IMG/VR virus record: IMGVR_UViG_3300010885_057925
Coordinates: 64,001 to 128,000 of that record
Reading direction: 5' to 3' (one strand)
Length of the DNA stretch: 64,000 nucleotides
Origin: a virus
Part shown: one piece after another, positions 1 through 64,000 of the stretch
Position numbering within the stretch: the stretch's first letter is position 1
How the letters are laid out: every line of letters begins with the position of its first letter
Notes under the pieces: generated by a model
What the model was told of the DNA's origin: nothing
The model's input: the letters and a program-made list of their open reading frames with translations, nothing else
Databases searched by the model: none
Program-made: the position numbers and the translations under genes

Positions 1-180
1 AGCTTGAAATAGACGAAACTCACGATACAGCTCGCTCCCGGGCTTGAAATACTTCTTTGTGATTTTCATGCACTGCAGAGCTTTGTCTTCATTGTTCTCT
101 AGCAAAAACGCAGAAGTACGACGTAGCAACTGCTCATAAATGATGCCCACGTTTCTTTTCTTATTATGCTGATTACTCAT
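1..180 (-). CDS. Conserved phage protein downstream of portal (5' part only, runs off window edge)
   Basis: Not in ORF track. ATG at 178-180 overlaps the portal 3' end; reads MSNQHNKKRNVGIIYEQLLRRTSAFLLENNEDKALQCMKITKKYFKPGSELYREFRLFQA with no stop to position 1. Confidence 0.8.
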   Translation of the reverse strand, partial: MSNQHNKKRNVGIIYEQLLRRTSAFLLENNEDKALQCMKITKKYFKPGSELYREFRLFQA

Positions 181-2089
181 CTGCGCTTCCTGAGTTGATA
201 ATCGCTTCTGGCGTCTCTGTGAGAACACCGTTGCTCTTCCTATTTATTCTGCTACTCATGTCTTTGAGAGCTGATCCGATCTCCGGAGTCATCTTGGGTC
301 TGGGGAATTGAGGAGTGTCGTAAAGTTCCTCGACCAAACTTAACGGACGACGGGATTCAAGCTTAGAAGAGTCGCTGAAGTCGACGGAAAGATCGTCTTT
401 GTTGAACGGATCATTGAACGTGTCCTGAGGGCGGCGGTTACTCAGCATGCCCTCGAAGTCTGTCATTCCAATTGAAGCTGCTGTACGCTTGTCTCTCTTG
501 GGAGTGTGATCGTTGCCGAACACATTGCGAATCGTCTTCTCGGCTTTAAGAGGAAGATCTTCATTCTCTATTGACATAACGGCTGGTTTTTCGACTCCGG
601 CAGAGACCAGTTCACCCTCACGTTCGAATCCAGCCGTGATGGCCCCTCCACCGGCGCCACCGCCCCCACCGAGACCACCTGCTCCTTCAGGTCCTGGGAC
701 TGCCTCAAGCTCAGCGTCCTCGCCCTTGTCCTTCTTACGACCTTCCTTAATCTCATCGATCTCCTCATCGGAAAGACCCATGATATTCTTTCTCACCCAA
801 CGACGATCGACAATACCTTCAGGCGCCTTACCCGCGATATCAAATCTGGATGATATCAGCTCAAGCTTCTGCTGCTGAGCGATGGTCGACGGGTTGGAGA
901 GCTTTAAGGTGAAATCAAGAAGCTCTTCTCCTTCATATCCGTGGGAGTAAAGATGAATCATCGCCATCTTGTTAAGCTCAGAAATCACGACCTTCTGGAT
1001 CCTGGAGATCGTTCTTGAGAAACGAATGTCCTCTTGAGCCAGAGTCGCCTTCGCCCCGATATCCTCATCGTATCCAAGGTATGCCTTGGGAATCTTGAGA
1101 GCTGCAAAGAGCTTCTTCTGGATATACTGCACGTCCTCGATGGCCGCAGCGTTCGTGCCGCCGGCCAGCGAGTCTATCTTTGTTCCCGTCTCACCGCCGC
1201 GAACTGGAATGAAGTAGTCCTCGTCAACCGACAACGGGTTGTATCGAAGGTCCATCTTGCCGCTTGATTTATCGACGAGTCGATTACGCTTCAGGCTTGT
1301 CTGAGCCTGCTCCATGAAGTTAGCGACCTCCTCTGGTGGGACGTTACCAACATCGATGTAGAACACTCGTCGTTCAGGAGCACGAACAATACGATACACA
1401 AGCATCGCGTCCTCCATGAGGATCATCTGACGCCAGATTCTACGTGCCGATTCGAGAACTGATGATCCGTAAGGAAGGAAAGCATCGTTAGAAAGCAATC
1501 TGAAGTGTGAGACCTGCCAGTTCTCAAGAACCTGATTCCCTCGGGTGATCCAGCGGAATCGCACAGCCATCGGATCTTTGGGATCGTAGCCCTCTTCACG
1601 CTCCATCTCCGAAATGGGAATCGGATAAGCGTTGATGATGCCATAGTTCGGATGAACGTCGTTGAAGAGGAAAAAATCTCCGTACTTGCAGAGATTTCGA
1701 GTCCACATTGGGAGGTTAAACTCGATGTTCAGCGTGTCGTTGAAAAGAGTCTCAAGCAACTCCTTGATTCTTCTATTCTCGGAATGAATGTGGAGGACAT
1801 GACCGCGCTCATCTTGAGCAACAGTCTCCTCGGCGTAAATGTCAAGGGCTGAGGCTATTTCAGGCGTCGCCTCCATTTCCGAGAAGTCAGAGTATCTCGA
1901 CATTCTGTCGAAAGCTCCGTAAGCAGCGACCGTACTTGAGTAGATGTCGGACTGATTTTTCCTGAACATCTCATACGCTGACGATGCGGTGGGCTCGTGA
2001 TAATCCTTGACTTTTCTACGAATAACGGGCCCAGCTCTGAAGAGCTGAGTAAGACGCTGGAATAAGCTGCGGTTGTCTTTAGCTGCCAT
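173..2089 (-). CDS. Portal protein, T4 gp20-like
   Basis: Motifs PEIASALDIYAEE, LMEDAMLVYRIVRAPERRVFYIDVGNVP, DEDYFIPVRGG, ALKIPKAYLG; adjacent to terminase. Confidence 0.95.
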   Translation of the reverse strand: MAAKDNRSLFQRLTQLFRAGPVIRRKVKDYHEPTASSAYEMFRKNQSDIYSSTVAAYGAFDRMSRYSDFSEMEATPEIASALDIYAEETVAQDERGHVLHIHSENRRIKELLETLFNDTLNIEFNLPMWTRNLCKYGDFFLFNDVHPNYGIINAYPIPISEMEREEGYDPKDPMAVRFRWITRGNQVLENWQVSHFRLLSNDAFLPYGSSVLESARRIWRQMILMEDAMLVYRIVRAPERRVFYIDVGNVPPEEVANFMEQAQTSLKRNRLVDKSSGKMDLRYNPLSVDEDYFIPVRGGETGTKIDSLAGGTNAAAIEDVQYIQKKLFAALKIPKAYLGYDEDIGAKATLAQEDIRFSRTISRIQKVVISELNKMAMIHLYSHGYEGEELLDFTLKLSNPSTIAQQQKLELISSRFDIAGKAPEGIVDRRWVRKNIMGLSDEEIDEIKEGRKKDKGEDAELEAVPGPEGAGGLGGGGGAGGGAITAGFEREGELVSAGVEKPAVMSIENEDLPLKAEKTIRNVFGNDHTPKRDKRTAASIGMTDFEGMLSNRRPQDTFNDPFNKDDLSVDFSDSSKLESRRPLSLVEELYDTPQFPRPKMTPEIGSALKDMSSRINRKSNGVLTETPEAIINSGSADE

Positions 2090-2103
2090 GATTCATAATC
2101 CTA

Positions 2104-3723
2104 CTATCTTCTCGTCCTACTTAAATCATTTACTAGCCATCCAAATTGCGCGTATGGATTTGAAGAGTTTATTGTTTTTCCTGATGATGGCATCGCCTCG
2201 ACCATAATGGGTGAGAAGGGATTCCTGGGGTGTGGAACGACCGGTTCCATATCGTCTCTGTTACGATTGACAGCAAATGCGGCCAGCATAGCCTTACTCA
2301 TTTCGTGGCTGTGCCGCGAATGATCTTCCGAAGAATCGTAGAGCCACGTTGCGATTGCTAATGAAATGACAAGATCATCGTTATACCCCTTCATGGCTCT
2401 GGGAGTTTGACCGATCCAAGTGAAAGTCTTCAGCTCGTCAAAAAGACGGGTTGATCTAACGCGAAGCTGCTTGTTTCTAAGGACTTCCTCGAGCTTCGTG
2501 AGCATCTTGGTCCTGTTGGAGGCGCCAGTCGTGAAACCGATGTTGGCGATGTCCTCGGACCCAGCGTATGCTCCCATGAACTGGTACTTCTTGTCCTTGT
2601 AATAGAGGTTCGGATACCCAAGCTCTTTCAGCTTCATGCAGACGGCGTACCCGTAGCTGTTGTTTTCGGGGCACAGCAACGCCTTGTTGTACCTCATACC
2701 GATCTCATTCAGGAGGACGGCATACTGGTCGGGAGGAACCTTACCCTTAAACTCACAAACTTGCTCACCCGACGTTATGTCTATAACATGACATGCTGAG
2801 TAATCTGCGCCGTCACCACGAGCAACGTCTGCCGCGATAATGTATTTGTGATCTGTCAGAGCATATCTCCAAACCCAAACTCCCATCTCGGGTCCCCATC
2901 TTTCGATGGGAGTTTGGGTCATTGACATTATATGATCTAGTTCATTCGCGCCAAGGAACGTATCTCCTGATGCAGCAAAGTCGCAGAGGAGCTCCTGGGC
3001 GACTTGCTTTCTGGTCATGTTCTTCGATTCATTCTCGAACCAGACGTCGTCACGCTCGGGATGGACATCCCACATGAGCTTGATCGCGTTGAACTCGTTA
3101 TGACCGCCCTCGGCCTCGGCGTAAATCTTGTGGTACTGGCCACCGACACCGTTCGGAGTCGAGAGAACAATCGCTCGACCGCCGGTCGACAGTGTGGGGT
3201 ATAGACCAGTCCAGAGCTCATCGAAGTTTCCGATGAATGCAGCCTCGTCGACGATCAGCAGCGTAAGAGCTTCTGAACGACCCGCGTCTTCCGAAGTGGG
3301 AATCGCTTTAATGGAAGATCCGTTGCTGAACTCGACCATCTGCTTGGTATCAGACTTCATCGATGGCATGATGAGCCACGAAGGCAGATTCTGCAGCATG
3401 ACCTTCACTTTCTTGATGAAGTTCTGCGCGACCGCGAGCTTTGTAGCGATGATCAGTATCGCCTTGTCCTTGTAGAACAAAGCTAGCCACAGGGCATAAG
3501 CTGCAGCGAGAGTCGAGATGCCGAGCTGCCGCGACTTCAGGATGACGTTGAATCGATGCTCTTCGAACTTATCGAGACACTCATCCTGAAACTTGTATGT
3601 TGTGAACGGAACGGTGCCACGTGTGGGGTGCTGAATCTTGACGTACTTGTTGATGAAGTACGATGAATTCTTCCCGCACGCGATTATCTCGGCCACCTGA
3701 CGGTCTTTCGACAGGACCGCCAT
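2104..3723 (-). CDS. terL: Terminase large subunit, T4 gp17-like
   Basis: Walker A KSRQLGIS, Walker B LLIVDEAAF, STPNG coupling motif, nuclease ADVARGDGAD and DDLV. ATG at 3723 in a TGATG overlap. Confidence 0.95.
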   Translation of the reverse strand: MAVLSKDRQVAEIIACGKNSSYFINKYVKIQHPTRGTVPFTTYKFQDECLDKFEEHRFNVILKSRQLGISTLAAAYALWLALFYKDKAILIIATKLAVAQNFIKKVKVMLQNLPSWLIMPSMKSDTKQMVEFSNGSSIKAIPTSEDAGRSEALTLLIVDEAAFIGNFDELWTGLYPTLSTGGRAIVLSTPNGVGGQYHKIYAEAEGGHNEFNAIKLMWDVHPERDDVWFENESKNMTRKQVAQELLCDFAASGDTFLGANELDHIMSMTQTPIERWGPEMGVWVWRYALTDHKYIIAADVARGDGADYSACHVIDITSGEQVCEFKGKVPPDQYAVLLNEIGMRYNKALLCPENNSYGYAVCMKLKELGYPNLYYKDKKYQFMGAYAGSEDIANIGFTTGASNRTKMLTKLEEVLRNKQLRVRSTRLFDELKTFTWIGQTPRAMKGYNDDLVISLAIATWLYDSSEDHSRHSHEMSKAMLAAFAVNRNRDDMEPVVPHPRNPFSPIMVEAMPSSGKTINSSNPYAQFGWLVNDLSRTRR

Positions 3724-4094
3724 CACACTACCTGTAGCGTCACCTGACGACGGTAGTAAGCAACACGACGAGGAGAATTATTGGTCGCGACGATCATCTC
3801 CAGAGAATCCTTGTTGGAGGTCTCCTTGAGTCGAAGAGAATCTCCCGTCTCTTCCTTGAAGCTCTTCTTGATATCATCCACACACTTGGTCAGGATCTGG
3901 ATCGACTCGTGGTTTATTCTGGCAACTTGATCACGCAGCGCGCTCTCAGCCGCGAAATGAACGACGGTCATATACTTCAGGGTGATTGCGTCATCGCCTA
4001 GAGAGCACGTAACAGAGTTGGGCATAGAAGAAACGCCCCAACCCTTTTGGGTGATTTGCCCCAACACTCTTAGATGCTTTTCAGTTAGGTTCAC
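3723..4094 (-). CDS. Hypothetical protein immediately upstream of terL
   Basis: ORF track gives 3723..4109; GTG at 4094 preferred because GAGGAG lies 7 nt upstream; stop overlaps terL start. Confidence 0.7.
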   Translation of the reverse strand: MNLTEKHLRVLGQITQKGWGVSSMPNSVTCSLGDDAITLKYMTVVHFAAESALRDQVARINHESIQILTKCVDDIKKSFKEETGDSLRLKETSNKDSLEMIVATNNSPRRVAYYRRQVTLQVV

Positions 4095-4109
4095 GATTAA
4101 ACTCCTCAC

Positions 4110-4391
4110 TTAATTATGTCGTCTCGAATGCGCGGACGACAGTCTTTTTATACGTATTGCGTCCAGATCTTTTCCCACAGGACGCCAACCTTCCATCCAG
4201 CGTTCTCGATTTGAGTCAGCCACTTCACTTTCGCAATCAAAGCAACAGCCTGTTCTGCTTATGGACGTGATGTCGATCTCATCTCTAACCACGCAGGTGC
4301 AGAGCGGGCAATCTATGGGCGTCATATCTTTCGCTAAATTACCGCGTTTGATGATGATGAAATCTCCAAAATCTTCATAGTAATTTTTCAA
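4110..4391 (-). CDS. Small putative zinc-binding protein
   Basis: CPLC...CCFDC cysteine pairs; TTG start overlaps stop of the SbcCD-like gene. Confidence 0.7.
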   Translation of the reverse strand: MKNYYEDFGDFIIIKRGNLAKDMTPIDCPLCTCVVRDEIDITSISRTGCCFDCESEVADSNRERWMEGWRPVGKDLDAIRIKRLSSAHSRRHN

Positions 4392-7300
4392 AAGTACCTC
4401 ACGTTAGCGTCGATTCCATCATGGGAAATCTCTATAACATTATCAACAATATCTTTGATACTGTCAACGTGAGAAATCACAAGCATATTCTTAAAATTAC
4501 GCTTAAGCGATGTGAGAAGTCGAGCGCAAGCCTCGAGGTTGGTGTCGTCCAGAGCTCCGAAGCCCTCATCGATGATGAATAGATCGGGCTTGGGAATCGC
4601 CGAGACCTCGATCAGGGCAGTCCTGATAGCCAACGAAGAAATCATCTTCTCCATGCCAGAGGACAGCTCTATTGGACGCTTCGAATCGCCGTAATCGATG
4701 AAGATCTCAAGATCACCATCGTCCTCATTCGCAACCAGCTCAACAATGAAATTGACAACTCCCGTTAGGACCTTCGAAATTTCATTATTGATCCTGGGAA
4801 GCTGAGATGCGATGATCTGCAACGGGATCCCGTCCTTACCAGTTGCAGCCAGGATTGTCTCGTAGATCTTCCAATCCGCCTGCAGCCTCTCGATTCTTTC
4901 GATGTCCTGCTCGAGTCGAGAGATTTCAGATCCGATAGCGCCCAAACGTTGATTGTCTTTGAGCATCTTCTTCGTTGTTTCCTGGATCTTCTTCTCTTCC
5001 TCTTCGATCTCCTGCTGCATCTTCTTGACCTCCTCGAGCGCCGATATCGAGGTTGCTGCCCGAAGCTCCTGCAGCGCCTTTCTCACTCTATCAAGATCCT
5101 TCTTGTGAGAATCGCCCAACGAGCTTAAGCTCTCTGCACGACTCTCGTGAGCTTGCAGTGAAGTCTTCGCTCCTGGAAGCTTGGACTGGAGGCCCGTCAC
5201 TTTCTCAAGTCGATCCTTCGTCTCCTTAAGCGCACCGGCATCAAACGATTGACGCAACTCCTCAAGCGTTGTTGCGATGTCATCGAAAGCTTTCTGCTTC
5301 TGCGGTAGGAGCTCGCGATCCTTATGGGAGTCCTTGATGTACTTGCAGGTCGGGAAAGAGTTTCCACAGGGAACTTCGCCAAGTTTCTTGACGGATCTCT
5401 CAAGGAGCTTGATCCCCTCGGACTCAGTCCTGGATCGAACCTCAACCTCATTTATCTTGCTGGAGATCCGCTCCATTCTCTCAACGTCGCGACGAAGAGC
5501 GTCAATATCGAAACCTGCGATGACGCTCTCGATTTTGTCAAGCTTTGTCTTCAGATCATCTCGCTCCTGGATCGCTGCAGACAGGTCCTTTTCATTCTGC
5601 TGAATCTTCTTCTCGAGACCTACAACTTCAGTTTCGTATCTCTTGATGTCGTCCAGAGTATGAGAAGATCCGGGAGATTCACGCTCAAGGATGGCTCGAA
5701 GCTTCTTGACATGAGCATCAAGAGTCGAGCGTTCGGATTCGAGAATCTCCACCTCAGCGTGAAGTGTTGCCTCCTCCTTCCTCTTGTCGTCGATTGCAGA
5801 TCTGATATTGATCGCTGGCACCCGCTTGAGCTCTGACTTGATTGAGCTCGCGCTCTCCTTGGCCAGGAGGTTCAGAGAGTCAAAGACCTGCAGGTTCAGG
5901 AACTTCGACAGGATATTCTTTCGAGCCGTGGCACGCTCTTTGAGGAAGGCGTTCATCTCGCCCTGGGCAGCGAATGAAGTCAGGAGGAAATCATCCGATG
6001 TTCCGATGAGGGAGCGAAGTGCCTTGTCAGAATCCTTGCGCTGCTCTCCCGAAATATCTTCAATCGGATTACCGTCCTGATCAAGCCTGAACAGGTTAAG
6101 ATGGGTGACAGCATGCTGGATACCAGCCTTCGTCTGGTGCTTTACCGATTGACGCTCCGATAGATAGACATCATTTCCCGACTGGAATTCCACGGATGCC
6201 TTGCAGTAATCCTTCCTCGTGTTGATGATGTGAAGGTTCTTGATCGGACCTCGATCCGTGGTGTTGAACAGCGAGTACATGATGGTTCCGGGAATGGATG
6301 ACTTCCCTTGGGCATTTCGACCAAAGATTCCCGTGATCCCGCTCATATTCTCGAAATCGATCTCGTTCTCCTTCCCGTACGCGTAGGTGTTATCCCAGCG
6401 CAAACGCTTAATGGACCACTTGACGTTGCCCAGACGTTCGTCCTCAGGTAGGGAATCGATCAGCTTCGAGACCGTGGAATCAATCTTCGAGAGAGCACCG
6501 GCGTCAAGACCCTTCGATTCAGCGTACCCCTTGAACAGCCCCTTTATCGTCGCTGGATCTCGCAGATTCTCGCGCGATAGAGATGTCGTGCCAGCACGCA
6601 TGTCCTCCTTCGATTGCTCACCCACGAACTTCCAAACTACCTCGGACGCGCCCCGCTTCTTCTTCAGCTCACCAGCCAGCTGACGAGATTCGGAAATCGC
6701 CACGTTCTCATCATTGAGAATCCTGAACCTGGAGCCCGTTGGGAGCTTCTCACAGACTTGTACGGTGGAAGAGACATCTCCCTGCCACTCGATCGAGTGG
6801 AAAGGCTTGGGGTTCTTGAGCTTGACAAAGTTGACGCGGTACTCGTCACGATTCTTAATCTGCCAGAAGAGGAACCCTTTCTCGATCTCCTCACCGTAGT
6901 TCTGCTGGACGGTTGAACCCGGATAAGCGATCCTAGTGCCTCCATCAAGGAACTGCCGACGGTGAATATCACCGAGAAGTGAGAAATCGTATGGTCTGAA
7001 CATGTCAACTGTCACCTCGCCGTCGATAGGCATTCCAGTATCGAGCAGTGATCCACCCACGGCCCCGTGGTAGAGCGCGATGTTGATCAGATTCGGATCG
7101 CTACTTGGACTGCACTTGCTCCAGTTCTCCTCGTCGAAGCATGAGAAGTTGGCAAAGTTGATACCATCAAGCTCGTAGTTGCCAGAATCCTTGAGAAAGT
7201 GGATGTTATGGTGGTCAAGAGCGGCAACAATCGGTGAGATCGCATCGAGGCGCGACTTGTTGTGGATAAGACCATCATGATTTCCGAGGATAACGACGGT

Positions 7301-7519
7301 AGGCCAGTTGGCCAGCTTCTGAAACCACCAACGGAGGCGATCGACAAGCTCAGGAGTAATGCCCTGCGTCTTCGAATGAACGATGTCTCCGCCCACAACG
7401 ATCATGTTTGGCTGAAGTTCGTCCAGCTTCTTGAAGAAGTCCTCAAAAACTTCAGTGTACTCATCATGACGTTGTAGTCCACGCCAGTGGATGTCGGACA
7501 GGTGTGCGATCTTGATCAA
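4388..7519 (-). CDS. Fused Mre11/SbcD nuclease + Rad50/SbcC ATPase (T4 gp47-gp46-like)
   Basis: N-terminal phosphoesterase motifs DIH, GGD, GNHD, GDIH; Walker A GRNAQGKSS; long coiled coil; signature SSGME; Walker B FIIDEGFGALD; H-loop ISH. Confidence 0.93.
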   Translation of the reverse strand: MIKIAHLSDIHWRGLQRHDEYTEVFEDFFKKLDELQPNMIVVGGDIVHSKTQGITPELVDRLRWWFQKLANWPTVVILGNHDGLIHNKSRLDAISPIVAALDHHNIHFLKDSGNYELDGINFANFSCFDEENWSKCSPSSDPNLINIALYHGAVGGSLLDTGMPIDGEVTVDMFRPYDFSLLGDIHRRQFLDGGTRIAYPGSTVQQNYGEEIEKGFLFWQIKNRDEYRVNFVKLKNPKPFHSIEWQGDVSSTVQVCEKLPTGSRFRILNDENVAISESRQLAGELKKKRGASEVVWKFVGEQSKEDMRAGTTSLSRENLRDPATIKGLFKGYAESKGLDAGALSKIDSTVSKLIDSLPEDERLGNVKWSIKRLRWDNTYAYGKENEIDFENMSGITGIFGRNAQGKSSIPGTIMYSLFNTTDRGPIKNLHIINTRKDYCKASVEFQSGNDVYLSERQSVKHQTKAGIQHAVTHLNLFRLDQDGNPIEDISGEQRKDSDKALRSLIGTSDDFLLTSFAAQGEMNAFLKERATARKNILSKFLNLQVFDSLNLLAKESASSIKSELKRVPAINIRSAIDDKRKEEATLHAEVEILESERSTLDAHVKKLRAILERESPGSSHTLDDIKRYETEVVGLEKKIQQNEKDLSAAIQERDDLKTKLDKIESVIAGFDIDALRRDVERMERISSKINEVEVRSRTESEGIKLLERSVKKLGEVPCGNSFPTCKYIKDSHKDRELLPQKQKAFDDIATTLEELRQSFDAGALKETKDRLEKVTGLQSKLPGAKTSLQAHESRAESLSSLGDSHKKDLDRVRKALQELRAATSISALEEVKKMQQEIEEEEKKIQETTKKMLKDNQRLGAIGSEISRLEQDIERIERLQADWKIYETILAATGKDGIPLQIIASQLPRINNEISKVLTGVVNFIVELVANEDDGDLEIFIDYGDSKRPIELSSGMEKMISSLAIRTALIEVSAIPKPDLFIIDEGFGALDDTNLEACARLLTSLKRNFKNMLVISHVDSIKDIVDNVIEISHDGIDANVRYF

Positions 7520-8472
7520 AGGATGCTCCCGCTTCTCATAATTCTAGAAAGATTAATAATACCCTGAAATTTGTCCCAGTTTCGTGCCGATGCTTTCGCA
7601 GCTAAAAATTCCTCGCGGGTCATCTCACCCACATCTTTCTTGTCACCAAGATTGAGGATTTTAACTGGAACATCAAACTCTGATAGAGCTGCTGCCCACT
7701 TATGCTGCTTCTCGGGCATGTCACTGTCAAGCGCCAGAATGACAGGTGTTCTATTCCTGGCGATGGCTTGGAAAAGAGCCGACTTCCTAGACATGTTGGA
7801 TCCCAATATCGCTGTCGCGTTGCTATCACATTTCGTGAGGTCGAACGGTCCTTCGACCAGAGTGAGCTCCTGACGCCAGTCGATGTTCAGTTCATTGAAG
7901 ATGAACTCTCCTCGTGGGACTGGGGGATTCACGTACTTGCCGATCACATCACTGTCGATCGCTCGAGCGGTCCAATAGTTGACCTTCCCTTCGGAATCGA
8001 AAGACGGCATGATAATACGACGTGACAACCTTCCACGCTTGACGCAACCGAGCCTGAAGTACCACATCTCGCGGACTCCAAGTCCGCGAGAACGAATGTA
8101 CTCTAGGCACCCTCGCGTATCCGGATCTTTTGAGTCCTGAAGCTCTGCTAGCAAACGAAACCCAATTGGGATCTCAACCCGTGGTTTCTCGATGACTTCA
8201 TCAAGGAACCTACGCTGGTGTGAACCAGTTATGGTGTCCCACCTCGAAGCCACTTCGGGTGATGACTTCCTCAGCAGCTTCGAGATCGAGGCACCACGGG
8301 CATCGCAGACCCAGCAGTGATACTGCCCCGTGTCGAGCTTAACGACAAGCTTCTGCTTCTTCGAGTGCTGGCATACCGGACAGCGAAATGCTGCGTTGAT
8401 GCCCTTCCTGTCGAGGGAGCACGTGCCGAGAGCCCGTGTCAGTATCTCAATTCTTTCTCGTGTGTCTATCAC
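7516..8472 (-). CDS. DNA primase (zinc finger + TOPRIM)
   Basis: CPVC...HCWVC zinc finger, RRIIMP, EGPFD and LALDSD TOPRIM motifs. Confidence 0.9.
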   Translation of the reverse strand: MIDTRERIEILTRALGTCSLDRKGINAAFRCPVCQHSKKQKLVVKLDTGQYHCWVCDARGASISKLLRKSSPEVASRWDTITGSHQRRFLDEVIEKPRVEIPIGFRLLAELQDSKDPDTRGCLEYIRSRGLGVREMWYFRLGCVKRGRLSRRIIMPSFDSEGKVNYWTARAIDSDVIGKYVNPPVPRGEFIFNELNIDWRQELTLVEGPFDLTKCDSNATAILGSNMSRKSALFQAIARNRTPVILALDSDMPEKQHKWAAALSEFDVPVKILNLGDKKDVGEMTREEFLAAKASARNWDKFQGIINLSRIMRSGSIL

Positions 8473-8478
8473 AAGTAC

Positions 8479-8507
8479 ATTTTACTTGTGAACTACGGTT
8501 TTAACAA
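8479..8507 (-). promoter_or_regulatory. Sigma70-type promoter for primase, probably leaderless
   Basis: TTGTTA-17 nt-TAAAAT, 6 nt before the GTG start; no SD sequence. Confidence 0.6.
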
Positions 8508-9029
8508 GTACGCCGCTCGAGCCATCACATAAGCGTCAGCAGCATCGTTCACGCCCTTATCGTAGACGATCTGACCTTTCTTCTTGCCAGCCTTGACTGT
8601 CCTCCTAGCGAGAGGTTGACCAGTCACGACCTCGACCCACTCCATGATCTGGTCCTTCGTGTCCCGATCCTTGCTGAGACTGATCCCCAGACCCTTACGG
8701 GCAGCTGACGAGTTGAAAAAAATCGGTTCGAAACCAAAAACGACGAACGACTGCCAGGAGACCATACCATTGAATCGACCCAAGGTGAGCAGAGTCGATG
8801 CGGAGCTGAGCCCACGACGAAATCCCTGAAGTGGCTCCTCGATTGAGACTCTCTTTATCTCAGGATATTTCAATCGCAGATTCAGTAGTCCCTGATTAAC
8901 GACGTCCGCCTTGTTGAATAGCCCTTCCTGCTTGTCAAGCTGAAAGCTTCCCATCTCAACGAGATTTCCAGCTTCATCGAGAACAGCCCAGCCAGTCGAG
9001 CTTGTCGAAACGTCGAGTCCAAGTATCAA
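8493..9029 (-). CDS. ruvC: Holliday junction resolvase, RuvC-like
   Basis: ILGLDVSTSSTGWAV, IEEP and DAADA acidic catalytic motifs. Confidence 0.85.
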   Translation of the reverse strand: MILGLDVSTSSTGWAVLDEAGNLVEMGSFQLDKQEGLFNKADVVNQGLLNLRLKYPEIKRVSIEEPLQGFRRGLSSASTLLTLGRFNGMVSWQSFVVFGFEPIFFNSSAARKGLGISLSKDRDTKDQIMEWVEVVTGQPLARRTVKAGKKKGQIVYDKGVNDAADAYVMARAAYLLKP

Positions 9030-9033
9030 GTGA

Positions 9034-11283
9034 TCACCAGTCGATCTTGGTTCTGAAGAGGAATCTGTCCTCGCTTCTCTTCACGATCGGCTGGGCGAGC
9101 TGGGATCTCGCGACGACGTTCAAGTTGTCATCATGGAAATTAATGCCCGTGATGATGACAGGTCCGACTGAGGTCTCAGAGGGAACGTCAGAGGCAGTTA
9201 GGGGTTGGAAAGACGGGTTCGAGCTCGAGTTGATCTGTCCCGCAGGGCATGGGACGGCTATCTGCATCACGTGAACCGGGCGCTCGCCACGCATTTCCAT
9301 TGTGAAAGAGCTTGTACCGAACTGTGCCAGCATGGGAGACTTTATCACAGTGATACCCTCATCGTATAGGACAGTGCCGACACCAGCCCATGTCGCGTGG
9401 GGCGTGAGAGCGTCAGCTCGATAGAGGCCTCCGAAGCCATTGTCTTTCAGGGTGATTGCAATCTCTCCGCTAGAGCCCGTCAGATCGGGGTCGACCAGTT
9501 TCAAGCTTCCCGGGTGTATCCTGGCACCGTAGAAGAGATTGCTAGAATCGAAGATTACAACAGCGTCCGACGAGTTGTCTCCAGTCCTAGTGTAGCGCTC
9601 TGGTATATCCACACCAGCGTGAGGAGCGTCGTATGTTGCGGGTGACGTGGCAATGGGCAAAGACGCTGTCGGGATTACGTCTCTTAGAGACACCAGCGAC
9701 AGATCAAGGTTTCCGAAATCATCCACAAACCTCCAGTGAGCCGATCCTGTCACTGGAGGTCTTTGCTCTAGCGTTCCGCTGACCAGTACCCCGTAATCAA
9801 CCTGGAGCTTACCATTATCGCATGGTAGGATCGTCAGATTTCTTTTTTTGAATTTTGACTGGTTGTACAGAGATTGCCCTGCAACGGCATTCGCAGATCC
9901 TGTTAGATTGTAAAGTCTCGGATAGACTCCGGTCGCAAAATCTCTAACGTAATTTTCAACGTTGACTTCTATTTCGTTAGAGTTGAAATGAAGCAGAGAA
10001 TTGTACGGGCTTGATCCCGCACGTTGAGTGACAAAATTAAGATTAAGGTTGGACTTGCTCGTTCCCAAATCTTTCAATATTTCTGGGTATGAGCCCATAA
10101 CTTTGTGATAAGACTGACTGGTGAATAGCACGGGAACATAAAAAACAAGGTGCTCTGGTATCGAGGAGCCGACGCTGTTGGATTGATAATTCTTTATCTC
10201 TGAATCAGAGAGATACTTGTTCCATATCTTCACATCATGAATTTCTGAACGAAGCGGATGAGAAAGAGCGCCAGGATAGTCGTTAGAATAATTTCCGACC
10301 AGGCTGCTCAAGTTGACTCCTTCATAGAAATTCCCAAGCACGACAGAGCTATTCGGTCGAGTAAAGAACACGCTTGACGCGCTGAACGCTCCAACCTCGG
10401 TTCCATCAACCACGAAAGATCCGTACCCTAAAGCGCTGGATCTCGATCGCGACCATCTCACAGCGACGTGATGCCAGCAATTATAGCTCAGAGCGTTGTC
10501 GTTAGACTTGAAGACATAGGATCCCGATGCTGTGGACGGCGCCAGATAAGACGCTGCAGTTCCTAGCTGGAGCTGAAGTCTGAACTTATCGTTTCGACCA
10601 GATTCATCTTTGTGCGAACCAGTAATGATCGAAAGCGTGAAAGATCCAGATATCTGGGCTATCGTTCCTGCTTTATACTCTTCTCCAACTTCCGGCTTGT
10701 ACCTAGGGTTTAGGTAAAAATCAATTGAAAATTCGCTGTTTGTAGTAGCAGATGGGTCGAAAATCCCATGTGGATACATCAACGATGATGAATTCGCAGT
10801 TACGTCCGAAGATAAGAAGAAGTTCAGACACTGGTAATTGGTGAAAGACCAGTCGGCGTAGTGATTCTTAGGCTTATGATAATGAAAAAGATTACGTTGA
10901 ATCGCAGATTTTTTAAGCGAACCCGTGTCAAAACTAAATGGAGGAACGAATCTCGTGATCTCCATCTTTTTTGACTTGTCAGCGTTACGACTGAATGATG
11001 AAACGTACTTGTCAAAAGCAGAGCTTACGACGCTCTGGGCGACGCCCGGGTCTGGTCGAAGAGCAAAAAGATCGCTGTACGACGTTAACGTGGTGCCCTC
11101 GTCCGGGTACGGGCTGGCGCCGAATGACGCTGATACAACGTCCTTCTCTATCGTAGAAAGACGCGGAAACACGGGCACAGAGCCCGTGACCCCAGTCAAC
11201 GAAGACGATGAGAAGTAACGGCGAGGTCTCGCAATGACAGTGAATCTCTCAAAGTTATCCGGACCGAGCTTGATTATCGACAA
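9034..11283 (-). CDS. Virion structural protein with LamG-like domain and C-terminal baseplate/tail-collar-like domain
   Basis: WHHVAVRW...FVVDG...EIHDVKIWNKYLS (LamG-like); C-terminus ITGINFHDDNLNVVARSQLAQPIVK is paralogous to the next gene; GGAGG before TTG start. Confidence 0.7.
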   Translation of the reverse strand: MSIIKLGPDNFERFTVIARPRRYFSSSSLTGVTGSVPVFPRLSTIEKDVVSASFGASPYPDEGTTLTSYSDLFALRPDPGVAQSVVSSAFDKYVSSFSRNADKSKKMEITRFVPPFSFDTGSLKKSAIQRNLFHYHKPKNHYADWSFTNYQCLNFFLSSDVTANSSSLMYPHGIFDPSATTNSEFSIDFYLNPRYKPEVGEEYKAGTIAQISGSFTLSIITGSHKDESGRNDKFRLQLQLGTAASYLAPSTASGSYVFKSNDNALSYNCWHHVAVRWSRSRSSALGYGSFVVDGTEVGAFSASSVFFTRPNSSVVLGNFYEGVNLSSLVGNYSNDYPGALSHPLRSEIHDVKIWNKYLSDSEIKNYQSNSVGSSIPEHLVFYVPVLFTSQSYHKVMGSYPEILKDLGTSKSNLNLNFVTQRAGSSPYNSLLHFNSNEIEVNVENYVRDFATGVYPRLYNLTGSANAVAGQSLYNQSKFKKRNLTILPCDNGKLQVDYGVLVSGTLEQRPPVTGSAHWRFVDDFGNLDLSLVSLRDVIPTASLPIATSPATYDAPHAGVDIPERYTRTGDNSSDAVVIFDSSNLFYGARIHPGSLKLVDPDLTGSSGEIAITLKDNGFGGLYRADALTPHATWAGVGTVLYDEGITVIKSPMLAQFGTSSFTMEMRGERPVHVMQIAVPCPAGQINSSSNPSFQPLTASDVPSETSVGPVIITGINFHDDNLNVVARSQLAQPIVKRSEDRFLFRTKIDW

Positions 11284-11292
11284 GATTCCTCC

Positions 11293-12600
11293 TTAGAAGT
11301 CCAGGCGAATTCTTATCGTCAGGTCCTTTTCATCATTTTTTTCAACCGGTCTCGAGAGCTTTGCGACTGCCAGCAGATTGTCGTTCGCATCGTAGAGGCC
11401 GACCGTCGTGGCGAAGTTGAAGGCACGCTGAGTATCTTCTTGACCCGCATCGATAACGACGATCCTTCCGTCTCCGTCAACATATGTTGGGTTGGACGAG
11501 TAGTTGAACTCATCAGCCCCTGCGCGACAGAAGACGAGAGTGCTATTGATGTTTGTCGTATTCTGGAATGTGACCGCTGTGTTTGAGCCAGAGCTAAAAC
11601 GACAGGAGGCAATGTGATCGACGATGTCGTCCATACTGCCCGATGTCAGGAAGTCGGGGATGAAGCGAGCCGATGGGTTAGAACCGTAGGAGGACTGTAG
11701 CACGCTGCCCGACCCGATGATCGTTTCGTTAGTCGCTAGACCAGAGACCCCCGGATTTCCAACGACGGAAGAGATAGTTCCAGAGACATGCTGACCGCCC
11801 CACATGATTTTCGAGAGATCGAGAACTGCAGTTCCAGCGTCGTAGAACATAAGTCCGATCTTGCGGCTCGTGTTCGACGCATCGACGATCTCACCGACCT
11901 CTCCGCCGAATGTGGTTCGCTTAGAGCTCGCAGCCCCGACATCCGTGAAGATGGCAGATCCGGAGATCGAAGTCCTGAAGAGATTGCTGCCAGTCGTAAT
12001 TGTGGCTGCCGATGCGAGGCTGGACTCCTGTGATGACTTATTCGCCGTGGGAGCACCGTCCAGCGTCGCGGTCGTGTAGAAGCGCATCGCAAAAGTCTCA
12101 CGCTTGATCTTGTCACGTGCGAAGAGGCGCTTGAAGTTGAGGAACAGAGCTTCGTTGATACGATCCGATGATGTGGCTGTCGGGTCTGTCGCAACCTGAA
12201 AGGGGGAGTAGAAAGCCTGATCAGCGTCGCCGAGTAGGCGGGATGCCTGCTGGCGGTACATGTCTACCTTCTCTCTCATCTGCATGGAGGAGCTTGGGAA
12301 GAGAAGCTTTCCCGCAGTGTCCTCTCCGATCTTAACGTTCTGAACCGTGCTACCTGAGTACCACAACCCCACTGTCATGTCGAATATCGGATTTGCAGTC
12401 TGGAGCGTGTAATCCTGATCGTACACAGTCTGGAAGAGAGAAGCAGTGACGCTTGTCGCTCCAGATCCCGTCACGAATACCTGATATGCGCGTCGAGTAG
12501 CGGATCCAGAGACATCCTCTTGGATCACGTCTACGAGCTGATTGAGAGCAGACCGGCTAGTCTTGATGTCTGCCGATGATATTTCTTTAAAAGTGGCCAT
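11293..12600 (-). CDS. Virion structural (baseplate/tail) protein
   Basis: C-terminal EFNYSSNPTY...TTVGLYDANDNLLAVAKLSRPVEK...IRLDF; located in structural module. Confidence 0.7.
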   Translation of the reverse strand: MATFKEISSADIKTSRSALNQLVDVIQEDVSGSATRRAYQVFVTGSGATSVTASLFQTVYDQDYTLQTANPIFDMTVGLWYSGSTVQNVKIGEDTAGKLLFPSSSMQMREKVDMYRQQASRLLGDADQAFYSPFQVATDPTATSSDRINEALFLNFKRLFARDKIKRETFAMRFYTTATLDGAPTANKSSQESSLASAATITTGSNLFRTSISGSAIFTDVGAASSKRTTFGGEVGEIVDASNTSRKIGLMFYDAGTAVLDLSKIMWGGQHVSGTISSVVGNPGVSGLATNETIIGSGSVLQSSYGSNPSARFIPDFLTSGSMDDIVDHIASCRFSSGSNTAVTFQNTTNINSTLVFCRAGADEFNYSSNPTYVDGDGRIVVIDAGQEDTQRAFNFATTVGLYDANDNLLAVAKLSRPVEKNDEKDLTIRIRLDF

Positions 12601-12617
12601 TTGTTAGAGCTTGCCTC

Positions 12618-13328
12618 TTACTTTGTAATCTGGACCTGGAATTCTTTCACGGCTCCCGACTGGAGGCCTGTGATGCTTACGACAGTCGTGATGATCGACT
12701 TGTTCTGTGAGTTACCGTAGACGGTGAACTGCGTATCAGTGAGTGATCTCACTGCGATCGGAAGCGTGACGCGAGAACCACCGGCTGACGTCTCGCCGGC
12801 AGAACGAAGGAGCAGGTACGTTGCGACGCCGTCCTTGTCGATCGTGTCAGGAGTGAGACCCGTGAGTGTGATGAACTGGTTCGCCATCTTAACGATGTAC
12901 GATTGATCGCGAAGCTCTGGGTCGATCAGGCTCTCGCCTGTGATCGTCTGCTCTAGTGTGACCTGGCGTGTTGCTGCTGTTCCGGTTCTCGTCATCGAGA
13001 TGATCGTACCCGTCGAGTCAGCGCCCGTCGAGGTCAGAGCGATCAGAGGAATACGCACAAGATTCGGATTGGAGATCGAAATCGCGCGATACTTGAGAGC
13101 TAGGTTCGCGTTTGTCTGAGCTTCGAAAACCGGGGTATTTTTCTCGATCTTCTCCTTTCCGACCGTGCGTCCGAACTTCTGAATCATTGTGTAGTCGACC
13201 TCATCATCGCCCAACGCGAACTTGATGATGGAGAAGCTACCGTCGTTACGTGCCAAGAATTCACGACCGATGTCGGTCAGCACAGCATCGACTATGATGT
13301 TGTTTGTTGAGTGGTCAAGAAATCCCAT
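12618..13328 (-). CDS. Virion structural protein
   Basis: N-terminus MGFLD...VDAVLTDIGREFLA...FALGDDEVDY is paralogous to 21219..22139. Confidence 0.7.
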   Translation of the reverse strand: MGFLDHSTNNIIVDAVLTDIGREFLARNDGSFSIIKFALGDDEVDYTMIQKFGRTVGKEKIEKNTPVFEAQTNANLALKYRAISISNPNLVRIPLIALTSTGADSTGTIISMTRTGTAATRQVTLEQTITGESLIDPELRDQSYIVKMANQFITLTGLTPDTIDKDGVATYLLLRSAGETSAGGSRVTLPIAVRSLTDTQFTVYGNSQNKSIITTVVSITGLQSGAVKEFQVQITK

Positions 13329-13358
13329 CTTCTAGTTGTCCCTGCTCATAGATATTAG

Positions 13359-13407
13359 AATTTTCAAGTTCTCCTATAAACTTTTTTGATGAGAACTTGA
13401 AAGAATT
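13359..13407. other. Intergenic inverted repeat (possible terminator or regulatory hairpin)
   Basis: TTTCAAGTTCTC (13362-13373) and GAGAACTTGAAA (13391-13402) form a perfect 12-bp stem with a 17-nt loop. Confidence 0.55.
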
Positions 13408-15130
13408 AAGTTGTGGTCGCAGATTCTACGACGCCAGCGACGTAATTCGTCGGATCGCTGATCGAAACGCTGATGCTTGATTGCTTCTGCCTGTCGATGT
13501 TGATCAGTTGAATCTGGTATATCGCTGAATTAGAGGTGCGGAGGAATCCCTGGTCGCGCTTGTCAGAATTTGTGACTGCCAAGTACTCGGGATCGAAGTA
13601 GACTCTCATTTTGGTTGATCCGCTTGATTTAACGCTGTCTAGGGTGAGCTCAGCGTTTAAATATGTGTTCGGGTATTGCTTCGCGGCACCGGACGGAGAG
13701 ATGAGCTCTTTGATGAGCTTGTTCCTGTATCTGTCGAATCTCGCCCTGAACTGCATACCGTAGTTCGATGATTGGCCGTGCGCGTCAACGGAACACATCG
13801 TGTAGATGTAATCAGAGTCTTTATTGAACTCAGAATCCACGTAGTAATTTACCGGACCTTGAAATTTCGATATCAAAGAGTTGTCGATGGTCTCGGGAAA
13901 TGGAGTTCTCTCAACTGAATCGTCGAAATCTATCATTCTTATCAACGAGTACGGTTCGTTGATCGAGCTTCTACGAAATACCTGCCAGTATTTGATGTCT
14001 CTCTGCGAGTTGCTGGGAAACGACCAAACGATCTGAAGCGTGGAATCCTGATAATTCCAATGAAGATTGAAATCAGCGGGCGAGGGAGGCGGGACCGTCT
14101 CCTCTGCGGTTAGTGAAACAGACTTCGAAGGATCTGACAGGAACGGAATCAAGCAGAGCTTGTCCTCTCTAGCAGCTCCCTCTCCGACCGTTAAGTTGTT
14201 GTAGACCGCTGTGATGGATCTAATTCTGTAAGAATACGTTTGACCGTACACGATATTGGTGTCCAAGTAGCTTTTCGTTCCGCGCCTGACAACATGCCTC
14301 GTTGGCTGTGGGTCGGTAGAGACGCTAGAGAACTTCTCTATCATATACCCTAGCAACACTGGTCGACTGGCTAATGAGCCCTCGTCTGGAATCTCGGAAG
14401 CCTCGAACGAAGGGTCGGTGTCCCCCAACGTCGGAGCATCGTCGGTATTGACGAATAGGGATTTTAAAGAACTAACGGCGTTGTAGGAAGCTCGGGCTGC
14501 CGGAGATCCCTCAAACTCTCTGAACGCTGCTCTGGCGCGTTCCTCGTCCAGTAACGCCTGAAACGACTCATCGTTAGAATCATCATCGACTGCGACTGTG
14601 GCACGTTCTAATCCACCGTACGACTCTGGTCCTAATCCGGCTATCTCTAGCCATTGCTGGTCGAAACTTTCACCCAAGATAGCCTTAACGGAAATAGCTG
14701 TGTCTGCTATTGATCCCGTGCTAAGACCTCTTAGGGCTGCGGACTCTCTTAATCTTTCTCCGACTCTAACGTTGAAATCATAATCCTGGACAGCTGCAAA
14801 ATATGAGTTGCGTGTAAGAGTGTCTGCGCTATTAATAGCATCCAGCGGATCCTGACTGCCCTCTATCGATGCGAAAAGCTCCTCCTGCCGAGTCGTTAAA
14901 TCAGAATTTTCAGGTATGATCCCGAGACTAGATCCCACAAAGTTTCCAGACTCCAGCGGTGACCAGTCAAGCTTAAACGCGCGTGGGTATCGATCCGGGG
15001 GTTGAGTCCCGATCGCAACTTTCTCGTCAGCTTCGAAAAAGTTGTATATGAACTGTAGTCTCAAACTAGACGGAGAGGGTATATCAGCCGCGTGAAATGG
15101 GCGGCTGACGTCTCGAGTGATTATGGACAA
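13406..15130 (-). CDS. Putative virion protein with Fn3/Ig-like domains
   Basis: YLDTNIVYGQTYSYRIRS, PPPSPADF..W..LQIVWSFP..IKYWQVFRR, YIYTMCSVDAHGQSS. Confidence 0.6.
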   Translation of the reverse strand: MSIITRDVSRPFHAADIPSPSSLRLQFIYNFFEADEKVAIGTQPPDRYPRAFKLDWSPLESGNFVGSSLGIIPENSDLTTRQEELFASIEGSQDPLDAINSADTLTRNSYFAAVQDYDFNVRVGERLRESAALRGLSTGSIADTAISVKAILGESFDQQWLEIAGLGPESYGGLERATVAVDDDSNDESFQALLDEERARAAFREFEGSPAARASYNAVSSLKSLFVNTDDAPTLGDTDPSFEASEIPDEGSLASRPVLLGYMIEKFSSVSTDPQPTRHVVRRGTKSYLDTNIVYGQTYSYRIRSITAVYNNLTVGEGAAREDKLCLIPFLSDPSKSVSLTAEETVPPPSPADFNLHWNYQDSTLQIVWSFPSNSQRDIKYWQVFRRSSINEPYSLIRMIDFDDSVERTPFPETIDNSLISKFQGPVNYYVDSEFNKDSDYIYTMCSVDAHGQSSNYGMQFRARFDRYRNKLIKELISPSGAAKQYPNTYLNAELTLDSVKSSGSTKMRVYFDPEYLAVTNSDKRDQGFLRTSNSAIYQIQLINIDRQKQSSISVSISDPTNYVAGVVESATTT

Positions 15131-15134
15131 TTTC

Positions 15135-18100
15135 TCATCTCCGCTTTTTTGGGTTGAAGCTCTTCATAGCAGTAGAACCATTTTGAATTATACTTGAAAC
15201 TTGAGACGATTGAGCGATTGTTTCGGTGGTAATTTTTTGGGGTCTACGTGAGTTAGTTCTGCGTCTAGATGGAGGCGTATCAGAATTCCTGTCTCTTTGA
15301 TCTCTGCCTGGATCAGAACTCTCAAGCTCTGGTGGGGTTATGACTACCTGCTCTGGCGGCCTGCTTCCCCATGAGCCTCGTGATCTAGGAGTTCCATCGT
15401 CAACTCGAGGATTCACGCTCTCGTCGGGCACATCATCCTGCGATTCAGGAGCTGTCGCAGGAGCTTCGATTATGGGCCTGTAATCTGAGACAAGCGCAGA
15501 GAAGCTGCAGACTGACATTCCACCGTTATGCGGATCTTGATCCTTCAAAAACACCCTTGTGGATGAGTCGGAGTTGGAAACTGGTCTCACATCAGAGAAT
15601 GTTAGACCGTAGTCCAGCACGATATTTGAATTTATTTCCAAAGTGAAGCTGTCTGGGTCAACGGGTATCATGAGGACCCTGTCGTGATTAAAGTCACGAG
15701 CCAACCTGGATAGAAGTCTGGAAGATCTAAGAATGTAGGACGAAGCGAGGTTCGCAAGAATCTCTTTCTTGGGAGTGCTCACTCCGCTTGACGTCTCATT
15801 AAAGTTTACGTATCCGTCCTGGAATATGGATGAAATCGATGACGCTGGTGGAAGAGAAATATCGGGTATGCTCAAATTCGAAAGAGAATTTAGCGCGTTT
15901 ATTCCAACGTTGGAGATTGACGTGTCGTTGTCGATCGCAGTCGATTCGTCAAGAACAAAACCCGACGTGTAATAATGGTATCTCTCTATCATAGCAGAGT
16001 TGTAGGCGTTTACGACAACTTGTTTCAACGTCGCAGCGTCCACATCTGGGTTCAAGCTAGCGTACTTGACGTTGATGTCGAAGTACGAATACGGACCGAG
16101 CTCTCCGCTTCTATCGAAAAGATAATACTCGGTCTCAGAACTTTCTACATTGGGACCTAGATTTCCCAGGAACAGCGCTGGGTCGAAGACGTAATCTTTT
16201 CTTTCGAAAGCATTAGCGATGTGGTATCGATAATCGACCTTTCCGATCGACACCTTGACAAGATTACTCTTATCAGACATCTGTCCGGTAATCGTGGATT
16301 TCGGAACTCCTACGTGAAGAACTCGTAGATTTTTTAAGCTGTTGTCAGCGAAACAATTCGGAATAGCTTCGGAGTTGAGATTCGAAAGGTAAGAGACAAC
16401 GGGCGAGACATTCGAAAAGACTCGAGGCAGATATCCTGATGTTTCAGACGGGCTCCATTTTTTCAGCATAGCACGTCTAAGCGCAACACCATGCGGAGTA
16501 ATCTCTGACAAGGCTTTGAGACGACCCTCATCGCTTGAGAAGCTCAAATCTTTCGAGAGCTCGGTGAAGTTTGTAATCGCGAGTCTTCTAAATTCTTTGA
16601 TGCTTCTAGAGTACGCGTTCAAGAAAGCATAAGCGTTCTGATAAGTTTCAACGTACTTTCTTGTATTAATGAAATCGACCGAAGCAGAGTTACTCGCAGT
16701 GTCGTTATTTGAAGATATCAAAGAGCGTATGCTAGAACCGACCGGACTGAGTGTGTTTCCACCGAAATTGAACCCAAATTTAGCGTGCCAATAGCCTCCA
16801 GATGACACTCTTTCTACTGAAAGCCCGAGGTTTATCGGAAACGTTGAATAACAAATAAAAGAAAAACAGCTTACTATCAACGACATAATCGCGTATTCAT
16901 CCATTTTTCCGTAAGCAGTGAAACCGCTCGTTTCAACGACGCTGTAACCGTCTGGAGCAGAATTTTTGCATTTTTCGATTAGATCGTCGTAGATATCGAC
17001 CATTAAGCTGAATATTGTTCCTTCTGCATCCCAAGATTCACGATAGTAATTGTACGGATGATCCGAGATATCGACTTGAAATCCTTCTGGATATTCATCT
17101 GTAGAAATTCTTGAAGCAACGTCTTTGTCGTATGTCCCGATTCCAACTACATTTCCTCTTTTCGATATCGCAACCTTAGTGAATCGATCGGCTTTCTCAT
17201 CTATATTCGAGTTATCACTAGCAGCACGAGCAATGACACGACCTGAAATGGTATTTTGAGAACTGGCGGAGATCACGTTCGTTTTTGTTTGGGTCGTCAC
17301 GACTTTAGCGTCGCTTTTTAACGTCTCGCTGTCTTCTGATGTCTTAGTCGTCGAAACAGTGACAGAAGAAGCCGGTGATTCTGACGAAAAAGACGCGCTT
17401 TCTATGTTTTGCTTGATTCTATTGTATTTAATAGATCCCAAGCATCGAAGTATGTACTGCCTAAACTCTGATTTGCTTATTATTCTGCCTTCTGAATCTT
17501 TGATTTTTGATTCATCGTTCGCTGCCTCTTGCAAAGCAATAAGCTGATATTTGTTTATAGCGCTTTGGTCAGCAAGAGCTAACGCGTCAGCGAAACTTTC
17601 CAAAACTTTCTTGAAAATCGAAATTGGAGTCAATCCGTTCTGTTCATCTAGAAAACTGACAAGGCTTTCAGTTATTCTTTGAAGTTGAGATATCGATGCT
17701 TCAAGCTGGTCGTTGTAAGAACTCAATTCATCGAAATTCAAATTACCAACCGCGATGGCATCTCTTACCAAAGCGCGCTCGCCAGACACGTAATTTTCGC
17801 CCGATAGTTTTCTACTCGGTATGACTTTCGTCCCGTCCGTCTTATCGTATCTAGCTATTTTCAAAGCGTGATTGAACGGCTCGATTCTTTTGGTGTATAA
17901 AGATCCGTCAGAAACGACTTTGGTCGTCGTGTCATCCAGCTTCTGAACTGACGTTAATTTGGCTCCATCGAAAATTTTATCAGCGTCCGCTATTGTTGAA
18001 ACGTTCAATCCAATTTCTGATTGAATGCTTTTTGCCCTTGCAATTCCTGCCGATAAATTCATCGTGCTGGACAAAGCGTGAACGCACAGTAGGAGCTCTG

Positions 18101-18848
18101 ATATGTTATTGGATTGAGAAAATCTAGTGATCGCTTCCCATGGATAATTTCCCTCTGCATTCGGATCGTAAGATCTGGTTTGACCTATGACGCTAGTCAG
18201 CTCGAAAGCTGCTTTCGCGTATCCGTTGTTAAAATTTGTGGATCTTGATCGCAGCTCTCTGAACAGCAGCAGCATGATATCGCTGCTTGAGAGATTGTCG
18301 ATCGGGACGCTGATTATGTCAGAGATTGAAACTGATCTAGCGGAAGCCGGTGACAGGCCATCGACCAGCTTGCCTGTGAGAAAATCTCTGAACTTCTCTT
18401 CGAATCCTTTCTGGGATGATGAGACATCGAGAGAACCTATCAAGCTCTCGACCGATGTCAAAAAGACATTGAGGTCATCGACAAATTTTTTCGCAGCTAC
18501 GACATCATCCTCCGTGGCTTTTTTCAAAGACGACCAGGTCCCCGCTGGATCTTCTTCAAGCGCACGGGTGATCACGTGGGTGACGTCCTGGATCTTGAGT
18601 TGCTCGAGTGATTGAGAGACTTTCAAGTAATTTAAGACTCTCTCATTTCCTGCTAGAAGCTTTGAAATTCCGAGTATCTCCGTCGGAATTTTGGTTGATT
18701 CGACCGCTGGCGTTTCGTCTCGAGATGGAGTTGGTTTCGAGCCCCCAAGAGCAGCTGGAAGATTGGCCCTATTCTTTTCTTGCGATGCTTCTAACCCGCG
18801 AGGCAATCCGCTTGATTTTCTATCTGAGCCTTTCGAAGGAATTGCCAT
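15135..18848 (-). CDS. Large hypothetical protein (1237 aa), probably virion-associated
   Basis: Long ORF inside structural module; helical N-terminal half, low-complexity basic termini; no recognised motif. Confidence 0.6.
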   Translation of the reverse strand: MAIPSKGSDRKSSGLPRGLEASQEKNRANLPAALGGSKPTPSRDETPAVESTKIPTEILGISKLLAGNERVLNYLKVSQSLEQLKIQDVTHVITRALEEDPAGTWSSLKKATEDDVVAAKKFVDDLNVFLTSVESLIGSLDVSSSQKGFEEKFRDFLTGKLVDGLSPASARSVSISDIISVPIDNLSSSDIMLLLFRELRSRSTNFNNGYAKAAFELTSVIGQTRSYDPNAEGNYPWEAITRFSQSNNISELLLCVHALSSTMNLSAGIARAKSIQSEIGLNVSTIADADKIFDGAKLTSVQKLDDTTTKVVSDGSLYTKRIEPFNHALKIARYDKTDGTKVIPSRKLSGENYVSGERALVRDAIAVGNLNFDELSSYNDQLEASISQLQRITESLVSFLDEQNGLTPISIFKKVLESFADALALADQSAINKYQLIALQEAANDESKIKDSEGRIISKSEFRQYILRCLGSIKYNRIKQNIESASFSSESPASSVTVSTTKTSEDSETLKSDAKVVTTQTKTNVISASSQNTISGRVIARAASDNSNIDEKADRFTKVAISKRGNVVGIGTYDKDVASRISTDEYPEGFQVDISDHPYNYYRESWDAEGTIFSLMVDIYDDLIEKCKNSAPDGYSVVETSGFTAYGKMDEYAIMSLIVSCFSFICYSTFPINLGLSVERVSSGGYWHAKFGFNFGGNTLSPVGSSIRSLISSNNDTASNSASVDFINTRKYVETYQNAYAFLNAYSRSIKEFRRLAITNFTELSKDLSFSSDEGRLKALSEITPHGVALRRAMLKKWSPSETSGYLPRVFSNVSPVVSYLSNLNSEAIPNCFADNSLKNLRVLHVGVPKSTITGQMSDKSNLVKVSIGKVDYRYHIANAFERKDYVFDPALFLGNLGPNVESSETEYYLFDRSGELGPYSYFDINVKYASLNPDVDAATLKQVVVNAYNSAMIERYHYYTSGFVLDESTAIDNDTSISNVGINALNSLSNLSIPDISLPPASSISSIFQDGYVNFNETSSGVSTPKKEILANLASSYILRSSRLLSRLARDFNHDRVLMIPVDPDSFTLEINSNIVLDYGLTFSDVRPVSNSDSSTRVFLKDQDPHNGGMSVCSFSALVSDYRPIIEAPATAPESQDDVPDESVNPRVDDGTPRSRGSWGSRPPEQVVITPPELESSDPGRDQRDRNSDTPPSRRRTNSRRPQKITTETIAQSSQVSSIIQNGSTAMKSFNPKKRR

Positions 18849-21215
18849 TTATCTGCTCCTCGCAGGTCCAAGCGTAGGACCCATATCGTAATTCGAATAG
18901 ACAACTTGAACGTAATAGTTCACGGGCGTTGATTCGGAGGCTAGCGTTTCATCTATAAACATCATTTTCGTGTTTCCGTCGAAGTGAACAGCCCGAAGTG
19001 GCGCCAAAACCCCATTATAGTCCGCGTGCACGATAAGGTGATCTATTTTTCTATCATTCGGAAGAAGAGTCCAGCTTATTTCATTTCCTCTCTGGATTTT
19101 TCTAACGAATACCTCTCCTACCTCAGTGTCTTTACGTGGTATTTCTACAATGACGGCCACTGTGGTCGATGTTGCGCCGGCTATCATCTCGTCGCTTGTA
19201 GAAGATGACGGGTCGTCAGATATCCCTGTCGCTGATACGGCTCTCTTTTGAACCACATTAGACGATAGCACTCCCTTTCTCAGAGATTTTGGAGAGTTGT
19301 ATTTTTTGAGATTGGTGTCAAAATGCTTTCCAGTCTCAACGTCGACTCTGTTTAAATTTGTCTGACTAAAGATCGTGCTCGGTGATCTCACCAGCAGACG
19401 CGCGAAATATATGTACTTCCTACCGGGAACAATATCAGACACGTTGTAGACGCTTCTAGTTCTTGAGCTGTCCTCGAAGACTCCAGAGTTGACGACGCCA
19501 AAATTTTCGACTTGGCCAGTGACGCAATCGAACCTTACGATCTCCAGAGCTGTGAGTTTGTTGAGAAGCTCGCGATTAGATTTAATCTCATTGAGATACT
19601 GCGAGCTTAGTCCGGTCGAGACCAATAATTCATAGACTTGATCTAAAGTTGTTTTCGATGATGACACATCGATTTGAAACGTGACCGTCTTTCCAGAGCC
19701 GTCAGATTCGATTCTGTAATCTTGACTTATCAGAGATTTAGACTCTTCGATGCTCTTGCTGCCGACGTAATGAACCACTGTCGATCGCTGAGATTCATAC
19801 ACATTTCCTCGGATATCGATCAACGCCACCTTGTATTCGAAAGCGGTGTCAGGCCTGAGAGGTTTGTCAAAAAATGAGGTGCTTGACGTCTCTTTATCGA
19901 GAGCTTTCTGATTGCTTCCGTCTACAGATGCAGGGACAGTGAACTCTTTTTCTCGAGTTGTCAGATTTCTTCTTACGATTCTTGTCGCTATCACGCCGTA
20001 CGGAATATTGTGAACGGCAACTTGTATCCCGCTGGATGTCTCATACGCGAAGATCGTAACAGGATCTTCAACGTTCTTCTGCTTTGACAATTTGCTTTTC
20101 GCGATTGTAGAGCTTGAAAATTCTCCGATTGTCTTTCCGGAAGCGTCGTATGAAACAGCGCGGTAAATTCCTGACTGGGCAGATGTCATCGTATCGGGAA
20201 TGTTGAAGGTATCCCCGGAGGACGCGCTCAAATTAGCGATCAGCTCATATGAATCTTCGGTAGCAACGTCTTTGTTTAGAGATTTTCTGTATATCCGAAT
20301 TCCCGCAGCTCGAGGATCCAGCTGCTTGACTCCGATTTTTCTCTTTGTTCCGTTGTCGATGACTGAGATCTTGGGGGCGATCGATGGAACCATCGCATCC
20401 CTTAGCAAGCTCGAGAAATCAACGATCTGATCGATACGCTGAGCGCTGACGCTACCTTTCATAGCTTTCGCTACGACGTTGTAACTGCCAACTCTATCAT
20501 TAGGTATGTACACATCGATCGGGACGGTCACGAAAGTTATCGCTTGCTCCGCTCTTTCAATAGAAGAAAACGTGTTTCCGCTCTTTTGCATTTCTGATCT
20601 CGCAACTTCGAAATGCAGATCTGCGTTGCTGTAATTTCCAGTTGTTCTAATTCCTGATACGCTCTTGGAAAGCGGAGCGTGAAATGGTTTGGAGTTCAGC
20701 TCGCCAGCCGGGTCTTTTTTCTTGTACTCCGCGATTGTCTTATATGAGCTCTTTGCGATTGCAGAGTTAGGAACTACGTTGGCGCTCGCGCCAGACCTAA
20801 CTATCGGTGGCCTGATCGAGTTTTGAGAATTTGAAAGACGAACTGTTGTCAGCTTCTTAAGCTGAGCCCCTGCTTTAATCTCTCGAAGCCTGTCATTCGG
20901 CAAATACTTCGTTATGTCCGACCTGCCAGAATAGACGACAAGATCTTTGTCGCGCTTTAATTTCTCGGAACGTAATGCTGCAACCTGATAGATTCCGGCT
21001 GAATTTGTAGCAGAGAGCTTGGGCGTCGTAACTTTCTCCACGTCCGCCGGCATTACTTCGTAATCCAAAAACAGGATATTATTTTTCACAGCGATCGTAG
21101 CGTCAACGTCAATATAGACCCTGAACATGACGCTTCCGTCCTTAGAACCGATTGCCTCGGGTAAGGTCGAGCTTTTCTTTATCGCCTGAAGCTGAGATTT
21201 AGACTTTAGTCTCAC
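18849..21215 (-). CDS. Putative virion protein with Fn3-like repeats
   Basis: GIRIYRK, FFDKPLRPDTAFEYKVALID, IVPGRKYIYFARLL, VNYYVQVV beta-sandwich patterns. Confidence 0.55.
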   Translation of the reverse strand: MRLKSKSQLQAIKKSSTLPEAIGSKDGSVMFRVYIDVDATIAVKNNILFLDYEVMPADVEKVTTPKLSATNSAGIYQVAALRSEKLKRDKDLVVYSGRSDITKYLPNDRLREIKAGAQLKKLTTVRLSNSQNSIRPPIVRSGASANVVPNSAIAKSSYKTIAEYKKKDPAGELNSKPFHAPLSKSVSGIRTTGNYSNADLHFEVARSEMQKSGNTFSSIERAEQAITFVTVPIDVYIPNDRVGSYNVVAKAMKGSVSAQRIDQIVDFSSLLRDAMVPSIAPKISVIDNGTKRKIGVKQLDPRAAGIRIYRKSLNKDVATEDSYELIANLSASSGDTFNIPDTMTSAQSGIYRAVSYDASGKTIGEFSSSTIAKSKLSKQKNVEDPVTIFAYETSSGIQVAVHNIPYGVIATRIVRRNLTTREKEFTVPASVDGSNQKALDKETSSTSFFDKPLRPDTAFEYKVALIDIRGNVYESQRSTVVHYVGSKSIEESKSLISQDYRIESDGSGKTVTFQIDVSSSKTTLDQVYELLVSTGLSSQYLNEIKSNRELLNKLTALEIVRFDCVTGQVENFGVVNSGVFEDSSRTRSVYNVSDIVPGRKYIYFARLLVRSPSTIFSQTNLNRVDVETGKHFDTNLKKYNSPKSLRKGVLSSNVVQKRAVSATGISDDPSSSTSDEMIAGATSTTVAVIVEIPRKDTEVGEVFVRKIQRGNEISWTLLPNDRKIDHLIVHADYNGVLAPLRAVHFDGNTKMMFIDETLASESTPVNYYVQVVYSNYDMGPTLGPARSR

Positions 21216-21218
21216 TTT

Positions 21219-22139
21219 TTACTCCAGCTCCAATGTGAACATGTTGATGAAAGTTGGATCGTTCGAGCTGTCAAAATAGATCTTACCGAGGAATATCGTT
21301 CTAACAAGCTTCTGCGGATCTGTCAAAGAACTTCTGTATCCGTAATCGATCGCGTCCAACTTGTTGATTAAGGAATCCGTTCCTATCTCAAACGCCTGCA
21401 TGATAAAATTGTTCTCGCTTGACGCCTCCAAGAACGTTATCTCTGCGCTCTCAAGCTGAGACAAGCGCGACTGCATCGCGATTCTGTCGGTATCACTCTT
21501 CTCATTGTAATCAGGATAATTAGCCAGCGTCTTACCAGCTAGAGCTCCAGCTGAGTTGACGGGTGGAAGGTATTTGAAGTTTGGAAGATTGGAGAGTCGC
21601 ATATCATTCTGCAGTGACTCTATCGAATCTAGGGTGGCCCACTCGACGTCGCCGCGGGAAGAATCGAAGGGAAATCCATCACGAACATTGAATGTGATGG
21701 AGGGCTGAGACACCTGGAACCCTGTGGTTTCAGCAAGTGGGTCATTCGTTCCGATTATCTGATTCCAGCCAAGCGACTGCGTGATTGACTGTAGCAGGAA
21801 GTCTGAAGCCTGGGATATGCTGCCGACCAGATTGGTAGATCCGGAGAGAAGATTCCCGCCAGCAGAGACGGCGATCCCATCTCCAGTGAACGGTCTCAGG
21901 TATCCGGAGTCGTCCGTCTCGAATGTTATCATGTCCGCAGATACATCACCTAGTGCTTCCAGGTATATCTTGGATGATGGATCCTCTATTGATCCGTCTG
22001 TTGTCGCATCGTAAGAAGCTCCAAGATCTGTGAACGTTGCGTACTCGATCTTCATCCTTCCAGATGCGATCTGACGTCGTCCCTGCTGAGTGAGAACGAC
22101 GTCCATGATCCTTGATTTCGGGTCGAGTATACCTGCCAT
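21219..22139 (-). CDS. Virion structural protein (paralog of 12618..13328)
   Basis: MAGILDPKSRIMDVVLTQQGRRQIASG..IEYATFTD N-terminus. Confidence 0.65.
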   Translation of the reverse strand: MAGILDPKSRIMDVVLTQQGRRQIASGRMKIEYATFTDLGASYDATTDGSIEDPSSKIYLEALGDVSADMITFETDDSGYLRPFTGDGIAVSAGGNLLSGSTNLVGSISQASDFLLQSITQSLGWNQIIGTNDPLAETTGFQVSQPSITFNVRDGFPFDSSRGDVEWATLDSIESLQNDMRLSNLPNFKYLPPVNSAGALAGKTLANYPDYNEKSDTDRIAMQSRLSQLESAEITFLEASSENNFIMQAFEIGTDSLINKLDAIDYGYRSSLTDPQKLVRTIFLGKIYFDSSNDPTFINMFTLELE

Positions 22140-22184
22140 CTATTTGCACCACCAACCTTAATTATCAGCGGCGCAAGTTCTCAG

Positions 22185-25100
22185 TTAAAGCTTGGTGATC
22201 GTAAGAATTGTATCCTCGGCAGACTGAATTTCTGAGTCGGTCGCGAGCTCGAGATATGAAGTTCCACCTGACGTTGTTGAGGTCTTGGCTTGCATCTTCA
22301 GTGTGGTTCCAGCTGCCAAGAAAACAGTTTTGCTTATTGTGATCGCGCTGGATGCGTAAGCGGCGGACGAGACGGCGTATGCGGCGAGAGTGGCTGACAG
22401 TGAGGAGGTGCTGGAGCTCCAAACCGTGGGGGTAGCTCCACTCTTCAATATCTGAGCAGAGCATATTGCCGAGTATGTTGATCCCTTCGTGACGTTCTTT
22501 ACTCTGAACGCTGCTTGAAGCTCGATCTTGTATCTTCCGCTTTCATTTATCGTGAAAGTTGTCGCAGACTTAGAGCTTGCCGCCGTCAGGATGTCGCTTT
22601 CATTTGTGATGACGTCAGCGAGGTACATGTCCTTGTAGCTTGTTGTGAGCTCAACGTCAGATGTCGAAGAATCTGATCCGAGAGCGACGCAGTAAACTTT
22701 GATACCAGGGCCTGTCTTAGACTTGGTGACGTTGTAGATTTTCGTTACTGTAGAGCCGCTGTAAGTAGCCCGCATTGTGAATGACGTCGAGTCCGCGTTC
22801 CAGGTTACGCATGACAACGAGAACTGGCCGGTAGTCTTATTCAGGTTCAGCTGAAGCTCGTCGATGTAAGCAATGTAATCATTGCCAGACAGCTCACCGC
22901 CCGGGATGCTGAACGTACATGCCGCTGTCACGTCGGTCTTTCCGTTGTACACCTTGAAATATCCGCCGCCGAGGGCTGTCAAGTTCTCTGCGGTGACGAT
23001 TCCACTCGAGTTTGCCGGAATGACCGCGACCTCTTTGGTGAGCTGTCCGGTAAGCGAAGATTCACCGGCGGTTCCCTTGAACGATGACCCGTTCAGCGTC
23101 CAAGTTGAGGAGTTGGTGCGAGTGTAGACCTTGTGGTTGACCGTATCGATGAGTGTGTCACCGACTTCGCAACCATAGCTTGTTGCTCCAGTTGGAGAGC
23201 CAGAAGCTGATATCGCGGATGACGCTACTACTTTCTTCCCGTTGGAGCCGTCCGTTCCATCTTTCCCGTTGCTACCTGGCAGTCCGTCGGCACCGTTAAT
23301 ACCGTTAGCACCGGCAACGCCACCGCGGGCTTTCGTTACCTTGTACACCTTGGTGTACGTCACGCCGTTGTGGATCGCGCGCATCGTAAATTTCGCGAAA
23401 GGTTGGGTCCAGTTAGCTCCAGACAGTGAGTAAGCTCCACCTGATGTGATCGAGAGAGTGAGACCGTTGACAGTAGCGCTTGAGCTTGTGCCCGACGTGC
23501 TGGTGTAGTAAGTGATCCCCGATGCTATCTTCGATCCGCCTGATCGAAGCTCAAACTCTCCCCCTGTATCAGAGAAGTCGTACCCAGCTCCATCGCTGTT
23601 GGTTGGAATAACATCGGAATCGTTCGTGAGCTGGGCAGATATTCCGTCTTTTCCGGGAGTGCCGTCGGTCCCATCCTTGCCGTTCGATCCGTTGCTTCCC
23701 TTAAATGCTAAGCCTGAGTTCCAAGATCCGGTTGCTTTCGTATGAACTTTGAAATTTGAGAGGTCGAGGTAGACTTCATCGTCGTCTCCGTCAGTGTTAG
23801 ACGGAGATCCATTCCCGAATTTAATTGACTTGCCGTTCAACCCAGGAGCACCATCGTTTCCCTTGAACGCAGAGCCTCCGCTCCAATATCCTGACGACTT
23901 TGTGTGAACTTTGAAATCGTTTAGATCAAAGTAGACTTCATCATCATCTCCCAGAGAATCGGATGGTGAACCGTTTCCGAACCTGACGGATTTACCGTTT
24001 AAACCGCTCTGACCGTCATTTCCTCTGAAGCCTAGTCCGATCCCCCACGATCCAGCTGATTTAGAATGAACTTTGAAGCTCGAAAGATCGAGGTAGACTT
24101 CATCGTCGTCTCCGTCAGAGTCCAATGGTGCCCCATTTCCGAACCTGAGAGACTTTCCGTTAATTCCGTTTTGACCGTTGTCTCCAGCGTCTCCCTTATC
24201 CCCTTTTCCTCCAGCAATGCTTCCTTGATCTTCCCAACCCGCTGATGTCCTTTTGTACATCCTCTTGTTGTTCGAATCTACTACGGTATCTCCCACTTTT
24301 GCAGACGCTAATATCGCGTTGGCAGACCACACTGTTTGAGAAAGCTCTGCGAGATTGACCGAATTGGAAAGAGAGACATTCTTTAATTCGCTCGGCTTGT
24401 ATGAATTTCTAGGATCCCAACGATCTCCCGGAACACCGGATGAGTTTCTCTTGTACCACTTGAAGTTTGTCACATCGTGGTAGAGGTCACCAGCTACAGC
24501 ATCACCGATGTCTGATGGGAGCTCTGAAGATGGATCGTCAGGATCACCGGATCCATCGAATACCGTCTTTCCGCTCTTTCCCTTATGGGATGTACGAGAG
24601 ACCCAAGCATCCGATGTCCTCTTGTAGAAGACATGGTTCAGAGTGTCAAGGTAGAGATCACCGTTTTTTACCTCAGACTCCTCGACCCCTGCATCAGCGA
24701 GAGCTGCAGCGTAGACAGTTGGGTTTGTTGGAGAGCCTGCGCCCTCTATAGTGGTTCGACCGTCGTTTCCGTTCGAACCGTTTGAACCGTTCAAACCGCT
24801 CGGTCCAATAGAGCCCAGATACGCGCTTCTGGCGTCCCATCTGTCTCCAGGGATACCGGACGAGTTTCTGCGGTGCCATTTGAAATTCACTACGTCGTGG
24901 TAGAGATCTCCCTCCTCTGCGTCAGAAATATCTGATGGAAGCTCTGAGGCTGGGTCATCCGGATCTCCCGACCCTTCGAATATCGTTCTGCCCCTCTTAC
25001 CCTTGTGAGACGATCTTGAGACCCAGGCGCCAGACACTCTCTTGTAGAAGACGTGATCCGCAGTGTCGAGGAATAAATCACCGTTTTGAACGCCAGAAGA

Positions 25101-25472
25101 CGTTATACCGGCTTCAGAGAGAGCTGCTGCGTAGACAGTTGGGTTCGACGGAGGACCATTACCCTCAAGTGTGGTTCTTCCGTTTGCACCATTCGCTCCG
25201 CCTGAGCCCGAGCCCCCCATCTCAAATCCATCATCCCACCCCGAGAAATCTTTAACATGAATCTTTTTATTGACAGAGTCAAGGTAAATAGACCCATTTT
25301 TTCCTAGCTCTAATGATGGAAGTCCCGATCCAACGTGAACATTTGAAGCCGCTGCATCCGCAAAGCTAGAGGGCGCCTCGGTCAGATCTCCCACGATGAT
25401 AGTATACGTCGAGACCGCGTCTCTGATCGTGTACGTTTTTCCGGGTTCAATTTTAGCCATTTTCTTGTTCAT
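22185..25472 (-). CDS. Repeat-rich tail fibre / collagen-like protein with C-terminal C1q/BclA-like domain
   Basis: Many G.G.P..G..GDLYLD..Y.K..W fibre repeats, GXY runs (GLNGSNGSNGNDG, GANGINGADGLPGSNGKDGTDG), C-terminal TFTINESGRYKI..TVFLAAGTTLKM..LTITKL. Confidence 0.75.
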   Translation of the reverse strand: MNKKMAKIEPGKTYTIRDAVSTYTIIVGDLTEAPSSFADAAASNVHVGSGLPSLELGKNGSIYLDSVNKKIHVKDFSGWDDGFEMGGSGSGGANGANGRTTLEGNGPPSNPTVYAAALSEAGITSSGVQNGDLFLDTADHVFYKRVSGAWVSRSSHKGKRGRTIFEGSGDPDDPASELPSDISDAEEGDLYHDVVNFKWHRRNSSGIPGDRWDARSAYLGSIGPSGLNGSNGSNGNDGRTTIEGAGSPTNPTVYAAALADAGVEESEVKNGDLYLDTLNHVFYKRTSDAWVSRTSHKGKSGKTVFDGSGDPDDPSSELPSDIGDAVAGDLYHDVTNFKWYKRNSSGVPGDRWDPRNSYKPSELKNVSLSNSVNLAELSQTVWSANAILASAKVGDTVVDSNNKRMYKRTSAGWEDQGSIAGGKGDKGDAGDNGQNGINGKSLRFGNGAPLDSDGDDDEVYLDLSSFKVHSKSAGSWGIGLGFRGNDGQSGLNGKSVRFGNGSPSDSLGDDDEVYFDLNDFKVHTKSSGYWSGGSAFKGNDGAPGLNGKSIKFGNGSPSNTDGDDDEVYLDLSNFKVHTKATGSWNSGLAFKGSNGSNGKDGTDGTPGKDGISAQLTNDSDVIPTNSDGAGYDFSDTGGEFELRSGGSKIASGITYYTSTSGTSSSATVNGLTLSITSGGAYSLSGANWTQPFAKFTMRAIHNGVTYTKVYKVTKARGGVAGANGINGADGLPGSNGKDGTDGSNGKKVVASSAISASGSPTGATSYGCEVGDTLIDTVNHKVYTRTNSSTWTLNGSSFKGTAGESSLTGQLTKEVAVIPANSSGIVTAENLTALGGGYFKVYNGKTDVTAACTFSIPGGELSGNDYIAYIDELQLNLNKTTGQFSLSCVTWNADSTSFTMRATYSGSTVTKIYNVTKSKTGPGIKVYCVALGSDSSTSDVELTTSYKDMYLADVITNESDILTAASSKSATTFTINESGRYKIELQAAFRVKNVTKGSTYSAICSAQILKSGATPTVWSSSTSSLSATLAAYAVSSAAYASSAITISKTVFLAAGTTLKMQAKTSTTSGGTSYLELATDSEIQSAEDTILTITKL
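23680..24165 (-). repeat. Three diverged 162-bp (54-aa) tandem units in the fibre gene
   Basis: gtagacttcatc at 23769, 23931 and 24093; peptide NGKS..FGNG.P....GDDDEVY.DL..FKVH.K..G.W three times. Confidence 0.9.
24400..25184 (-). repeat. Two diverged 420-bp (140-aa) tandem units in the fibre gene
   Basis: gagctgc(t/a)gcgtagacagttgggtt at 25121 and 24701; near-identical peptides NPTVYAAAL..HVFYKR..GSGDPDDP.SELPSDI..PGDRWD. Confidence 0.9.
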
Positions 25473-25490
25473 TTTCGCTCTCTAGGTTTG

Positions 25491-28400
25491 CTATATGATC
25501 AGATCATCGTCTGGATTGTCAGACCTATTTCTAGCCGTCCCATCATCAAAATATGGAAGAGATGACGTTGCGAACGTGCTGACGTTCTGAGAATGTGTGT
25601 TCAGTGGACTGACGTTTTGCGAGCCTGACATGAACTTGCAAGCGATCGGAGGATTGGATCCGGCGAAAGCTGTGTCTTTTCTTTGCTCCAGAACGTCCCT
25701 GGCAAAACCGAAATGACCCGGTAGAAATACGAAGCTCGAAGTTTCCTGGTTGATATTAGAGATACCATAGCGATACGTGCCCTGGCGAATTGGGCCGTCG
25801 TACCTTGCTAGGCCAAAATTAGCCCTGTGCTTGATAACTCCGTTGGAGATACCAGAAAGCTCAGCCCTTGAGAGAGCCGCAGCCTCGGATGACGTTAAAG
25901 CCCTTCCCTTCCAGACATGAAGAGCGTGGATGTAACCGTTGAACTCTTTCGTTTCATCAGGTTCCCATGAGCCATTCTTTTTCCCAGCAGCCACCAGAAT
26001 CCTGGAGCTTAAACTGGAATACATTACTGTTCCAGTATGGCCCGACGACTCATCTATCTTAGCTCTCAGCGTTCCGTTTATGTATATGTTCATTCCCGCG
26101 CCGGTAGTTTTGGTTTTATCACCGTCATATGTGACCGTAACGTTTGTCCAGTTCGTACTGATCGGAAACGTAGTTGTCCTTGCACCCTTGTAGGTGCTAT
26201 TTCCGTTGTCGTATATTCTGAAGTGAACAAATCCAGAGGAATCGAGCCAGACCCTGTACTCAGTGTTGAATGGTGTGGAAGTGCCGGGGACCGACCTCTC
26301 GATCAGAACCATCTCCGTTGAAGACGAGTCGGACTTGAAAGTTATGGATAGCGTGAACGCAGAATCGACAACCCCGTTTGTCATTCTGTGGTCTGGTATC
26401 GAAGACGTTGCGGCAACGTAGCTGACGTTGATGTCTAGAGCGGCAGGCGGGAAATACAGTGAACCATCACTGAGAAGACCCGAGACCGGGACGTCGGTAG
26501 ATTCGGTCGGAGATGGATGGACGGATCCCGTGCTATCAGGTCGAGGGGTGAGATCTAGATGGTTGTATTGGCCAGACAGATCGTAAAGAACTCCATCGTC
26601 CGAACCAGTGAAGAAATAACTCGAGACCAACGACGTTGAAAGATCGTAGCTCAATCTATCAGGATCGGTGGCGGGAATAAAAGCTTGCCTGTAGTTGGGC
26701 TTTACGACCCCTGGAGATTGCGAGTTAAAAGCATATCTTGTCAAGAACACGGTCTTTAGAGAGTCCAGAGTCTTTCCCGTGAGGTCGACGGGGTCTGACA
26801 GTATGTCATTCGCACCCGAGTCAACTATCGAGACAAGAGCTGCAGTTTTTTCAATTCTGCGAGCAGGATTTTCCTCGAACGGAAACTGCTTCAGCGCGGA
26901 CTCGAAGTTAGCGCCTGTCTCATAGATGAGCTCAGCATCACCAGGATACCTTAAGACTGCGTCTCCACGATATTGATACTGAGACTTTGCGGGAGCGATG
27001 TTTACAACATCGAAATAGTCAGGTAGGCAGCTGTCGTAGATGATCTCAGTAGAGTCAACGTATCTTTCGAATCTCTGAAGTGATCCAGTCACTCCAGCTT
27101 GGCCCAGAGAGACTCTGCTTATCACTCGACGAGAGTTATCCTCGCTCTGTGTTACGAAGAGCAGCCCATCTGACACGGGTGTGAGCATGCTTCCCGTGAT
27201 GATCCCGTCGAGGTAAGATCCGTAGTACGACGAGACGGGTTCAATCTGGAAGCGATCAAGAACCGGCTCTGCACCGACGATCTCATGAATGGAGTCGGAG
27301 GAAAGATTTTGATTGAGAGAGTGATGAAATTGCTTTTCGTCTTGAATGAGAGATCCATAAAGGACAACTTTGCAAGTCTTGTTTTTCACTCTCAAAAATG
27401 AACCGGTTATATGAGAGAAATTTGAATTAAACAATACGGGGGCCACACCAGCCTCTATCCCGAATATTAATTCGTCATCTGGCATTAAAAGATACGGAGA
27501 AATATTAGATTGCGGTGTCGATGTTGAAAAATTTTGTCCAAAGCTGCTGGATGTCGGAGAGGCTGCTTCTCCACCGAATTTTCTAGTTGATCGAGAATCT
27601 AATCTTGAGTATTTTGCAGATATTTGACCGACGTCATCGCTAAGTTCGTTAGCGATGACGTATCCAGAGCTTCGAAACAGCCCTGGGTAATTTTGCGCTG
27701 ATGTTCCCCCTGGCCATGATGACATAAGAAAATTTGTTCCGCTTCCGTCAGCCTGCTGAATGATGGAAGTCCCTGCAAATTGGGAGCCGGCAACAGCTGG
27801 TTTCAAGTTCATCCGAATTGATCCCGTGAAAGATCCAACCGCGTATGTGTCAGTATACGGAAGACCAAAATCATGATCAAAAGCAGGAGTGTGTGAAATT
27901 CCGTGATACAACGACGCGGAATTCCAAAAAGTCATAGACCCTGAAAAAACTAAAAATCTTGAAGACCCTGATACGTCATTAAGGCTATCACGTAGATGTG
28001 ACTGCCTAGATTGTCTATAAGCGAAAAATACGTAATTGTCTATGTCTCTGTTGGATCCGCTTTTGACAACTGACGAAACTTGCGGTAGATGTGAGCTGGG
28101 GGCAACGCATCCGTTGATTCTTTGAGCTTGTATTTCACCGAAATTCACTTCGACAGATTCAAGCAAAAACGGATGCCTAATATAGCTAGAAAGCTTTAAA
28201 GATTGAGAACCAGTAGCGTGATATTTTGCGTCGAACGGAGCGCCTAACGAAAATGTGGGAGATCCGATTTTTGGATATCCCAAAGACTTTATTTGATTTT
28301 CGTCAGTTTCCGTCCCAAAATCAGTCGTAATCTGAAATTGCATTGGAAACGTCCCGCTTAGAGCTGCTAAAGACGAATTATCGATCGCGTAATCGTAATA

Positions 28401-29045
28401 TAGGGGCCCACCGGTTGTGGGATCTATCGATCCAATCTGTTCCCACACACGTTTCGTAAAGTTGTAATACAAAAACCCCGTATTATCGTCAGATATGGGC
28501 TGGCTCTCTGAGACATTCCTGCGACGAACGTTTCTCATCACCATCGCGTCAGATTGCGGCGTGATGTCTATCTCGATTGCGATCTTAGAGCGAACGGGAG
28601 AAGTGAAGCCAGGAAGAATATCAGGGTCGGTTCCGCTCAGGTAGAAATCCGTCGCAGGCATTGCTCGATTCTCGTCGAATGGTCCCATCTCCTCCACAGG
28701 TGAGTAATGCAGGTGAGTGGGATGCTGGAATGAGCGGATCGGAGCCGTGATCGATATGTCCGATTGCTCACCGATGATATCGACAGATTGCGTGATGAAA
28801 GAGCTGTTCCTTGGCAGCATCATCGGGAAAACTGGGTTTCCGTTTGAGACAAAGTCTATCGTTGTCCCGTCATTGAAGCTGACGTTTTTTGTTCCCGATC
28901 TCGTTGGATCTCCGGTCCTTCTGACAGTTGGATACGAGCCGGGATTATCATCAAGCTCATTGAGTAGAATTCGAGGTGATCGAACTATGAATCCAGAACC
29001 AGTTACAAAGCTGGACCCGGTTACGCTCTGTCTTATTCTCGGCAT
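25491..29045 (-). CDS. Virion structural protein with C-terminal LamG-like domain
   Basis: FTLSITFK..WTNVTVTYDG..IYINGT..FNGYIHALHVW..RALTSSE. Confidence 0.7.
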   Translation of the reverse strand: MPRIRQSVTGSSFVTGSGFIVRSPRILLNELDDNPGSYPTVRRTGDPTRSGTKNVSFNDGTTIDFVSNGNPVFPMMLPRNSSFITQSVDIIGEQSDISITAPIRSFQHPTHLHYSPVEEMGPFDENRAMPATDFYLSGTDPDILPGFTSPVRSKIAIEIDITPQSDAMVMRNVRRRNVSESQPISDDNTGFLYYNFTKRVWEQIGSIDPTTGGPLYYDYAIDNSSLAALSGTFPMQFQITTDFGTETDENQIKSLGYPKIGSPTFSLGAPFDAKYHATGSQSLKLSSYIRHPFLLESVEVNFGEIQAQRINGCVAPSSHLPQVSSVVKSGSNRDIDNYVFFAYRQSRQSHLRDSLNDVSGSSRFLVFSGSMTFWNSASLYHGISHTPAFDHDFGLPYTDTYAVGSFTGSIRMNLKPAVAGSQFAGTSIIQQADGSGTNFLMSSWPGGTSAQNYPGLFRSSGYVIANELSDDVGQISAKYSRLDSRSTRKFGGEAASPTSSSFGQNFSTSTPQSNISPYLLMPDDELIFGIEAGVAPVLFNSNFSHITGSFLRVKNKTCKVVLYGSLIQDEKQFHHSLNQNLSSDSIHEIVGAEPVLDRFQIEPVSSYYGSYLDGIITGSMLTPVSDGLLFVTQSEDNSRRVISRVSLGQAGVTGSLQRFERYVDSTEIIYDSCLPDYFDVVNIAPAKSQYQYRGDAVLRYPGDAELIYETGANFESALKQFPFEENPARRIEKTAALVSIVDSGANDILSDPVDLTGKTLDSLKTVFLTRYAFNSQSPGVVKPNYRQAFIPATDPDRLSYDLSTSLVSSYFFTGSDDGVLYDLSGQYNHLDLTPRPDSTGSVHPSPTESTDVPVSGLLSDGSLYFPPAALDINVSYVAATSSIPDHRMTNGVVDSAFTLSITFKSDSSSTEMVLIERSVPGTSTPFNTEYRVWLDSSGFVHFRIYDNGNSTYKGARTTTFPISTNWTNVTVTYDGDKTKTTGAGMNIYINGTLRAKIDESSGHTGTVMYSSLSSRILVAAGKKNGSWEPDETKEFNGYIHALHVWKGRALTSSEAAALSRAELSGISNGVIKHRANFGLARYDGPIRQGTYRYGISNINQETSSFVFLPGHFGFARDVLEQRKDTAFAGSNPPIACKFMSGSQNVSPLNTHSQNVSTFATSSLPYFDDGTARNRSDNPDDDLII

Positions 29046-29046
29046 C

Positions 29047-29898
29047 TTATCTCTTCATTCCTGCGTATGTGATTGAGTCAGTTCCCGGTGAATCAGCCAA
29101 GCTAACGATCTGTCCGCAACTTGCCGATGTGCTTCCACGTGGGAACATCTGATCTGTCGATTCTCTGCTGAGAAGGAGCGCAGCTCTAATTTCGCCAGAT
29201 AGCAGCTCAGCATTATCCTCCCAATCACTCCCCTCAGTAAACGGGGTGTCGCTATCTGAGGGAGCTGATAAAAATGGAGGTTGCGACAGCCCAAGAGTGT
29301 CATGCTCGAATATCTCATCGAGATACGGCTCAACTGAGAGATCTATGGGAAATACAAAATCAACGATCCTATTGTTTCTCCTTCTAACGTCCTCTGCGGC
29401 GTTTGAAAGAGCTCCACGAACATCATGAGATTCATAAGGCCAATCTATCGAATTTCTGGATGCTCTAGATCTGATTGTTAGAGGCTCAATGACGCCATCA
29501 TATGAATCAGTGCTGTTGGCAGACGCGTTTAAAAGTACCTGAGGATAGATGAGAGTGGAACCTTCGTCTTCTATGAACACAACAGGATCGAAACGTTGCA
29601 TGTCCTCGTAGGCAGAGTCTGACGTGAAATCCCTAGGAACTCCGAAAGAGCGTTGCTCTGTCTCGAAGTTAGGATACTCTTCCACCTTTTCGGTGCCGAC
29701 AGACGTCGAAAAATTCTCGTCGTATGTCTTGAGGTTATCGACTCTCTTTCCGCCCACGACAATGATCGAACCATCACCAGATCTCATGACTGGAGTGATA
29801 CCAGCTCGATACTGACCGTAGGTTCGAACCTCTACCCCCTGCAGAAAGTTCTCAACGGCGCCTGACTCCGCTCCAATTTCGACAGCTGTCGTTGCCAA
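29047..29898 (-). CDS. Hypothetical virion protein
   Basis: Acidic 283-aa ORF in structural operon; GGAGG before TTG start. Confidence 0.6.
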   Translation of the reverse strand: MATTAVEIGAESGAVENFLQGVEVRTYGQYRAGITPVMRSGDGSIIVVGGKRVDNLKTYDENFSTSVGTEKVEEYPNFETEQRSFGVPRDFTSDSAYEDMQRFDPVVFIEDEGSTLIYPQVLLNASANSTDSYDGVIEPLTIRSRASRNSIDWPYESHDVRGALSNAAEDVRRRNNRIVDFVFPIDLSVEPYLDEIFEHDTLGLSQPPFLSAPSDSDTPFTEGSDWEDNAELLSGEIRAALLLSRESTDQMFPRGSTSASCGQIVSLADSPGTDSITYAGMKR

Positions 29899-29901
29899 AT
29901 C

Positions 29902-32900
29902 TTACCTCCCGACTCTAACGACCGCGAACTCTCCTACTGGATCAGTTGGGAACAGGCGGACGTACGTTCCAAAGTTTAAGTATTGGACTTTGGAACGTTC
30001 AAGAGCGTGAGGCTCGATAACGAAGTTGGAGCCCAGGAAGCGAGTGTTGCTAGGGATGAAATTTTCGATCAATGAACCCATCGACAAGTCGAACCACCTG
30101 AAGAACTCGTACAGTTGCTTCATCTTTATCCTTTCCGTCAATCGATTGAAGTAAACGTCTCTAAGAACTTCAAGCCTGACGTAATCAGGAGAGAATTGCA
30201 TCTCGGGAGCTCCGATTGCGTCGTCAAGCTCGTCCAAGGTCGCGAATATCTTGGCGATATCCTCATCTAACGATCTAACTGCAGAAACTTCGATAGAGAA
30301 ACGTAGATCATCGCTTGGTTCTTCCGATCTCGGGATCTCGTACACGGGAGCTACACCTGCGTGTAGATTGGGAGATATTTCCGGCTCTTGTAAGCTTCGT
30401 ATCCTGATTTTATTGTCCGTGGACGCTTCATCAAATCTGAGCGATGGAACGGAGCTCATGACTCTCTCGTTGTCAATGACTCTTGCAGAATTTTGAAATC
30501 CTTGACCCGCGAGATTGAAGTTATTCTGCGAGTAATCGACCAGGGATATAGTTCCATTGCTATAAGACGACGTAATTTCCTGGCTCGCCCACGCGTCGAT
30601 TCGAAGTCTTTCCCATGAACCCGTTACTTTAGTAACAAAGTTATAGTTTAGGGCTGGATTTTCGACTCCAACAGACTCAAAATTGGTAGCATGCTCATTA
30701 AGCTCGGGCAACGTGAGCTGCTTTGTCCAGAATCTTACTCTGGCAACTTTTCCGCTGAAGATTGTCTGGCGCGCAGTATCAGAAAAGCTAGATGAGTTCA
30801 AAAGTGGGTAAGCAGATGAGTAGCCGATCTCCTGCGGTCCGATGCACAGGAACGGCCCAGATGCATTCAAGGTCGGAGACAAGGTGTTCCAGGCAGAACC
30901 GCTGTCGAATAGGCTACCGGTCACCAGAGTGCCCTCTGGTGATGTGGCAGAGAGCCTTGATGCCCACAGGTAATAGGACGAGCTGGACTCGTTGTAAGAT
31001 CCGCTTCGTCCGAAAGATATGTGCCAGTTCTCTCCGTCGAAGACGTTACTTCCAGTGATCGTTAATCTCAGGAAGTTGCTTCTGCTGAAGTTGGGAGCTA
31101 CGTACAGGTCGATCGATGAGGTTGTAGATCCCTTTGTCACGACAAGGTTGGAGACCATTCCATGCTCGCTGGATGGTAATGAATTTCCGGTGACGTGGAA
31201 CCTCGCTAAGCTTTGCTCCGTGTTGTGCTGAAGACCCGGACCAAATTTATAGATCGCTTCGTAAGACCATGATCCTGACGTGAAGAGCCTGTCAGCAGAA
31301 TTTCCGGTAAGCGGTGGTCCTCCGGGCTCGGACCTTGATCCGCTGAGATACGAGCTCGACAAGAAAGGAACACCAGAGTATATGCCCTGAGGATTTGAAG
31401 CTGTCGTGAAATTGACCAACGATCCGCTGAAGTTCAAGAATCCCTGCACAATCGAGCGTGGAGATCTCGTCGGAAGCACGTATCCTGTGCTTTTTCCTCC
31501 GTACTCCTTGAACTTCATGATACTTTCAGGCTCAATTCCTGCAGCCCTGATCATAGATTTGATAGAATGGATTGTTCCCTTGGACCTAACAAGAGAAGGC
31601 AATTCCTTCAGTATACGACGCCATACGAGATTTTGAGTGTATTGGTATGTTGACTGCAGAGTTCCAACGTCGGACCTACTGCTCTCTCCTACGACACCTA
31701 GTTCCGGGCCGATCTGCGAGAACATATTAGGCAGCTGAATTCCGTAATAGTCGGCTAGCGCTGGCAAGAATTGATCAGAAACTGTTCCTACGTCTGTGTA
31801 TCCAACGTTCCTTAATTTAGATACGTGATCTATGTGACACTTCACCTCATCGAACTGCTTTGCCCAGATGTATAGAAGCGCAGATATGATCTGCACAGAT
31901 CCAAGCTTTGTTTTTCCGGGAAGTGTTCCGTCAGTGTCTATTGGTTGACCCACCTCACCCTCTATCGAATTTAAATCGTAGAATTCCTGCTCTTGCTTGA
32001 GGTAGTGCTGCGGAATGAGCTTCGTTATCAGGTTCGGATTATTAGCGTCGTATTCAGATCCTGAGGTGAGAAGCTCAGCGTTCAGCGATACTACATCAGG
32101 ATGATCGGAGAATAGAACAACGTTGTACTTCTCGAGCTCGGTTGACAACGGAGTTGAGAGGTGCTTAACTCTCTGGGAAGCTTGATAATTCGATACGTTG
32201 GTGTGTAGTCCATTTCCAGAGTGATCAATCGCTAGAGCGCTGTTGGAGTACGATCCCGTGGGCTCGTTGAACTTAAAATAGACTTTTAGATCGTCATTTC
32301 TATAATCTGGAAATGAGATCGTCGGACCTAGCTCTTCAGCGCTAAAATTGCGATGATAGATTCTAAACTCGTCCAGAGAACCAGAGAATCTAGAGGCGGG
32401 AGAGAAAGTAAAAGATCCCACCGTGTGATCGGTGCCTGAACCGATGAGAAGCGAACTAGCAGCAAAATCTATTTGTCCGAATCTAACTGAGTCACTTGAC
32501 GTCGCTGCTAGTTCGCCGTTAACGTACAACTGGACCTTGTCAACCCCTGAGTCCCTGTTGTGTTGAGCTGCGAATGATATGAAGGATCCCTTGGGAATTG
32601 AGACAGAGGCTGTCATGTAGTTCGATGAACCGGAGCTCACGAACATGCAGAGAGAGCAGCTTGTCGCCAAAGCGCTGGAGGAAAGTGCCACCGTGTAACC
32701 AGCGGTGGACCCGTTGAGCTTTTGGGCTATGATTTGGTTACCATTCGCAATCTCCGGGACAAAGAGATACGAAAACACGGTGTAAGACGATAGCTCGGGG
32801 TTCAAGACACTTTTACCAGTGGTATCGCGTGACATTTCTGGTATAGTGACACCCGCCCTGTCTTTCACCGCAAGATGATTGGTCAAATCGAAGTTGAGGT

Positions 32901-33264
32901 ATCCGAGATACTTGGGCATCGAGTCATAAACGTATTTCTCGAAACCAGTGAGTTCATCGAGAAATTGCTCTATCTCCTCCCTGGTGCCGTCAAAAGGAAA
33001 TTCATTTATGACTTTCTCAAAAGCAACGTTTGTTTTAGCCTGCGCTGAATTGAAGAACGTATGATTCTCAAACTTTGACCAATCGAGCGGAAGCTGTTGG
33101 GTTGACTTAACACCCGTGCCTATCGCGTCGTATCTAAAAGACGAAGAAGAGCCCACGACATTGTTTATCACGCTTCCTAGCGTCTGATCTATGACAGACG
33201 CACTGTTTCCTCGAAGATTAGCTTGCGCTACATCTCCGTACGTGGGTCCGAATATTCCAGGCAT
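29902..33264 (-). CDS. Baseplate-associated structural protein with two LamG-like domains
   Basis: QLYVNGEL..FSGSLDEFRIYHR..YFKFNEPTG; WHISFGR..FSGKVARVRFW; WRRILKELPSLVRSKGTIHSIKSMI resembles wedge/P2 gpI-type motif. Confidence 0.7.
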   Translation of the reverse strand: MPGIFGPTYGDVAQANLRGNSASVIDQTLGSVINNVVGSSSSFRYDAIGTGVKSTQQLPLDWSKFENHTFFNSAQAKTNVAFEKVINEFPFDGTREEIEQFLDELTGFEKYVYDSMPKYLGYLNFDLTNHLAVKDRAGVTIPEMSRDTTGKSVLNPELSSYTVFSYLFVPEIANGNQIIAQKLNGSTAGYTVALSSSALATSCSLCMFVSSGSSNYMTASVSIPKGSFISFAAQHNRDSGVDKVQLYVNGELAATSSDSVRFGQIDFAASSLLIGSGTDHTVGSFTFSPASRFSGSLDEFRIYHRNFSAEELGPTISFPDYRNDDLKVYFKFNEPTGSYSNSALAIDHSGNGLHTNVSNYQASQRVKHLSTPLSTELEKYNVVLFSDHPDVVSLNAELLTSGSEYDANNPNLITKLIPQHYLKQEQEFYDLNSIEGEVGQPIDTDGTLPGKTKLGSVQIISALLYIWAKQFDEVKCHIDHVSKLRNVGYTDVGTVSDQFLPALADYYGIQLPNMFSQIGPELGVVGESSRSDVGTLQSTYQYTQNLVWRRILKELPSLVRSKGTIHSIKSMIRAAGIEPESIMKFKEYGGKSTGYVLPTRSPRSIVQGFLNFSGSLVNFTTASNPQGIYSGVPFLSSSYLSGSRSEPGGPPLTGNSADRLFTSGSWSYEAIYKFGPGLQHNTEQSLARFHVTGNSLPSSEHGMVSNLVVTKGSTTSSIDLYVAPNFSRSNFLRLTITGSNVFDGENWHISFGRSGSYNESSSSYYLWASRLSATSPEGTLVTGSLFDSGSAWNTLSPTLNASGPFLCIGPQEIGYSSAYPLLNSSSFSDTARQTIFSGKVARVRFWTKQLTLPELNEHATNFESVGVENPALNYNFVTKVTGSWERLRIDAWASQEITSSYSNGTISLVDYSQNNFNLAGQGFQNSARVIDNERVMSSVPSLRFDEASTDNKIRIRSLQEPEISPNLHAGVAPVYEIPRSEEPSDDLRFSIEVSAVRSLDEDIAKIFATLDELDDAIGAPEMQFSPDYVRLEVLRDVYFNRLTERIKMKQLYEFFRWFDLSMGSLIENFIPSNTRFLGSNFVIEPHALERSKVQYLNFGTYVRLFPTDPVGEFAVVRVGR

Positions 33265-34763
33265 CAGCTCTCCTCTATCCTGAACTTGAATCCTTGATCT
33301 CTTACTATACGCTCCGTTCCTCTATCATTAACAAGATAGTCTACCGTGAAAAGCTTTCCAGACGGAAGCCCGTCTGTGCTCATATTGAAAAATAATCCCG
33401 TAGAATCTGAGGACAACTTGGTCCCTGAGTCGAAGGGAATATAAACATCATCAGTTCCATCGACTCTTACCCTGTATTTCACGTCATTCGGTATCACGCT
33501 TTTAACGGGTCTTTGAACTTTTGTTGCCGAAGGCTCGTAATCAGGATCATAAACAAAAACTTTAACTTTGTAAGTCTTACCTGAGTTGTAAGATGGAAAC
33601 GCGTTGGTAGCTTTGATGATCAAGTCACGTGATGATTCAATAAACGCGCTTCTAATCGGCAGAGAGCAGGTCACGAACGAGGAAAGGTACGTAACACTAC
33701 GATCTATGGAGCTCCACGTTTCGCTAAAGATAATGGAGCCAGATGATCTCAGGTGTTGAGACAGAGTGATGGTCCCACTTACGAAATTGCTGTTTTGAGC
33801 TGAGATGTACAGGTTGCCTGAGTAGAGACCAGCTGATCGTGCCGTTCCGATTGAAACTTGCGAAGCGCTAACGGTTGTTGACCAGCTTCCAGTCGAAATT
33901 GTCAGAAGCATGCAATTGCTTCCAGTCACTTCGATCGACCTGGAAAGAACGTTTGCAAGACCAGAACCCACGTAATTCCTCAGATATAAAGATCCTGTGG
34001 AGTCAAAGTAGAAATTCTCATGAGAATCGTTGATTGAATCGTCGAAAGATATCTCAAGCCTTGGTCTTAAAGCGTGCTCAATAACATGACGACTAGCGAA
34101 TCTCTTAACGAATCTCGTGACGTCATCAGTCTCCTGGCTTCCACTGAAGGAAAGACGAAATCCGTTGTTTTGAACAATCCCGCCGAGTGTGGCTGAGATA
34201 ACGTTTGTTACGTCTACGAAAAGATCTTCGTTTCCATTCTCAAAATACTGCGAATTTCCTAGGTTAACGAGACCAGCTCCTAGATTTCCAGATGCGTAGT
34301 AATCAACGTTATCTCCTATCGAACCTGACGCTTCAGCGCCAGACATAATCCACAAATTTTCAGCAGATGAACTAAGAAAATTTGCAGCCCCTATGTCTGA
34401 GTACGCAGCGACATCTCTTCCGTATCCTTCGGAAAATGATCTTGCTAGCGGAAATGTCGATACAGTGAAGTTGTATGGGACTGGCAGTCCGGAAGACACG
34501 GACTTTAGTCTTATTTTCGCCTTGAATGATGGATTGTTGGGATTCACCGACGATGACGTCAAAGAATTTAGCTTCGATAAGTCAAATTTTAGCAGAAGTC
34601 GTGACAGCTCGATTACGGGAGATGATCCGGAGACGGTCTCATCATAGAGCTTGAACAAATCTAGAGTCCCGGCGCGACCTACGTTAGAATTAATCGATCT
34701 GGAACCATCGACAATTTTGTTTGTTATGTATGTGTCTGCCGAGGCGGTCAATAGCATGTACAT
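33264..34763 (-). CDS. Virion structural protein
   Basis: ADTYIT..SRLLLKFDL..VDVTNVI..NNGFRL..RPRLEISFDD beta-sandwich pattern; coupled to baseplate wedge gene. Confidence 0.65.
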   Translation of the reverse strand: MYMLLTASADTYITNKIVDGSRSINSNVGRAGTLDLFKLYDETVSGSSPVIELSRLLLKFDLSKLNSLTSSSVNPNNPSFKAKIRLKSVSSGLPVPYNFTVSTFPLARSFSEGYGRDVAAYSDIGAANFLSSSAENLWIMSGAEASGSIGDNVDYYASGNLGAGLVNLGNSQYFENGNEDLFVDVTNVISATLGGIVQNNGFRLSFSGSQETDDVTRFVKRFASRHVIEHALRPRLEISFDDSINDSHENFYFDSTGSLYLRNYVGSGLANVLSRSIEVTGSNCMLLTISTGSWSTTVSASQVSIGTARSAGLYSGNLYISAQNSNFVSGTITLSQHLRSSGSIIFSETWSSIDRSVTYLSSFVTCSLPIRSAFIESSRDLIIKATNAFPSYNSGKTYKVKVFVYDPDYEPSATKVQRPVKSVIPNDVKYRVRVDGTDDVYIPFDSGTKLSSDSTGLFFNMSTDGLPSGKLFTVDYLVNDRGTERIVRDQGFKFRIEES

Positions 34764-36601
34764 TAGAGAGCGCTCCCGATGATGTCGTAGTTCGGATACT
34801 TGAGTTCGAATATGCTACCAGGTGGTCCATAAACTGCTCCACGAACCGTGCTTTGTCCCACGTTCATAGAGTTGACCGAGTACGTACGACCTTGAGAGCT
34901 GACGGCGACATTCTCTATTTTCAGATCGACAAGAGAGAGAACTCCAGCGCTGTTTATGATCGCGCTCTGTATGTCAGAAATTAGTATCGGCTGATCAATC
35001 TGAAAGTTATCGACCGTCAGCATTCCGACCAAGCTGTTGATCACGTTTTGCAGTACGAGCGGTTTATTAGCATTCGGATTGACGATGATAGAAAATCTAA
35101 CTCTAAAGTTTATTACTTTGGTGTCCAGAATATCGATTGCATCATTGATCAGTCTGAATTCGTTCAAATAAGTCCTAAGATTCTTCTTAAGAGTATCTGT
35201 CGCTGTTGTAAGATATCCGCTCGCGTCTTTAGTACACACGTATAGTTGACTTGACAGCGGGTTGTTCGGATTCGGGCGAACACCTGCCCTATAAACTCTT
35301 CCCAACTTCGAGGGAAGCGTATAGACCCTGGCGATTAAATCTTCTCTTGTGACGATTCTGTCCTGCCTACTTCTAGCTGATGGTATTTGAGATCTCAATT
35401 GCTCAAGAGTCAATGCGTTATCTCCACCTCGAGCTGGAAAATCATTTCTTACATCTATAGACGCTCTAACGCTAGCAGCGACTGTTGAAGTAACAGCATC
35501 AGGGAATTGTATTCTGAGGATTTGAACCGCTCTAATGGTTCTAGAAGCGACATTGTGGCTCAAGCCTCCACCGTATCTGTATGTGACGCTTAGAGTCGTT
35601 GAGCTTGGTAAGATGCCCAATGTCTTCGTTTGAAGAAGAGAGTTGGGATCCAGGCTGAATCTGGAGAGAGTAGTTTTTCCGTATAGCGGAATTGCCAAGG
35701 TCTCAGGATCTGGAATTGCGTCGTCTTCTGTCGTTAACGCCGTGCCACCGCCGAACTGAAGGTTGGTGGTTCTAGTAGAAGGAGAAGAAACTGTGACAAA
35801 TCTTCTTGGGGCCGGTATCACGTCCATAGATCGTGGAACTTCTTCGGAATCAGAAGAAAGATTCGGAAATGTCTTGAATACAGTATCCTGACTTAGCGTT
35901 TGAACTTCGTAGTATTCATTTCCCTCTGCATCAACCACGCTCATAATTTCACTAACGTCTGTGTTGCTGAGAGTTATCGTGAAAAAAGGCGATGGTGAGT
36001 TACCGATAGTGAATGTTTCAGTCGAGACGTTGCCAGATGTGCAAACGACATCTCTTTTAAGAATAAAGCTTGTCGGGCTATTGCTGGCGTTGACGTCTCC
36101 TACCACGTAAGTCGCACGCAAATTTCCAAGTCTATCAATTTCTGCGAAGTCTACATCCTCAGTTGTCGTAAAAGATATGCCCGAGGATGATGCCAATGTC
36201 GTATTTTGGAGAACACGAGGCAGAGTGTCCGCGTCAGGTACGTAATTTCCATTTATTAATTTAGACGGAGCTTCTATGAAAATTGTCACAGTCACGCTGG
36301 CTGGTGAAGCTCCGGAAGATTTCACACCCGCTTCCTGAAGCATCCTGGAAATATTTTCGATTTCTATCGCAGTGCTCCACCCAAGCTCTCTGAATTGATG
36401 GTCCATGTAGAAAGACATAGAATCCGCCACTGTGGCAGCCATGTCCAGAAATAGACCCCCAACGCTAGCCTCAGAAAAATCTTGGATTTTATCCCCGAAA
36501 TAAGTTCTTGAATAACGCAACAGGTCGGCTCGAAATGAATCGAAGTCTCTAGCTAGGTAAGTTCTATTGCGTGCGTTTCTGAACTGCTGGTCTCCTGCCA
36601 T
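34763..36601 (-). CDS. Baseplate wedge protein, T4 gp6/gpJ-like
   Basis: YLARDFDSFRADL..YF..DFSEASVGGLFLDM..SFYMDHQ; ARGGD..QDRIVTREDL; follows gp25-like gene. Confidence 0.9.
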   Translation of the reverse strand: MAGDQQFRNARNRTYLARDFDSFRADLLRYSRTYFGDKIQDFSEASVGGLFLDMAATVADSMSFYMDHQFRELGWSTAIEIENISRMLQEAGVKSSGASPASVTVTIFIEAPSKLINGNYVPDADTLPRVLQNTTLASSSGISFTTTEDVDFAEIDRLGNLRATYVVGDVNASNSPTSFILKRDVVCTSGNVSTETFTIGNSPSPFFTITLSNTDVSEIMSVVDAEGNEYYEVQTLSQDTVFKTFPNLSSDSEEVPRSMDVIPAPRRFVTVSSPSTRTTNLQFGGGTALTTEDDAIPDPETLAIPLYGKTTLSRFSLDPNSLLQTKTLGILPSSTTLSVTYRYGGGLSHNVASRTIRAVQILRIQFPDAVTSTVAASVRASIDVRNDFPARGGDNALTLEQLRSQIPSARSRQDRIVTREDLIARVYTLPSKLGRVYRAGVRPNPNNPLSSQLYVCTKDASGYLTTATDTLKKNLRTYLNEFRLINDAIDILDTKVINFRVRFSIIVNPNANKPLVLQNVINSLVGMLTVDNFQIDQPILISDIQSAIINSAGVLSLVDLKIENVAVSSQGRTYSVNSMNVGQSTVRGAVYGPPGSIFELKYPNYDIIGSAL

Positions 36602-37084
36602 TTATCCTCCGAATCTCATTGTCAACAAGAGATTCTGATTTGCTATATTTGCGCTTGGGACGGAATACGTTATCAACATTTTTATCAAAGCTGTTGCGCT
36701 AGTATCCGAAATCTCGTTAGTAAGAGAAAAATCTTCCAGAGTTATAAAGGGCATGTACTTTTCTGTTGCAGCCTTTATTCGACGCATAGCCTCTTCATCA
36801 GCGTCCTCAGCCCCAAGCTCGAAAGCGAGCGGAGCAAGATTGGCTCCAAAATCTGGGAATGCCAGTCTCTCGTTCCTGTTGGTGAGTATTAAATTTCTCA
36901 GATTGTCTTTGATCTGATCGGCTAAAGATCGATGCATTTTAAGAAGACCGTCGTCCGTCGACCCGATCTCGATTGGCGTCTTTATCCCTATCGGGGGCGC
37001 GGTGATACGAGCTCTCGCTCTCGCGTTGTAATCGACCGTCTTTTCTCCGACGCTTTTGAAACTGTAAGATTTTGCCTCAGCCAT
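36602..37084 (-). CDS. Baseplate protein, gp25/GpW-like
   Basis: QIKDNLRNLILTNRNERLAFPDFGANL..FE..KYMPFI. Confidence 0.9.
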   Translation of the reverse strand: MAEAKSYSFKSVGEKTVDYNARARARITAPPIGIKTPIEIGSTDDGLLKMHRSLADQIKDNLRNLILTNRNERLAFPDFGANLAPLAFELGAEDADEEAMRRIKAATEKYMPFITLEDFSLTNEISDTSATALIKMLITYSVPSANIANQNLLLTMRFGG

Positions 37085-37124
37085 CTTTAAGCACTTCCGC
37101 TATTAAATAGCTCGAAGCTAAAAA

Positions 37125-38579
37125 TCACTCACCGTAGATGACAGTAGAAGCTAAAGTGTTGACGTTGAGACCATCAGACAGCTCGCCCTTAAATTGAATC
37201 GATGTAGCCGAGCGTTGCGTCAAATTAGCGATCTCTGTCGCAGCAGATGCTCCAAGAGCAGCGGCGGGAGGAACAAGCGTAGTTGCAGCAGCTCCGAAAG
37301 TTGACAGCGCTGATGACAGAGTGGAAACGGTGTTGACAAGAGATTGATGTTCGTCTATCATTCTATTGAGAAACGATGACAGCTTGTCAAGCCTGATGTA
37401 AGGCTGAAGATTAAAGCTTGATCCCTCTTGCGAGACGTAGGGAGTTAGAAAAATTTTAGGAGAAGCAATCTGAACAGACCCATTTTCGTCCATGATGATG
37501 GCCGCTCCGTCATCCGCAGTTGGCTCTTTCAATATTTTTATGCTCTTTCGTGATACCAATCTTAAATTGTCAGCTTTTGCGACAAAAAAAGATCCAACTT
37601 TCATGTCTTGGTTGTCTATAACGGCAGGACCAGTGATGTCTGCTGGTGGTTTTAATGACAGCAGCGCATCAGGACCTGTTAGGTCGTCAGAATCAGCAGT
37701 GATGTATATCCTCGCTGCATCATCAGCAAAATTAGCGTCTCCTTCGTTCACAGACTCATCGGGACTTATTCTTTTGTCTATTTCTGGATTTAGAAGCTCC
37801 ATCAGAACGGTCTTTGCTGTAGAAGTTATTTTTCTTCCAACAACAATGTCAATAGCGGGCTTTCCAACCAAAACCTCATCGTTAGATTCGCTTTTGTCAA
37901 TCTCGACCAATCCTGTGCGTCCCCTCTCCTCTCCTAGCATTATCAAAGAATTGTTAGATCCCTGCATGACAAAATCTCCAGGTCTTTTCGTGTACCTGGG
38001 AATTGCATCGAACCTGTGAACTTGCTTCGCGTATTCGATGAGATCAATCATCTCTGTAGGATTAGACGTCGGAGATTCGGTCGAGTCCAATTGCTTTGGA
38101 GAATCAGCTGCATCGCTTTGCGTCGAACCCGACTCGCGATCAGAAAACTTGTCGCTAGTTCTCTTCTTTACGACCGCGGAGCTCGTTGAAGTCTTGTAAG
38201 TTCTTCTATTGTACGCGTAATTCACGTCTTCAACGTGTCTCGGTCCGTGAATTCTAGATATCCAGTATCCGATCGCAGATCTTCCCGGTGGGTTGTATTC
38301 TTCGAACATGACCCAAACTTCTTCGCCAGGCTTCACTGGCATAGAAAAATGAGAAGAGAAAAACGGATAGCAAATTACCTCTCCATCGTCTCCACCGTTA
38401 GTTTTCGATTCACCATTAGAAAGAATCTTAACGACCACAGAGTTTCTGGGGAGATGTTTGAGATTCTCATCTCCAGCTACCCTCCCAGCGTATTCTGATA
38501 TCGTTTTTCTAGTGCTTCCCTTCTGCGCAGGGTTCGTCAAAATGTCGGTTACAATAGCACGAACAAATGCGGCTGGCAT
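37125..38579 (-). CDS. Baseplate hub/spike protein, gp5/VgrG-like (no lysozyme domain seen)
   Basis: YPFF..MPVKPGEEVWVMF..GYWISR OB-fold pattern; PGDFVMQGSNNSLIMLG; position before gp25 and gp6. Confidence 0.6.
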   Translation of the reverse strand: MPAAFVRAIVTDILTNPAQKGSTRKTISEYAGRVAGDENLKHLPRNSVVVKILSNGESKTNGGDDGEVICYPFFSSHFSMPVKPGEEVWVMFEEYNPPGRSAIGYWISRIHGPRHVEDVNYAYNRRTYKTSTSSAVVKKRTSDKFSDRESGSTQSDAADSPKQLDSTESPTSNPTEMIDLIEYAKQVHRFDAIPRYTKRPGDFVMQGSNNSLIMLGEERGRTGLVEIDKSESNDEVLVGKPAIDIVVGRKITSTAKTVLMELLNPEIDKRISPDESVNEGDANFADDAARIYITADSDDLTGPDALLSLKPPADITGPAVIDNQDMKVGSFFVAKADNLRLVSRKSIKILKEPTADDGAAIIMDENGSVQIASPKIFLTPYVSQEGSSFNLQPYIRLDKLSSFLNRMIDEHQSLVNTVSTLSSALSTFGAAATTLVPPAAALGASAATEIANLTQRSATSIQFKGELSDGLNVNTLASTVIYGE

Positions 38580-38582
38580 CTC

Positions 38583-38945
38583 TTACTTCTTTATCCTTTC
38601 AAAGATGTCGTCCTCTGATATTTGCTCAGTGCTTGTCTCAGAGTCAGCAATAAGCTTGGCCAAATTAAGCAACTGCTCATTGCTTTTTGACATTCTCTCG
38701 AGATATTTTGTCAGCGTTTGACCAAGCGTAGCGTGATCTGCCGACGATCCTCCCATGTTTGAGTATAGATCGGTGAAAAGTATGTGAGCGCTCGTTCGAT
38801 CAACGATCGCATTCTCGTATATCTCTTTCCATAGAAGCTTCTTCTTCTCAGAAGCGCTCTCTATTGAATCAAGAATATCAGAGAACTGCTCAACTTTCTT
38901 GTCGTTGTCTTTCAGCTTTTCCAATATCTTGTCGATCGATCCCAT
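38583..38945 (-). CDS. Hypothetical helical protein
   Basis: 120-aa ORF coupled (TGATG) to the sigma factor gene. Confidence 0.7.
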   Translation of the reverse strand: MGSIDKILEKLKDNDKKVEQFSDILDSIESASEKKKLLWKEIYENAIVDRTSAHILFTDLYSNMGGSSADHATLGQTLTKYLERMSKSNEQLLNLAKLIADSETSTEQISEDDIFERIKK

Positions 38946-39664
38946 CAGATGAAATCTCCATTTTTAGCTATTATTCTGTACTGCTTCCTGATTGAAGACA
39001 TTGCAGAGCCTAACTGCTTTTGATTGAGGTTGGAGATGTTCTTGACATATACAAATACGGCTCGCTTGTTCAAAAAATCAAGATCGTCTATCTGCGTGAA
39101 CACTGTTATAATAGCATCGATGCAAGATTGCTCATGAGGCTGATACAAATTTCGCTTTATCCTCTTCATCATGTCAAGAATAAGCTCTCTACGACCAGAC
39201 TCGATCATCTGCTCTTCTGGGTTCGGGCCGATTTGACTGCTGTTGTAGTACTCAGCTTCTCTCGAATTGCTGTCGCGAAGATCTTCGATCGATACGAATC
39301 TCTTGCCTTTCTTCTGACGATTCTTAGAATAGATGACAAGCCAATTTCTGGCTACAACGTTGAAGTATGAAAATGCTTTGCTACCGCGTGATGCATCGAA
39401 TTTATGAAGCGATTCGTACAAGAACGTAACGCAATCATTCTTAAGATGCTCGATCGGTTCATTCGGGGCAGCAAATCCGTAAATGAAGATGAGACTCTCA
39501 ACCAGCTTATCAAAAGCTGGCATGATCCTGCCAACGTAGATCTTATGCTTATCATCTATGACAGCAGCGGCTTGGAATTCTTCAATTGCCTTCTGCGTCT
39601 CAGCGTCGAAATACAGAGTGCCGGTACCGTTGCCCCGCTTAACTATCCTTTTTGCTGCTGCCAC
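38945..39664 (-). CDS. RNA polymerase sigma factor, probable late sigma (gp55-like)
   Basis: Region-2-like LHKFDASRGSKAFSYFNVVARNWL; precedes baseplate genes. Confidence 0.8.
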   Translation of the reverse strand: MAAAKRIVKRGNGTGTLYFDAETQKAIEEFQAAAVIDDKHKIYVGRIMPAFDKLVESLIFIYGFAAPNEPIEHLKNDCVTFLYESLHKFDASRGSKAFSYFNVVARNWLVIYSKNRQKKGKRFVSIEDLRDSNSREAEYYNSSQIGPNPEEQMIESGRRELILDMMKRIKRNLYQPHEQSCIDAIITVFTQIDDLDFLNKRAVFVYVKNISNLNQKQLGSAMSSIRKQYRIIAKNGDFI

Positions 39665-39953
39665 TCTCTTCCTCTTCTTCTTGGATCGATGTTAGCTGTT
39701 TCGCTACGTAAAGTATCGTCTCTCTTGACTTCCTTATGTCTTCAACAGCGCGTTTAATCTCTGGTGAATCATAAAAGAGTGGTACTTTCAGTATCTTGGA
39801 AATTGAATTATATCTCTTATCCAAGGCGTCAAGTGATTCTTCGATCGCGTCTTGAACACGTAACATCGTAAGGCCAAGTTTGTAATTGTAATACAACGAG
39901 GCTATCAATGCTATTGTCTCTATTAAAAGAAGCACGATCATGAATATCATCAC
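39639..39953 (-). CDS. Small membrane-anchored coiled-coil protein
   Basis: N-terminal hydrophobic helix IFMIVLLLIETIALIASLYY followed by heptad-like helix. Confidence 0.7.
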   Translation of the reverse strand: MMIFMIVLLLIETIALIASLYYNYKLGLTMLRVQDAIEESLDALDKRYNSISKILKVPLFYDSPEIKRAVEDIRKSRETILYVAKQLTSIQEEEEESGSSKKDS

Positions 39954-41113
39954 TTTAAAATATCTCCGATTGTGCTCTCATAAAATTCATTGATCGCCAG
40001 CGGATTATGAGAATTAATCAAAATCTTAGATAAATCAGCGGCCCATTGTCTTGGATTTTCAGAAGAGTTCTTAAACTTTCTGACTTTCTTCTTGAAATCA
40101 GACTCTCTAACCTCGGCCCACTTTGTTCCAGCGATCCAGATATTATTGTCGACTCTGCTAGCATGTATTGGAGTCATATCGTATTCTAGCTTCACAAACT
40201 TTCCCTTGCCCATGAAGTCCATGTGGCCAGATTGCTCAGTTGCAATCACCGGTAGTCCGCTAGCTGCAGCCTCAAGAATTGGAAGACCAAATCCCTCGCC
40301 ACGAGTAGGAGCGACTAGAGCTTTAACGGTGCTGTGACGATAAAGACCAGCAATCTCAGAATTGGACATTATGCCATGAATGACGTGAACTCTCGGGAAT
40401 GGGCCACGACGAACCTCTTTCAGAGTATTTCTGAGAGCATTTTCAACTCCAGCCCAATCGAGTCTAGTTCCACGCCCGACGTTTGTCTTCACGATGATGC
40501 CTACGTCTGGATCGTTCGCGAACTCCTCACAAAGCCACTTTAGAGCAAAGAAGATATTCTTTCTATCGTTGAAAGGGTTGTTACCTGTCAACGTCCCGAC
40601 AAGAAGAAAATTGAACTTAGTCTCAAAATTAGCCTCAAATCTACAATTTTCATCCAAAATTTCTGGAATGAAGCTTTCGGGTATCACGACAATTGGAGTC
40701 GTTACGTCTCCCGTATCTCGAAGAGTCTTTTCACAAAAAGTCGATGGAACAACAACGGTATCCATCGAATTGCAGCACTTTATCCACTCTGGGTTGCATC
40801 TATCAGATTCTACTACAGCCGTCACTCCAACGTTCTTGTGAGCAAGCTCGGTAGACCACTCGTTCGGAAGTTGGATCTGAAACGAAACATCAAACTTCTC
40901 GCTGGGGTCTGCGCTTCGCTTCATGATTTCTCCTATTAATCCACCTTCTGCAGACGGATTAACGTGCCAGCTCGTAGAGCCCCATGGAAGTATTTGGACT
41001 TTGATATCATCGCTCTGATGCTTCGCCAGCAACCAACGAAATACCTGACGAGCGTGATTTCCATAACCAGACTCGCTGAGAAGTGGTCCTCTTACCAGTA
41101 TCTTCTTACTCAT
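39950..41113 (-). CDS. Glycosyltransferase, GT4 family
   Basis: SGYG N-terminal motif; PTRGEGFGLPILEAAASGLPVIAT. Start moved to ATG 41113 (ATGA overlap). Confidence 0.9.
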   Translation of the reverse strand: MSKKILVRGPLLSESGYGNHARQVFRWLLAKHQSDDIKVQILPWGSTSWHVNPSAEGGLIGEIMKRSADPSEKFDVSFQIQLPNEWSTELAHKNVGVTAVVESDRCNPEWIKCCNSMDTVVVPSTFCEKTLRDTGDVTTPIVVIPESFIPEILDENCRFEANFETKFNFLLVGTLTGNNPFNDRKNIFFALKWLCEEFANDPDVGIIVKTNVGRGTRLDWAGVENALRNTLKEVRRGPFPRVHVIHGIMSNSEIAGLYRHSTVKALVAPTRGEGFGLPILEAAASGLPVIATEQSGHMDFMGKGKFVKLEYDMTPIHASRVDNNIWIAGTKWAEVRESDFKKKVRKFKNSSENPRQWAADLSKILINSHNPLAINEFYESTIGDILK

Positions 41114-42351
41114 AACGTCACCTTCTTCCAGGCATTGTATCTTGTCTTCCAATTTTCTATCGTCTCTTTCAATGTTTCATCCCAACGATTTATGACATTG
41201 TCGTAGGAAAACTCTTCCTGCACGTAGCGACGTGCTTTCTCTCCCAACGCTTTTCTTTCATCAGGTGAAAGCCTGTAGAGCTTCTCTATCGCGTTGGCAG
41301 TAGTTTCATTCGAGACGTAATCTTCGTATATGTAAGGAACAACCTGCGATCCGACTAGCGTTCGATTCTCAATTGGAAGAGCGACCCCATTCTCAGATCC
41401 ATCACGATGATCAATCACCTGACGTGTCAATCCGCCAGTCGTTGCGGCGATAATTGGACGACCGCACTGCATAGCTTCAAGAGTCGCAAGACCGAAACCC
41501 TCTGCATACGAGATGTTGATGCATGCGTCAGATATGTTATGCAGAATGTTCATCTTCTCAAAATCAATCCGATCGGTTGAGAAAATTACGCTGTCTTGAA
41601 CTCCAAAAAACTTGACTACCTCATGAAGGTTTGGTCCCTCCTGGTCAAGAGGATCGGTGTGCATGATAAGGGACGCGTCCCGCTTTCCCTCTTGCTTGAT
41701 CTTCTTTGCAAAGATGGACCATGCCTCGATCACATCGCTGGGACGCTTTCGGCGAGCATTTCGATTGACCCAGAAAAGAACAAAGTTATCTTTCTTGGTT
41801 GGGCCAAGAATCTCAACCTTTCTAGCCAACCTCTGCTCGTCAGTTAGCGGATAGAAAATCTCTGGCGGTAGAGCGTGAGGTATGAAGTTTGACTTCTCAG
41901 GAAAATCCTGCTTGCAGATCTCATACGTAAGATACGAATGACAGTTGATCAGATCCGTAGAATCATAAAACGGAGCGTTAAAGGCAGGCTTCGGCCAATT
42001 GTCCCAGACATGCCACCAAGCGATTGGGCAAACCTGGTGGATCTCGTCTTCCATTTCAAAGAGCCATACGAAAAATCTAGGGTCAGTGAAAATGAGAATC
42101 AGATCTGGCTTCTCAGTTGCGAGCGTGACCCGAAGCATCTCTTTTGTGCCGAACCCGTCAATGGGCTTGATGATGAAATCATCATTCACTACGATAGTTC
42201 GGTAGTCAGAGTGCTTAATAGCGGCACCGAATTGCCTGAATGTCCACCCACCTTTCTTCAGCAGACCATTCACCAAGTGTCTTGTTTGCGTTCCAACTCC
42301 AGAGGTTGACAGAGCATGGTCAGACAGTATTAGAACCTTTTTCTTCTGCAA
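41110..42351 (-). CDS. Glycosyltransferase, GT4 family
   Basis: SGVG, NRNARRK and SYAEGFGLATLEAMQCGRPIIA motifs. Confidence 0.9.
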   Translation of the reverse strand: MQKKKVLILSDHALSTSGVGTQTRHLVNGLLKKGGWTFRQFGAAIKHSDYRTIVVNDDFIIKPIDGFGTKEMLRVTLATEKPDLILIFTDPRFFVWLFEMEDEIHQVCPIAWWHVWDNWPKPAFNAPFYDSTDLINCHSYLTYEICKQDFPEKSNFIPHALPPEIFYPLTDEQRLARKVEILGPTKKDNFVLFWVNRNARRKRPSDVIEAWSIFAKKIKQEGKRDASLIMHTDPLDQEGPNLHEVVKFFGVQDSVIFSTDRIDFEKMNILHNISDACINISYAEGFGLATLEAMQCGRPIIAATTGGLTRQVIDHRDGSENGVALPIENRTLVGSQVVPYIYEDYVSNETTANAIEKLYRLSPDERKALGEKARRYVQEEFSYDNVINRWDETLKETIENWKTRYNAWKKVTL

Positions 42352-42399
42352 GAAACTTTCCTCTTTCGAAAAATTAAGAAGAGAGAACCATAAGTAAAT

Positions 42400-43194
42400 T
42401 TAAGTACAGTGCTCTGTGTTGAGATAAGGGCAGTACTGGCAAGACTGTCGATTCTTAATCTTCGTTCCCTTTCTCATGCCTGCAATCGTGTTAGAAACAA
42501 GCTTGTTAGCTTTCTGCATCGCGACAGGACCGACCGAGACCGTGAAGAGCTCAACACACTTCCCGGCCTTAGCTCCCTTCTTAAGGAGCACGTAACCGCA
42601 CTTGATGTAACGAGCTCCATCGAAAAGTTCCCTGTGCTTATTCATGAGATACGACTTGTAGAGAGCAACCTGAGCCAGAGTCAGCGGGTCCTGCTTCTTC
42701 TCAACTCTCCAACCGCCTGCCCCGGCCGTCTTCCAGTCAAGAACCCAAAGATCGTAGCCGCCCTTCTCTCGTGGAACTTTGATTATGCAGTCAACGAAAC
42801 CCTTGAAGTATGCATCTCGATCTTCGATCGATTCGTAGAGCGCTTCCTCCGCAGACACCGTCTCCCAACCAGGGAAAGTCTCATCGAGCCATGCAGGAAC
42901 TTCTTCCAGCGCATTTTTTGCCCAAGTTGCCCACTTCTCAGCTTCTGGAAATCCCTTAGAGTCCCAGGCTGCAACAATATCCATGAGGCAGCGCTCGATG
43001 TCCATCACACGAGTCTTCAGGTATCCTTCACATGCTGAGTGAACTGCAGTTCCAAAATCTAAGTGCTCGCTTGGCTTGTCGAGGTTGATCTTCTTGATCT
43101 GCTGAAGGTAGTGACGGTACGGACACTCGTTCCAGCTTCTGACCTCAGAGTAAGAAACGTGAGCTTTTCCTGTCGGAAGAAGATTATCAGACAA
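42400..43194 (-). CDS. PD-(D/E)XK nuclease, Cas4/AddB-like with Fe-S cysteines
   Basis: SYS..CPY, FGTAVH, E..KGFVD..LDWKT, C-terminal CQYCPY..C; TTG at 43194 preceded by AAGGAGG. Confidence 0.85.
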   Translation of the reverse strand: MSDNLLPTGKAHVSYSEVRSWNECPYRHYLQQIKKINLDKPSEHLDFGTAVHSACEGYLKTRVMDIERCLMDIVAAWDSKGFPEAEKWATWAKNALEEVPAWLDETFPGWETVSAEEALYESIEDRDAYFKGFVDCIIKVPREKGGYDLWVLDWKTAGAGGWRVEKKQDPLTLAQVALYKSYLMNKHRELFDGARYIKCGYVLLKKGAKAGKCVELFTVSVGPVAMQKANKLVSNTIAGMRKGTKIKNRQSCQYCPYLNTEHCT

Positions 43195-44284
43195 GTTCCC
43201 TCCTTGACTTCTGCAGAGCAGATCCAACTACCTGATGCATATCGTAATACTTGTACTCAGCCAATCGACCTCCGAATAGAACGTTAGACTCAAGTTCTGC
43301 AACTTCTTTGTACTTTCGATAAATTTCAGTGTTCTTTTCATCACCGATCGGATAATACGGAGTTGCGCTACGATCCCAAGCGATTGGATACTCCTTGGTG
43401 TAGATCGTGCTCTTCAGCTTGTCCAACCGTTCTGGTGTGAAATGCTTATGTTCGGTGATTCTGGTGTAAGGGACTGATGCATCACCGTAGTTTACGATGG
43501 CATTTCCTTGAAAGTCTCCCTCTCTCTTCTCTTCCTCAAAGCGAAGAGATCGATACTCTAGATCACCGAACTTGTAATCGAAAAACTCATCAATCTTTCC
43601 AGTGTACACAACTCTCTTCGCCATCGAATTCCACTTCTCGCGATTGCTGAAGTAGTTTTCTCCCAGCGCGATTTCGCAACCATTCAACATATTGTTGAAG
43701 ATGTTTGTGTATCCTTCTTTTGGAATTCCCTGGTACGTATCGTTGAAGTAGTTATCATCGAATGTCATCCTGATGGGAAGACGTTTGATAATTGAAGCCG
43801 GCAAGTCTTTTGGATCACGCATCCACTGCTTGGTAGTGTATCCACGAATGAAAATATCGTAGATTTCAGGCCCGACTTGAGAAAGAATCCAGTCTTCTAG
43901 ATTACTTGGATTCTCGCGTGGAACTCGAACAGTCTCGAGCTTTCTCATAGCTTCGTCAGGAGTATTGACTCCCCATACCTGATGAAGCGTCATCAAATTA
44001 ATTGGGAATGAGTACATCCTGTTTCTATGCTTGACCTTGGGTCGAAGCACAAAATTGTTGAACTCGGTGAATTGATTCATAAACTTCCAAATTCTTTCAT
44101 CGGAAGTATGAAAGATGTGCGGGCCGTACTTATGAACGTCGATTCCATCACGACGCTCGCTATAGCAGTTTCCACCGATGTGCTCTCTTCTGTCGATTAG
44201 AAGAACGCTCTTACCCTTGCTTCGAGCTTCATGAGCAAATACACTGCCGAAAAGACCAGCACCAATAATGAGGTAGTCGTACAT
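43187..44284 (-). CDS. glf: UDP-galactopyranose mutase
   Basis: IIGAGLFG, HIGGNCY, HKYGPHIFHT, YFNDTYQGIP, GRLAEYKYYDMHQ. Confidence 0.97.
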   Translation of the reverse strand: MYDYLIIGAGLFGSVFAHEARSKGKSVLLIDRREHIGGNCYSERRDGIDVHKYGPHIFHTSDERIWKFMNQFTEFNNFVLRPKVKHRNRMYSFPINLMTLHQVWGVNTPDEAMRKLETVRVPRENPSNLEDWILSQVGPEIYDIFIRGYTTKQWMRDPKDLPASIIKRLPIRMTFDDNYFNDTYQGIPKEGYTNIFNNMLNGCEIALGENYFSNREKWNSMAKRVVYTGKIDEFFDYKFGDLEYRSLRFEEEKREGDFQGNAIVNYGDASVPYTRITEHKHFTPERLDKLKSTIYTKEYPIAWDRSATPYYPIGDEKNTEIYRKYKEVAELESNVLFGGRLAEYKYYDMHQVVGSALQKSRRELV

Positions 44285-44289
44285 GGCTT

Positions 44290-44318
44290 ATATTAAACCA
44301 CGTACGACTACTTTTCAA
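44290..44318 (-). promoter_or_regulatory. Sigma70-type promoter for glf, probably leaderless
   Basis: TTGAAA-17 nt-TAATAT, 5 nt before ATG. Confidence 0.6.
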
Positions 44319-44326
44319 TCTTAATT

Positions 44327-45208
44327 CTACTTGAAGCTGTTTAGATAATCCTCAAGCTTTACCTTCGGCTCCCAACCAAGCTCATTGAAAGCTCGATTAT
44401 TGTTTGCTAGAGTCTCTCTTGTCTCACCGACTCGCTCAGAAACGTAGAGGCGATCTCCACCGATCATAGCTGCAAGATCATTTATCGAGTAATTTTTACC
44501 AGTTCCGATGTTGACCGGTCCGACCACCCACGGCTTTTCAGCTGCGATTAAATTGGCCTTGACAGCATCACTTATATGTGTGAAATCTCTTCGCTGATTT
44601 CCGTCACCCACAATTGTCATGGTATCTCCAGCAGCTTTCTGTCTCATGAAAAGACCCATAACAGGAGCGTACTCACCCTTTAGCGGCTCGCGTGGACCGT
44701 AAACATTGAAGTAGCGAAGAGAGATGGTCGAAAGCCCGTACAGCTTCGTGTAGAGCTCACAAACTTCCTCACCCTGCCACTTAGAGAGCGAATAAGGAGT
44801 TGCGCAACCCTTCGGAGCACTTTCGATAAACGGAGGCTTGGACGCGTGACCGTAGTAAGAAGACGAAGCTGAGTAGACAACGCGCTTCACACCCGCTAGA
44901 CGACTGCAATCAAGAACTCTCTGCGTCCCTAGCACGTTGACAGAGAAGCACTCTGATGGGTTGTTAACCGTTGGCTGGATTCTGGACCTAGCAGCGAGAT
45001 GGAAAACAACGTCAACACCATCGTACAAGTCCTGGTGAAGGTTGCGAATATCAGCGTCTATGTTTGTTGCAGCATCGTTCCAGTAGAACTGGTCATTTTG
45101 TGGCGCCGACTTATCATCAACGCAGATGACTTCATCACCACGAGCAATCAGAGCATCAACAACATGGGAGCCGATGAACCCAGCACCGCCAGTCACAAGA
45201 TAACGCAT
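44327..45208 (-). CDS. NAD-dependent nucleotide-sugar epimerase/dehydratase (extended SDR)
   Basis: TGGAGFIGSH, YSASSS, YSLSK (YxxxK), RYFNVYGP, RDFTH. Confidence 0.92.
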   Translation of the reverse strand: MRYLVTGGAGFIGSHVVDALIARGDEVICVDDKSAPQNDQFYWNDAATNIDADIRNLHQDLYDGVDVVFHLAARSRIQPTVNNPSECFSVNVLGTQRVLDCSRLAGVKRVVYSASSSYYGHASKPPFIESAPKGCATPYSLSKWQGEEVCELYTKLYGLSTISLRYFNVYGPREPLKGEYAPVMGLFMRQKAAGDTMTIVGDGNQRRDFTHISDAVKANLIAAEKPWVVGPVNIGTGKNYSINDLAAMIGGDRLYVSERVGETRETLANNNRAFNELGWEPKVKLEDYLNSFK

Positions 45209-46179
45209 CAAGAGCTCCTCTTGCTGACAGCGCGACCGATCTGCTTCTCCCAGTCTCTGTCGTTCGGGCTTCGAATCTCAAGATTCTTCGACCAAGCTGC
45301 TTGCATCACAGTCGGCTTGACGTCGTAATAACGAGCAACGCTCATGAGAGCGTTGATATCCTTAGGGAAGCAATGACCGCCGAAGCCACGCACATAACGA
45401 CCATCATGAGTTGGGACAGGACCTGGAACGGACCAGTGAGACTCACCCAAACGACGATCAAACTTAGCGTACTCAACAACCTTGTCGTAATCGATGTTGA
45501 GACCATCTGCGTCAAGAGCTTCACAAATCTGTGAGATCTCATTAGCAAACGATACCTTGACTGCCAGCATACAATTGGTCACGTACTTGACCATCTCGGC
45601 AGTTGTAGAGCTCGTCTTAACGATTGTAACTTTCGGGAAAGCTCGCTGGAATACGTTCTTGACAGTGTTGATATAGGGCCGTGGGCCACCCAGAACGATG
45701 CGATTCTGCTCTCGCATGTCATTCACAGCATTCGCTTCGGTCAGAAACTCTGGGTTGAAGACGACGTGGAGGCCTTTGTCGTTGAACTTCTTATTCCAGT
45801 TTTCTGTCGATCCGGGCGGAACAGTGGACTTCACCACAGCGACTCTCTCAGGAGAGTCAGAGGTGTAAGAAGAGTTAGCAATCTCTGCCAAAACCCCCTC
45901 AACAATCGAAGTATCTGCCGCTCCGTCCTCATACATCGGAGTTGGTACGCAAACAAAGAACACGCCAGAGAAACCAGAAGTTCCCTCACATTCTGTCACG
46001 AACTCTGCTACAGAGCCCGGGTAGATAACTTCGTCAGAGTTATTCCTTCGGAAGCCATTCATTCCACCGTTAGCCAGCTTTCCCGCCTTGTCATACACGA
46101 AGACTCTCTCGCCGCGTTCGGAAAATACCGTCGTGAGGCTGCCACCGACGAAACCTTGACCGATAACACCAATGCTCAT
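45208..46179 (-). CDS. ugd: UDP-glucose/GDP-mannose dehydrogenase family (short form)
   Basis: GQGFVG, CVPTP, KSTVPPG, NPEFL, AEMVKY, GFGGHCFPKD; ATG 46179 with AAGGAG SD. Confidence 0.88.
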   Translation of the reverse strand: MSIGVIGQGFVGGSLTTVFSERGERVFVYDKAGKLANGGMNGFRRNNSDEVIYPGSVAEFVTECEGTSGFSGVFFVCVPTPMYEDGAADTSIVEGVLAEIANSSYTSDSPERVAVVKSTVPPGSTENWNKKFNDKGLHVVFNPEFLTEANAVNDMREQNRIVLGGPRPYINTVKNVFQRAFPKVTIVKTSSTTAEMVKYVTNCMLAVKVSFANEISQICEALDADGLNIDYDKVVEYAKFDRRLGESHWSVPGPVPTHDGRYVRGFGGHCFPKDINALMSVARYYDVKPTVMQAAWSKNLEIRSPNDRDWEKQIGRAVSKRSS

Positions 46180-46195
46180 TTTCTCTCCTTGATTG

Positions 46196-46224
46196 ATTAT
46201 CACATAAGAGAGTTACATTTTCAA
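46196..46224 (-). promoter_or_regulatory. Sigma70-type promoter for ugd
   Basis: TTGAAA-17 nt-GATAAT with TG extension, followed by SD AAGGAG. Confidence 0.6.
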
Positions 46225-46629
46225 ATCTAAAATTGAACTGGCTATCTTTTTCTTTAGATCGGTGAGGTTGTAGTCGTGATTTCTGCTGCAGAAATAGACG
46301 GGTTTTCCGAGTTCATCGCCTGTGAATCTCTTATTGACATAATCGGAGCCAAGTATTCTGACATCGAAACTTACTCTCGCAAGCAATCTGCGAAGATCTT
46401 CTTCAGTGTTGTAATAGACGACTTCGTCAACATGCTTCAAGGCTCGAAGTATCTCGGCTCTTTCTTCCCAAGACTGAACTGGCTTACACTTACTTGGTCT
46501 ATCGATAGTTGGGTCATCCTGCAATGCTACGATCAGACTTTCGCAGATTGCTTTTGACTCCCGAAACATTCGAATGTATCCAGGGTGGATTAGGTCGAAT
46601 GACCCAGCGATTAGTCCCGATTTATACAA
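46213..46629 (-). CDS. Cytidylyltransferase, TagD/RfaE-like
   Basis: [10 protein letters not shown] (HxGH-like), [19 protein letters not shown]. Confidence 0.85.
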
Positions 46630-47594
46630 GACGACTCCAGCTGTCTGTAATCCTCTTCATACATAAGCCGGGCCAATTCTTTGAACGTAGTTCTTGGTGA
46701 CCATCCCAATTTTTCTCTTGCTTTAGAGAAATCTCCTTCGAGCCATGGAACTTCATGAGGACGCTTAAGACGATCATCTATCAAAAGATGCTTATCGACG
46801 TCAAGGCTGGCAATCTGGAAGACCTCGTCTAAGAATTCTCTGACCGTGTGAGTCTCACCTGTCGCAATGACGTAATCATCGGGCTTGTCCTGTTGAAGCA
46901 TCAACCACATCGCCTCAACGTAGTCTTTCGCGTAACCCCAGTCGCGGAGCGCGTCAAGATTGCCGAGAGCGATCTTGTCTTGGAGACCGAGCTTGATTCG
47001 TGCAGCTGCAAGCGTGATCTTGCGAGTGACAAATGTTTCACCACGACGAGGGCTCTCATGATTGAAAAGAATGCCTGAAGATGCGTGAATGCCGTAGCCC
47101 TCGCGGTAGTTGCGAGTGAGACCGTGAGCGAAGACCTTGGCGCAGGCGTACGGAGACGCTGGCATTAGACGTGTCTCCTCATTCTGAGGGTGCTCGGGAT
47201 TATCACCGTACATCTCAGACGAAGATGCTTGATAGAACCTGCAATCAGGTTGCATGGTCCTGATGCACTCAAGAAGTCGAAGAGGTCCCATCGCTACCGA
47301 GTCCACAGTTTCCTCAGGCACTTCAAACGAGACTCTAACATGCGACTGCGCCGCGAGGTTGTAGACCTCATCAAACTTCTGGTTTGCGAAGAGACGGTAG
47401 AATGCTCCAGCATCGTTCATAGAGCCGTAAACAAGCTGAAAGTTTTTGTGAGCAAGAAGATGATCGATTCTGTCAGTTGCGAGAAGAGAGGTTCTCCGCT
47501 TCATGCCAACGACTTTGTATCCCTTTTCTAGCAAAAGCTCGATGAGGTACGACCCGTCTTGGCCTGTGCATCCAGTCACAAGAGCTGTTTTCAT
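46611..47594 (-). CDS. gmd: GDP-mannose 4,6-dehydratase
   Basis: [62 protein letters not shown]. Confidence 0.97.
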
Positions 47595-48532
47595 ATCTTA
47601 ATCTTAACCCCTCGAACGTCAGGGTATCTATCTACGAATGATTTTATTGTCTCTCTAAGGCCATCACGAAGCGGAGTGTACTCATCCGTCCAACCAAGAG
47701 ATCTAAGCTTCTTGTTGGATGATGGCTTCTCATACTGACCGTCAGGCTTTGAAGAGTCAAACTTCACATGTCCCTCAAATCCGATTTCCTCTCCGATCAT
47801 CAGAGAAAGATGTTCGATAGAGACCCAATCAGGATTTCCAATGTTGACGGGCTCATCACTGTCATAGTTTTCTGCTAGCCACAGGATGATCTTTGCTGCA
47901 TCTCTAGCAAAAGTGAACTCTCGAATTGGACGTCCAGATCCCCAAACAATGACCTCATTCCTGCCTTCAAGCATCGCCTCGTGGAACTTGCGAATGAGAG
48001 CTGGTATGACATGACCACTGTTGAGATCGTAGTTGTCATTGATGCCATAGAGATTGTTCGGAATGACTGAGATGAAGTTGCATCCGAACTGTTGACGGTA
48101 AGCTCTGCTCTGAACCTCAAGCATCCTCTTTGCGTATGCATACCCAAAATTCGAATGATGCGGTGGGCCCATGTGAAGCTGATCCTCGGTGAGCGGGTAC
48201 TTCACATAAGGGGCATCTGGGTAGATGCAAGTCGAAAGCACGGAGACAAGCTTCAGGTTATTCTCTCTGCAAGCGTCCAGCACATTCATGTTCATCTTGA
48301 CGTTGTCGTCAAAAAAGTCTGCGACATAGTCTGTGTTTGCCTTCACACCGCCGACCTTTGCCGCGCAGTGAATGACTGTGTCTACACGACCATCTTCAAG
48401 AGTGAGAATAGCGTGGTTTGACTCAGTCAGATCGCAATCCCTTGAATTGAGACCAATTGATCCTGTTGACAGAGCAAGAATCTCACTGCCCAAGAGCCCT
48501 GACACTCCAGTTATGAGATTCACGGGCTCCAT
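47591..48532 (-). CDS. fcl: GDP-L-fucose synthase
   Basis: [49 protein letters not shown]; adjacent to gmd. Start may be GTG 48523. Confidence 0.93.
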
Positions 48533-49341
48533 AGATGAAACTCATTCTTAGAAATTAGATCTGCAACCTCTTCGGAAATCGGGCAGTTTCCAGTTATCCC
48601 ACGCTCAATGTAGGCCGGCTGCTTGTAGACAACCTTGGGATAATGCCCCTTCTCTGGACCTCTGATTCCAAGCTCTGCTTTTATTCCCACCATGTGTAGC
48701 TTCATCTGTTCAAGAGCCATGAGGCACAAAGGCTCAGCCAGCCTGAAATTAAACCCGACGTGGACGTGATTGTACTTTCCGTCTTGACCCTGCTCGCAGA
48801 TAGATCGTATCTTCTTAGCGTCAAGTTTGGAGTTTTTTGGAGTGCAGATCATTCCACCTTCAAACGTTGAGATGTTCTTCGTCTTATAGAAAGAGAACGT
48901 TCCAACGTCCGACATCATTCCAGCGAATCTTCCGTGGTGATCTTGCGATGCAAATCCCTGAGCAGTGTCTTCTATAACAATGAGATCGTGCTTTCTAGCT
49001 ATCTCATTGATCTCATCCATCTGGCAGATTCTGCCGTAAAGATGCACTGGGATAATTGCGCGAGTCCTGGGAGTGATTGCTGCTTCAATCTTCTTCGGAT
49101 CAATTAAGAGCGTTTTCGGATCTATATCAACAAATACCGGAGTTCCACCTGCGATCAAGATTGCGTTGCTTGTCGCGATGAACGTGAACGGAGTGGTGAT
49201 GATCTCATCGCCAGGCTTCAAGTCAAGAGACCATGTACATGCGATCAATGCGCTTGTGCCGTTGTTGACCGCAACGCAATCCTGCAGATCAAATTCATTT
49301 CTAACGTAGTTCTCAAAAGCTTCTCTTACAAATGCAGGCAA
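48520..49341 (-). CDS. DegT/DnrJ/EryC1/StrS PLP-dependent sugar aminotransferase (compact)
   Basis: NNGTSAL, TPFTFIAT, PVHLYG, IEDTAQ, FSFYKTKNISTFEGG with PLP lysine. Confidence 0.9.
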   Translation of the reverse strand: MPAFVREAFENYVRNEFDLQDCVAVNNGTSALIACTWSLDLKPGDEIITTPFTFIATSNAILIAGGTPVFVDIDPKTLLIDPKKIEAAITPRTRAIIPVHLYGRICQMDEINEIARKHDLIVIEDTAQGFASQDHHGRFAGMMSDVGTFSFYKTKNISTFEGGMICTPKNSKLDAKKIRSICEQGQDGKYNHVHVGFNFRLAEPLCLMALEQMKLHMVGIKAELGIRGPEKGHYPKVVYKQPAYIERGITGNCPISEEVADLISKNEFHLWSP

Positions 49342-49355
49342 GTTCTCTCTCTTTT

Positions 49356-50087
49356 TTAGATTTTAGAAGAACTCGCGCTATTGTACAAAAACTTTTCGTA
49401 AATCTCTCTCAACCCCTGAGGGCATTCATCGATCGACGCGTTGCCGTTCTGACACTTTCTAAAAAAATCTAACACGATGCTTGAGCTGACGTTTATGAGA
49501 TCTTTGTTTCTCGAGAACCCTATCATATTAAATCCCGACTTGTCATCTTTTATGACGGTGAAAGGAAGAACGTCAGATCTGACGCTTGTACCCATTCCTA
49601 TCATAGAAAATCCGCCAATTTTGACGTTCTGATGAACGCAACTATTCATGCCAATATTTGCGAGCTTTCCAATGTAGCAATGACCTCCGATCTGAGCTCC
49701 ATTAGAGATGATGACAAAATCATCGAGAATGACGTCATGACCAACGTTTATGTGATTCATGATGTAGCAACCGTTTCCTATCTTAGTCTCTAGTCCAGTT
49801 GGCGAGTGGACGGTGCAATATTCTCTCAACGTGTTTTGCGAACCAATGATTACTTTTCCGTCTTTGTTTCGGCGAGATCTTGCATGCTGCGGCTCTTGAC
49901 CGATACAGACGCCATGAGAAATCACGTTGCCGTCTCCAATTACAACGTCATTCTCTATGATAACGTTTCTTCCGATTCTGTTGTTGGAACCGATTGTTAT
50001 GTTACCTTCAATGTAGCAATTTCCCTCTATGATACAATTTTCGCCCAACACTACGTTTTTTCCCACAAACGAAGTAGGGTGCGTCAT
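49356..50087 (-). CDS. LpxA-like hexapeptide-repeat acyltransferase
   Basis: Hexapeptide repeats; IGQEPQH, IGSQNTLREYCTVH, VGHD, VHQ..IGGFSMIG closely follow the LpxA pattern. Confidence 0.85.
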   Translation of the reverse strand: MTHPTSFVGKNVVLGENCIIEGNCYIEGNITIGSNNRIGRNVIIENDVVIGDGNVISHGVCIGQEPQHARSRRNKDGKVIIGSQNTLREYCTVHSPTGLETKIGNGCYIMNHINVGHDVILDDFVIISNGAQIGGHCYIGKLANIGMNSCVHQNVKIGGFSMIGMGTSVRSDVLPFTVIKDDKSGFNMIGFSRNKDLINVSSSIVLDFFRKCQNGNASIDECPQGLREIYEKFLYNSASSSKI

Positions 50088-50758
50088 ACTGTGAAACCGC
50101 CGTCAATCACGATGTCAGAGCCATTCATAAAATCAGACTTGTCAACCAAGAACTGAACAGCATCAACAACTTCATTGATCTCAGCGAGCCTCTTCATTGG
50201 AGTTCTTTCTGAAATCTTTGACTTCTGAACTTGAGACAGATCTTTTGACATTTCAGTCTCCATGTATCCGGGAGACACAACGTTCGCCCTTATCCCTCTT
50301 GATCCCATCTCGACAGCGATAGTTTTAGCAAAAGAATTTATGGATGACTTGCTCATAGAGTAAGCCGCCAATCCCTTAAAGTGCTTTTTTGCACAAATGG
50401 AAGATACAAAGATGACATGTCCTTTCTTCTTCTGGCGAAGTCTGTGTTGCATCCACAGTTTGGTCATCATTGCAGGAGCCAAAACGTTAACTTTGTGAAT
50501 TCTTAAATACGAATCGAGAGTCTCAACAATCGCTAGATTGCTGTTTGTTATGGCTGCGTTGTGTACCAGAACGTCAACATCAGAAAGCAGATCTCCCAAT
50601 TTGTCTATCGAACCGAGGTCTTCTAGGTCAAATGAAACATGTTCCCATGAAAATTCAGAAGAGCTTCTAGAAAGACCAACTACTTCGTGATCGATTTTAA
50701 GACGCTCGCAGATGCTATAGCCGAGACCCTTTGAGTCTCCAGTAATCAAAACTTTCAT
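50084..50758 (-). CDS. SDR oxidoreductase, FabG-like ketoreductase
   Basis: TGDSKGLG, HNAA, YSMSK, NVVSPGYMETEM, TPMKR, IDGG. Confidence 0.9.
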   Translation of the reverse strand: MKVLITGDSKGLGYSICERLKIDHEVVGLSRSSSEFSWEHVSFDLEDLGSIDKLGDLLSDVDVLVHNAAITNSNLAIVETLDSYLRIHKVNVLAPAMMTKLWMQHRLRQKKKGHVIFVSSICAKKHFKGLAAYSMSKSSINSFAKTIAVEMGSRGIRANVVSPGYMETEMSKDLSQVQKSKISERTPMKRLAEINEVVDAVQFLVDKSDFMNGSDIVIDGGFTV

Positions 50759-51654
50759 TATGACCTCTTTTTCTTTCCAGAATCAGACAATTTAATTTGT
50801 GTGACTTTCTCTATCAAGATTGGTCTCTGGTGCTTTGGAAAAGTATTTGCTATTATCTCTGAGAGGCGGACTTTCTCTATCGATCCCACATACTCAAGCT
50901 TGATAGAGTTTCCAATGACTGGGGCTTTTATAGAAATACAAGCGCAATCTTCGATGCCATCAATTTCGAGAATTTTTGCCTCTACTTCTTCTAGAGACAC
51001 AAGAGCGCCAGCAATGTTTAATTTTGCGTCGACTCTTCCCACGAACTTGTATCTGTCTCCATCAATCTTCCATGAATCTTTTAGAACAATTCCATTAGCT
51101 ACGAGAGAACCATCTTCTAAAAAAGAAAAATTTTTGAACTTTTCCCTTGGATATCCCTCGATACCGTCTGATGAGCTACAGATATCACCAGTTTCAGTAG
51201 AAGCGTAGACGTGAGTGATTCTAGCAGAAGAGAATAGCTTCTTACAGCAATCAAGAGAATACTGCGTCGCGTACTCTCCTCCTAAAGTTACTTGATTCAC
51301 ACCGTTAAATGATCTTCCAGACCTTAGAAGCTTTTGAGCCTGTGATGGAGTCATGCAAATATCGGTGCATTTCTCAACTTCGTCAAGATTTTCAAAACTT
51401 AAATGCTTTACTCTTACATTGCTTTTAATCGCATGAAGAATCACGCTAAGTGAAGCCCACGTTCCCAGAGAGTAAAAAAAACCTATTTGAGAGTTTGGGT
51501 GATAGTCTCTTTTCGTTTTCTTTTCGAGCTCGACAGTGACATCTTTCAGAACTGTTTTTCTTTCTCCGGTAGTTCCGGATGTCTGAATCGCAATCGATTT
51601 ATTTTCTTTTATGGATCTCTCTATGCTCTCATAGTACGATTCAAAATCATTCAT
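50758..51654 (-). CDS. AMP-dependent acyl ligase (compact adenylation enzyme)
   Basis: QTSGTTGERK, GGE, YASTETG, FVGRVD, SDSGK core motifs. Confidence 0.85.
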   Translation of the reverse strand: MNDFESYYESIERSIKENKSIAIQTSGTTGERKTVLKDVTVELEKKTKRDYHPNSQIGFFYSLGTWASLSVILHAIKSNVRVKHLSFENLDEVEKCTDICMTPSQAQKLLRSGRSFNGVNQVTLGGEYATQYSLDCCKKLFSSARITHVYASTETGDICSSSDGIEGYPREKFKNFSFLEDGSLVANGIVLKDSWKIDGDRYKFVGRVDAKLNIAGALVSLEEVEAKILEIDGIEDCACISIKAPVIGNSIKLEYVGSIEKVRLSEIIANTFPKHQRPILIEKVTQIKLSDSGKKKRS

Positions 51655-51892
51655 TTGGCAACATCACGCCAACAAAGATATCCAGCAGATGCTGGACTGT
51701 CTTTATCTGATGCCACTGGATCGGTAAATCCAGAACGTTGATAGAGAACTTATGATCAACATCGATCACAATTTGCGCGTAATCGATGCTGTCAATTCCA
51801 ACTTCATCAAAAACTGTGTCAAGCTCAACTTGAATGCTCGGATTGACTCTTCGGATTGCCTCTACAATAGAATCAAAAACTTCTTCTTTCAT
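51647..51892 (-). CDS. Acyl carrier protein
   Basis: Small acidic protein with GIDSID phosphopantetheine serine motif; ATG 51892 preferred over the track start at 51940. Confidence 0.85.
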   Translation of the reverse strand: MKEEVFDSIVEAIRRVNPSIQVELDTVFDEVGIDSIDYAQIVIDVDHKFSINVLDLPIQWHQIKTVQHLLDIFVGVMLPNE

Positions 51893-51911
51893 GAGCTTAA
51901 CCTTTTCAGCA

Positions 51912-52763
51912 TTATAAATCGTGAATGCTCGAAAGTTCAATGATGCTGTCGTTCAAATGATACTGCTTGACTCTCTCGCTTGTTGACATGAATCTTTCAG
52001 TCAAACGATCTCCACGGCGAGGAGCGATAATCTCTTTTGCTCTGTCTGGATACAGATCATTTGCAACGTCTTCCATCAGACGAAGATGACCGCTGTTTAC
52101 TATGAATCGACCTGGCTCAGATCTAAGCATCGCAAAAATGATAAGTCCAGCCGACTCTTCGACCGAGATGAAGTGACGCTCGCAAGTCGGAGCAACTTTG
52201 ATAGGCTCGCTCTCTAGGACTTTGTCCCAGATCTCAAATACGTTGCCCTGCGTCTCGACGACATTAAAGAATCTTGCCACGGAACCACCGCTGTTCATGG
52301 TCATTCTCTCTGCGATCAGCTTGCTAGCTCCGTAAACGATCTCTGGGTTTGCAGACTTGCAAGTAGAAGTCAGAATCATCCTACAGCCATCCGGCTTATT
52401 GTCCAGTAAGTTCTTAGTTCCGATTGTGTTGATCGAAAGTGTCATCCAAGTCTCGTGTTCTCCGACAGGAGCATGCTTCGCTCCCGCGATATTCACGATG
52501 ATGGTTGGCTTGTAGTCGTTCAGAACTTGCTTCACTCTGTCAAAATCAGTTATGTCCATCTTGGTGTGATCACCCTCGATGTCAGTCGACAGAAAATTGA
52601 CATTATGGCGCTTGAACTTTTCTACCAGCACAGTGCCGATGCTGCCATTAGCTCCCGTGATCAGAACTCTCTCGTTCAAATTTTCTAATCTGTTCTCAAC
52701 GCTTACGAGCTGCTGAAGCTCTTTCCTGCCCAGAACTTTCTCGAGTGAATACTTGTCCATCAT
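51912..52763 (-). CDS. Nucleotide-sugar 4,6-dehydratase, CapD/PglF-like catalytic domain
   Basis: LITGANGSIG, AGAKH, STCKSANP..YGASKLIAE, RFFNV, RHFIS, RRGDRLTE. Confidence 0.8.
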   Translation of the reverse strand: MMDKYSLEKVLGRKELQQLVSVENRLENLNERVLITGANGSIGTVLVEKFKRHNVNFLSTDIEGDHTKMDITDFDRVKQVLNDYKPTIIVNIAGAKHAPVGEHETWMTLSINTIGTKNLLDNKPDGCRMILTSTCKSANPEIVYGASKLIAERMTMNSGGSVARFFNVVETQGNVFEIWDKVLESEPIKVAPTCERHFISVEESAGLIIFAMLRSEPGRFIVNSGHLRLMEDVANDLYPDRAKEIIAPRRGDRLTERFMSTSERVKQYHLNDSIIELSSIHDL

Positions 52764-52819
52764 TTCTAGAACTCTCCTTTAATTTTTCTATCGAAAGTTT
52801 TCGTTCAAAAACCGTGATC

Positions 52820-53287
52820 TCAAGTTCGATCAAACGCTCTTTTCACCATGACAATATTATCATGACAGATTCCGTGAAAATTAGTTTTTTCGTACAACTT
52901 TTTCGACCAGAAAGCTGATGTATCTGAAGGCTGGTTCACTACGCCTCCTGAGACAAAAACTTCCGGGAAAGTCCAGGGAATAGACTTGGATGTCATAGTC
53001 AACTTATCGTTCTCATGCCAGAACCAGTTTAAACCAGATTGATTCAAAAAAGAGATGCACTCTAGATTCTTTGCATGAACCCACAGCTTGCTTGACCTCT
53101 CAAGGAGAAATCTCTCATCTATTCTATTCTCAGGAAAATCATGACCTAGCTTGAGAGATCCATCGCTTAACCAAAGATCTATCTCAACGTCGAAATCAAG
53201 AGACAGAGCTAGATCTATTTGATCAGGAAGGTTCTCACGTTCTTTCAGCTTGCCTTCTAAATTTCCTCTGTGAGATATGAATATCAC
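52820..53287 (-). CDS. Glycerophosphodiester phosphodiesterase-like protein
   Basis: ISHRGN..EN..DVEIDLW..LGHD..WVHAKN. Confidence 0.75.
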   Translation of the reverse strand: MIFISHRGNLEGKLKERENLPDQIDLALSLDFDVEIDLWLSDGSLKLGHDFPENRIDERFLLERSSKLWVHAKNLECISFLNQSGLNWFWHENDKLTMTSKSIPWTFPEVFVSGGVVNQPSDTSAFWSKKLYEKTNFHGICHDNIVMVKRAFDRT

Positions 53288-53997
53288 TTTGCGATCCTGA
53301 GGTATCGCTGCAGATCTTCTGGGGTCCCTATCCCATGCATTTTATGAACGTAGAAAGGAATGACGCTCTTGCTGTCTCCTATCATTTCATTGTAGACGGG
53401 AGCAATGTAGAACTCGTTATTAGTTCTGATATTCTTTTCTATCATGTCTTTTGCAGATCTAACGAAATCGGATCCCTTTCTGTACCAGTAAATTCCGCAA
53501 GTAGCTACATCAGATATTGGATTTTTTTCAGCAACCTCTGACACAAAACCGTCATCCACTTTAACAAAAGACCACTTCGGATGAACCGCGTTAAACGTAA
53601 AAACGATTCCATCGACCGACGTCATCTTTTTTACTGTCATGAAATTTTCCCTGCTAAACTCGATTATTTGATCTGAGTTTGCGATCAAGAGGTCATCGTC
53701 GTTGTTAATAAACTCTTCTGCTAGAAGCGCCGTGCAGGCTGCACCCTCTGTAAGAGAATCTACCTGAACTATTCTGCAGTTGCCGTTAGTCACTCTCTTT
53801 AAGAGAGAATGAATTCCATCGAACTTAGCAAGATGCTCTTTTCTAACCAGAAATATGTACTCAGCGTCAAAACCTAGATTTTCAATGACAGCCTGTATCA
53901 TGGGTCTACCATCTACGTCTATCAGGGGCTTCGGAAACGTGTACCCTTCAATCGAAAACCTTGAACCCTCACCCGCCATCGGAATTAGAACTTTCAT
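53284..53997 (-). CDS. Nucleotidyltransferase / GT-A fold sugar-phosphate transferase
   Basis: IPMAGEGSRF..PKPLIDV, TEGAACT, ANSDQ, EKNPIS, NNEFYIAPVYN, GTPEDL. Confidence 0.85.
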   Translation of the reverse strand: MKVLIPMAGEGSRFSIEGYTFPKPLIDVDGRPMIQAVIENLGFDAEYIFLVRKEHLAKFDGIHSLLKRVTNGNCRIVQVDSLTEGAACTALLAEEFINNDDDLLIANSDQIIEFSRENFMTVKKMTSVDGIVFTFNAVHPKWSFVKVDDGFVSEVAEKNPISDVATCGIYWYRKGSDFVRSAKDMIEKNIRTNNEFYIAPVYNEMIGDSKSVIPFYVHKMHGIGTPEDLQRYLRIAK

Positions 53998-54622
53998 CTA
54001 TAAACTCCAAGTAATTTCTAAGATTCACATCTTCGAACCCCTTAACTGCCCAGAGGTATCTGGCAAGAGATTTCTTTGCAGATTCTATTCCCTTGTCAGA
54101 ATCTTCTACACAAAGCGTCTGCTCTGGATCTGAGTTGAGCTCTTTGATTGCGTAATCATAACAATCCGGGAACGGCTTGTTTCTTTTGACGTCTTCGTTG
54201 GTAACGATTCTGTCAAAATACTCGATTTGACCAGTCGAGTTAAGCATCTTCTCTGCAGTTTGTCTGATCGAGTTGGTCACGCAAGCAATTTTTACTTTAT
54301 TTTCTTTTAGAAATTGAAGAAGTTCAATTTTCTTTGGGTCAATCTCTGCGTTTCTTTCGATTATGTCGATCGTGTAATCTTGCTTCAGCTTCCAAATCAT
54401 TTCTGATTTTTCTCGATCTACTCCAAGAATCTCAAGCTTAACTTTGGTAGGGAGTCCGTTGAATTTTGATTCGTGATCCTCTCTTGATATCGTTACTCCA
54501 GCAACTTCGTAGAGAGCTTGATTCAGTGATTTGTAATGCCACTCACACGCATCGACCAAAACTCCATCAAGATCAAATAAAACGCAAGACACGTGCTTGC
54601 CGCTTTTTCCAAAATTTCTCAA
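53969..54622 (-). CDS. HAD-family phosphatase
   Basis: FDLDGVL, VTNS, KPFPD, EDSDKG motifs. Confidence 0.9.
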   Translation of the reverse strand: MRNFGKSGKHVSCVLFDLDGVLVDACEWHYKSLNQALYEVAGVTISREDHESKFNGLPTKVKLEILGVDREKSEMIWKLKQDYTIDIIERNAEIDPKKIELLQFLKENKVKIACVTNSIRQTAEKMLNSTGQIEYFDRIVTNEDVKRNKPFPDCYDYAIKELNSDPEQTLCVEDSDKGIESAKKSLARYLWAVKGFEDVNLRNYLEFIDESSNSDGG

Positions 54623-54663
54623 ACTTACCCCTCTTTTATCGTTAGAAGATTAGACTGTCGTTG

Positions 54664-55311
54664 CTATCTCAAAGTAAACACTTTGTCCTCGACCCATGGT
54701 TTATCAAACGTTCTTCTCAAAAGAACAGTGTAGTCGAATCTACTAACTTTTGATCTGAAACTTGACATATGGTATCGTAGCATCGTCTCAGGATGACAAG
54801 GAACTCCCGCCGCTGAGTACTCGTTTATCTTATCATAAAGAGCGCAGTAGTGATTCATATTCTCATATGACGAGAAACAAAGCATGTCAAAAAGACCGCC
54901 TCTCCAGTCTCCTCCCTGAGGTATCCAGAGAGAACTCGGATCGAATTCGTTGATCTTCAGCGGACTGCAATACTTCACGTCGAACCTAGTCTTTAGGACA
55001 ACATCGTAATCTCCTTCGATTATGTCAAAAGACTTTTTGATGTTCTTCCACATCGCAAACACTGCAGCGGGATCAGTCTCAGGCGGCTTATTGTAGAAGC
55101 AAGAGTCTGATATCTTGCTCACGTTCTGATCTTTTGAATCTATGATTGTCTTTTTTGGATTGAAAAGCTTCACTGCTTCAGCGACTCTCTCTTCTTCATA
55201 AGCATGAAAGAATATGTCGCAGTCGTTGTAATTTAGTATGTTGCTTTCTAGAGACGGATAGCATTCATCAAAATTTCTAACGTCCCCGCTCAGTATTATC
55301 GCAACTTTCAT
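54664..55311 (-). CDS. Putative glycosyltransferase-like protein
   Basis: MKVAIILSGDVR..DIFFH..YDVVLKTRFD..D..HPET pattern seen in glycan-locus proteins. Confidence 0.6.
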   Translation of the reverse strand: MKVAIILSGDVRNFDECYPSLESNILNYNDCDIFFHAYEEERVAEAVKLFNPKKTIIDSKDQNVSKISDSCFYNKPPETDPAAVFAMWKNIKKSFDIIEGDYDVVLKTRFDVKYCSPLKINEFDPSSLWIPQGGDWRGGLFDMLCFSSYENMNHYCALYDKINEYSAAGVPCHPETMLRYHMSSFRSKVSRFDYTVLLRRTFDKPWVEDKVFTLR

Positions 55312-56132
55312 AGCTTGTTCTCGAACTTAGGCATAAGATCAAAGAAAAGCTCCATGTTTTCATTAGCTTCAAACGGTCTAATGGAGTGATATTCGCTCAG
55401 CTCTCCAGATCTAACAGCTTGCATCAACTCATCGCACACTCTGATTCTGCCGATCGATCTGTCGATTCTTCTAGAACCCCATTCGTTGTGAAAGTTAGTG
55501 ACAAGTTCTATCTTAGCTCCGGGTTCATCTCTTAACTTTTTTCTAATCAAAGAGCTAGAATAAGCTTCGTCGATGCCCCAGAGACTCATACCTTCTCTAA
55601 AGTTTGGAAGATTGACTCTCCAATCGTAGATCTTATGAAGCTCATCAGACCAGTTTTCGTTGATTTCGTGAATTGACTTGAATTGAGAACCAAAACCCAC
55701 GTGATGTGAGGATGGAAAATCAGCCCCAGGATGATTATATCCGTCGGAGAAACCTACAACGTATTTTCCATCTCTCAAAAACGCCTTGATCATTTTAAAG
55801 AATCTATCACCCAAAGGTATCTGATCTATTCCCGAGATCATACATCTGTCATTTTCAAATCTAGAAGCACCGTAGTACGCGCCCCAAGTGCACGTCCAAT
55901 CTCTCTGCTCAATCAATATGTCTGGAGATCTTTCTAAAAGAAAGATTTCTCCATGGTCGTCCGATAGCTTCTTTAGTTTTCTGAGCTCGTCGAACTCTTC
56001 TTGATTACCAGAGAAAAATAGCGTTGGGACAGTGTTAAACTTCTCATGATATACTTTCGATACAAAATTCCAGAAGCCTAAGTAATCAGAATTGTTTGTC
56101 AACGAAAAGATGACTCTATCAACTATTCTCAT
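55308..56132 (-). CDS. Hypothetical protein, possible GT-A glycosyltransferase
   Basis: Y..FW..VSK, GIDQIPL, WGIDE, RRIDR, H..RP; glycan cluster context. Confidence 0.5.
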   Translation of the reverse strand: MRIVDRVIFSLTNNSDYLGFWNFVSKVYHEKFNTVPTLFFSGNQEEFDELRKLKKLSDDHGEIFLLERSPDILIEQRDWTCTWGAYYGASRFENDRCMISGIDQIPLGDRFFKMIKAFLRDGKYVVGFSDGYNHPGADFPSSHHVGFGSQFKSIHEINENWSDELHKIYDWRVNLPNFREGMSLWGIDEAYSSSLIRKKLRDEPGAKIELVTNFHNEWGSRRIDRSIGRIRVCDELMQAVRSGELSEYHSIRPFEANENMELFFDLMPKFENKL

Positions 56133-56814
56133 TTTTATCTCGCAAAGAATGGATTCTTCTCATCATCTCTGGATTCATATAATGAAAAGTTATCTTTTCG
56201 TCGGTTCCGAATGAATCGATATTTCCAGTGCAAAACTTTTCTGTGTGAATGAACCTGCACTCTCCTGAGTTTCTGAACCAGAATCCTATCGATATGTCGC
56301 TGTTATAAGCTGTTGGGAAATCTTTGGTATCTAGAAGGTATTTCTTGATGGCAGTAAAACACTCTCTAGTCATCACAAACCCTGCTCCTCCGCTGGGATA
56401 TGTCACCGGTAAGCTGCAGTCTCTACCTCTCAAACTTTGAAGGGGCATTCCTTGCTCAAGAGCATGATTCTCAGAGTAGTCATAGAAAACGTGGCCAAGA
56501 CAAGCTTTTTCATTGGGAGAAATTTTAAGCGACTTGATCTCTGCTTTTAACGAGCTAATATCAACGTAGGTGTCATCATCGCTGATCATAATGAAATCAA
56601 AGTCATCAAAATTCTCTAGAGACATCACGAAATAAGCTAACTTAAAAGGAACATACACGTAACCGGTAGGAAGAGTAGAGAAAGAAACCATATCGTTTCC
56701 TTCGCTGTCACCCACGAAGATGTATGCATCAGAATTTTTAGCGTAAGTTTCTCTAATCGCATCTTGAAGTGATCTGTTCTTATCACATGTTATGATTGCA
56801 TTTAGAATCTTCAA
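56119..56814 (-). CDS. Fringe/GT31-like glycosyltransferase
   Basis: DDDTYV, YPSGGAGFVM, SDISIGFW, ITFHY hallmark motifs. Confidence 0.8.
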   Translation of the reverse strand: MKILNAIITCDKNRSLQDAIRETYAKNSDAYIFVGDSEGNDMVSFSTLPTGYVYVPFKLAYFVMSLENFDDFDFIMISDDDTYVDISSLKAEIKSLKISPNEKACLGHVFYDYSENHALEQGMPLQSLRGRDCSLPVTYPSGGAGFVMTRECFTAIKKYLLDTKDFPTAYNSDISIGFWFRNSGECRFIHTEKFCTGNIDSFGTDEKITFHYMNPEMMRRIHSLRDKNENS

Positions 56815-57683
56815 ATTGCACGTCCTTCCGTCAAGATGTATAAGAGATGCTTAGATCTTACATCATAGCTATGATAATTTTCAGACCTTGCGCGACCAAG
56901 ATGAGCTATTTTCTCTCTTTCAGCATCGTTTCTGGTGAAATGATCTATTAGAGCCATGAGCTCGTCTGCGTTATGATAGACGACAATCTCCTCATTAATC
57001 TTGAAGAGTCTTTCGATATTAGGCGTGTAATTTGTGAGCAGCATCGCTCCAGAACCTGTAGCCTCAAAAGTTCTGAAGTTCACGTCGTCAGCGATGTTTA
57101 TGTTGAAAGCTATCTTGTAGCTTGACAGAGCTCGCACCATATCGTTTCCAATCACGAATATGTCGCGCTTCAAATTAAACTTTGACGATATCAGATTAAG
57201 CCAATTCTCTCTGTTGCCGATGAGAGAGCCGCAAAACCCAACGTCAACGTTTCTTTCAACGCTAGAGTCAGGCTTTATCAAATCAGAAGGATACCCATTC
57301 GGAAACCAGACAGCTGAGCTGACCAAACCTCTGAAGTGATCGATGTGCTGTATGTTGGACATCAAGAGAATGTCGAACTTGTGCTTGAGGCAATGAGCTT
57401 GATGATTCTGAAGAGAGCAATGAGAATCGATGCTCCAGAACAATTTCTTTCCCTTGAACTTTGAGATGTCTGGATGCCACCCAGAGTCATAATTCTCAAG
57501 GCTTAGCAGGGCATCACAATCTCTGGATATCTCGTCGAAAGGGACGGAAAAATTATTGTAATTCAACCCCCAAACGACAGCTTCATGACCGGCTCGCTCA
57601 ATTCCTCGCTTAAGGCACAGAGCCTCTCTGAACTCTCTATTTCCTTCGTTTCTTCCGCGTTCCTGTATCAGTAAGATCTTCAT
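56811..57683 (-). CDS. CgeB-like glycosyltransferase (GT-B)
   Basis: WSIDSH, DVGFCGS..R, YKIAFN..DVNFRTFEATGSGAMLLT, HSYDVR. Confidence 0.8.
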   Translation of the reverse strand: MKILLIQERGRNEGNREFREALCLKRGIERAGHEAVVWGLNYNNFSVPFDEISRDCDALLSLENYDSGWHPDISKFKGKKLFWSIDSHCSLQNHQAHCLKHKFDILLMSNIQHIDHFRGLVSSAVWFPNGYPSDLIKPDSSVERNVDVGFCGSLIGNRENWLNLISSKFNLKRDIFVIGNDMVRALSSYKIAFNINIADDVNFRTFEATGSGAMLLTNYTPNIERLFKINEEIVVYHNADELMALIDHFTRNDAEREKIAHLGRARSENYHSYDVRSKHLLYILTEGRAI

Positions 57684-58330
57684 ATGACTGCTCTCAACGC
57701 TGCTTTTTGCTCTTCAACAGCCACATCATTTTCATCGAATGCTAGACCCACAAACTCATCGCTGACGCGTTTGGTCGGAAATTGAATCTTTTGAAAGAAC
57801 TCATCATGAACAATCGAGAACTGAGCGACCTTTGGATAGATAATTTCGCGCAAGAAATTTTGATCAACTTGCCAAAAATCTCCCTTCACGTACTCACGAA
57901 TTAGATCGCTCATGTTACTGAGAAGCGGAGCTCTAGCTCCCCACATTCCTCCTAAAATCTCTGTAGCGTGGTGAGGGTGATCACGCATGATATGAAACAT
58001 CGCGCTGCTTCCGAGCCACTGCTTCACTGCAGCTACTTCACGAGCAGTTATCCTGCTATCGCAGTCTCGACTGATCATCACGTCAACGTCAGGGTCTGAG
58101 GCTGCCTCGAATCTCCAGAACATGCCCGTCCAGTCGCCGGGCTTCTTCATATCGATTACGTGTGCTCCACGATCATGAAGACCGCTGATCGTTTCAGAAG
58201 GAGTATTAGTACCTACATAAAAGCGGGCCTGCCATCCAGGATATAGTTCACTCACAAGCTCAGCGTTCCTAAGAGCTCCGATGTTATACTTTGGGTTATC
58301 ACCCCATAAAGAGTAAGAAACTACTCTCAT
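57680..58330 (-). CDS. Conserved GT-A-like protein
   Basis: SYSLWG..KY..GA..N, MFWRF, SRDCDSR (DxD), FHIMRDHPHH, ILGGMWG, DQNFL. Confidence 0.65.
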   Translation of the reverse strand: MRVVSYSLWGDNPKYNIGALRNAELVSELYPGWQARFYVGTNTPSETISGLHDRGAHVIDMKKPGDWTGMFWRFEAASDPDVDVMISRDCDSRITAREVAAVKQWLGSSAMFHIMRDHPHHATEILGGMWGARAPLLSNMSDLIREYVKGDFWQVDQNFLREIIYPKVAQFSIVHDEFFQKIQFPTKRVSDEFVGLAFDENDVAVEEQKAALRAVI

Positions 58331-59916
58331 CGATTCAACCCGAACATGTGCTGAGCTCTTTGAGCGAACATCATGTGATCTCTCATCACGTGCTGATTGT
58401 TGACTGCGTACGTCATGTCGATACCCTCCTTCGTATTATCAGGGTGCTCATGGCGGATGATTACATCGTCCACATATGTTTGCTTTCCAAAAGCGAAAGC
58501 CACCTGCATAAACTCGTTATCACAGTAGAACGAGACGTAATCGGGGTGGTAGAGATAGCCGAAACGATCGTAGTATCTCTTTCCTAAAACGATCAGAGTG
58601 TTGAGCTTCTGCTTCTGATAACCATCGGAGAACCAGATGACACCATCTAGATCAGGGTAGTTCACCTTCATCTGCCGAATTATCTCGAGATCGTAACCCT
58701 CTCTTTCTGGAATCATATCGTCAGATGCTAGCAGGCAGATATCAAAATCTCGACCAGACATGTCAGCGTTGACAGCTTGAATCTTTGTCTTACTGTTGCC
58801 GTAGCAGACCTCAACGTTTTCGTACGACTCGAATCTTTTTCTGACTTCCTCGTTGTTCATCGTAGAATCGTCAAGATCACATGATACTAAGAACTTGACA
58901 TTCTTAGATCTGCTAAGATTTCTGTAGCTCTCAAGAACTGAGAAAAATTTCTCTGGACGACCGCGGGTTGGAAACTTCACCAGAAGATTGGGCTCTAAGT
59001 TTTCACGACCCGATATGATATCCAGAGTCCTCTGCCAGAAAACTGCTCTTCTATTGTGGAGCCACCTGAGAATGTTGAGAGGTTCGTACTCAAGCCACGT
59101 CTCTCCAACGTGCTGAACATTCTCGTTAGATATCACCTGACATCCCAATAACTTAGACTCAGTTACCATTCTATTAGAAACATCAGCTCCGCGTGGTAGA
59201 CAGACATAACCTTCAGAGTTAGACATAGCTTCTAAAACTTGATCTGGGCTCATGCTCTTGATCAAGCTGAAGATCTTGTCATTTTCCAGTAACCACTTCT
59301 TAGCGTCATCAGTTCCCTTTATCCACGAGTCGGAGTCAAGAGTCAGCCACCCAGACTTTTTTCTATTTGGAAGAGACTGGATAAGAGGAATAATCTTTTT
59401 GAAGAACTCGTCTCCAAATACCGCTGAGAGAACAGAGCAGTTTGCATTTTTCAAGCTTGGGAATCTATCGAAGTACCTTTGCATATGCTTCTGAGAGCAA
59501 AACCAAACTTGCCGAGCATTGAGATAGAACTGCTCAATTAGCTTGCCCCAGGGCTCAGCCTCGCAGCGGCACTCCTCACCGCCCTCTGCCAGATGTCTCT
59601 CAACCGATCTCCATCTACAGAACTTATAGTCATGCTCAAACACGGAGTAGCTAATTTTAGATAACGAAAAAGCGCTTATAAGAGTTGGATTCAATTGAGA
59701 AAAATTACCAAAGACCCAGTGACAGTTTGGTTGACTCTCTACCATCTCTCTAGTCAGATGAGCTGAGTGAACAGTGGCGAACGGAACAGGAGCTGAGCTA
59801 TGCAGAGCGTCCATTGACAGCTCAGCCCCTCCGACCAGATCTGACAGAAAAAAATCTTGAACAAAGATGATCTTAAACTCAGGCTTCTTTTGCTCTGAAA
59901 ATGGACTGTTGAACAT
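58327..59916 (-). CDS. Two-domain glycosyltransferase (GT-B-like N-terminus + GT2-like C-terminus)
   Basis: GGAELS..HDYKFC..KG..LP..D..RMVTESKLLGC; then KFPTRGRP..ASDDM..Y.SFYCDNEF..IIRHEH. Confidence 0.75.
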   Translation of the reverse strand: MFNSPFSEQKKPEFKIIFVQDFFLSDLVGGAELSMDALHSSAPVPFATVHSAHLTREMVESQPNCHWVFGNFSQLNPTLISAFSLSKISYSVFEHDYKFCRWRSVERHLAEGGEECRCEAEPWGKLIEQFYLNARQVWFCSQKHMQRYFDRFPSLKNANCSVLSAVFGDEFFKKIIPLIQSLPNRKKSGWLTLDSDSWIKGTDDAKKWLLENDKIFSLIKSMSPDQVLEAMSNSEGYVCLPRGADVSNRMVTESKLLGCQVISNENVQHVGETWLEYEPLNILRWLHNRRAVFWQRTLDIISGRENLEPNLLVKFPTRGRPEKFFSVLESYRNLSRSKNVKFLVSCDLDDSTMNNEEVRKRFESYENVEVCYGNSKTKIQAVNADMSGRDFDICLLASDDMIPEREGYDLEIIRQMKVNYPDLDGVIWFSDGYQKQKLNTLIVLGKRYYDRFGYLYHPDYVSFYCDNEFMQVAFAFGKQTYVDDVIIRHEHPDNTKEGIDMTYAVNNQHVMRDHMMFAQRAQHMFGLNR

Positions 59917-59921
59917 AGTAC

Positions 59922-59927
59922 ATTATA
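59922..59927 (-). promoter_or_regulatory. -10 element at the head of the glycosylation cluster
   Basis: Perfect TATAAT 5 nt before ATG 59916, just downstream of the terminator; -35 poor. Confidence 0.55.
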
Positions 59928-59956
59928 AGACCCATGAACAAAACGAAAATGCAGAT

Positions 59957-59990
59957 ACAAAAATGGTCGGCCCGAAGACCGACCATTTTC
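59957..59990 (-). terminator. Rho-independent terminator with C(UUCG)G tetraloop
   Basis: Minus strand AAAATGGTCGGTC-TTCG-GGCCGACCATTTTT just after stop 60004. Confidence 0.9.
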
Positions 59991-60003
59991 TCAACTCAGC
60001 TGA

Positions 60004-62571
60004 TCACTTTTCGTCGAGCTCAGGAACTCTCTCGAGGAGGAACTTGTAACGCTTTCCGTTCTTGTTGAAGCGGATAGACAGGAAGTCAGATTCCTCGATC
60101 AAGGTGTAGCTACCGCGCTCGTTTCGGAGGTGTAAGTCTCCAGTGTAGATGTTAGCCCATCTGATTGAAGGTCCGCCGAGATCGAATTGGCTGTCCGCGC
60201 CTGGAAAGAATCCTTGACGTCCACCAGAGGCTGTAACATGCGAAATCAGCGCTCCATCAAGGTTGAACCTGTGAGCGATTGTGGCCTGGTTATTGACCGT
60301 GCTACCGCTGAGGGTGAGAGTAGTTACGCCAGTTCCTGCAGCGAGAATAACGTTCTGGTCGGCAGATCCAGAAATTGTTGTTGTATTAGTTACAGCATTG
60401 ATGAGAAGCTCTGCAACCCCATCTCTCTGGAAGACGAATCCGCCTGTTCCAACGTTCGCAGTAACCGTGCTACCGCTTACCGTCATCCCACCAGAGCCGA
60501 CTGCTCCGATATTGACCTGCTGGTTGCTTGCTCCCTGGAAGTTAGCACTGTTTCCAGCCGTTGTCAGAGTAAGAACTGTCTGGGTCGCATTGTTGAACTT
60601 GATATCGTTACCGTCAGCACGGAGAACAAGGTCCGCAGCAGCTCTGAGCCTTGCATCGCTTCCATCACCCTCAACAACAAGATACGCCGGAGCTCCGGTG
60701 TCTTTGACAAACGTTGCACCGCTAGCTCCGTGCGTCAGGGTAATACCGTTCGTACCGCTGAGAGCTAGAGCCACACCCGTGAGTGTTCCGACCTGCAGAG
60801 TGTTAGAAGCGTAGCTGATCGTTCCTCTTCCAGTATCGTTAAACTTTAGATTGACACCCAGCGTATTCGCGCTGAGATCGATGCTTGAGCCTGTCAGGAC
60901 CAGGCTGGTCGCTCCGCCTGCGGCGTCCATCGCAGCAATCTTGAACTCGGTTCCCGAGGTGCCGATAAGCTGACCGACTCTTGAACCGCTCCTCGTGAAG
61001 TTTGTAGCATTGCTGGTGTCTAGAGTGACAGTCGTACCGCTGACAACAAGAGCCTTTCCAGCAGCCGCTCCGAACTGCACATTTGTGCTTGAATCCTTGA
61101 GTTCTGCGAACTGAACGCCTGCTATCTCGAACGAAGTTCCCTTGCCCGTCGCTCCGTTGAGGGTGACGCTACCGTTGTTGGACTGGACTGTTGCTGCATC
61201 GGTAGCAAAGACCGTAAGGGCTGTTCCATTCGAAGACGTAACGTAGGCACTGGTTCCGTTGACCTCGAGCTTGCTTGCTCTGATGGGCTGCAGCGCTGAG
61301 ACCGTGATAGTCACATCTTCCGGAGTTGACGTTGTTCTTGTCGCTACGAAAGCTGAGTTGGAATTTGACCAACCGAAAGCAACGTTGTTACCAGCTCCCG
61401 TGATTCCGCCAATGAAGCCTCGATCTCCTGCGCTAGTAGCGACTGAGCCTGACAGGAAGCCGAATCCGACAAGCGGATCCTCGATCACGAGGTTACTGGC
61501 CGATACGGTCATTGTCGTGCCCTGAACTTCAAGGTCACCAGCGACTACAACTTTCGAAGCAGCTCCACCGAGCGTTAACGTGGTGGTTGATGCGCCACCG
61601 ACGTTGAGGGATGTTGCGGCTGTAGCGATATTACCTGCAGCTGCAGCAAAGACGATATCGTTACCAGAAACTGTGAGATCACCCGCAACCGTTGTGTCAT
61701 TTCCAGCGAACGTCGTTCCCTCGACGACCACGCTGCCACCAGTTGAGGAGATCGTTAGATTACCGGTACCGCTGTGCGTGACTGTCTGAGCGTTCCCAGA
61801 GAGTGTGATATTACCCGCGATATCAGCTGTCGAGTCAACGTCGAGCGCGCCTCTGACGTTTAATGTGTTACCAGTTCCGCTCTGTCCAACGTTGACGGTC
61901 GCTGCAGTGTTTCCGAGGTTGATAGTTGTAGGAGCAGTCGCGGTGATTGTGGTACCACCAACCGTCAATGAGCCTGCAACGGTTGTCGTGTCAGAGGTGG
62001 AATCACCGAGGAAAGTGCTTCCGCTGACAATCGCGTTGCCTTGAACCGTGAGGTTTCCAAGTGCCTGAAGAGCAGAGCCGCTGATGACGCCAAGACCACT
62101 GATGCTTGCGACAGTGTTTCCGTTCGCAAGATCTTTCACAGCGAATGAACCAGAAGTTACGATCGGCCCTGAGAAGAGAGCTGTGTTAGAAGACGTGTTG
62201 CTGCCTGACACAGCGAAGAATACGTCGGAGCCCTTGGTCGAAGCGGCAGCGCCGAATCCGATCGCAATTGACGATGTGGTGAATGCTGCGGTCGCGCCTG
62301 ACTCGGTGAACACACCAGCGCCACCACCACCAGTTGAAGCTGTGATCTCCCACTGACCGAGCGAGTTGTAGTTCGCAGTGATGTTCGGCCCACCAACGAC
62401 AAAGTTATCTCCAGCCCCAGTCTTCTGGAGCGAGCCGGTGATGTTACTGGCATAAACGTTACGCCACTTGCTTGAAGTTGATCCAAGATCGAACGTTGCC
62501 GACCCTGGAATAAGAGATCCAGTTACTGCGATGGTTCCAATAGAACCAGAGAGACTACCTACCAAAGCCAT
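60004..62571 (-). CDS. Tail-fibre-like virion protein (G/S/T/A-rich beta repeats)
   Basis: GDLTVSG/GNLTVQG fibre repeats; DLG..S.RW.N.Y motif at both ends; C-terminal YTGDLHLRNERG module. Confidence 0.7.
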   Translation of the reverse strand: MALVGSLSGSIGTIAVTGSLIPGSATFDLGSTSSKWRNVYASNITGSLQKTGAGDNFVVGGPNITANYNSLGQWEITASTGGGGAGVFTESGATAAFTTSSIAIGFGAAASTKGSDVFFAVSGSNTSSNTALFSGPIVTSGSFAVKDLANGNTVASISGLGVISGSALQALGNLTVQGNAIVSGSTFLGDSTSDTTTVAGSLTVGGTTITATAPTTINLGNTAATVNVGQSGTGNTLNVRGALDVDSTADIAGNITLSGNAQTVTHSGTGNLTISSTGGSVVVEGTTFAGNDTTVAGDLTVSGNDIVFAAAAGNIATAATSLNVGGASTTTLTLGGAASKVVVAGDLEVQGTTMTVSASNLVIEDPLVGFGFLSGSVATSAGDRGFIGGITGAGNNVAFGWSNSNSAFVATRTTSTPEDVTITVSALQPIRASKLEVNGTSAYVTSSNGTALTVFATDAATVQSNNGSVTLNGATGKGTSFEIAGVQFAELKDSSTNVQFGAAAGKALVVSGTTVTLDTSNATNFTRSGSRVGQLIGTSGTEFKIAAMDAAGGATSLVLTGSSIDLSANTLGVNLKFNDTGRGTISYASNTLQVGTLTGVALALSGTNGITLTHGASGATFVKDTGAPAYLVVEGDGSDARLRAAADLVLRADGNDIKFNNATQTVLTLTTAGNSANFQGASNQQVNIGAVGSGGMTVSGSTVTANVGTGGFVFQRDGVAELLINAVTNTTTISGSADQNVILAAGTGVTTLTLSGSTVNNQATIAHRFNLDGALISHVTASGGRQGFFPGADSQFDLGGPSIRWANIYTGDLHLRNERGSYTLIEESDFLSIRFNKNGKRYKFLLERVPELDEK

Positions 62572-62612
62572 GTTATTTCTCCAGAGTCAGCTTTAACTAT
62601 TAACAACGAAAG

Positions 62613-63524
62613 TTAATCCTCGATCAACTGCATCATCATCTTGTAATTTTTACCTGTCTTGTTGTTTACGATCCTGAGGAAATCGTTCTCCTCAATCACA
62701 GTCCAGTCACCACGCTCGTTGCGAAGGTGAAGGTCACCAGTGTAGATGTGGGCCCAGCGGATGTCTGCAGTGCCGAGAGTGTAGGTGTTGTGAGCGTCAG
62801 GAATGATCGAACCTTTCATTCCAACGGAGCCGGTGATGTAAATCGATCCAGACATGAATATGTTGGAAGCTCCGGCAGTGTCCGTTGTTCCAATCTTAAT
62901 ATTCGTGGTTGATCCTGGATCTCCGCCCTGACCTATGTTAATATTCTTTGTGAGACCAGAAAGAGTCGCTCCCGTTGCGAGATTAAGACTGATAGATCCC
63001 GTTCTGCTTGCTGCAACGTTGAGAGTGAAACCGTTCGCGTTGCTTGAATTTCCGAGAGATATTGTGGAAGCTGCTCCACCTATTGCGACGGAGCTGACGC
63101 CGGTTCCGAATATTGTTGTTGAAGATTCAGTGCTGGTGATATCGCCACCGTTAACAGCAATATCTCCTGAGATCGTTAGGCTGTTTGACCCTGTAGCAAA
63201 GACAAGACCTGATGAAGCTCCGAGAAAACCGTTGTTGTTAAACTGTATCTGAGTGTTTGAACCAGCAGGAGGAGAAGAAAACTCGATTAGATCAGAATCA
63301 CCGACTCCATCACGATACCAGTATTTTTTTGATGATCCACTTACGATTAGTCGAACTTCCATCGACTTGAATCTAAGAGCTGATGGAATACCAGAGTTTG
63401 CTGCTGCAATAGAAGACGAGACGGTATCGAAAGAACCAGTGAAGGGTCCCGAATACGAGTCGACTGGAACCGCGTTGACAGGCTGAATTCCGTATGGTAG
63501 CTGAAGTCCGGGAGTTACTGGCAT
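62613..63524 (-). CDS. Fibre-like virion protein
   Basis: PAGSNTQIQFNNNGFLGAS motif, GDIAVNGGDIT; same C-terminal YTGDLHLRNERG module. Confidence 0.7.
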   Translation of the reverse strand: MPVTPGLQLPYGIQPVNAVPVDSYSGPFTGSFDTVSSSIAAANSGIPSALRFKSMEVRLIVSGSSKKYWYRDGVGDSDLIEFSSPPAGSNTQIQFNNNGFLGASSGLVFATGSNSLTISGDIAVNGGDITSTESSTTIFGTGVSSVAIGGAASTISLGNSSNANGFTLNVAASRTGSISLNLATGATLSGLTKNINIGQGGDPGSTTNIKIGTTDTAGASNIFMSGSIYITGSVGMKGSIIPDAHNTYTLGTADIRWAHIYTGDLHLRNERGDWTVIEENDFLRIVNNKTGKNYKMMMQLIED

Positions 63525-63536
63525 GCTGCTCTCTAA

Positions 63537-64000
63537 TTATGCCCTTACGATCGAGTGGCGGTGACTCGAAGCGTACGGGGAAGCGATTGTCATGGTGTAG
63601 ACCTTGTACGAGACTGCAGTCCCACCACCATCATTCACGTTGAACGTGGAGAGCACGTAGCTCGACGTGATGTCGGCGTTCAGGGCGTCCAAATCGATTA
63701 CGGAGGAGATGGTGTCTGATGCCGCCACTGTGGTAGGCAGCGCCATGGTGAAGTTGATCTGTGTATTTCCAGTATCCAGCACCGTAGTTCCACCAGCACT
63801 CACCAGTGTCTTTGTTCCAAGAGATCTGACATCTGCCGAAGTTGTCGGAGCTGTTGCCGACGGTCCGTAGAAAATTCCGTACTGGAATGTGATTGTTGTG
63901 CTACTTGACGTTGAGGTTTGGTAAGCATCGACAACTTGAATTCTGTATAACAACGACGTAGATGTGTTGAGAGCAGCATTGTTGTGGCTTGTAGAAGGAA
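63537..64000 (-). CDS. Putative virion protein, 3' part only
   Basis: Frame of 63537..63953 stays open to the window edge (..PSTSHNNAALNTSTSLLYRIQV..); S/T-rich beta pattern. Confidence 0.65.
   Translation of the reverse strand, partial: PSTSHNNAALNTSTSLLYRIQVVDAYQTSTSSSTTITFQYGIFYGPSATAPTTSADVRSLGTKTLVSAGGTTVLDTGNTQINFTMALPTTVAASDTISSVIDLDALNADITSSYVLSTFNVNDGGGTAVSYKVYTMTIASPYASSHRHSIVRA

Follow-up and report, generated by a model that had tools for sequence, protein, structure and literature searches.

We analyzed a 64,000-nucleotide window (positions 64,001 to 128,000 of the IMG/VR record IMGVR_UViG_3300010885_057925) from a 171-kb T4-like phage. In this phage, the proteins of the outer tail, the baseplate and the fibres carry the tripeptide [ST]GS at about five times the frequency expected by chance, and the window also holds two adjacent GT4 glycosyltransferase genes and an island of sugar-nucleotide and transferase genes (Table 1).

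Table 1. Features of the window discussed in the text, with observed versus expected [ST]GS counts where available
Feature	Position	Strand	Remarks
749-aa virion protein, LamG/ConA-like domain	9034..11283	-	8 [ST]GS vs 1.34; Pfam Laminin_G_3 at residues 227-364
435-aa virion protein	11293..12600	-	8 [ST]GS vs 0.86; densest in motif (9x)
Ser-rich 1237-aa, 788-aa and 306-aa proteins and 1095-aa collagen-like fibre	15135..25472	-	None enriched
1184-aa outer baseplate/fibre protein, LamG	25491..29045	-	13 [ST]GS vs 2.53; Laminin_G_3 at residues 894-1054
1120-aa baseplate protein, LamG	29902..33264	-	Second gene after gp6; 12 [ST]GS vs 2.13
499-aa multi-beta-sandwich baseplate protein	33264..34763	-	Directly after gp6; 7 [ST]GS vs 1.34
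gp6-like and gp25-like inner baseplate proteins	34763..37084	-	0 [ST]GS each; internal negatives
GT4-B, second GT4, ~387 aa from internal Met	39950..41152	-	Pfam Glyco_trans_1_4; 43-nt overlap with GT4-A
GT4-A, 413-aa retaining GT-B glycosyltransferase	41110..42351	-	Pfam Glycos_transf_1; clade core gene
PD-(D/E)XK nuclease	42400..43227	-	Pfam PDDEXK_1 at 2e-25; conserved neighbour of the GT4 pair
Variable sugar-nucleotide/transferase island	43187..59916	-	Content differs between relatives
855-aa fibre-like protein	60004..62571	-	13 [ST]GS vs 3.25 (vs 3.6 after 10-aa block shuffles)
303-aa fibre-like protein	62613..63524	-	6 [ST]GS vs 1.16
C-terminal part of 1063-aa fibre-like protein running off the window	63537..64000	-	Full protein at genome 127537-130728

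Laminin_G_3 scored above cut-off in three of the seven motif-rich proteins (7.5e-8, 1.2e-12 and 3.4e-12), and most of the [ST]GS sites in these LamG-containing proteins fall outside the LamG domains. Homologues of the 749-aa protein occur in Mel-JY01, immuto, G001 and RM378 and in none of the outgroups. The 435-aa protein has no Pfam or PHROG match, and the AF2 model of the 499-aa protein (pLDDT 89.5) gave Foldseek matches to CBM-like and Ig-like beta-sandwiches. The gp6-like and gp25-like proteins match Pfam Baseplate_J (weakly) and GPW_gp25, and the 1095-aa protein has PHROG tail fibre and collagen matches.

The island contains Glf, an epimerase, a UGDH-like enzyme, a cytidylyltransferase, Gmd, Fcl, DegT, a hexapeptide acyltransferase, an SDR, an AMP-binding enzyme, a CapD-like enzyme, an NTP-transferase, a HAD hydrolase, DUF7796, a GT31/Fringe-like enzyme, Glyco_trans_1_2 and two unknowns. 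A hydropathy scan covering the window's 50 listed ORFs found no multi-pass membrane protein; the only hydrophobic segments were a single N-terminal one in a 104-aa ORF and one in the 1237-aa protein. Therefore, the island lacks a flippase, a polymerase and a lipid-carrier transferase. We rejected an O-antigen or capsule cluster (Wzx/Wzy or ABC type), given that the window has no multi-pass initiating transferase, flippase/exporter or polymerase. The PD-(D/E)XK nuclease is syntenic in most relatives, and none of our results implies a link between it and the motif.

Enrichment and specificity of the motif

The initial annotation of this DNA had counted [ST]GS by eye in seven ORFs (8, 8, 13, 12, 7, 13 and 6 copies), and our recount returned identical numbers. 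The expected counts are 0.9-3.3 for each ORF, and the per-protein excess is 5-9x. Composition-preserving shuffles, which that annotation had proposed as a check, reached the observed count in a fraction of at most 0.0005 of 2000 shuffles in all seven ORFs. In these proteins, TGS occurs 31 times against 5.1 expected and SGS 36 times against 7.5 (p ~1e-14), and they are by far the two most over-represented tripeptides, whereas the other 43 ORFs of the window show no comparable tripeptide excess. An unbiased ranking of tripeptides over all phage ORFs of at least 300 aa again placed TGS first and SGS second.

The motif-rich set reaches beyond these seven ORFs. It includes the ORF at the end of the window (21 [ST]GS versus 5.75 expected in the full 1063-aa protein), two tail-sheath paralogues (6 versus 1.2 each) and a 472-aa fibre-like protein (6 versus 1.2). 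Across 11 outer virion ORFs there are 106 [ST]GS against 22 expected, compared with 43 against 41.7 in the remaining proteome; local shuffling of the 11 pooled proteins in blocks of 10 or 20 residues gave 25 +/- 4.7. The sheath paralogues and the capsid protein together have 15 sites, all of them beyond the Pfam-matched cores or on their border; counted by region, these three proteins have 14 sites versus 3.5 expected outside the cores and 0 versus 0.62 inside.

The proteins that had been listed as free or nearly free of the motif are indeed so: we found no copy in the 1237-aa (1.8 expected), 788-aa (0.95 expected) and gp6-like proteins, and one in SbcCD. Orthologues of gp6 also have none, or rarely one. 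The 306-aa protein (1 versus 0.5), the 1095-aa collagen-like fibre (4 versus 4.3) and a 574-aa surface protein (2 versus 0.65, counted as not enriched) show no excess. The proposed restriction of the motif to outer virion proteins holds, but the excess does not extend to all surface fibres, as the 1095-aa protein illustrates.

We then varied each position of the motif. For X-G-S, enrichment is limited to S (4.5x) and T (5.3x), and N, D and A remain at about 1x. For [ST]-G-Z, S alone is clearly enriched (4.8x); K shows 2.3x on 11 cases, and T, N and D show 1.3x, 1.3x and 0.8x, respectively. For [ST]-X-S, G alone is enriched (4.8x). The specificity for [ST]GS is sharp, unlike that of a generic turn. 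Among the variants suggested earlier, SGT is enriched (about 2x, and 2.7x in the seven-protein set), but [ST]AS is not in this genome (1.3x), although it reaches about 3x in relatives. The hydrophobic residue noticed in front of the motif is borne out: 65% of sites have a hydrophobic residue at position -1, compared with a background of 31% (V, 3.6x), and 49% have one at position -2 (F, 3x). A DNA repeat had been argued against on the basis of differing codons. The 106 sites comprise 74 distinct 9-mers, and the codons at the three positions follow background usage, which indicates that selection on the motif acts on the protein.

Structural setting and evolution of the sites

In AF2 models, some sites lie in long loops and others at the ends or starts of strands, in a two-residue hairpin, at a helix N-cap or at a helix C-cap, in agreement with the earlier claim of fold independence. 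In the 1120-aa protein (AF2 pLDDT 65.7), most sites are at strand ends, strand starts or loops. Ser/Thr residues within the motif are more conserved than other Ser/Thr residues of the same proteins (0.67 versus 0.45, p = 8e-4). The motif sites are kept in close orthologues: an orthologue of the 1184-aa protein at 62% identity retains 9 [ST]GS, the 23 orthologues of the 1120-aa protein have 2-13 motifs (22 of 23 have at least 7) with many sites positionally conserved, and the 46 orthologues of the 499-aa protein have 0-9, mostly 4-9. In deep orthologues (24-29% identity), by contrast, the sites are almost wholly replaced, with only 1-3 in common, and yet each orthologue is still enriched; the sites of the 435-aa protein, likewise, are not conserved across deep relatives. 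This pattern looks like the evolution of a sequon. A test for site hopping, that is, for mutually exclusive neighbouring sites, gave no signal.

These data also bear on the leading alternative, that [S/T]-G-S is purely structural, a strand cap or tight turn in the beta-sandwich and fibre domains of the outer tail, and that the GT4 pair has nothing to do with it. The hydrophobic residues at -1, at -2 and often at +1 would suit a strand-turn-strand geometry, but ordinary turns accept N, D, G and T, whereas S/T-G-S alone is enriched here. Many modelled sites do lie at strand ends or starts, and one falls on the canonical LamG motif F-x-G-x-[IL]-D-E; others, however, cap helices or lie within long loops or strands. 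At some aligned sites G-N or G-D takes the place of [ST]GS, as would be expected of an ordinary turn, and many sites keep their position among orthologues at 35-93% identity, but the deep orthologues retain the density of the motif and not the positions. Moreover, the T4 homologues of these beta-rich virion proteins contain fewer [ST]GS than expected (2 versus 7.9), and TGS shows no excess in T4, Syn1, RHph_I1_18 or phi-ST2, where it ranks between 1365 and 6157. We therefore regard a purely structural role as rather unlikely.

The GT4 pair and its distribution

Both proteins of the pair belong to the GT4 family, with PF00534 and PF13692 above cut-off and an E-x7-E motif (EGFGLxTLE in GT4-A, EGxGLPxLE in GT4-B) that their orthologues conserve. 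GT4-A, which has a mean column identity of 66%, was found in 3399 database clusters; its search against 50,697 phage records matched only four immuto records, Mel-JY01, LR756508 and RM378. GT4-B adjoins GT4-A in RM378 as well. The two proteins are predicted to form a heterodimer, with an ipSAE of 0.79 against 0.00 for the best control, although likeness to solved GT4 dimers may contribute to this score because GT4 enzymes often homodimerise in solved structures. Contact agreement between runs was at least 96% and the partner pLDDT at least 90; the ipSAE mark is reached by 58 of 80 solved complexes and by 2 of 110 mismatched pairs.

Six genomes, namely this phage, Mel-JY01, immuto, two IMG/VR genomes and RM378, show a genome-wide excess of 2.0-2.7x. 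All six carry GT4-A and a BLASTP homologue of GT4-B, and T4, Syn1, RHph_I1_18 and phi-ST2 have neither (tblastn E<=1e-10 for GT4-A; E<=0.01 for GT4-B). The proposed co-occurrence of the motif with the glycosyltransferase cluster is thus found for the GT4 pair (six of six enriched genomes, none of four outgroups), but within one clade only; it represents one evolutionary event and may reflect nothing more than shared ancestry. The genes with homologues throughout the five ingroup genomes but in none of the outgroups are limited to the GT4 pair (by BLASTP for GT4-B), that of the motif-rich 435-aa protein and that of a protein of the T4_baseplate family. Apart from the GT4 pair, the clade-specific genes comprise a nuclease, two virion proteins and T4 core proteins of divergent sequence. 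Of the 20-kb cluster that had been put forward as the source of the enzymes, only the pair (39950-42351) is a conserved partner of the motif, as the rest of the island varies. The pair and the baseplate genes are far apart in distant relatives. Hosts of the clade are Cyanobacteria, Flavobacterium and Rhodothermus, and this spread over three phyla argues for an acceptor that belongs to the phage. The cultured relatives are immuto, Mel-JY01 and RM378.

It is also conceivable that the motif is read by something else, through phosphorylation, acylation, an assembly chaperone or an adsorption contact, and that the GT4s and the island act on a small molecule or on host envelope glycans. Sharp specificity combined with positional turnover points to a recognition motif and leaves its reader unnamed, but no candidate kinase, acyltransferase or chaperone proved to be shared throughout the clade. 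The sequence of GT4-A resembles small-molecule GT4 enzymes (BshA, MshA, TreT and sucrose-phosphate synthase) about as closely as any protein glycosyltransferase. In other marine myophages, sugar islands have been explained as a means to remodel the host surface; however, a host-envelope transferase would not be expected as a core gene across three host phyla, and the window has no membrane machinery. Taken together, we consider another reader of the motif improbable.

It is more improbable still that the pair glycosylates phage DNA like the T4 alpha- and beta-glucosyltransferases, the motif being a coincidence of the clade. In favour of this, both GT4s also match Pfam GT4-conflict (~1e-8), the nuclease is a conserved neighbour, the RM378 pair lies between a 5'-3' exonuclease-like gene and a ribonucleotide reductase, and glycosyltransferases with which phages hypermodify DNA are known (bioRxiv 10.1101/2023.12.21.572611), but the digested DNA of immuto_2-6A, which has the pair, yielded only dA, dC, dT and non-glycosylated fdPreQ1 in LC-UV-MS/MS (bioRxiv 10.1101/2023.04.13.536721), the ThyA/hydroxymethylase family (PF00303) has no match in this record, which may be incomplete, and the motif would be left unexplained. 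DNA is thus an unlikely acceptor, and T4-type DNA glucosylation was rejected on the grounds of PF00303 and the immuto_2-6A nucleosides.

A candidate virion glycosylation system and its known counterparts

Our best reading, which we put forward tentatively and at slightly less than an even chance, is that phi-phi-[S/T]-G-S is a glycosylation sequon on the outer virion proteins. Our data show the statistics, specificity, distribution and evolution of the motif and its occurrence together with the GT4 pair. The heterodimer is modelled, and we infer that there is a modification at all, that it consists of sugar and which enzyme attaches it. The motif would serve as a short linear recognition signal on the peripheral baseplate, the fibres and the variable parts of the sheath outside the Pfam core, and, more weakly, on an insertion of the capsid protein. 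These proteins would be O-glycosylated on a hydroxyl of the motif in the host cytoplasm. A soluble GT4-A/GT4-B heterodimer may perform the priming step, and the glycan may then be extended with sugars made by the variable neighbouring island, for which the putative routes are to GDP-fucose, galactofuranose, a uronate and an N-acylated amino sugar. A more far-reaching version, which we hold to be slightly less probable, is that a very large aquatic and thermophilic 'far-T4' myovirus clade infecting at least three host phyla, with 3399 database clusters for GT4-A alone, carries a self-contained, cytoplasmic, sequon-directed O-glycosylation system. Two active GT4s, joined in a conserved heterodimer, would recognise phi-phi-[S/T]-G-S on folded outer virion proteins and prime the glycan, and the rapidly changing island would diversify the outer sugars.

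If this is true, phage glycosylation would gain its first defined sequon, and phages would have a counterpart of the viral glycan shield. Virion glycosylation would then rank as an ancient core trait of a group that is among the most abundant environmental myoviruses and not as a mycobacteriophage curiosity, and a three-residue rule would predict the modified sites from sequence alone. It would bear on host recognition, on resistance to proteases and grazers and on the stickiness of particles in aquatic carbon flux. It would also affect how virion metaproteomes are read, as these would miss the modified peptides. The system would also offer a compact soluble enzyme pair and a tag for protein glycoengineering. 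Because three relatives are in culture, the question is directly testable now.

In mycobacteriophages, phage glycosyltransferases decorate virion structural proteins in the host cell (Freeman et al. 2023, Cell Host Microbe 31:1216, as described in PMC12582341 and PMC12894461). The candidate system resembles this one in pairing phage-encoded glycosyltransferases with virion structural proteins, here as read from the genome. The mycobacteriophage system, however, belongs to siphoviruses of actinobacteria with transferases unrelated to the GT4 pair, whereas the candidate carriers here make up the tail, baseplate and fibres of aquatic T4-like myoviruses. To our knowledge, no tripeptide sequon has been defined for mycobacteriophage virion glycosylation.

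Among bacterial systems, the bacterial autotransporter heptosyltransferases (BAHTs; TibC/TibA and Aah/AIDA-I) share with our proposal the cytoplasmic, multi-site O-glycosylation of a folded, beta-rich surface protein. The modified serines of TibA (...QNS*GG... and ...NTS*AA..., a Ser followed by small residues after a beta-strand; PMC4358343) resemble phi-phi-[ST]-[G]-S. However, BAHTs are iron-binding dodecamers that use ADP-heptose, and TibA is modified on Ser only, with no Thr found (PMC4358343), whereas the motif accepts Thr at position 0 and our candidate enzymes are GT4s. Searches of Pfam, NCBIfam and the PDB gave no TibC-like match for the window transferases, and we do not assign them to the BAHTs. 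GtfA and GtfB of the serine-rich-repeat adhesins are encoded by adjacent GT-B/GT4-type genes and form a soluble heterocomplex that glycosylates Ser/Thr of a surface protein in the cytoplasm. The GT4 pair is similar in its two adjacent genes and, by prediction only, in their binding, but GtfB is non-catalytic and both GT4s retain E-x7-E. With two E-x7-E enzymes, no DUF1975 in Pfam and dispersed tripeptides in place of Ser-rich repeats as acceptors, the pair is not of the strict GtfA/GtfB type; the Gtf1 structure (4pqg) matched the GT4-B profile at only E = 0.49.

Finally, chloroviruses and giant viruses are eukaryotic viruses, and chloroviruses carry their glycans in N-linkage at atypical sites of the capsid protein, unlike the O-linkage proposed here. 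They nevertheless encode their own sugar-nucleotide enzymes (Gmd and Fcl) together with soluble transferases (the GT4 proteins B736L/A546L), as does the phage. Chlorovirus B736L (3oy2), which binds GDP-mannose (PMC9614988), is the only solved chain that matches the GT4-A profile over both GT-B domains (positions 8-311 of 416, E = 1.7e-10).

Excess of the [ST]GS motif

We recounted the Ser/Thr-Gly-Ser tripeptide ([ST]GS) in the seven ORFs for which the initial annotation had given counts by eye, and the numbers matched exactly: 8, 8, 13, 12, 7, 13 and 6 copies, in the order of the table, versus 0.9-3.3 expected from composition. The enrichment withstood correction for composition, the fraction of 2000 shuffles reaching the observed count being at most 0.0005 in each ORF, and the proteins named as negatives (the 1237-aa, 788-aa and gp6-like proteins and SbcCD) were upheld on recount. 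TGS (31 versus 5.1 expected) and SGS (36 versus 7.5) stand alone among all tripeptides of the seven proteins (p ~1e-14), and the tripeptide ranking of the other 43 window ORFs showed no comparable excess. An unbiased ranking over all ORFs of at least 300 aa, run in ten genomes, placed TGS first and SGS second in this phage.

Genome-wide, 11 enriched ORFs hold 106 motifs versus 22 expected, and all remaining ORFs hold 43 versus 41.7. When these 11 proteins were shuffled only within 10- or 20-residue blocks, the 106 observed sites compared with 25 +/- 4.7; together with the whole-protein shuffles, this rules out a global or local composition artefact. Hydrophobic residues make up 31% of the background but 65% of the residues at position -1 and 49% of those at position -2. 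The sites comprise 74 distinct 9-mers in 106 and their codons at the three positions follow the background, which rules out a DNA repeat or DNA-level signal, in line with the initial annotation, which had argued against a DNA repeat; the signal thus lies in the protein.

The enriched set includes a 1063-aa fibre-like protein that extends beyond the window end (21 versus 5.8 expected), a 472-aa fibre-like protein (6 versus 1.2) and two tandem tail-sheath paralogues (6 versus 1.2 in each). Enrichment is not common to every fibre, since a 1095-aa collagen-like fibre shows none (4 versus 4.3). A PHROGs profile search gave no result for the seven motif-rich proteins. In each of the moderately enriched sheath paralogues, the Pfam sheath core is C-terminal only and the 700-800 residues before it match no Pfam family; all 12 sites of the two proteins fall outside the core. 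All three sites of the gp23-like capsid protein lie inside or at the edge of a ~200-residue insertion between its Gp23 core matches. The parts of these three proteins outside the cores hold 14 sites versus 3.5 expected. With as few as 0.62 sites expected in the cores, finding none there is uninformative, and the weight rests on the enrichment of the variable parts; absence from conserved cores was therefore dropped as a topology test.

A different pattern was seen in Microcystis phage Mel-JY01, where an 805-aa ORF has 37 [ST]GS versus 19 expected. In the enriched ORFs of Mel-JY01 as a set, SGT occurs 77 times versus 10.7 expected, and SGT, TSG and GTS are the top three tripeptides of the genome. 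These counts suggest a low-complexity repeat of S, G and T, probably within the 805-aa ORF, which is a phenomenon apart from the dispersed motif and inflates the Mel-JY01 totals.

Features of the window, of the whole 171.5-kb record (own genome) and of Mel-JY01
Feature	Position	Strand	Remark
T4-type portal	173-2089	-
Large terminase	2104-3726	-
Fused Mre11-Rad50-like SbcCD	4388-7519	-
Motif-rich ORF	9034-11283
Motif-rich ORF, 435 aa	11293-12600
Motif-rich ORF	25491-29045
Motif-rich ORF, 1120 aa	29902-33264
Motif-rich ORF, 499 aa	33264-34763
Motif-rich ORF	60004-62571
Motif-rich ORF	62613-63524
gp6-like baseplate protein	34763-36601	-
gp25-like protein	36602-37084	-
GT4-B	39950-41152	-
GT4-A	41110-42351	-	413 aa
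UGDH-like protein	45208-46203	-	331 aa
DegT	48520-49341	-	273 aa
AMP-binding protein	50758-51654	-	298 aa
Tail-sheath paralogue, 1000 aa	own genome 44393-47395	-	L003:8393-11395
Tail-sheath paralogue, 1032 aa	own genome 47429-50527	-	L003:11429-14527
gp23-like major capsid protein, 627 aa	own genome 57022-58905	-	Pfam Gp23 at residues 80-161 and 363-618
Mel-JY01 805-aa ORF	L091 635-3052	+
499-aa protein, site 45			ten-residue loop (AF2 model)
499-aa protein, site 146			short strand (AF2 model)
499-aa protein, site 207			strand end running into helix (AF2 model)
499-aa protein, site 256			strand start (AF2 model)
499-aa protein, site 280			loop (AF2 model)
499-aa protein, site 291			two-residue hairpin (AF2 model)
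499-aa protein, site 341			helix C-cap (AF2 model)

Specificity, setting and conservation of the sites

We also examined which residues are enriched at each position of the motif. In front of G-S, enrichment is confined to S (4.5x) and T (5.3x), with N, D and A at ~1x. After [ST]-G, S alone is clearly enriched (4.8x), followed by K at 2.3x (11 cases), T and N at 1.3x each and D at 0.8x. At the middle position, flanked by [ST] and S, G alone stands out (4.8x); A reaches 1.3x in this phage, versus ~3x for SAS and TAS in relatives.

The AF2 model of the 499-aa protein, which is confident (pLDDT 89.5), is built of beta-sandwich domains, and its sites occupy diverse settings (table). In the 1120-aa protein, sites are mostly at strand ends, strand starts or loops, with one in a helix; several of these assignments are tentative because the pLDDT is only 65.7, a moderate value. 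Since the settings vary, the motif is independent of fold in these models, leaning towards strand termini. The differing settings and the small number of sites in LamG domains rule out a single repeated domain as the cause, in agreement with the initial annotation, which had argued against a single structural repeat.

Orthologues of the two proteins (46 of the 499-aa and 23 of the 1120-aa protein) carry ~4-13 motifs versus 1-2 expected, with a few low outliers. Many sites hold their position, giving alignment columns such as S24 G21 S22 or [TS] G24 S23, and at some aligned sites the motif alternates with G-N or G-D. Within these proteins, Ser/Thr in the motif is better conserved than Ser/Thr elsewhere (0.67 versus 0.45, p = 8e-4; 0.59 versus 0.45, p = 0.03). 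Deep orthologues at 24-29% identity, taken from this phage, Mel-JY01, Flavobacterium phage immuto and two IMG/VR genomes that are complete or nearly so, are all still enriched (observed/expected 12/2.1, 11/1.4, 5/1.3, 6/1.5 and 14/4.8), and just 1-3 sites per protein align to a site in any other genome, in alignments that are error-prone at this identity. As far as these alignments indicate, sites turn over while their density is kept, as for sequons. A search of two orthologue alignments for site hopping, that is, mutually exclusive neighbouring sites, gave no signal, and some pairs co-occur.

The GT4 pair and the sugar island

The window covers bases 64001-128000 of one 171.5-kb virus record, and all its large ORFs are on the minus strand. 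By gp6, the nearest cultured relatives are Mel-JY01 and the immuto phages (~33% identity); the match to a 484-kb uncultured phage (LR756508) is likewise ~33%, and IMG/VR holds many relatives. The SbcCD ORF encodes, in 1043 aa, an N-terminal Mre11-type phosphoesterase (Metallophos, residues 2-181) and a Rad50/SbcC-type ATPase (SMC_N, SbcC Walker B), the T4 counterpart being two separate proteins, gp47 and gp46. CheckV gives the 171.5-kb record 51% completeness despite the presence of head, tail, replication and sugar modules; as its nearest reference may be LR756508, this figure is possibly unreliable; alternatively, the true genome may be far longer.

The sugar island (39950-59916) encodes the two GT4 enzymes, a PD-(D/E)XK nuclease, Glf, an epimerase, a UGDH-like enzyme, a cytidylyltransferase, Gmd, Fcl, DegT, a hexapeptide acyltransferase, an SDR, an AMP-binding enzyme, a CapD-like enzyme, an NTP-transferase, a HAD hydrolase, DUF7796, a GT31/Fringe-like enzyme, a Glyco_trans_1_2 protein and two unknowns. 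None of the 50 listed ORFs of the window is a multi-pass membrane protein, and hence none is a flippase, polymerase or lipid-carrier transferase. Of this adjacent 20-kb cluster, suggested in the initial annotation to supply the enzymes, only the GT4 pair and the nuclease are syntenic in relatives; the remainder of the island varies. Three of the proteins look shortened compared with their family profiles: nothing in the UGDH-like protein matches past profile position 295 of 413, and DegT and the AMP-binding protein cover positions 27-235 of 360 and 169-329 of 384. A close relative (L008) has a UGDH-like orthologue of equal length (331 aa, 94% identity), so that at least this short form is conserved rather than broken.

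GT4-A is more conserved than gp6 (e.g. 61% versus 42% in the relative L058) and was found in each of the five more distant genomes examined, at another locus where it is not beside the baseplate genes. Among 50,697 phage records, it occurs only in four immuto phages, Mel-JY01, the 484-kb phage and Rhodothermus phage RM378, where GT4-B again adjoins it. All six genomes with the pair (this phage, Mel-JY01, immuto, two IMG/VR genomes and RM378) show a 2.0-2.7x genome-wide [ST]GS excess with TGS and SGS ranked high, and the RM378 sites share the context phi-phi-[ST]GS-phi (phi, hydrophobic). T4, cyanophage Syn1, rhizobiophage RHph_I1_18 and vibriophage phi-ST2 have neither the pair nor any enriched ORF, with TGS at rank 1365-6157; T4 virion proteins are depleted in the motif (2 versus 7.9 expected). 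The predicted co-occurrence of motif excess and glycosyltransferase genes was thus borne out for the GT4 pair (6/6 with, 0/4 without), as a single evolutionary association because all six genomes belong to one clade. Homologues in each of the five ingroup genomes, with none in any outgroup, were seen only for the GT4 pair, the motif-rich 435-aa protein and a T4_baseplate-family protein; the remaining clade-specific genes are divergent T4 core proteins. No lineage that keeps the baseplate genes without the GT4 pair was found among 80 IMG/VR relatives, and in distant relatives that lack an adjacent pair it is encoded at a different place. When unrelated phage lineages were searched for the pair, close relatives dominated the list of homologues, which was of no help.

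Both GT4 enzymes keep the E-x7-E motif. Complex prediction supports their binding each other, with an ipSAE of 0.79 (best control, 0.00); 58 of 80 solved complexes but just 2 of 110 mismatched pairs attain this mark. Part of the score may be likeness because GT4 enzymes often dimerise in solved structures. Contact agreement between runs was at least 96% and partner pLDDT at least 90, and the predicted complex places the GT4-A C-terminal tail (residues 407-413) on GT4-B residues 241-250. By sequence, the solved proteins nearest to GT4-A are small-molecule GT4 enzymes, and the only solved chain matching both GT-B domains of its profile is chlorovirus B736L, which binds GDP-mannose (PMC9614988). 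Read from its upstream TTG start, the GT4-B ORF shares 43 nt (41110-41152) with the end of GT4-A; the Met at residue 14 is the more likely conserved start. The public gene call for GT4-A (P0008) is a shorter form of 359 aa.

Candidate functions of the motif

The best-supported reading, which we hold tentatively and rate somewhat short of probable, is that [ST]GS is a sequon: outer virion proteins would be O-glycosylated in the cytoplasm at this tripeptide, and the GT4 pair would prime the glycan on it. Ranked next, and rather unlikely, is that the motif caps strands and has a structural role alone. Under an ordinary preference for beta-turns, N, D, G and T would be interchangeable, so the sharp X-G-Z matrix speaks against this, as do T4, Syn1, RHph_I1_18 and phi-ST2, which show no excess; the same matrix and controls rule out a generic beta-turn preference as the sole cause. 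A recognition signal of another kind comes third and seems improbable; an envelope acceptor specific to the host is opposed by the conservation of the GT4 pair over hosts of three phyla. Glycosylation of phage DNA by the pair, with the motif coincidental, ranks last and is very improbable: DNA is an unlikely acceptor because the DNA of immuto_2-6A, from a clade member in which dG is fully replaced by 7-(formylamino)methyl-7-deazaguanine, gave only dA, dC, dT and fdPreQ1 by LC-UV-MS/MS (bioRxiv 10.1101/2023.04.13.536721), and because genes of the ThyA or hydroxymethylase family are absent from the 171.5-kb record. We found no virion chemistry of Mel-JY01 or RM378 in the literature.

Returning to the candidate O-glycosylation sequon, neither BAHT nor GtfA/GtfB family membership held up on the features tested. 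Among known systems, the nearest parallels are mycobacteriophage virion glycosylation, the GtfA/GtfB pair and the BAHT enzymes, in whose substrate TibA small residues come after the modified serines (PMC4358343).

Follow-up and report, generated by a model that had tools for sequence, protein, structure and literature searches.

The 20 kb lying between the fibre and baseplate genes of an uncultured freshwater T4-like phage can be viewed as a self-contained glycosylation island, independent of any lipid carrier, whose acceptor would be conserved and phage-encoded, with virion proteins of the baseplate/fibre apparatus as the most likely targets. This is a tentative reading, with a probability of roughly 0.45. 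The island is anchored by a block of three genes, encoding a PD-(D/E)XK nuclease and two GT4 glycosyltransferases (GT4b and GT4a), which forms a core of the phage lineage newly recognised here. The window analysed comprises 64,000 nucleotides (positions 64,001 to 128,000 of IMG/VR record IMGVR_UViG_3300010885_057925) of a 171.5-kb contig, which may represent part of the genome only (CheckV 51%).

Positions 39950-59916 are filled by 24 back-to-back ORFs on the minus strand, the biggest internal gap being 56 nt (Table 1). The preliminary description had proposed a 20-kb cluster of about 22 contiguous sugar genes between fibre genes and the baseplate module, and both extent and flanks are confirmed. 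A wholly glycan-related content holds for 20 of the 24 ORFs, assigned to nucleotide-sugar synthesis or glycosyl transfer by family or fold evidence (Pfam/NCBIfam, fold comparison), and one of the ORFs inside is the nuclease. The S/T/G-rich fibre genes occupy 60004-63524 and beyond, and the C-terminal module of about 65 aa of the 855-aa fibre-like protein is common to its 303-aa neighbour and 79 viral loci. A terminator-like hairpin precedes the cluster, which carries none of the ATANTTAR motifs found before nearby structural genes; co-expression with virion genes is therefore only putative.

Table 1. Features of the glycosylation island and its flanks, in window coordinates.
Feature	Position	Strand	Basis or remark
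gp6-like baseplate wedge gene	34763-36601	-	downstream of cluster; phrog_219 / phrog_43 (joint basis with gp25-like)
gp25-like baseplate wedge gene	36602-37084	-	downstream of cluster; phrog_219 / phrog_43 (joint basis with gp6-like)
104-aa single-pass membrane protein (tm104), coiled-coil and acidic tail	39639..39953	-	KD19 2.70 at residues 1-24
GT4a, second GT4 of core pair	39950..41152	-	PF13692 43 bits
GT4b, retaining GT4	41110..42351	-	PF00534 58 bits; lineage core gene
PD-(D/E)XK nuclease	42400..43227	-	PF12705 90.6 bits; first gene of nuclease-GT4b-GT4a block
UDP-galactopyranose mutase (Glf)	43187..44284	-	PF03275 263 bits
GalE-like NDP-sugar 4-epimerase	44327..45211	-	PF01370 186 bits; TIGR01179 140 bits
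NDP-sugar 6-dehydrogenase, uronic acid branch	45208..46203	-	TIGR03026 202.6 bits (cut-off 189.8)
Small cytidylyl/adenylyltransferase, RfaE domain II / TagD-like	46213..46629	-	TIGR02199 70.5 bits; TIGR01518 52.3 bits
GDP-mannose 4,6-dehydratase (Gmd)	46611..47594	-	PF16363 429 bits
GDP-L-fucose synthase (Fcl)	47591..48532	-	NF047922 251 bits (best model, below 500-bit cut-off); PF01370 172 bits
DegT/WecE/PseC-type sugar aminotransferase, short, 273 aa	48520..49341	-	PF01041 246 bits; NF008687 166 bits
LpxA-like hexapeptide acyl-ACP-dependent sugar acyltransferase	49356..50087	-	NF003657 175 bits; NeuD/PglB/VioB 92 bits
FabG-like 3-oxoacyl-ACP reductase	50084..50758	-	TIGR01830 139.6 bits; PF13561 132.6 bits
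Short AMP-binding enzyme, 298 aa, candidate acyl-ACP ligase	50758..51654	-	PF00501 27.7 bits, slightly below 29.9-bit cut-off
Acyl carrier protein (ACP)	51647..51940	-	PF00550 21.5 bits; NF009104 27.5 bits
PseB/CapD-like NDP-hexose 4,6-dehydratase	51912..52763	-	PF02719 105.9 bits; TIGR03589 65 bits
155-aa protein without family match	52820..53287	-	Pfam, NCBIfam searched
Sugar-1-phosphate nucleotidylyltransferase	53284..53997	-	PF00483 32.9 bits; rmlA_long and Arch_glmU ~47 bits
HAD-IA hydrolase, beta-phosphoglucomutase-like (sugar-phosphate mutase or phosphatase)	53969..54622	-	PF13419 124 bits; TIGR02009 96.5 bits
DUF7796 protein, 215 aa	54664..55311	-	PF25072 30.8 bits across 50 residues
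274-aa protein, GT8/GT6-like GT-A as lead only	55308..56132	-	closest named Atlas clusters GT8/Nucleotid_trans at 0.93
GT31 / Fringe-like GT-A glycosyltransferase	56119..56814	-	PF01762 30.9 bits; PF02434 24.5 bits
Glyco_trans_1_2 glycosyltransferase, GT-B C-terminal type	56811..57683	-	PF13524 96.5 bits
216-aa GT-A glycosyltransferase	57680..58330	-	very widespread phage family; 2376 homologues
529-aa bifunctional GT	58327..59916	-	compact GT-B (res 12-305) fused to GT2-like GT-A (res 308-529)
G+C-rich hairpin, terminator-like, T runs on both strands	59964..59985	.	between fibre gene and first cluster gene
855-aa S/T/G-rich fibre-like protein	60004..62571	-	upstream of cluster; S 11%, T 14%, G 14%

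Family profile matches bear out the four kinds of activated sugar first proposed (GDP-fucose, UDP-Galf, a uronic acid and an amino sugar). Gmd and Fcl are predicted to supply GDP-L-fucose, Glf to supply UDP-galactofuranose, and the NDP-sugar dehydrogenase, which lacks the usual C-terminal domain (TIGR03026 profile positions 1-295 of 413 covered), to provide a uronic acid and its epimer together with the GalE-like enzyme. The amino-sugar branch consists of the nucleotidylyltransferase, the PseB-like dehydratase, the DegT aminotransferase, the LpxA-like acyltransferase, ACP, FabG and the AMP-binding ligase, the C-terminal part of which is matched by several acyl-CoA ligase models; its product is probably an NDP-4-amino-4,6-dideoxyhexose, N-acylated from phage-made acyl-ACP. 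A CDP- or ADP-linked unit could possibly come from the small nucleotidyltransferase.

Seven glycosyltransferase (GT) domains were confirmed and two further ORFs are leads only, figures that fit the five to eight GTs anticipated; together with the number of sugar pathways they back the proposal of a complex multi-sugar chain. The model of the 529-aa protein (AF2 pLDDT 89.9; phrog_14945, GT) places its N-domain at VIA Z 19.2 to 6kih and its C-domain at Z 17.8 to the fucosyltransferase WrtF (9omh), and hundreds of phage-like proteins contain the N-domain, either by itself (about 303 aa) or joined to GT2. The 216-aa GT (pLDDT 92.7) has an invariant DxD (D89-x-D91) and reaches VIA Z 10.5-13.5 to many GT-A families; its best Foldseek match is the PBCV-1 capsid GT 2p6w, a likeness at fold level only (TM 0.54; VIA Z 10.7, level with many other GT-A families). 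The 274-aa protein had no match in Pfam, NCBIfam or PDB sequence searches. The catalytic EX7E motif is retained in both GT4s (residues 284-292 in GT4b, 286-294 in GT4a). GT4 enzymes commonly use lipid-linked or small-molecule acceptors, as the PDB matches illustrate, an observation that speaks against a virion acceptor.

No membrane-spanning segment was predicted in any of the 24 cluster ORFs (top 19-residue Kyte-Doolittle mean 1.48), and genes for a flippase, a polymerase, an ABC/Gtr component and a priming phosphoglycosyltransferase are all missing from the cluster. Neither Wzx, nor a Bac_transf phosphoglycosyltransferase, nor a polytopic ORF was found across the 171.5-kb, possibly partial contig, and Wzx, Bac_transf and Wzy_C are likewise missing from the complete genomes of three cultured relatives with a homologous GT4 pair (immuto, Mel-JY01 and RM378). 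The single-pass tm104 directly abuts the cluster, always lies between GT4a and the baseplate-side genes, and is syntenic in 35 related loci. The absence of flippase, polymerase and lipid-carrier transferase originally claimed is thus upheld. The deduction drawn from it, that the acceptor must be cytoplasmic and either virion protein or phage DNA, does not strictly follow, because O-antigen GTs are themselves normally soluble and the host could prime and export the product.

It is accordingly conceivable, if rather unlikely, that the phage sugar nucleotides and soluble GTs act on host undecaprenyl-phosphate-linked intermediates, and that an altered O-antigen or capsule then reaches the surface through the host's own priming enzyme, flippase, polymerase or ABC exporter; such a change could block superinfection or keep progeny from adsorbing to debris. 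A cluster without transmembrane proteins is compatible with such remodelling, which is also favoured by the cluster being a separate unit without a late-type motif, by the membrane ORF adjoining the GT4 pair and by the closest solved GT4b relatives, which include enzymes with lipid or small-molecule acceptors. However, known serotype-converting phages bring membrane components of their own, whereas the three complete relatives have no priming or export gene, and the Wzy and Wzx of a host usually accept no repeat unit but their own.

Envelope remodelling is the standing interpretation of the big sugar clusters already known from lytic cyanomyoviruses, such as the 24 “LPS genes” of P-SSM2 (PMC1079782) and the 22 cell-wall genes of S-SCSM2R (PMC12801897). 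The clusters of P-SSM2, S-SCSM1, S-SCSM2R and S-SRM01 resemble the present one in belonging to lytic aquatic myoviruses and in containing 20-odd NDP-sugar epimerase, dehydratase and GT genes of putative function (PMC1079782, PMC12801897). S-SRM01 encodes homologues of the 216-aa GT (43%), Gmd (52%) and Fcl (35%), and its related fucose-centred cluster has psbA and hli genes as neighbours instead of structural ones, which again favours a role at the host surface. In contrast to the cyanomyovirus clusters, which lie among auxiliary metabolic genes, the island described here sits between fibre and baseplate genes, is anchored by the nuclease-GT4-GT4 core and also encodes Glf and an ACP-dependent branch for an acyl-amino sugar.

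The gene order nuclease-GT4b-GT4a-tm104-p239-p120-p484-gp25-gp6 is conserved across 35 related IMG/VR loci (nuclease in 33), with GT4a syntenic in all of them. GT4b identity ranges there from 61 to 96% and that of the gp6-like baseplate protein from 40 to 93%, the former being higher in every locus with both genes. The nuclease, GT4b and GT4a lie side by side in two cultured phages as well, immuto of Flavobacterium and Mel-JY01 of Microcystis, and Rhodothermus phage RM378 retains the GT4 pair. GT4b is 33.5%, 32.1% and 26.7% identical to the Flavobacterium, Microcystis and Rhodothermus phage homologues, respectively, GT4a is about 30% identical to those of immuto and Mel-JY01, and gp6 identity to relatives (32.8% and 33.6%) about equals that of GT4b. 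Judged from these identities, GT4b behaves like a core gene that has been inherited vertically in phages whose hosts belong to three phyla, which points to a phage-intrinsic rather than host-specific acceptor. Maintenance of the pair in phages of Bacteroidota, Rhodothermota and Cyanobacteria, at the divergence of a baseplate protein, also argues against host lipid-linked acceptors, which should differ among those hosts.

Upstream of the core, the cassettes for sugar supply differ between relatives; the closest one has a methyltransferase, oxidoreductases and a GT92-like GT in place of the middle of the cluster (48520-55311), which is lower in GC. The core pair of immuto, Mel-JY01 and RM378 is found among replication and early genes, beside a nuclease and not near fibre genes. 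Such a location would suit some other soluble acceptor, be it a free oligosaccharide, a glycosylated metabolite or a non-virion protein (host factor or phage early protein), whose modification might disable host defence or sequester nucleotide sugars. This unlikely alternative agrees as well with the GT4 relatives found by structure/PDB matches, which include sucrose-phosphate synthase, BshA and trehalose synthases, and with the lack of an acceptor signature in virion proteins in sequon and S/T tract scans. Nevertheless, at least five sugar pathways and seven to nine GT domains are too many for a simple metabolite, and whole-cassette swaps between close relatives are the pattern of exposed, selected glycans.

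Phage DNA, the second acceptor that had been put forward, is unlikely. The corresponding scheme, in which the GTs would glycosylate a modified phage base while the nuclease degrades unmodified DNA, draws on the fixed position of the nuclease beside the GT4 pair and on phage GTs related to LPS enzymes that place mono- to trisaccharides on 5hmC (10.1101/2023.12.21.572611). The known DNA glycosylation clusters (T4 alpha/beta-GT; MT + 5mYOX + GT, Pyle et al., 10.1101/2023.12.21.572611) also use soluble GTs without membrane partners and are sometimes near structural genes. The scheme is nonetheless highly improbable: no thymidylate-synthase-type hydroxymethylase, C5-methylase, TET/JBP, DpdA or QueC was found in the 171.5-kb contig, and the reported DNA glycans do not include fucose, Galf, uronic acid or N-acyl amino sugars (10.1101/2023.12.21.572611). 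Moreover, a homologous nuclease-GT4-GT4 cluster sits in immuto_3-5A, a genus-mate of immuto_2-6A, whose DNA contained only dA, dC, dT and fdPreQ1 in nucleoside LC-UV-MS (10.1101/2023.04.13.536721), that is, no glycosylated nucleoside. In the immuto cluster, known from annotation alone, the core is followed by a GT2, WecE aminotransferases, a methyltransferase, a PglB-like acyltransferase, an epimerase and more GTs. Its genome also lacks export genes, but its sugar set is different and it comes after DNA polymerase, GroES/EL and lysis genes, not beside the baseplate.

With DNA made unlikely by the immuto measurements, the acceptor is most likely one that is conserved and made by the phage, for which virion proteins would be the best candidate. 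Scans for a direct sign of a virion acceptor (motif enrichment, S/T tracts) were negative: no ORF has a mucin-like S/T tract (highest S+T in 30 residues, 0.53) or C-terminal tails like the mycobacteriophage glycosylation targets. In favour of the virion reading, a GT-B gene resembling the 529-aa N-domain lies 94-5358 bp downstream, on the same strand, in 18 of the 51 loci with the fibre C-terminal module. The motif hydrophobic-[ST]G[ST] was rejected as a glycosylation sequon, its enrichment in fibres being equal with and without that gene (2.51x and 2.35x); it is enriched in Mel-JY01 too.

Precedents from chloroviruses, mycobacteriophages and flagellin count in favour of virion-protein glycosylation. 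PBCV-1, which encodes GMD and fucose synthase, and mycobacteriophages Che8 and Corndog possess virus-encoded soluble GTs, by which capsid or tail proteins are glycosylated with no use of the host ER or of lipid-carrier pathways. Glycans are known from the capsids and tail tubes of mycobacteriophages; as far as the summary in PMC12619734 goes, these systems differ from the present case in relying on two to four genes and targeting C-terminal tails. The flagellin islands of Pseudomonas syringae (viosamine) and P. aeruginosa PAK perform cytoplasmic, lipid-carrier-independent protein O-glycosylation, which is putative here, and vary in content between strains. The viosamine island makes its N-acylated 4-amino-4,6-dideoxyhexose with an aminotransferase, hexapeptide acyltransferase, ACP and 3-oxoacyl-ACP reductase (PMC3927599), the same enzyme set as found here; the phage island nevertheless contains neither a flagellin nor any recognisable VioT, Fgt or Maf transferase, carries an AMP-ligase instead of KAS III, and holds far more sugar pathways and GTs.

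In the favoured model of virion-protein glycosylation, the island would act in the cytoplasm of the infected cell, where seven to nine soluble GT domains would assemble the supplied sugars into a heteroglycan. The GT4 core pair would act on the conserved phage-encoded acceptor, and the variable cassettes would then diversify the outer glycan, as is the case for the flagellin islands and for the capsid glycans of chloroviruses.

The main new result of this analysis is the comparative anatomy of the sugar island, in which a conserved core is combined with variable cassettes. The island is made of 24 minus-strand ORFs, abutting or overlapping one another, in a window that spans bases 64001-128000 of one linear viral contig of 171,517 bp (CheckV completeness of 51%). 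Profile searches (Pfam/NCBIfam) give a function to most of them, which confirms the cluster of sugar-activation genes and glycosyltransferases (GTs) seen in the preliminary description; the five to eight GTs counted there now correspond to seven GT domains established by profiles and models, with two more ORFs being leads only. Megablast with the 20-kb region found no match among 50,697 phage records.

Coordinates and assignments of the features discussed (window positions, except for the loci L003 and L082 of related viruses)
Feature	Position	Strand	Basis or remark
Island, 24 ORFs	39950-59916	-	
GDP-mannose 4,6-dehydratase, GDP-fucose synthase, UDP-galactopyranose mutase	island		profile match
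NDP-sugar dehydrogenase without the usual C-terminal domain; GalE-like epimerase	island		profile match
Small RfaE-II/TagD-like nucleotidyltransferase	island		profile match
Sugar-1-phosphate nucleotidylyltransferase; beta-PGM-like HAD enzyme	island		profile match
PseB/CapD-like dehydratase; DegT aminotransferase	island		profile match
LpxA-like acyl-ACP acyltransferase, ACP, short AMP-binding ligase, FabG-like reductase	island		profile match
GT4 (two), Glyco_trans_1_2 (one), GT31/Fringe-like (one)	island		profile match
tm104	39639-39953	-	104 aa
GT4a	39950-41152	-	core
GT4b	41110-42351	-	core
PD-(D/E)XK nuclease	42400-43227	-	core; one gene within the sugar cluster
NDP-sugar dehydrogenase	45208-46203	-	
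DegT aminotransferase	48520-49341	-	273 aa
DegT, LpxA/VioB-like, ACP and FabG-like genes	48520-51940	-	
AMP-binding enzyme	50758-51654	-	298 aa
Middle segment substituted in the closest relative	48520-55311		lower GC
Substitute cassette: class-I methyltransferase, two unknown ORFs, DAO-type FAD oxidoreductase, short-chain epimerase-like protein, xylose-isomerase-like TIM barrel, GT92/GT2_4-like transferase	L003 15867-21229		closest relative
274-aa ORF	55308-56132	-	
216-aa ORF	57680-58330	-	model
529-aa ORF	58327-59916	-	model
Terminator-like hairpin	59964-59985		
Fibre paralogues	60004-62571, 62613-63524, 63537 onward	-	common C-terminal module
ATA(N)TTA(A/G) motif	62593-62600, 63533-63540, 39639-39646, 22158-22165	-	motif scan
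[ST]-G-[ST]-rich regions	9034-34763		shuffle comparison
[ST]-G-[ST]-rich regions	60004-63524	-	shuffle comparison
[ST]-G-[ST]-rich regions	L082 21857-37927		shuffle comparison

PDB sequence searches with the 529-, 216- and 274-aa ORFs gave no useful match, and fold models were therefore needed. Models were made of two ORFs that lack family hits. In the 529-aa protein (pLDDT 89.9) a compact GT-B domain is joined to a GT-A domain of GT2-like type, and the 216-aa protein (pLDDT 92.7) is a small GT-A enzyme with an invariant DxD motif. The latter belongs to a very large and tightly conserved phage family of 2376 proteins (56-96% identity among the best 120), which is represented in marine samples as well as in a 735-kb megaphage record and Synechococcus phage S-SRM01. 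Some of its homologues are named “protein O-GlcNAc transferase” (JGI) and one GenBank record carries the name “SPINDLY family”. GT41 enzymes have a GT-B fold, whereas the modelled protein is a small GT-A with DxD, so that its fold does not support these names.

The NDP-sugar dehydrogenase ends at profile position 295 of 413, the downstream gene beginning 4 nt before its stop, and therefore lacks the C-terminal nucleotide-sugar-binding domain. It is probably functional, because the same short form, 94% identical, is found in the closest relative. The DegT aminotransferase and the AMP-binding enzyme are also far shorter than typical family members, the latter being without about 170 N-terminal residues of its profile.

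As first described, the island lies between fibre genes and the baseplate module. Upstream are S/T/G-rich fibre-like genes with a common C-terminal module of about 65 residues (residues ~788-855 of the 855-aa protein), which 79 viral contigs carry on fibre bodies that are otherwise unrelated; downstream come, in this order, tm104, three unassigned genes and the gp25-like and gp6-like baseplate genes. The hairpin lies between the cluster and the last fibre gene. The motif ATA(N)TTA(A/G) (ATANTTAR) precedes several structural genes by 10-30 nt, both here and in other parts of the contig, with eight of its nine copies in the window on the coding strand, and may be a candidate late promoter of the phage. 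No copy was found inside the cluster, which together with the hairpin makes the island look like a separate unit between two structural units. What this says about timing is a weak hint, as there is no overall enrichment of the motif (9 observed against 9.2 expected).

The order nuclease-GT4b-GT4a-tm104-p239-p120-p484-gp25-gp6, where the p numbers designate intervening genes, was invariant in 35 related IMG/VR loci. GT4b identity in these loci was 61-96%, against 40-93% for gp6, and was the higher of the two in every locus having both. The region upstream of the nuclease is variable, with Glf, Gmd/Fcl, dehydrogenase, epimerase and aminotransferase genes being present or missing. In the closest relative both ends are 81-97% identical and the entire middle is substituted by a cassette whose predicted enzymes imply a different sugar chemistry on a shared scaffold. 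The core order is also found in Flavobacterium phage immuto, where another sugar cluster follows, and in Microcystis phage Mel-JY01, for which a literature search found no publication; the nuclease directly precedes the GT4 pair in this clade and immuto, while Mel-JY01 has GuaB inserted between them. Rhodothermus phage RM378 keeps the GT4 pair. GT4b shares 27-34% identity with its homologues in these three phages, equal to the 33-34% of the gp6-like protein. Taken together, the invariant core, the varying upstream genes and the matching divergence of GT4b and gp6 indicate that the architecture is, judged from sequence comparison, a vertically inherited two-GT core with exchangeable supply and extension cassettes.

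The EX7E catalytic motif is intact in GT4a and GT4b alike, and a GtfA/GtfB-like pair with an inactive partner was thus ruled out. A match to PF20706 (“GT4 in conflict systems”, 34 bits) was attributed to generic GT4 similarity, the source paper of this family dealing with bacterial death-domain systems.

The 19-residue hydropathy mean was at most 1.48 in all cluster ORFs, and no ORF of the whole contig had more than three hydrophobic segments, so that the reported lack of polytopic membrane proteins in the cluster extends to the contig by this measure. The sole membrane protein near the cluster is tm104. It has a single transmembrane helix at the N-terminus, a body resembling a coiled coil and an acidic tail rich in Ser, and in all 35 related loci it sits between GT4a and the genes on the baseplate side. 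Six-frame HMM searches of the 171.5-kb contig, which may be incomplete, gave no match to the flippase Wzx (PF01943) or to the phosphoglycosyltransferase Bac_transf (PF02397). For this reason the complete genomes of three cultured relatives with a homologous GT4 pair (immuto, Mel-JY01 and RM378) were searched, and PF01943, PF02397 and Wzy_C (PF04932) were absent from all of them. The largest contigs with a near-identical GT4b measure 151-220 kb, and the present contig may thus be closer to complete than the CheckV figure suggests.

These results bear on the view that the acceptor is a host envelope glycan reached via host machinery. The island resembles a Wzx/Wzy O-antigen/capsule locus in its nucleotide-sugar genes and several soluble GTs in one operon, but differs in having no initiating Bac_transf-type enzyme and no Wzx in the contig and relatives, and no Wzy_C in the relatives. 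Phage serotype-conversion cassettes (GtrA flippase, GtrB bactoprenol GT and polytopic Gtr(type)) are not matched either, as no cluster ORF reaches a hydropathy mean of 1.5; GtrB appears among the fold matches of the 216-aa GT as one of many tied GT-A families. Lytic T4-like aquatic phages such as P-SSM2 and S-SRM01 carry comparable clusters, with some 20 or more genes for NDP-sugar enzymes and GTs, and that of S-SRM01 is a related cluster with homologues of three island genes. Such clusters have been known in cyanophages since P-SSM2 and were interpreted as LPS genes (PMC1079782; PMC12801897). The absence of export genes noted above covers this contig and the three complete relatives. Retention of the core enzyme pair in phages of three bacterial phyla argues that the phage itself would supply the acceptor, rather than host-specific lipid-linked intermediates, and the host-glycan view is accordingly regarded as doubtful.

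The preliminary description had proposed virion protein or phage DNA as acceptor. The spread of the core over three phyla favours a phage-provided acceptor, while DNA turned out to be a poor candidate. Unlike known systems of phage DNA glycosylation (hmC/hmU or MT+5mYOX), the 171.5-kb contig encodes no enzyme making an acceptor base: in this possibly incomplete contig the thymidylate-synthase-type hydroxymethylase expected for hydroxymethyl-pyrimidines (PF00303) was not found, nor was a C5-methylase (PF00145), TET/JBP (PF12851), DpdA or QueC. As indirect evidence, LC-UV-MS of immuto_2-6A DNA detected only dA, dC, dT and fdPreQ1 (10.1101/2023.04.13.536721), a genus-mate (immuto_3-5A) having the homologous nuclease-GT4-GT4 cluster. 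The glycans found so far on DNA consist of hexose, HexNAc or heptose attached to 5hmC, with adjoining methylase and dioxygenase genes (10.1101/2023.12.21.572611). DNA glycosylation is unlikely from these published data, and DNA as the acceptor here is given very little probability.

Phage proteins are therefore likely acceptors, virion proteins being the obvious set, and a virion protein is the reading that we place at a probability of roughly 45%. Direct support was sought in sequons and mucin-like tracts, and none was found. In fibre and baseplate-periphery proteins the motif [ST]-G-[ST], mostly preceded by a hydrophobic residue, shows a 4-6-fold enrichment over shuffles, and it is also enriched in Mel-JY01. 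In fibre loci the enrichment of the hydrophobic form was 2.51-fold with a downstream GT-B gene versus 2.35-fold without, so that it is not taken as evidence of a glycosylation sequon; a structural role as a strand-turn motif of fibres is probable. No mucin-like or C-terminal S/T tags were found in any contig ORF (maximum S+T of 0.53 in 30 aa). A weaker, positional signal for a link to the virion is that a GT-B homologue of the 529-aa protein's domain lies at most 5.4 kb after the last fibre gene in 18 of 51 loci with the fibre C-terminal module. In distant relatives the core is placed amid replication genes, which counts against a virion acceptor and is compatible with some other soluble molecule, an alternative considered unlikely next to the phage proteins.

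Known protein glycosylation systems offer partial parallels for a virion protein acceptor. The DegT, LpxA/VioB-like, ACP and FabG-like genes recall the flagellin viosamine island, where an aminotransferase, a hexapeptide acyltransferase, an ACP and a 3-oxoacyl-ACP reductase serve an N-acyl amino-dideoxyhexose, and where the protein is modified in the cytoplasm independently of a carrier (PMC3927599). None of the cluster GTs is assignable to VioT, Fgt or Maf by Pfam/NCBIfam profiles. Virion glycosylation is established for some mycobacteriophages; in Che8 and Corndog, as summarised in PMC12619734, glycans are borne by Ser/Thr-rich C-terminal extensions of capsid or tail-tube subunits, and such extensions were not found in the contig. 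The 216-aa enzyme matches a chlorovirus capsid GT at the level of the fold. Tentatively, the core GT4 pair would act in the cytoplasm to prime a conserved protein of the baseplate or fibres, to which the exchangeable cassettes would add strain-specific heteroglycans of fucose, galactofuranose, a uronic acid and an N-acyl amino sugar.

Ever since 2005, when the first cyanomyovirus genomes appeared, it has been asked what lytic aquatic phages glycosylate with their large sugar clusters. The present lineage narrows this question, as it combines a conserved two-enzyme core and exchangeable sugar cassettes with a lack of export genes that extends to complete genomes, and as published data make DNA glycosylation unlikely. 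The question also becomes testable, because immuto and Mel-JY01 are cultured members that allow a direct search for the acceptor. Were virions to be the target, complex glycans built by the phage would represent a new layer in the host-range, stability and recognition biology of environmental phages. Should the core indeed prime a virion protein, these freshwater phages would possess a variable virion “serotype” produced by a fully phage-encoded pathway independent of lipid carriers, a bacteriophage counterpart to chlorovirus capsid glycosylation and to the flagellin glycosylation islands.

Follow-up and report, generated by a model that had tools for sequence, protein, structure and literature searches.

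A predicted carrier-protein-dependent route to an N-acylated amino sugar in an uncultured marine phage

The window analysed here is a stretch of 64,000 nucleotides (positions 64,001 to 128,000) of the IMG/VR virus record IMGVR_UViG_3300010885_057925, a contig of 171.5 kb from an uncultured marine phage with a CheckV completeness of about 51%. It carries a block of six co-directional genes encoding, in order, a short extended SDR, an acyl carrier protein (ACP), a mini ANL ligase, a classical SDR, an LpxA-like left-handed beta-helix (LbH) transferase and a short DegT aminotransferase (Table 1). Terminase, portal and baseplate genes elsewhere in the window mark the context as that of a phage, and a glycan island of about 20 kb with glycosyltransferases surrounds the block. 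The genes of the block are translationally coupled, with overlaps of 8 nt (ACP/ligase), 1 nt (ligase/SDR) and 4 nt (SDR/LbH). The DegT gene is coupled not with the acyl genes but with the Fcl-like and Gmd genes: it overlaps the former by 13 nt, and these two overlap each other by 4 nt. The extent and order of the six genes were confirmed as given in the preliminary description of this DNA, the family assignments of which hold with corrections to the SDR subfamily, the mini ligase, the MupS/TmlS kinship and the short DegT.

Table 1. Positions of the six-gene block and of the adjacent sugar genes in the window
Feature	Position	Strand	Basis
Six-gene block	48520-52763	minus	six co-directional ORFs
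Polysacc_synt_2 SDR, 283 aa	51912..52763	minus	Pfam PF02719, E 2.9e-30
ACP, 81 aa from ATG at 51892	51647..51892	minus	PF00550, 21.5 bits
Mini ANL ligase, 298 aa	50758..51654	minus	PF00501, 27.7 bits
Classical SDR, 224 aa	50084..50758	minus	PF13561, E 2e-38
LpxA-like LbH transferase, 243 aa	49356..50087	minus	NCBIfam LpxA
Short DegT/DnrJ/EryC1 PLP aminotransferase, 273 aa	48520..49341	minus	PF01041, E 8.8e-73
GDP-fucose-synthase-like SDR (Fcl)	47591-48532	minus	Fcl model, 251 bits
GDP-mannose 4,6-dehydratase (Gmd)	46611-47594	minus	PF16363, E 1.8e-128
Sugar-1-phosphate nucleotidyltransferase	53284-53997	minus	Pfam, NCBIfam
HAD beta-phosphoglucomutase-family protein	53969-54622	minus	Pfam, NCBIfam

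The product of the first gene belongs to the Polysacc_synt_2 (PglF/PseB/CapD) superfamily and scores 65 bits with the PseB model (cut-off 408). PglF and PseB employ a catalytic Asp for dehydration; alignment to both places a Cys at this position, the Thr-Asp-Lys triad being changed to Thr-Cys-Lys (STCKSANP), and the Tyr-x3-Lys motif is retained. Of the best 150 representatives, 122 are 240 aa or longer, and 99 of these carry the motif STCK[AS]; by these alignments the protein is a member of a separate short subfamily in which the Cys is conserved. Since the catalytic Asp of the family is missing, a dehydratase role is only putative: of the earlier label of a CapD/PglF-like dehydratase, the superfamily stands and the activity is a possibility.

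The ACP is acidic (pI 4.35), scores above the PF00550 (PP-binding) cut-off of 20.8 bits and is matched by NCBIfam ACP models (E 2e-6). Its open frame reaches a TTG at 51940 (51647-51940); the ATG at 51892, preceded by an AAAGG motif, is probably the true start. The phosphopantetheine serine sits in GIDSIDY, and Asp34, Ser35 and Trp60 are invariant in nine ACPs of the cassette described below. A PPTase (PF01648), already noted as missing from the window, was likewise not detected anywhere in the 171.5 kb contig, which is only 51% complete.

The ligase lacks the usual first ~170 residues and starts about 25 residues ahead of the P-loop TSGTTGERK. Its match to PF00501 (AMP-binding; E 1.5e-6) lies slightly below the Pfam cut-off of 29.9 bits, and NCBIfam adenylation and acyl-CoA synthetase models cover both halves of the protein. 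All the ANL core motifs are present, with YASTETG, the Asp and Gly-Arg hinge and the C-terminal catalytic Lys (SGKKKR) retained, and the motifs are invariant in a mini-ligase family with homologues of 295-374 aa. The best solved folds for an AlphaFold2 model (pLDDT 92.9, pTM 0.88) are DltA (TMq 0.76) and MenE (0.75), and the enzyme is predicted to load the phage ACP. The view that such a module is unusual for a phage was borne out, as no ligase homologue was found in 50,697 GenBank phage records and only two IMG/VR contigs carry one.

The reductase had been termed FabG-like, which is correct for its SDR family (FabG model, E 1e-40; adh_short_C2 domain; catalytic Ser-Tyr-Lys present in the alignment) but not for its nearest kin. 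Among solved structures MupS (4yxf, E 1e-29) is the closest relative, and among 72,556 plasmids the best match is TmlS (36% identity, E 2e-40) on pTML1, which has its ligase, SDR and ACP genes arranged alike. In a phylogenetic tree TmlS falls together with the cassette SDRs, apart from FabG and the acetoacetyl-CoA reductases (support 94/99). Judged from these comparisons, the phage reductase is closer to MupS/TmlS, the priming-cassette reductases of polyketides, than to FabG, and it is predicted to turn the ACP-bound acyl group into a hydroxy-acyl group. MupS and TmlS, the nearest relatives that have been characterised, act on ACP-tethered malonyl- or succinyl-CoA, reducing it at its CoA-thioester end (PMC10098928). 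The earlier proposal that a keto acid is loaded and then reduced is one option only.

The LbH transferase is matched by two NCBIfam LpxA models (E 1e-51, 175 bits, cut-off 226; E 1e-49, 166 bits, cut-off 231), and the solved proteins nearest to it are, without exception, LpxA (E 4e-32). Residue mapping equates His117 with the catalytic His125 of E. coli LpxA and places Met165 at the Gly173 'hydrocarbon ruler' position. Equivalents of E. coli His125, His144, His160/Gln161, Gln73, Asn198 and Arg204 are kept; the UDP-GlcNAc-binding residues that differ are Lys76, His122, Asp74, Glu200 and Arg205. The LpxA-type residues suggest a UDP-HexNAc-like acceptor, and the protein is predicted to be an acyl-ACP:amino-sugar N-acyltransferase.

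The PF01041 match of the DegT protein spans profile positions 27-235 of 360, and its PLP lysine lies in SFYKTKN. Among the related clusters listed, the best 120 all come from metagenomes and are 266-286 aa long and 74-93% identical. The Lys and at least 100 other columns are invariant; the short DegT is a conserved form common in marine metagenomes. Searched singly, it finds the Caulobacter GDP-perosamine synthase as the best solved match (E 1.4e-48); with the short-DegT profile, perosamine synthase (188 bits) is followed closely by QdtB (180) and WbpE (172). A near-identical DegT adjoins a Gfo/Idh/MocA 3-dehydrogenase-like gene in contig L002, and others adjoin SDR dehydratase-type genes in L026 and L022 (RmlB/LegB-like in the latter). 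Because near-identical enzymes have such different keto-sugar-forming neighbours, the acceptor in the present phage is uncertain. The NDP-4-amino-4,6-dideoxyhexose of the preliminary description is retained as an amino sugar predicted to be made by DegT, with C4 not told from C3 by either profile scores or neighbours. The Thr-Cys-Lys SDR is the candidate maker, and the most probable source, of the keto-sugar; in L026 a 52% identical homologue directly follows a 73% identical mini-DegT.

Each of the 19 other loci recovered with DNA has the SDR gene directly after the ligase gene (15 bacterial species of about 10 phyla, together with IMG/VR contigs and with marine and metagenome assemblies), and because of this constancy the arrangement is not due to chance. 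An ACP gene lies upstream of the pair in at least 10 of the 19 loci and a DegT gene inside the locus in at least 10. By these gene orders, ACP-ligase-SDR is a conserved cassette, found nearly always beside DegT and acyltransferase genes in glycan loci. An acyltransferase adjoins it in every well-annotated case and varies in family, being LpxA-like in the window, L002, L029 and L030, WbbJ/WcaF-like in L001 and L018, of the NeuD/PglB/VioB type in L006 and a GNAT in the P0025 contig, as expected for a donor module matched to different acceptors. The complete order ACP-ligase-SDR-LpxA-like recurs in three related marine contigs (L002, L029, L030; transferases 41-53% identical), which indicates that the LpxA-like gene is firmly joined to the cassette in this phage lineage. 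In L022 and L026, phage relatives that lack the cassette, the hexapeptide transferases present instead are short and not of the LpxA kind. In the Azospirillum locus L021, ACP-ligase-SDR lies by pseI and flagellin genes (SDR 33% and ligase 29% identical to those of the phage).

Several known systems resemble the block. Vibrio cholerae O1 resembles the phage in having, within a glycan locus and next to Gmd and a DegT-type aminotransferase, genes for a dedicated ACP, an AMP-forming ligase, a reductive step and a hexapeptide-type acyltransferase; in both, the proposed product is an N-(hydroxyacyl)amino sugar. The roles of the V. cholerae O1 tetronate genes were reportedly assigned by Morona et al. 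in 1995. In that set an iron alcohol dehydrogenase is employed along with a LuxC/LuxE-like protein, neither of which occurs in the phage block, where a MupS/TmlS-type SDR is found instead; the phage transferase, moreover, is LpxA-like, and the genes are borne by a phage and not by a bacterium. The V. cholerae genes (wbeK-wbeO / rfbK-rfbO; VC0248-VC0252) N-acylate O-antigen perosamine, and their WbeL is full-length (471 aa; PMC3441752), as against 298 aa for the phage ligase. Adjacent ligase-SDR-ACP trios are also shared with the mupirocin (MupQ/MupS/MacpD) and thiomarinol (TmlQ/TmlS/TacpD) cassettes. A passage of PMC10098928 that cites Walker et al. 2020 has MupQ, MupS and MacpD making 3-hydroxypropionyl-ACP. 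The output of both cassettes is a hydroxy-acyl-ACP (PMC10098928), as is proposed for the phage module; theirs passes to a ketosynthase, whereas that of the phage would be handed to a sugar acyltransferase, and their malonyl- or succinyl-CoA substrate is a candidate only for the phage. The phage ligase lacks the first ~125 residues of TmlQ and is 18% identical to it, a generic superfamily match, and in view of this lack of specific kinship MupQ-type chemistry is only a candidate.

LpxA itself shares its fold, catalytic His and several substrate-binding residues with the phage transferase, which differs in scoring below the curated cut-offs, in a shorter C-terminal helical domain, in having no lpxC, lpxD or fabZ neighbours and in a donor that would come from a private ACP and probably be short-chained. 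Leptospira-type LpxA N-acylates UDP-GlcNAc3N made by GnnA/GnnB. A likeness to it is seen in L002 and L030, where the LpxA-like gene occurs with Gfo/Idh/MocA and DegT genes, the families to which GnnA and GnnB belong; the window contains no Gfo/Idh/MocA gene. Trios of ACP, 3-oxoacyl-ACP reductase and AMP-dependent synthetase, the same three families as in the phage, are further present in flagellin glycosylation islands of Aeromonas group II, Enterobacteriaceae and Azospirillum brasilense Sp7 p3 (PMC7874193, PMC4875605). These bacterial islands, known as gene sets without assigned function, add LuxC/LuxE or KAS III, unlike the phage block, and have longer ligases (398 aa in Azospirillum). Bacterial surface-sugar loci are known to contain machinery of this kind, as yet unsolved; phages very rarely do.

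We consider it reasonably probable that the block serves to N-acylate an amino sugar from a carrier protein: most likely, a small hydroxy-acyl group is formed on the phage's own ACP and then attached to the sugar. The core of this idea, that the ligase loads the ACP, the SDR processes the acyl group and the LpxA-like enzyme acylates the DegT sugar, had been put forward from the sequence and is supported by the conservation of the cassette and by its DegT and acyltransferase neighbours. The four central genes would form a self-contained acyl-donor and transfer unit, with the two outer genes supplying the acceptor. The mini adenylating enzyme would activate a small carboxylic substrate with ATP and bind it in thioester linkage to the phosphopantetheine of the 81-residue ACP, a prosthetic arm that a host enzyme or an unseen phage transferase would attach, and the MupS/TmlS-like SDR would reduce the tethered group to a short hydroxy-acyl, most likely a 3-hydroxy one. 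We infer both the loading and the reduction on the carrier, as well as a donor that is acyl-ACP rather than acyl-CoA and a transfer to nitrogen rather than oxygen. Candidates for the acid are a 3-oxo acid, which would give a 3-hydroxyacyl group, and, by analogy with MupQ/MupS, malonyl- or succinyl-CoA, which would give 3-hydroxypropanoyl or 4-hydroxybutanoyl. Through its catalytic histidine, the trimeric LpxA-like transferase would move the acyl group from the carrier to the amine of a nucleotide-activated sugar, made by the short DegT from a keto-sugar that the Thr-Cys-Lys SDR most probably provides. The resulting N-(hydroxyacyl)amino sugar would pass to the glycosyltransferases of the island.

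LpxA proper is an O-acyltransferase, and O-acylation by the phage enzyme is therefore possible: the same donor module would feed an LbH enzyme acting on a sugar hydroxyl, as LpxA does on the 3-OH of UDP-GlcNAc, with the DegT-made amine left free or handled elsewhere, for example by host N-acetylation. Although the closest solved relatives are without exception LpxA O-acyltransferases, and the catalytic His and several GlcNAc-/UDP-contacting residues are retained, we regard this as improbable, as Pfam detects no other acyltransferase among the island ORFs to cap the amine and the cassette travels with DegT genes across loci. The joint presence of LpxA-like, Gfo/Idh/MocA and DegT genes in L002 and L030 also points to nitrogen, this being the GnnA/GnnB logic that yields UDP-GlcNAc3N for N-acylation by Leptospira-type LpxA. 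Less probable still is an ordinary N-acetyltransferase dependent on acyl-CoA (acetyl-CoA) beside a trio that serves another end, such as a hydroxy acid itself glycosylated or used elsewhere. The block has no ketosynthase, thioesterase or condensation domain to accept the acyl-ACP, and a 4-nt overlap links its SDR and LbH genes. In four marine loci the transferase directly coupled to the cassette is of the LpxA type, the acyl-ACP-dependent branch of the fold, and relatives that lack the cassette have transferases of other types. These points outweigh, in our judgement, the score below the LpxA cut-off and the WbbJ/WcaF-, NeuD- or GNAT-type enzymes beside the cassette elsewhere, the known members of which use acyl-CoA; most sugar N-acyltransferases of the hexapeptide fold likewise have CoA donors.

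The sugar could differ while the donor mechanism remained the same, if the acceptor came from the phage Gmd and a perosamine-synthase-like DegT, as in the N-acyl-perosamine of V. cholerae O1, and the Thr-Cys-Lys SDR acted in another sugar route. This is unlikely, though not to be neglected, given the Caulobacter match, the translational coupling of the DegT, Fcl and Gmd genes and the order LbH-ACP-ligase-SDR-DegT-methyltransferase-Gmd-Fcl in L018. However, the family profile gives perosamine synthase no clear lead over the C3 enzymes QdtB and WbpE, the mini-DegT adjoins the Thr-Cys-Lys SDR in L026 and Gfo/Idh/MocA in L002, the LpxA-type residues suggest another kind of acceptor, and Gmd-Fcl is a mobile pair, found beside the cassette in the IMG/VR contig L018 and away from DegT in L022. 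Gmd and Fcl probably form a separate GDP-fucose module; alternatively, the pair could supply the 4-keto-6-deoxy sugar of a perosamine-type route. The nucleotidyltransferase and HAD genes possibly supply sugar to the same pathway as the six-gene block, and 44% identical nucleotidyltransferases occur in two Solirubrobacteraceae cassette loci (L010 and L012).

The six open reading frames were recovered at the positions and in the order reported in the preliminary description, each with a significant match to its family. Neighbouring genes overlap at the ACP-ligase (8 nt), ligase-SDR (1 nt) and SDR-LpxA-like (4 nt) junctions, and the DegT gene overlaps the following gene, which encodes an Fcl-like protein, by 13 nt. 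The proposal that these genes form an ACP-dependent pathway for an N-acylated amino sugar was partly supported: the comparison of loci favours a conserved ACP-ligase-SDR cassette with a transferase partner, while the first SDR of the block lacks the Thr-Asp-Lys triad and there is more than one candidate for the acid, the sugar and the position of the amine. It is considered somewhat probable that the LpxA-like enzyme transfers an acyl group, loaded onto and reduced on a private ACP, to an amino sugar made by the DegT aminotransferase.

Features of the glycan island and the acyl-sugar gene block (window positions)
Feature	Position	Strand	Length (aa)
Glycan island	~39950-59916
PD-(D/E)XK nuclease gene	42400-43227
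Nucleotide-sugar dehydrogenase	45208-46203		331
Cytidylyltransferase-like protein	46213-46629		138
DegT aminotransferase (mini-DegT)	48520-49341	minus	273
LpxA-like transferase	49356-50087	minus	243
SDR (MupS/TmlS-like reductase)	50084-50758	minus	224
Ligase (mini-ligase)	50758-51654	minus	298
ACP	51647-51892	minus	81
First SDR (Polysacc_synt_2 protein)	51912-52763	minus
ORF matching phrog_34507	52820-53287		155
Region of low G+C	50001-58000

The window covers bases 64001-128000 of an IMG/VR virus record that is linear with 50% G+C overall, and almost all the genes in the window are on the minus strand. Phage genes in the window include those for the portal, the baseplate wedge and the large terminase subunit. 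The terminase shares 40-43% identity with its counterparts in Microcystis phage Mel-JY01 and Flavobacterium phage immuto, and the record is accordingly taken as part of the genome of an uncultured tailed phage, far from any isolate. The glycan island comprises nucleotide-sugar enzymes and glycosyltransferases. The dip in its G+C content to 40-43% is consistent with the acyl genes, and the rest of the upstream half of the island, having been acquired more recently. As had been pointed out earlier, no PPTase gene occurs in the window, and a search of the whole record (171.5 kb; ~51% complete according to CheckV) for a PPTase and for a Gfo/Idh/MocA 3-dehydrogenase was likewise blank.

Counted from the probable start, an ATG at position 51892 with an AAAGG motif upstream, the ACP has a pI of 4.35. 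It scores 21.5 against the PF00550 cut-off of 20.8, and the Asp-Ser phosphopantetheine site and a downstream Trp are invariant in all nine cassette ACPs compared (9/9). Its membership of the ACP family is thus supported by the site and the PF00550 match, and a holo form is predicted. The PF00501 score of the ligase (27.7 bits, E-value 1.5e-6) is slightly below the Pfam cut-off of 29.9 because the N-terminal third is missing, the protein beginning ~25 residues ahead of the P-loop. The P-loop (A3), YASTETG (A5, YxxTE), the A7 Asp, the A8 Gly-Arg hinge and the A10 C-terminal Lys are nevertheless all present, and the core motifs are invariant in 18 family members of 295-374 residues. The AlphaFold2 model (pLDDT 92.9) aligns in structure with MenE and with DltA, a carrier-protein ligase, at TMq values of 0.75-0.76. 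Invariant motifs and a confident two-domain model thus characterise the mini-ligase, at the level of sequence and prediction, as a genuine miniaturised adenylating enzyme and not a fragment. A split ligase, with the N-terminal part contributed by a separate gene, was rejected, as the ACP gene abuts the ligase gene in all the loci and the model is compact.

Homologues of the mini-ligase are scarce. Among 185,579 prokaryote species, pattern scans turned up loci in 15, each metagenome-assembled and together representing about ten phyla, and more copies were found on metagenome contigs. The earlier remark that such a module is unusual for a phage is borne out: no homologue was found in 50,697 GenBank phage records, and a profile-based scan of IMG/VR found one on each of two contigs of 340-359 kb, where peptide patterns taken from the ligase sequence by itself had given no match. 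The PHROGs include ACP and FabG-like phage families and gave no match to the mini-ligase, and only about six viral ANL-fold proteins are present in BFVD.

An SDR homologue directly follows the ligase gene in all 19 loci for which DNA was available, and a small upstream ACP gene and a DegT gene are each present in at least 10 of the 19. An acyltransferase gene adjoins the trio, and its family differs between the loci. The window and three marine contigs (L002, L029 and L030) have an LpxA-like partner (41-53% identity, order ACP-ligase-SDR-transferase in all); the partner is WbbJ/WcaF-like in L001 and L018, of the NeuD/PglB/VioB type in L006 and a GNAT in the P0025 contig. Two related phage contigs (L022 and L026) carry the island anchor genes, namely a PDDEXK nuclease and two GT4 genes, along with the mini-DegT, and lack the cassette; their transferases are short hexapeptide proteins of non-LpxA type. 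A constant cassette with a variable transferase family is the pattern expected of an acyl-donor module, and the gene order comparisons thus suggest that ACP-ligase-SDR is matched with varying transferases and acceptors. The choice of an LpxA-type enzyme, from the acyl-ACP-dependent branch of the fold, as the partner in this phage lineage would fit such a module.

The two large IMG/VR contigs (L018 and L019; 359 and 340 kb) represent a second viral lineage, with the gene set transferase-ACP-ligase-SDR-DegT-methyltransferase-Gmd-Fcl, where the transferase is a left-handed beta-helix protein. This set resembles a route of the N-acyl-perosamine type, here in a very large virus.

The LpxA-like protein scores below the cut-offs of the LpxA models TIGR01852 (175.4 bits against 226) and NF003657 (165.7 against 231); LpxA is nonetheless by far its top family (E-value 1e-51) and its top solved relative. 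The alignment to Escherichia coli LpxA spans the whole beta-helix, with a shortened C-terminal domain. The equivalents of His125, His144, His160/Gln161, Gln73, Asn198 and Arg204 are retained, while those of Lys76, His122, Asp74, Glu200 and Arg205 are not; we take His125 to be the catalytic base of the E. coli enzyme and the other listed residues to contact the substrate. The hydrocarbon rulers of LpxA set the length of the acyl chain, and by analogy the Met at the position of E. coli Gly173 points to an acyl chain of ten or fewer carbons. An (R)-3-hydroxyacyl-ACP donor is predicted for the enzyme from its genetic coupling to the cassette in four loci. When the LpxA-like trimer and the ACP were modelled as a complex, the median score was 0.10, and the prediction was weighed neither for nor against this assignment.

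The nature of the donor was examined through the reductase, which matches the classical SDR family with an E-value of 2e-38 and carries the Ser-Tyr-Lys catalytic residues. Its best solved relative is MupS of the mupirocin pathway (E-value 1e-29), ahead of every FabG structure, and the top match from a search of 72,556 plasmids is TmlS of the thiomarinol pathway on pTML1 of Pseudoalteromonas SANK 73390 (36% identity over the full length), where the gene order is ligase-SDR-ACP (TmlQ-TmlS-TacpD). In a maximum-likelihood tree, a branch with support of 94/99 separates the cassette SDRs and TmlS from E. coli FabG and the acetoacetyl-CoA reductases. The phage locus thus has an SDR of the MupS/TmlS clade beside a ligase and an ACP, as in the MupQ/MupS/MacpD type of cassette. 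In the account of mupirocin biosynthesis given in PMC10098928, MupQ, MupS and MacpD convert malonyl-CoA into the 3-hydroxypropionyl-ACP starter. Orthology of the mini-ligase to TmlQ/MupQ was not supported: identity to TmlQ is 18%, the profile-profile probability of 99.4% is usual for any ANL pair and no NCBIfam model specific to both was found. Since the SDR is MupS-like but the ligase is far from TmlQ, two readings of the donor chemistry are kept. A 3-oxo acid may be placed on the ACP and converted by the SDR into a 3-hydroxyacyl-ACP, in line with the keto acid of the preliminary description, or a CoA-bound dicarboxylate may be tethered to the ACP and then reduced, by analogy with MupQ and MupS. 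Either would yield a short 3-hydroxy-type acyl-ACP that suits an LpxA-like enzyme.

A more specific proposal, tentative and rather unlikely, is that the ACP-mini-ligase-SDR cassette does for glycans what the MupQ/MupS/MacpD priming cassette does for polyketides, with malonyl- or succinyl-CoA tethered to the ACP and reduced at the CoA end to 3-hydroxypropanoyl- or 4-hydroxybutanoyl-ACP, and that it was captured by abundant uncultured marine phages and fused to an LpxA-derived N-acyltransferase for decorating their own virion or the infected cell. If true, it would supply the long-missing genetic basis of the omega-hydroxyacyl amides found on bacterial amino sugars and nonulosonic acids.

The tetronate module wbeK-O of Vibrio cholerae O1 comprises an ACP, a ligase, an Fe-alcohol dehydrogenase, a LuxC/LuxE-like protein and an acetyltransferase. 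The phage block likewise has an ACP, a ligase and a hexapeptide transferase; however, the reducing enzymes differ, no Fe-ADH or LuxC/LuxE family member was found among the island ORFs, and the ligase is full-length in cholera and miniature in the phage, so that the complete module is not reproduced. This set (VC0248-VC0252) is the closest genetic precedent (PMC3441752). Trios of an ACP, a FabG-like protein and an AMP-synthetase have also been annotated, without explanation, in flagellin glycosylation islands (PMC7874193, PMC4875605). On plasmid p3 of Azospirillum brasilense Sp7 (locus L021, 342222-345553), an ACP-ligase-SDR-KAS III arrangement with a ligase of 398 aa and a cassette-type SDR lies between pseI and flagellin; it represents a bacterial flagellin-glycosylation version of the cassette and, as the organism is cultivable, a convenient experimental stand-in.

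The enzymes expected to supply the acceptor depart from their canonical families. Aligned to PseB and PglF, the first SDR reads STCKSANP...YGASK against their STDKA, so that Asp is replaced by Cys and the Thr-Asp-Lys triad of the PglF/PseB/CapD UDP-GlcNAc 4,6-dehydratases is absent. It scores 65 bits against the PseB equivalog cut-off of 408 and matches Polysacc_synt_2 with an E-value of 3e-30. A degenerate mutation was rejected as the explanation, Cys being the rule in a subfamily of ~255-300 aa: of the best 150 matches in a library of 1.8 billion, 122 are at least 240 residues long, 99 of these 122 closest representatives have Cys at the position, and canonical Asp forms appear only lower in the match list. 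The prevalence of Cys among the nearest representatives therefore argues, from sequence comparison, for a distinct Thr-Cys-Lys subfamily, in which the Cys could act as the acid/base for epimerisation or dehydration. Several Thr-Cys-Lys SDRs occur in phage-like contigs.

The DegT protein matches PF01041 with 246 bits (cut-off 19.8, E-value 9e-73), and the PLP-binding Lys in SFYKTKN is invariant in 27/27 members. Compared with the two-domain form of ~360-400 aa usual in the family, it is short, matching profile positions 27-235 of 360; the N-terminus is shorter by ~30 residues and the small domain is incomplete. A truncated or frameshifted pseudogene was considered and rejected: the next gene begins inside the end of the DegT gene with an intact N-terminus, and the best 120 clusters listed are of 266-286 residues with 74-93% identity, a conservation that speaks against a broken gene. 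All these clusters are metagenomic, on contigs of up to 183 kb, and those fetched were marine Tara scaffolds. The short DegT thus belongs to a very large family, with members in loci L002, L022, L023 and L026-L028, and marks an apparently abundant, uncultured phage group with a hypervariable glycan island anchored by the PDDEXK nuclease and the two GT4 genes.

Three routes to the acceptor, the least secure element of the proposed pathway, were weighed. Synthesis through the Thr-Cys-Lys SDR and the DegT enzyme is put at roughly even chances. In L026, the gene immediately after that for a mini-DegT (73% identical) encodes a Thr-Cys-Lys SDR (52% identical), and in the window the two genes lie on either side of the acyl genes. 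Nucleotidyltransferases 44% identical to the upstream one are present in the cassette loci L010 and L012, which also carry distant homologues of the Thr-Cys-Lys SDR. Perosamine is a clearly less probable acceptor: GDP-perosamine synthase is the best solved match in a single-sequence search and the DegT gene is coupled to Fcl and Gmd genes, whereas with the family profile perosamine synthase, QdtB and WbpE fall within 16 bits of one another. The scores of the single-sequence and profile searches of solved structures are too near to separate amination at C4 from that at C3. A 3-amino sugar or another acceptor takes up the remaining probability. In L002, a 76% identical mini-DegT adjoins a Gfo/Idh/MocA protein for which UDP-GlcNAc 3-dehydrogenase ranks second among the models, and the same pairing occurs with the cassette and the LpxA-like gene in L030, a set that we take to recall GnnA/GnnB and LpxA.

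Unusual N-acyl groups on amino sugars, such as 3-hydroxybutanoyl, 3-hydroxypropanoyl, 4-hydroxybutanoyl and tetronoyl groups, shape the antigenicity of bacterial surfaces and phage-receptor function, and to our knowledge the genes for synthesis and attachment of the acid are for most of them guessed at best or not known. The present analysis defines a three-gene donor cassette, compact and widely scattered, whose transferases are interchangeable, and sequence similarity connects it to a polyketide priming cassette that has been solved biochemically; together these results provide a concrete substrate hypothesis. Carrier-protein-dependent tailoring is very rare among phages, and no literature report of ACP-dependent sugar acylation in a phage was found; here it occurs in a marine phage group that is apparently abundant, within a hypervariable glycan island. 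This suggests that, in varying their own glycans or the glycans of the infected cell, phages draw on chemistry no less elaborate than their hosts use. New elements are the occurrence in a phage, the definition of the mini-ligase/MupS-like SDR cassette as a unit, the fusion of this cassette with a transferase derived from LpxA, and the miniaturised partner enzymes. The mini-ligase, the mini-DegT and the Thr-Cys-Lys SDR also provide minimal scaffolds useful for enzymology.

Other features of the island were also observed. Its enzymes are often short for their families, as seen in the ligase, DegT, SDR, LpxA-like protein and nucleotide-sugar dehydrogenase, the last of which has a model match limited to positions 1-295 of 413, and this suggests a systematic miniaturisation in this phage group. 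The PD-(D/E)XK nuclease gene lies inside the island next to a GT4 pair, a place that it also has in L002 and L022, while in L029 it directly follows the LpxA-like gene and no GT4 pair is seen; the nuclease is thus an odd yet conserved companion of sugar genes. The ORF between the nucleotidyltransferase and the first SDR matches phrog_34507, of unknown function (E-value 4e-22), with no match in Pfam, and its N-terminus (ISHRGN...HD) may resemble a glycerophosphodiester-phosphodiesterase motif. The top models of the cytidylyltransferase-like protein are RfaE domain II and glycerol-3-phosphate cytidylyltransferase, which hints at an activated heptose or CDP-glycerol branch within the island.
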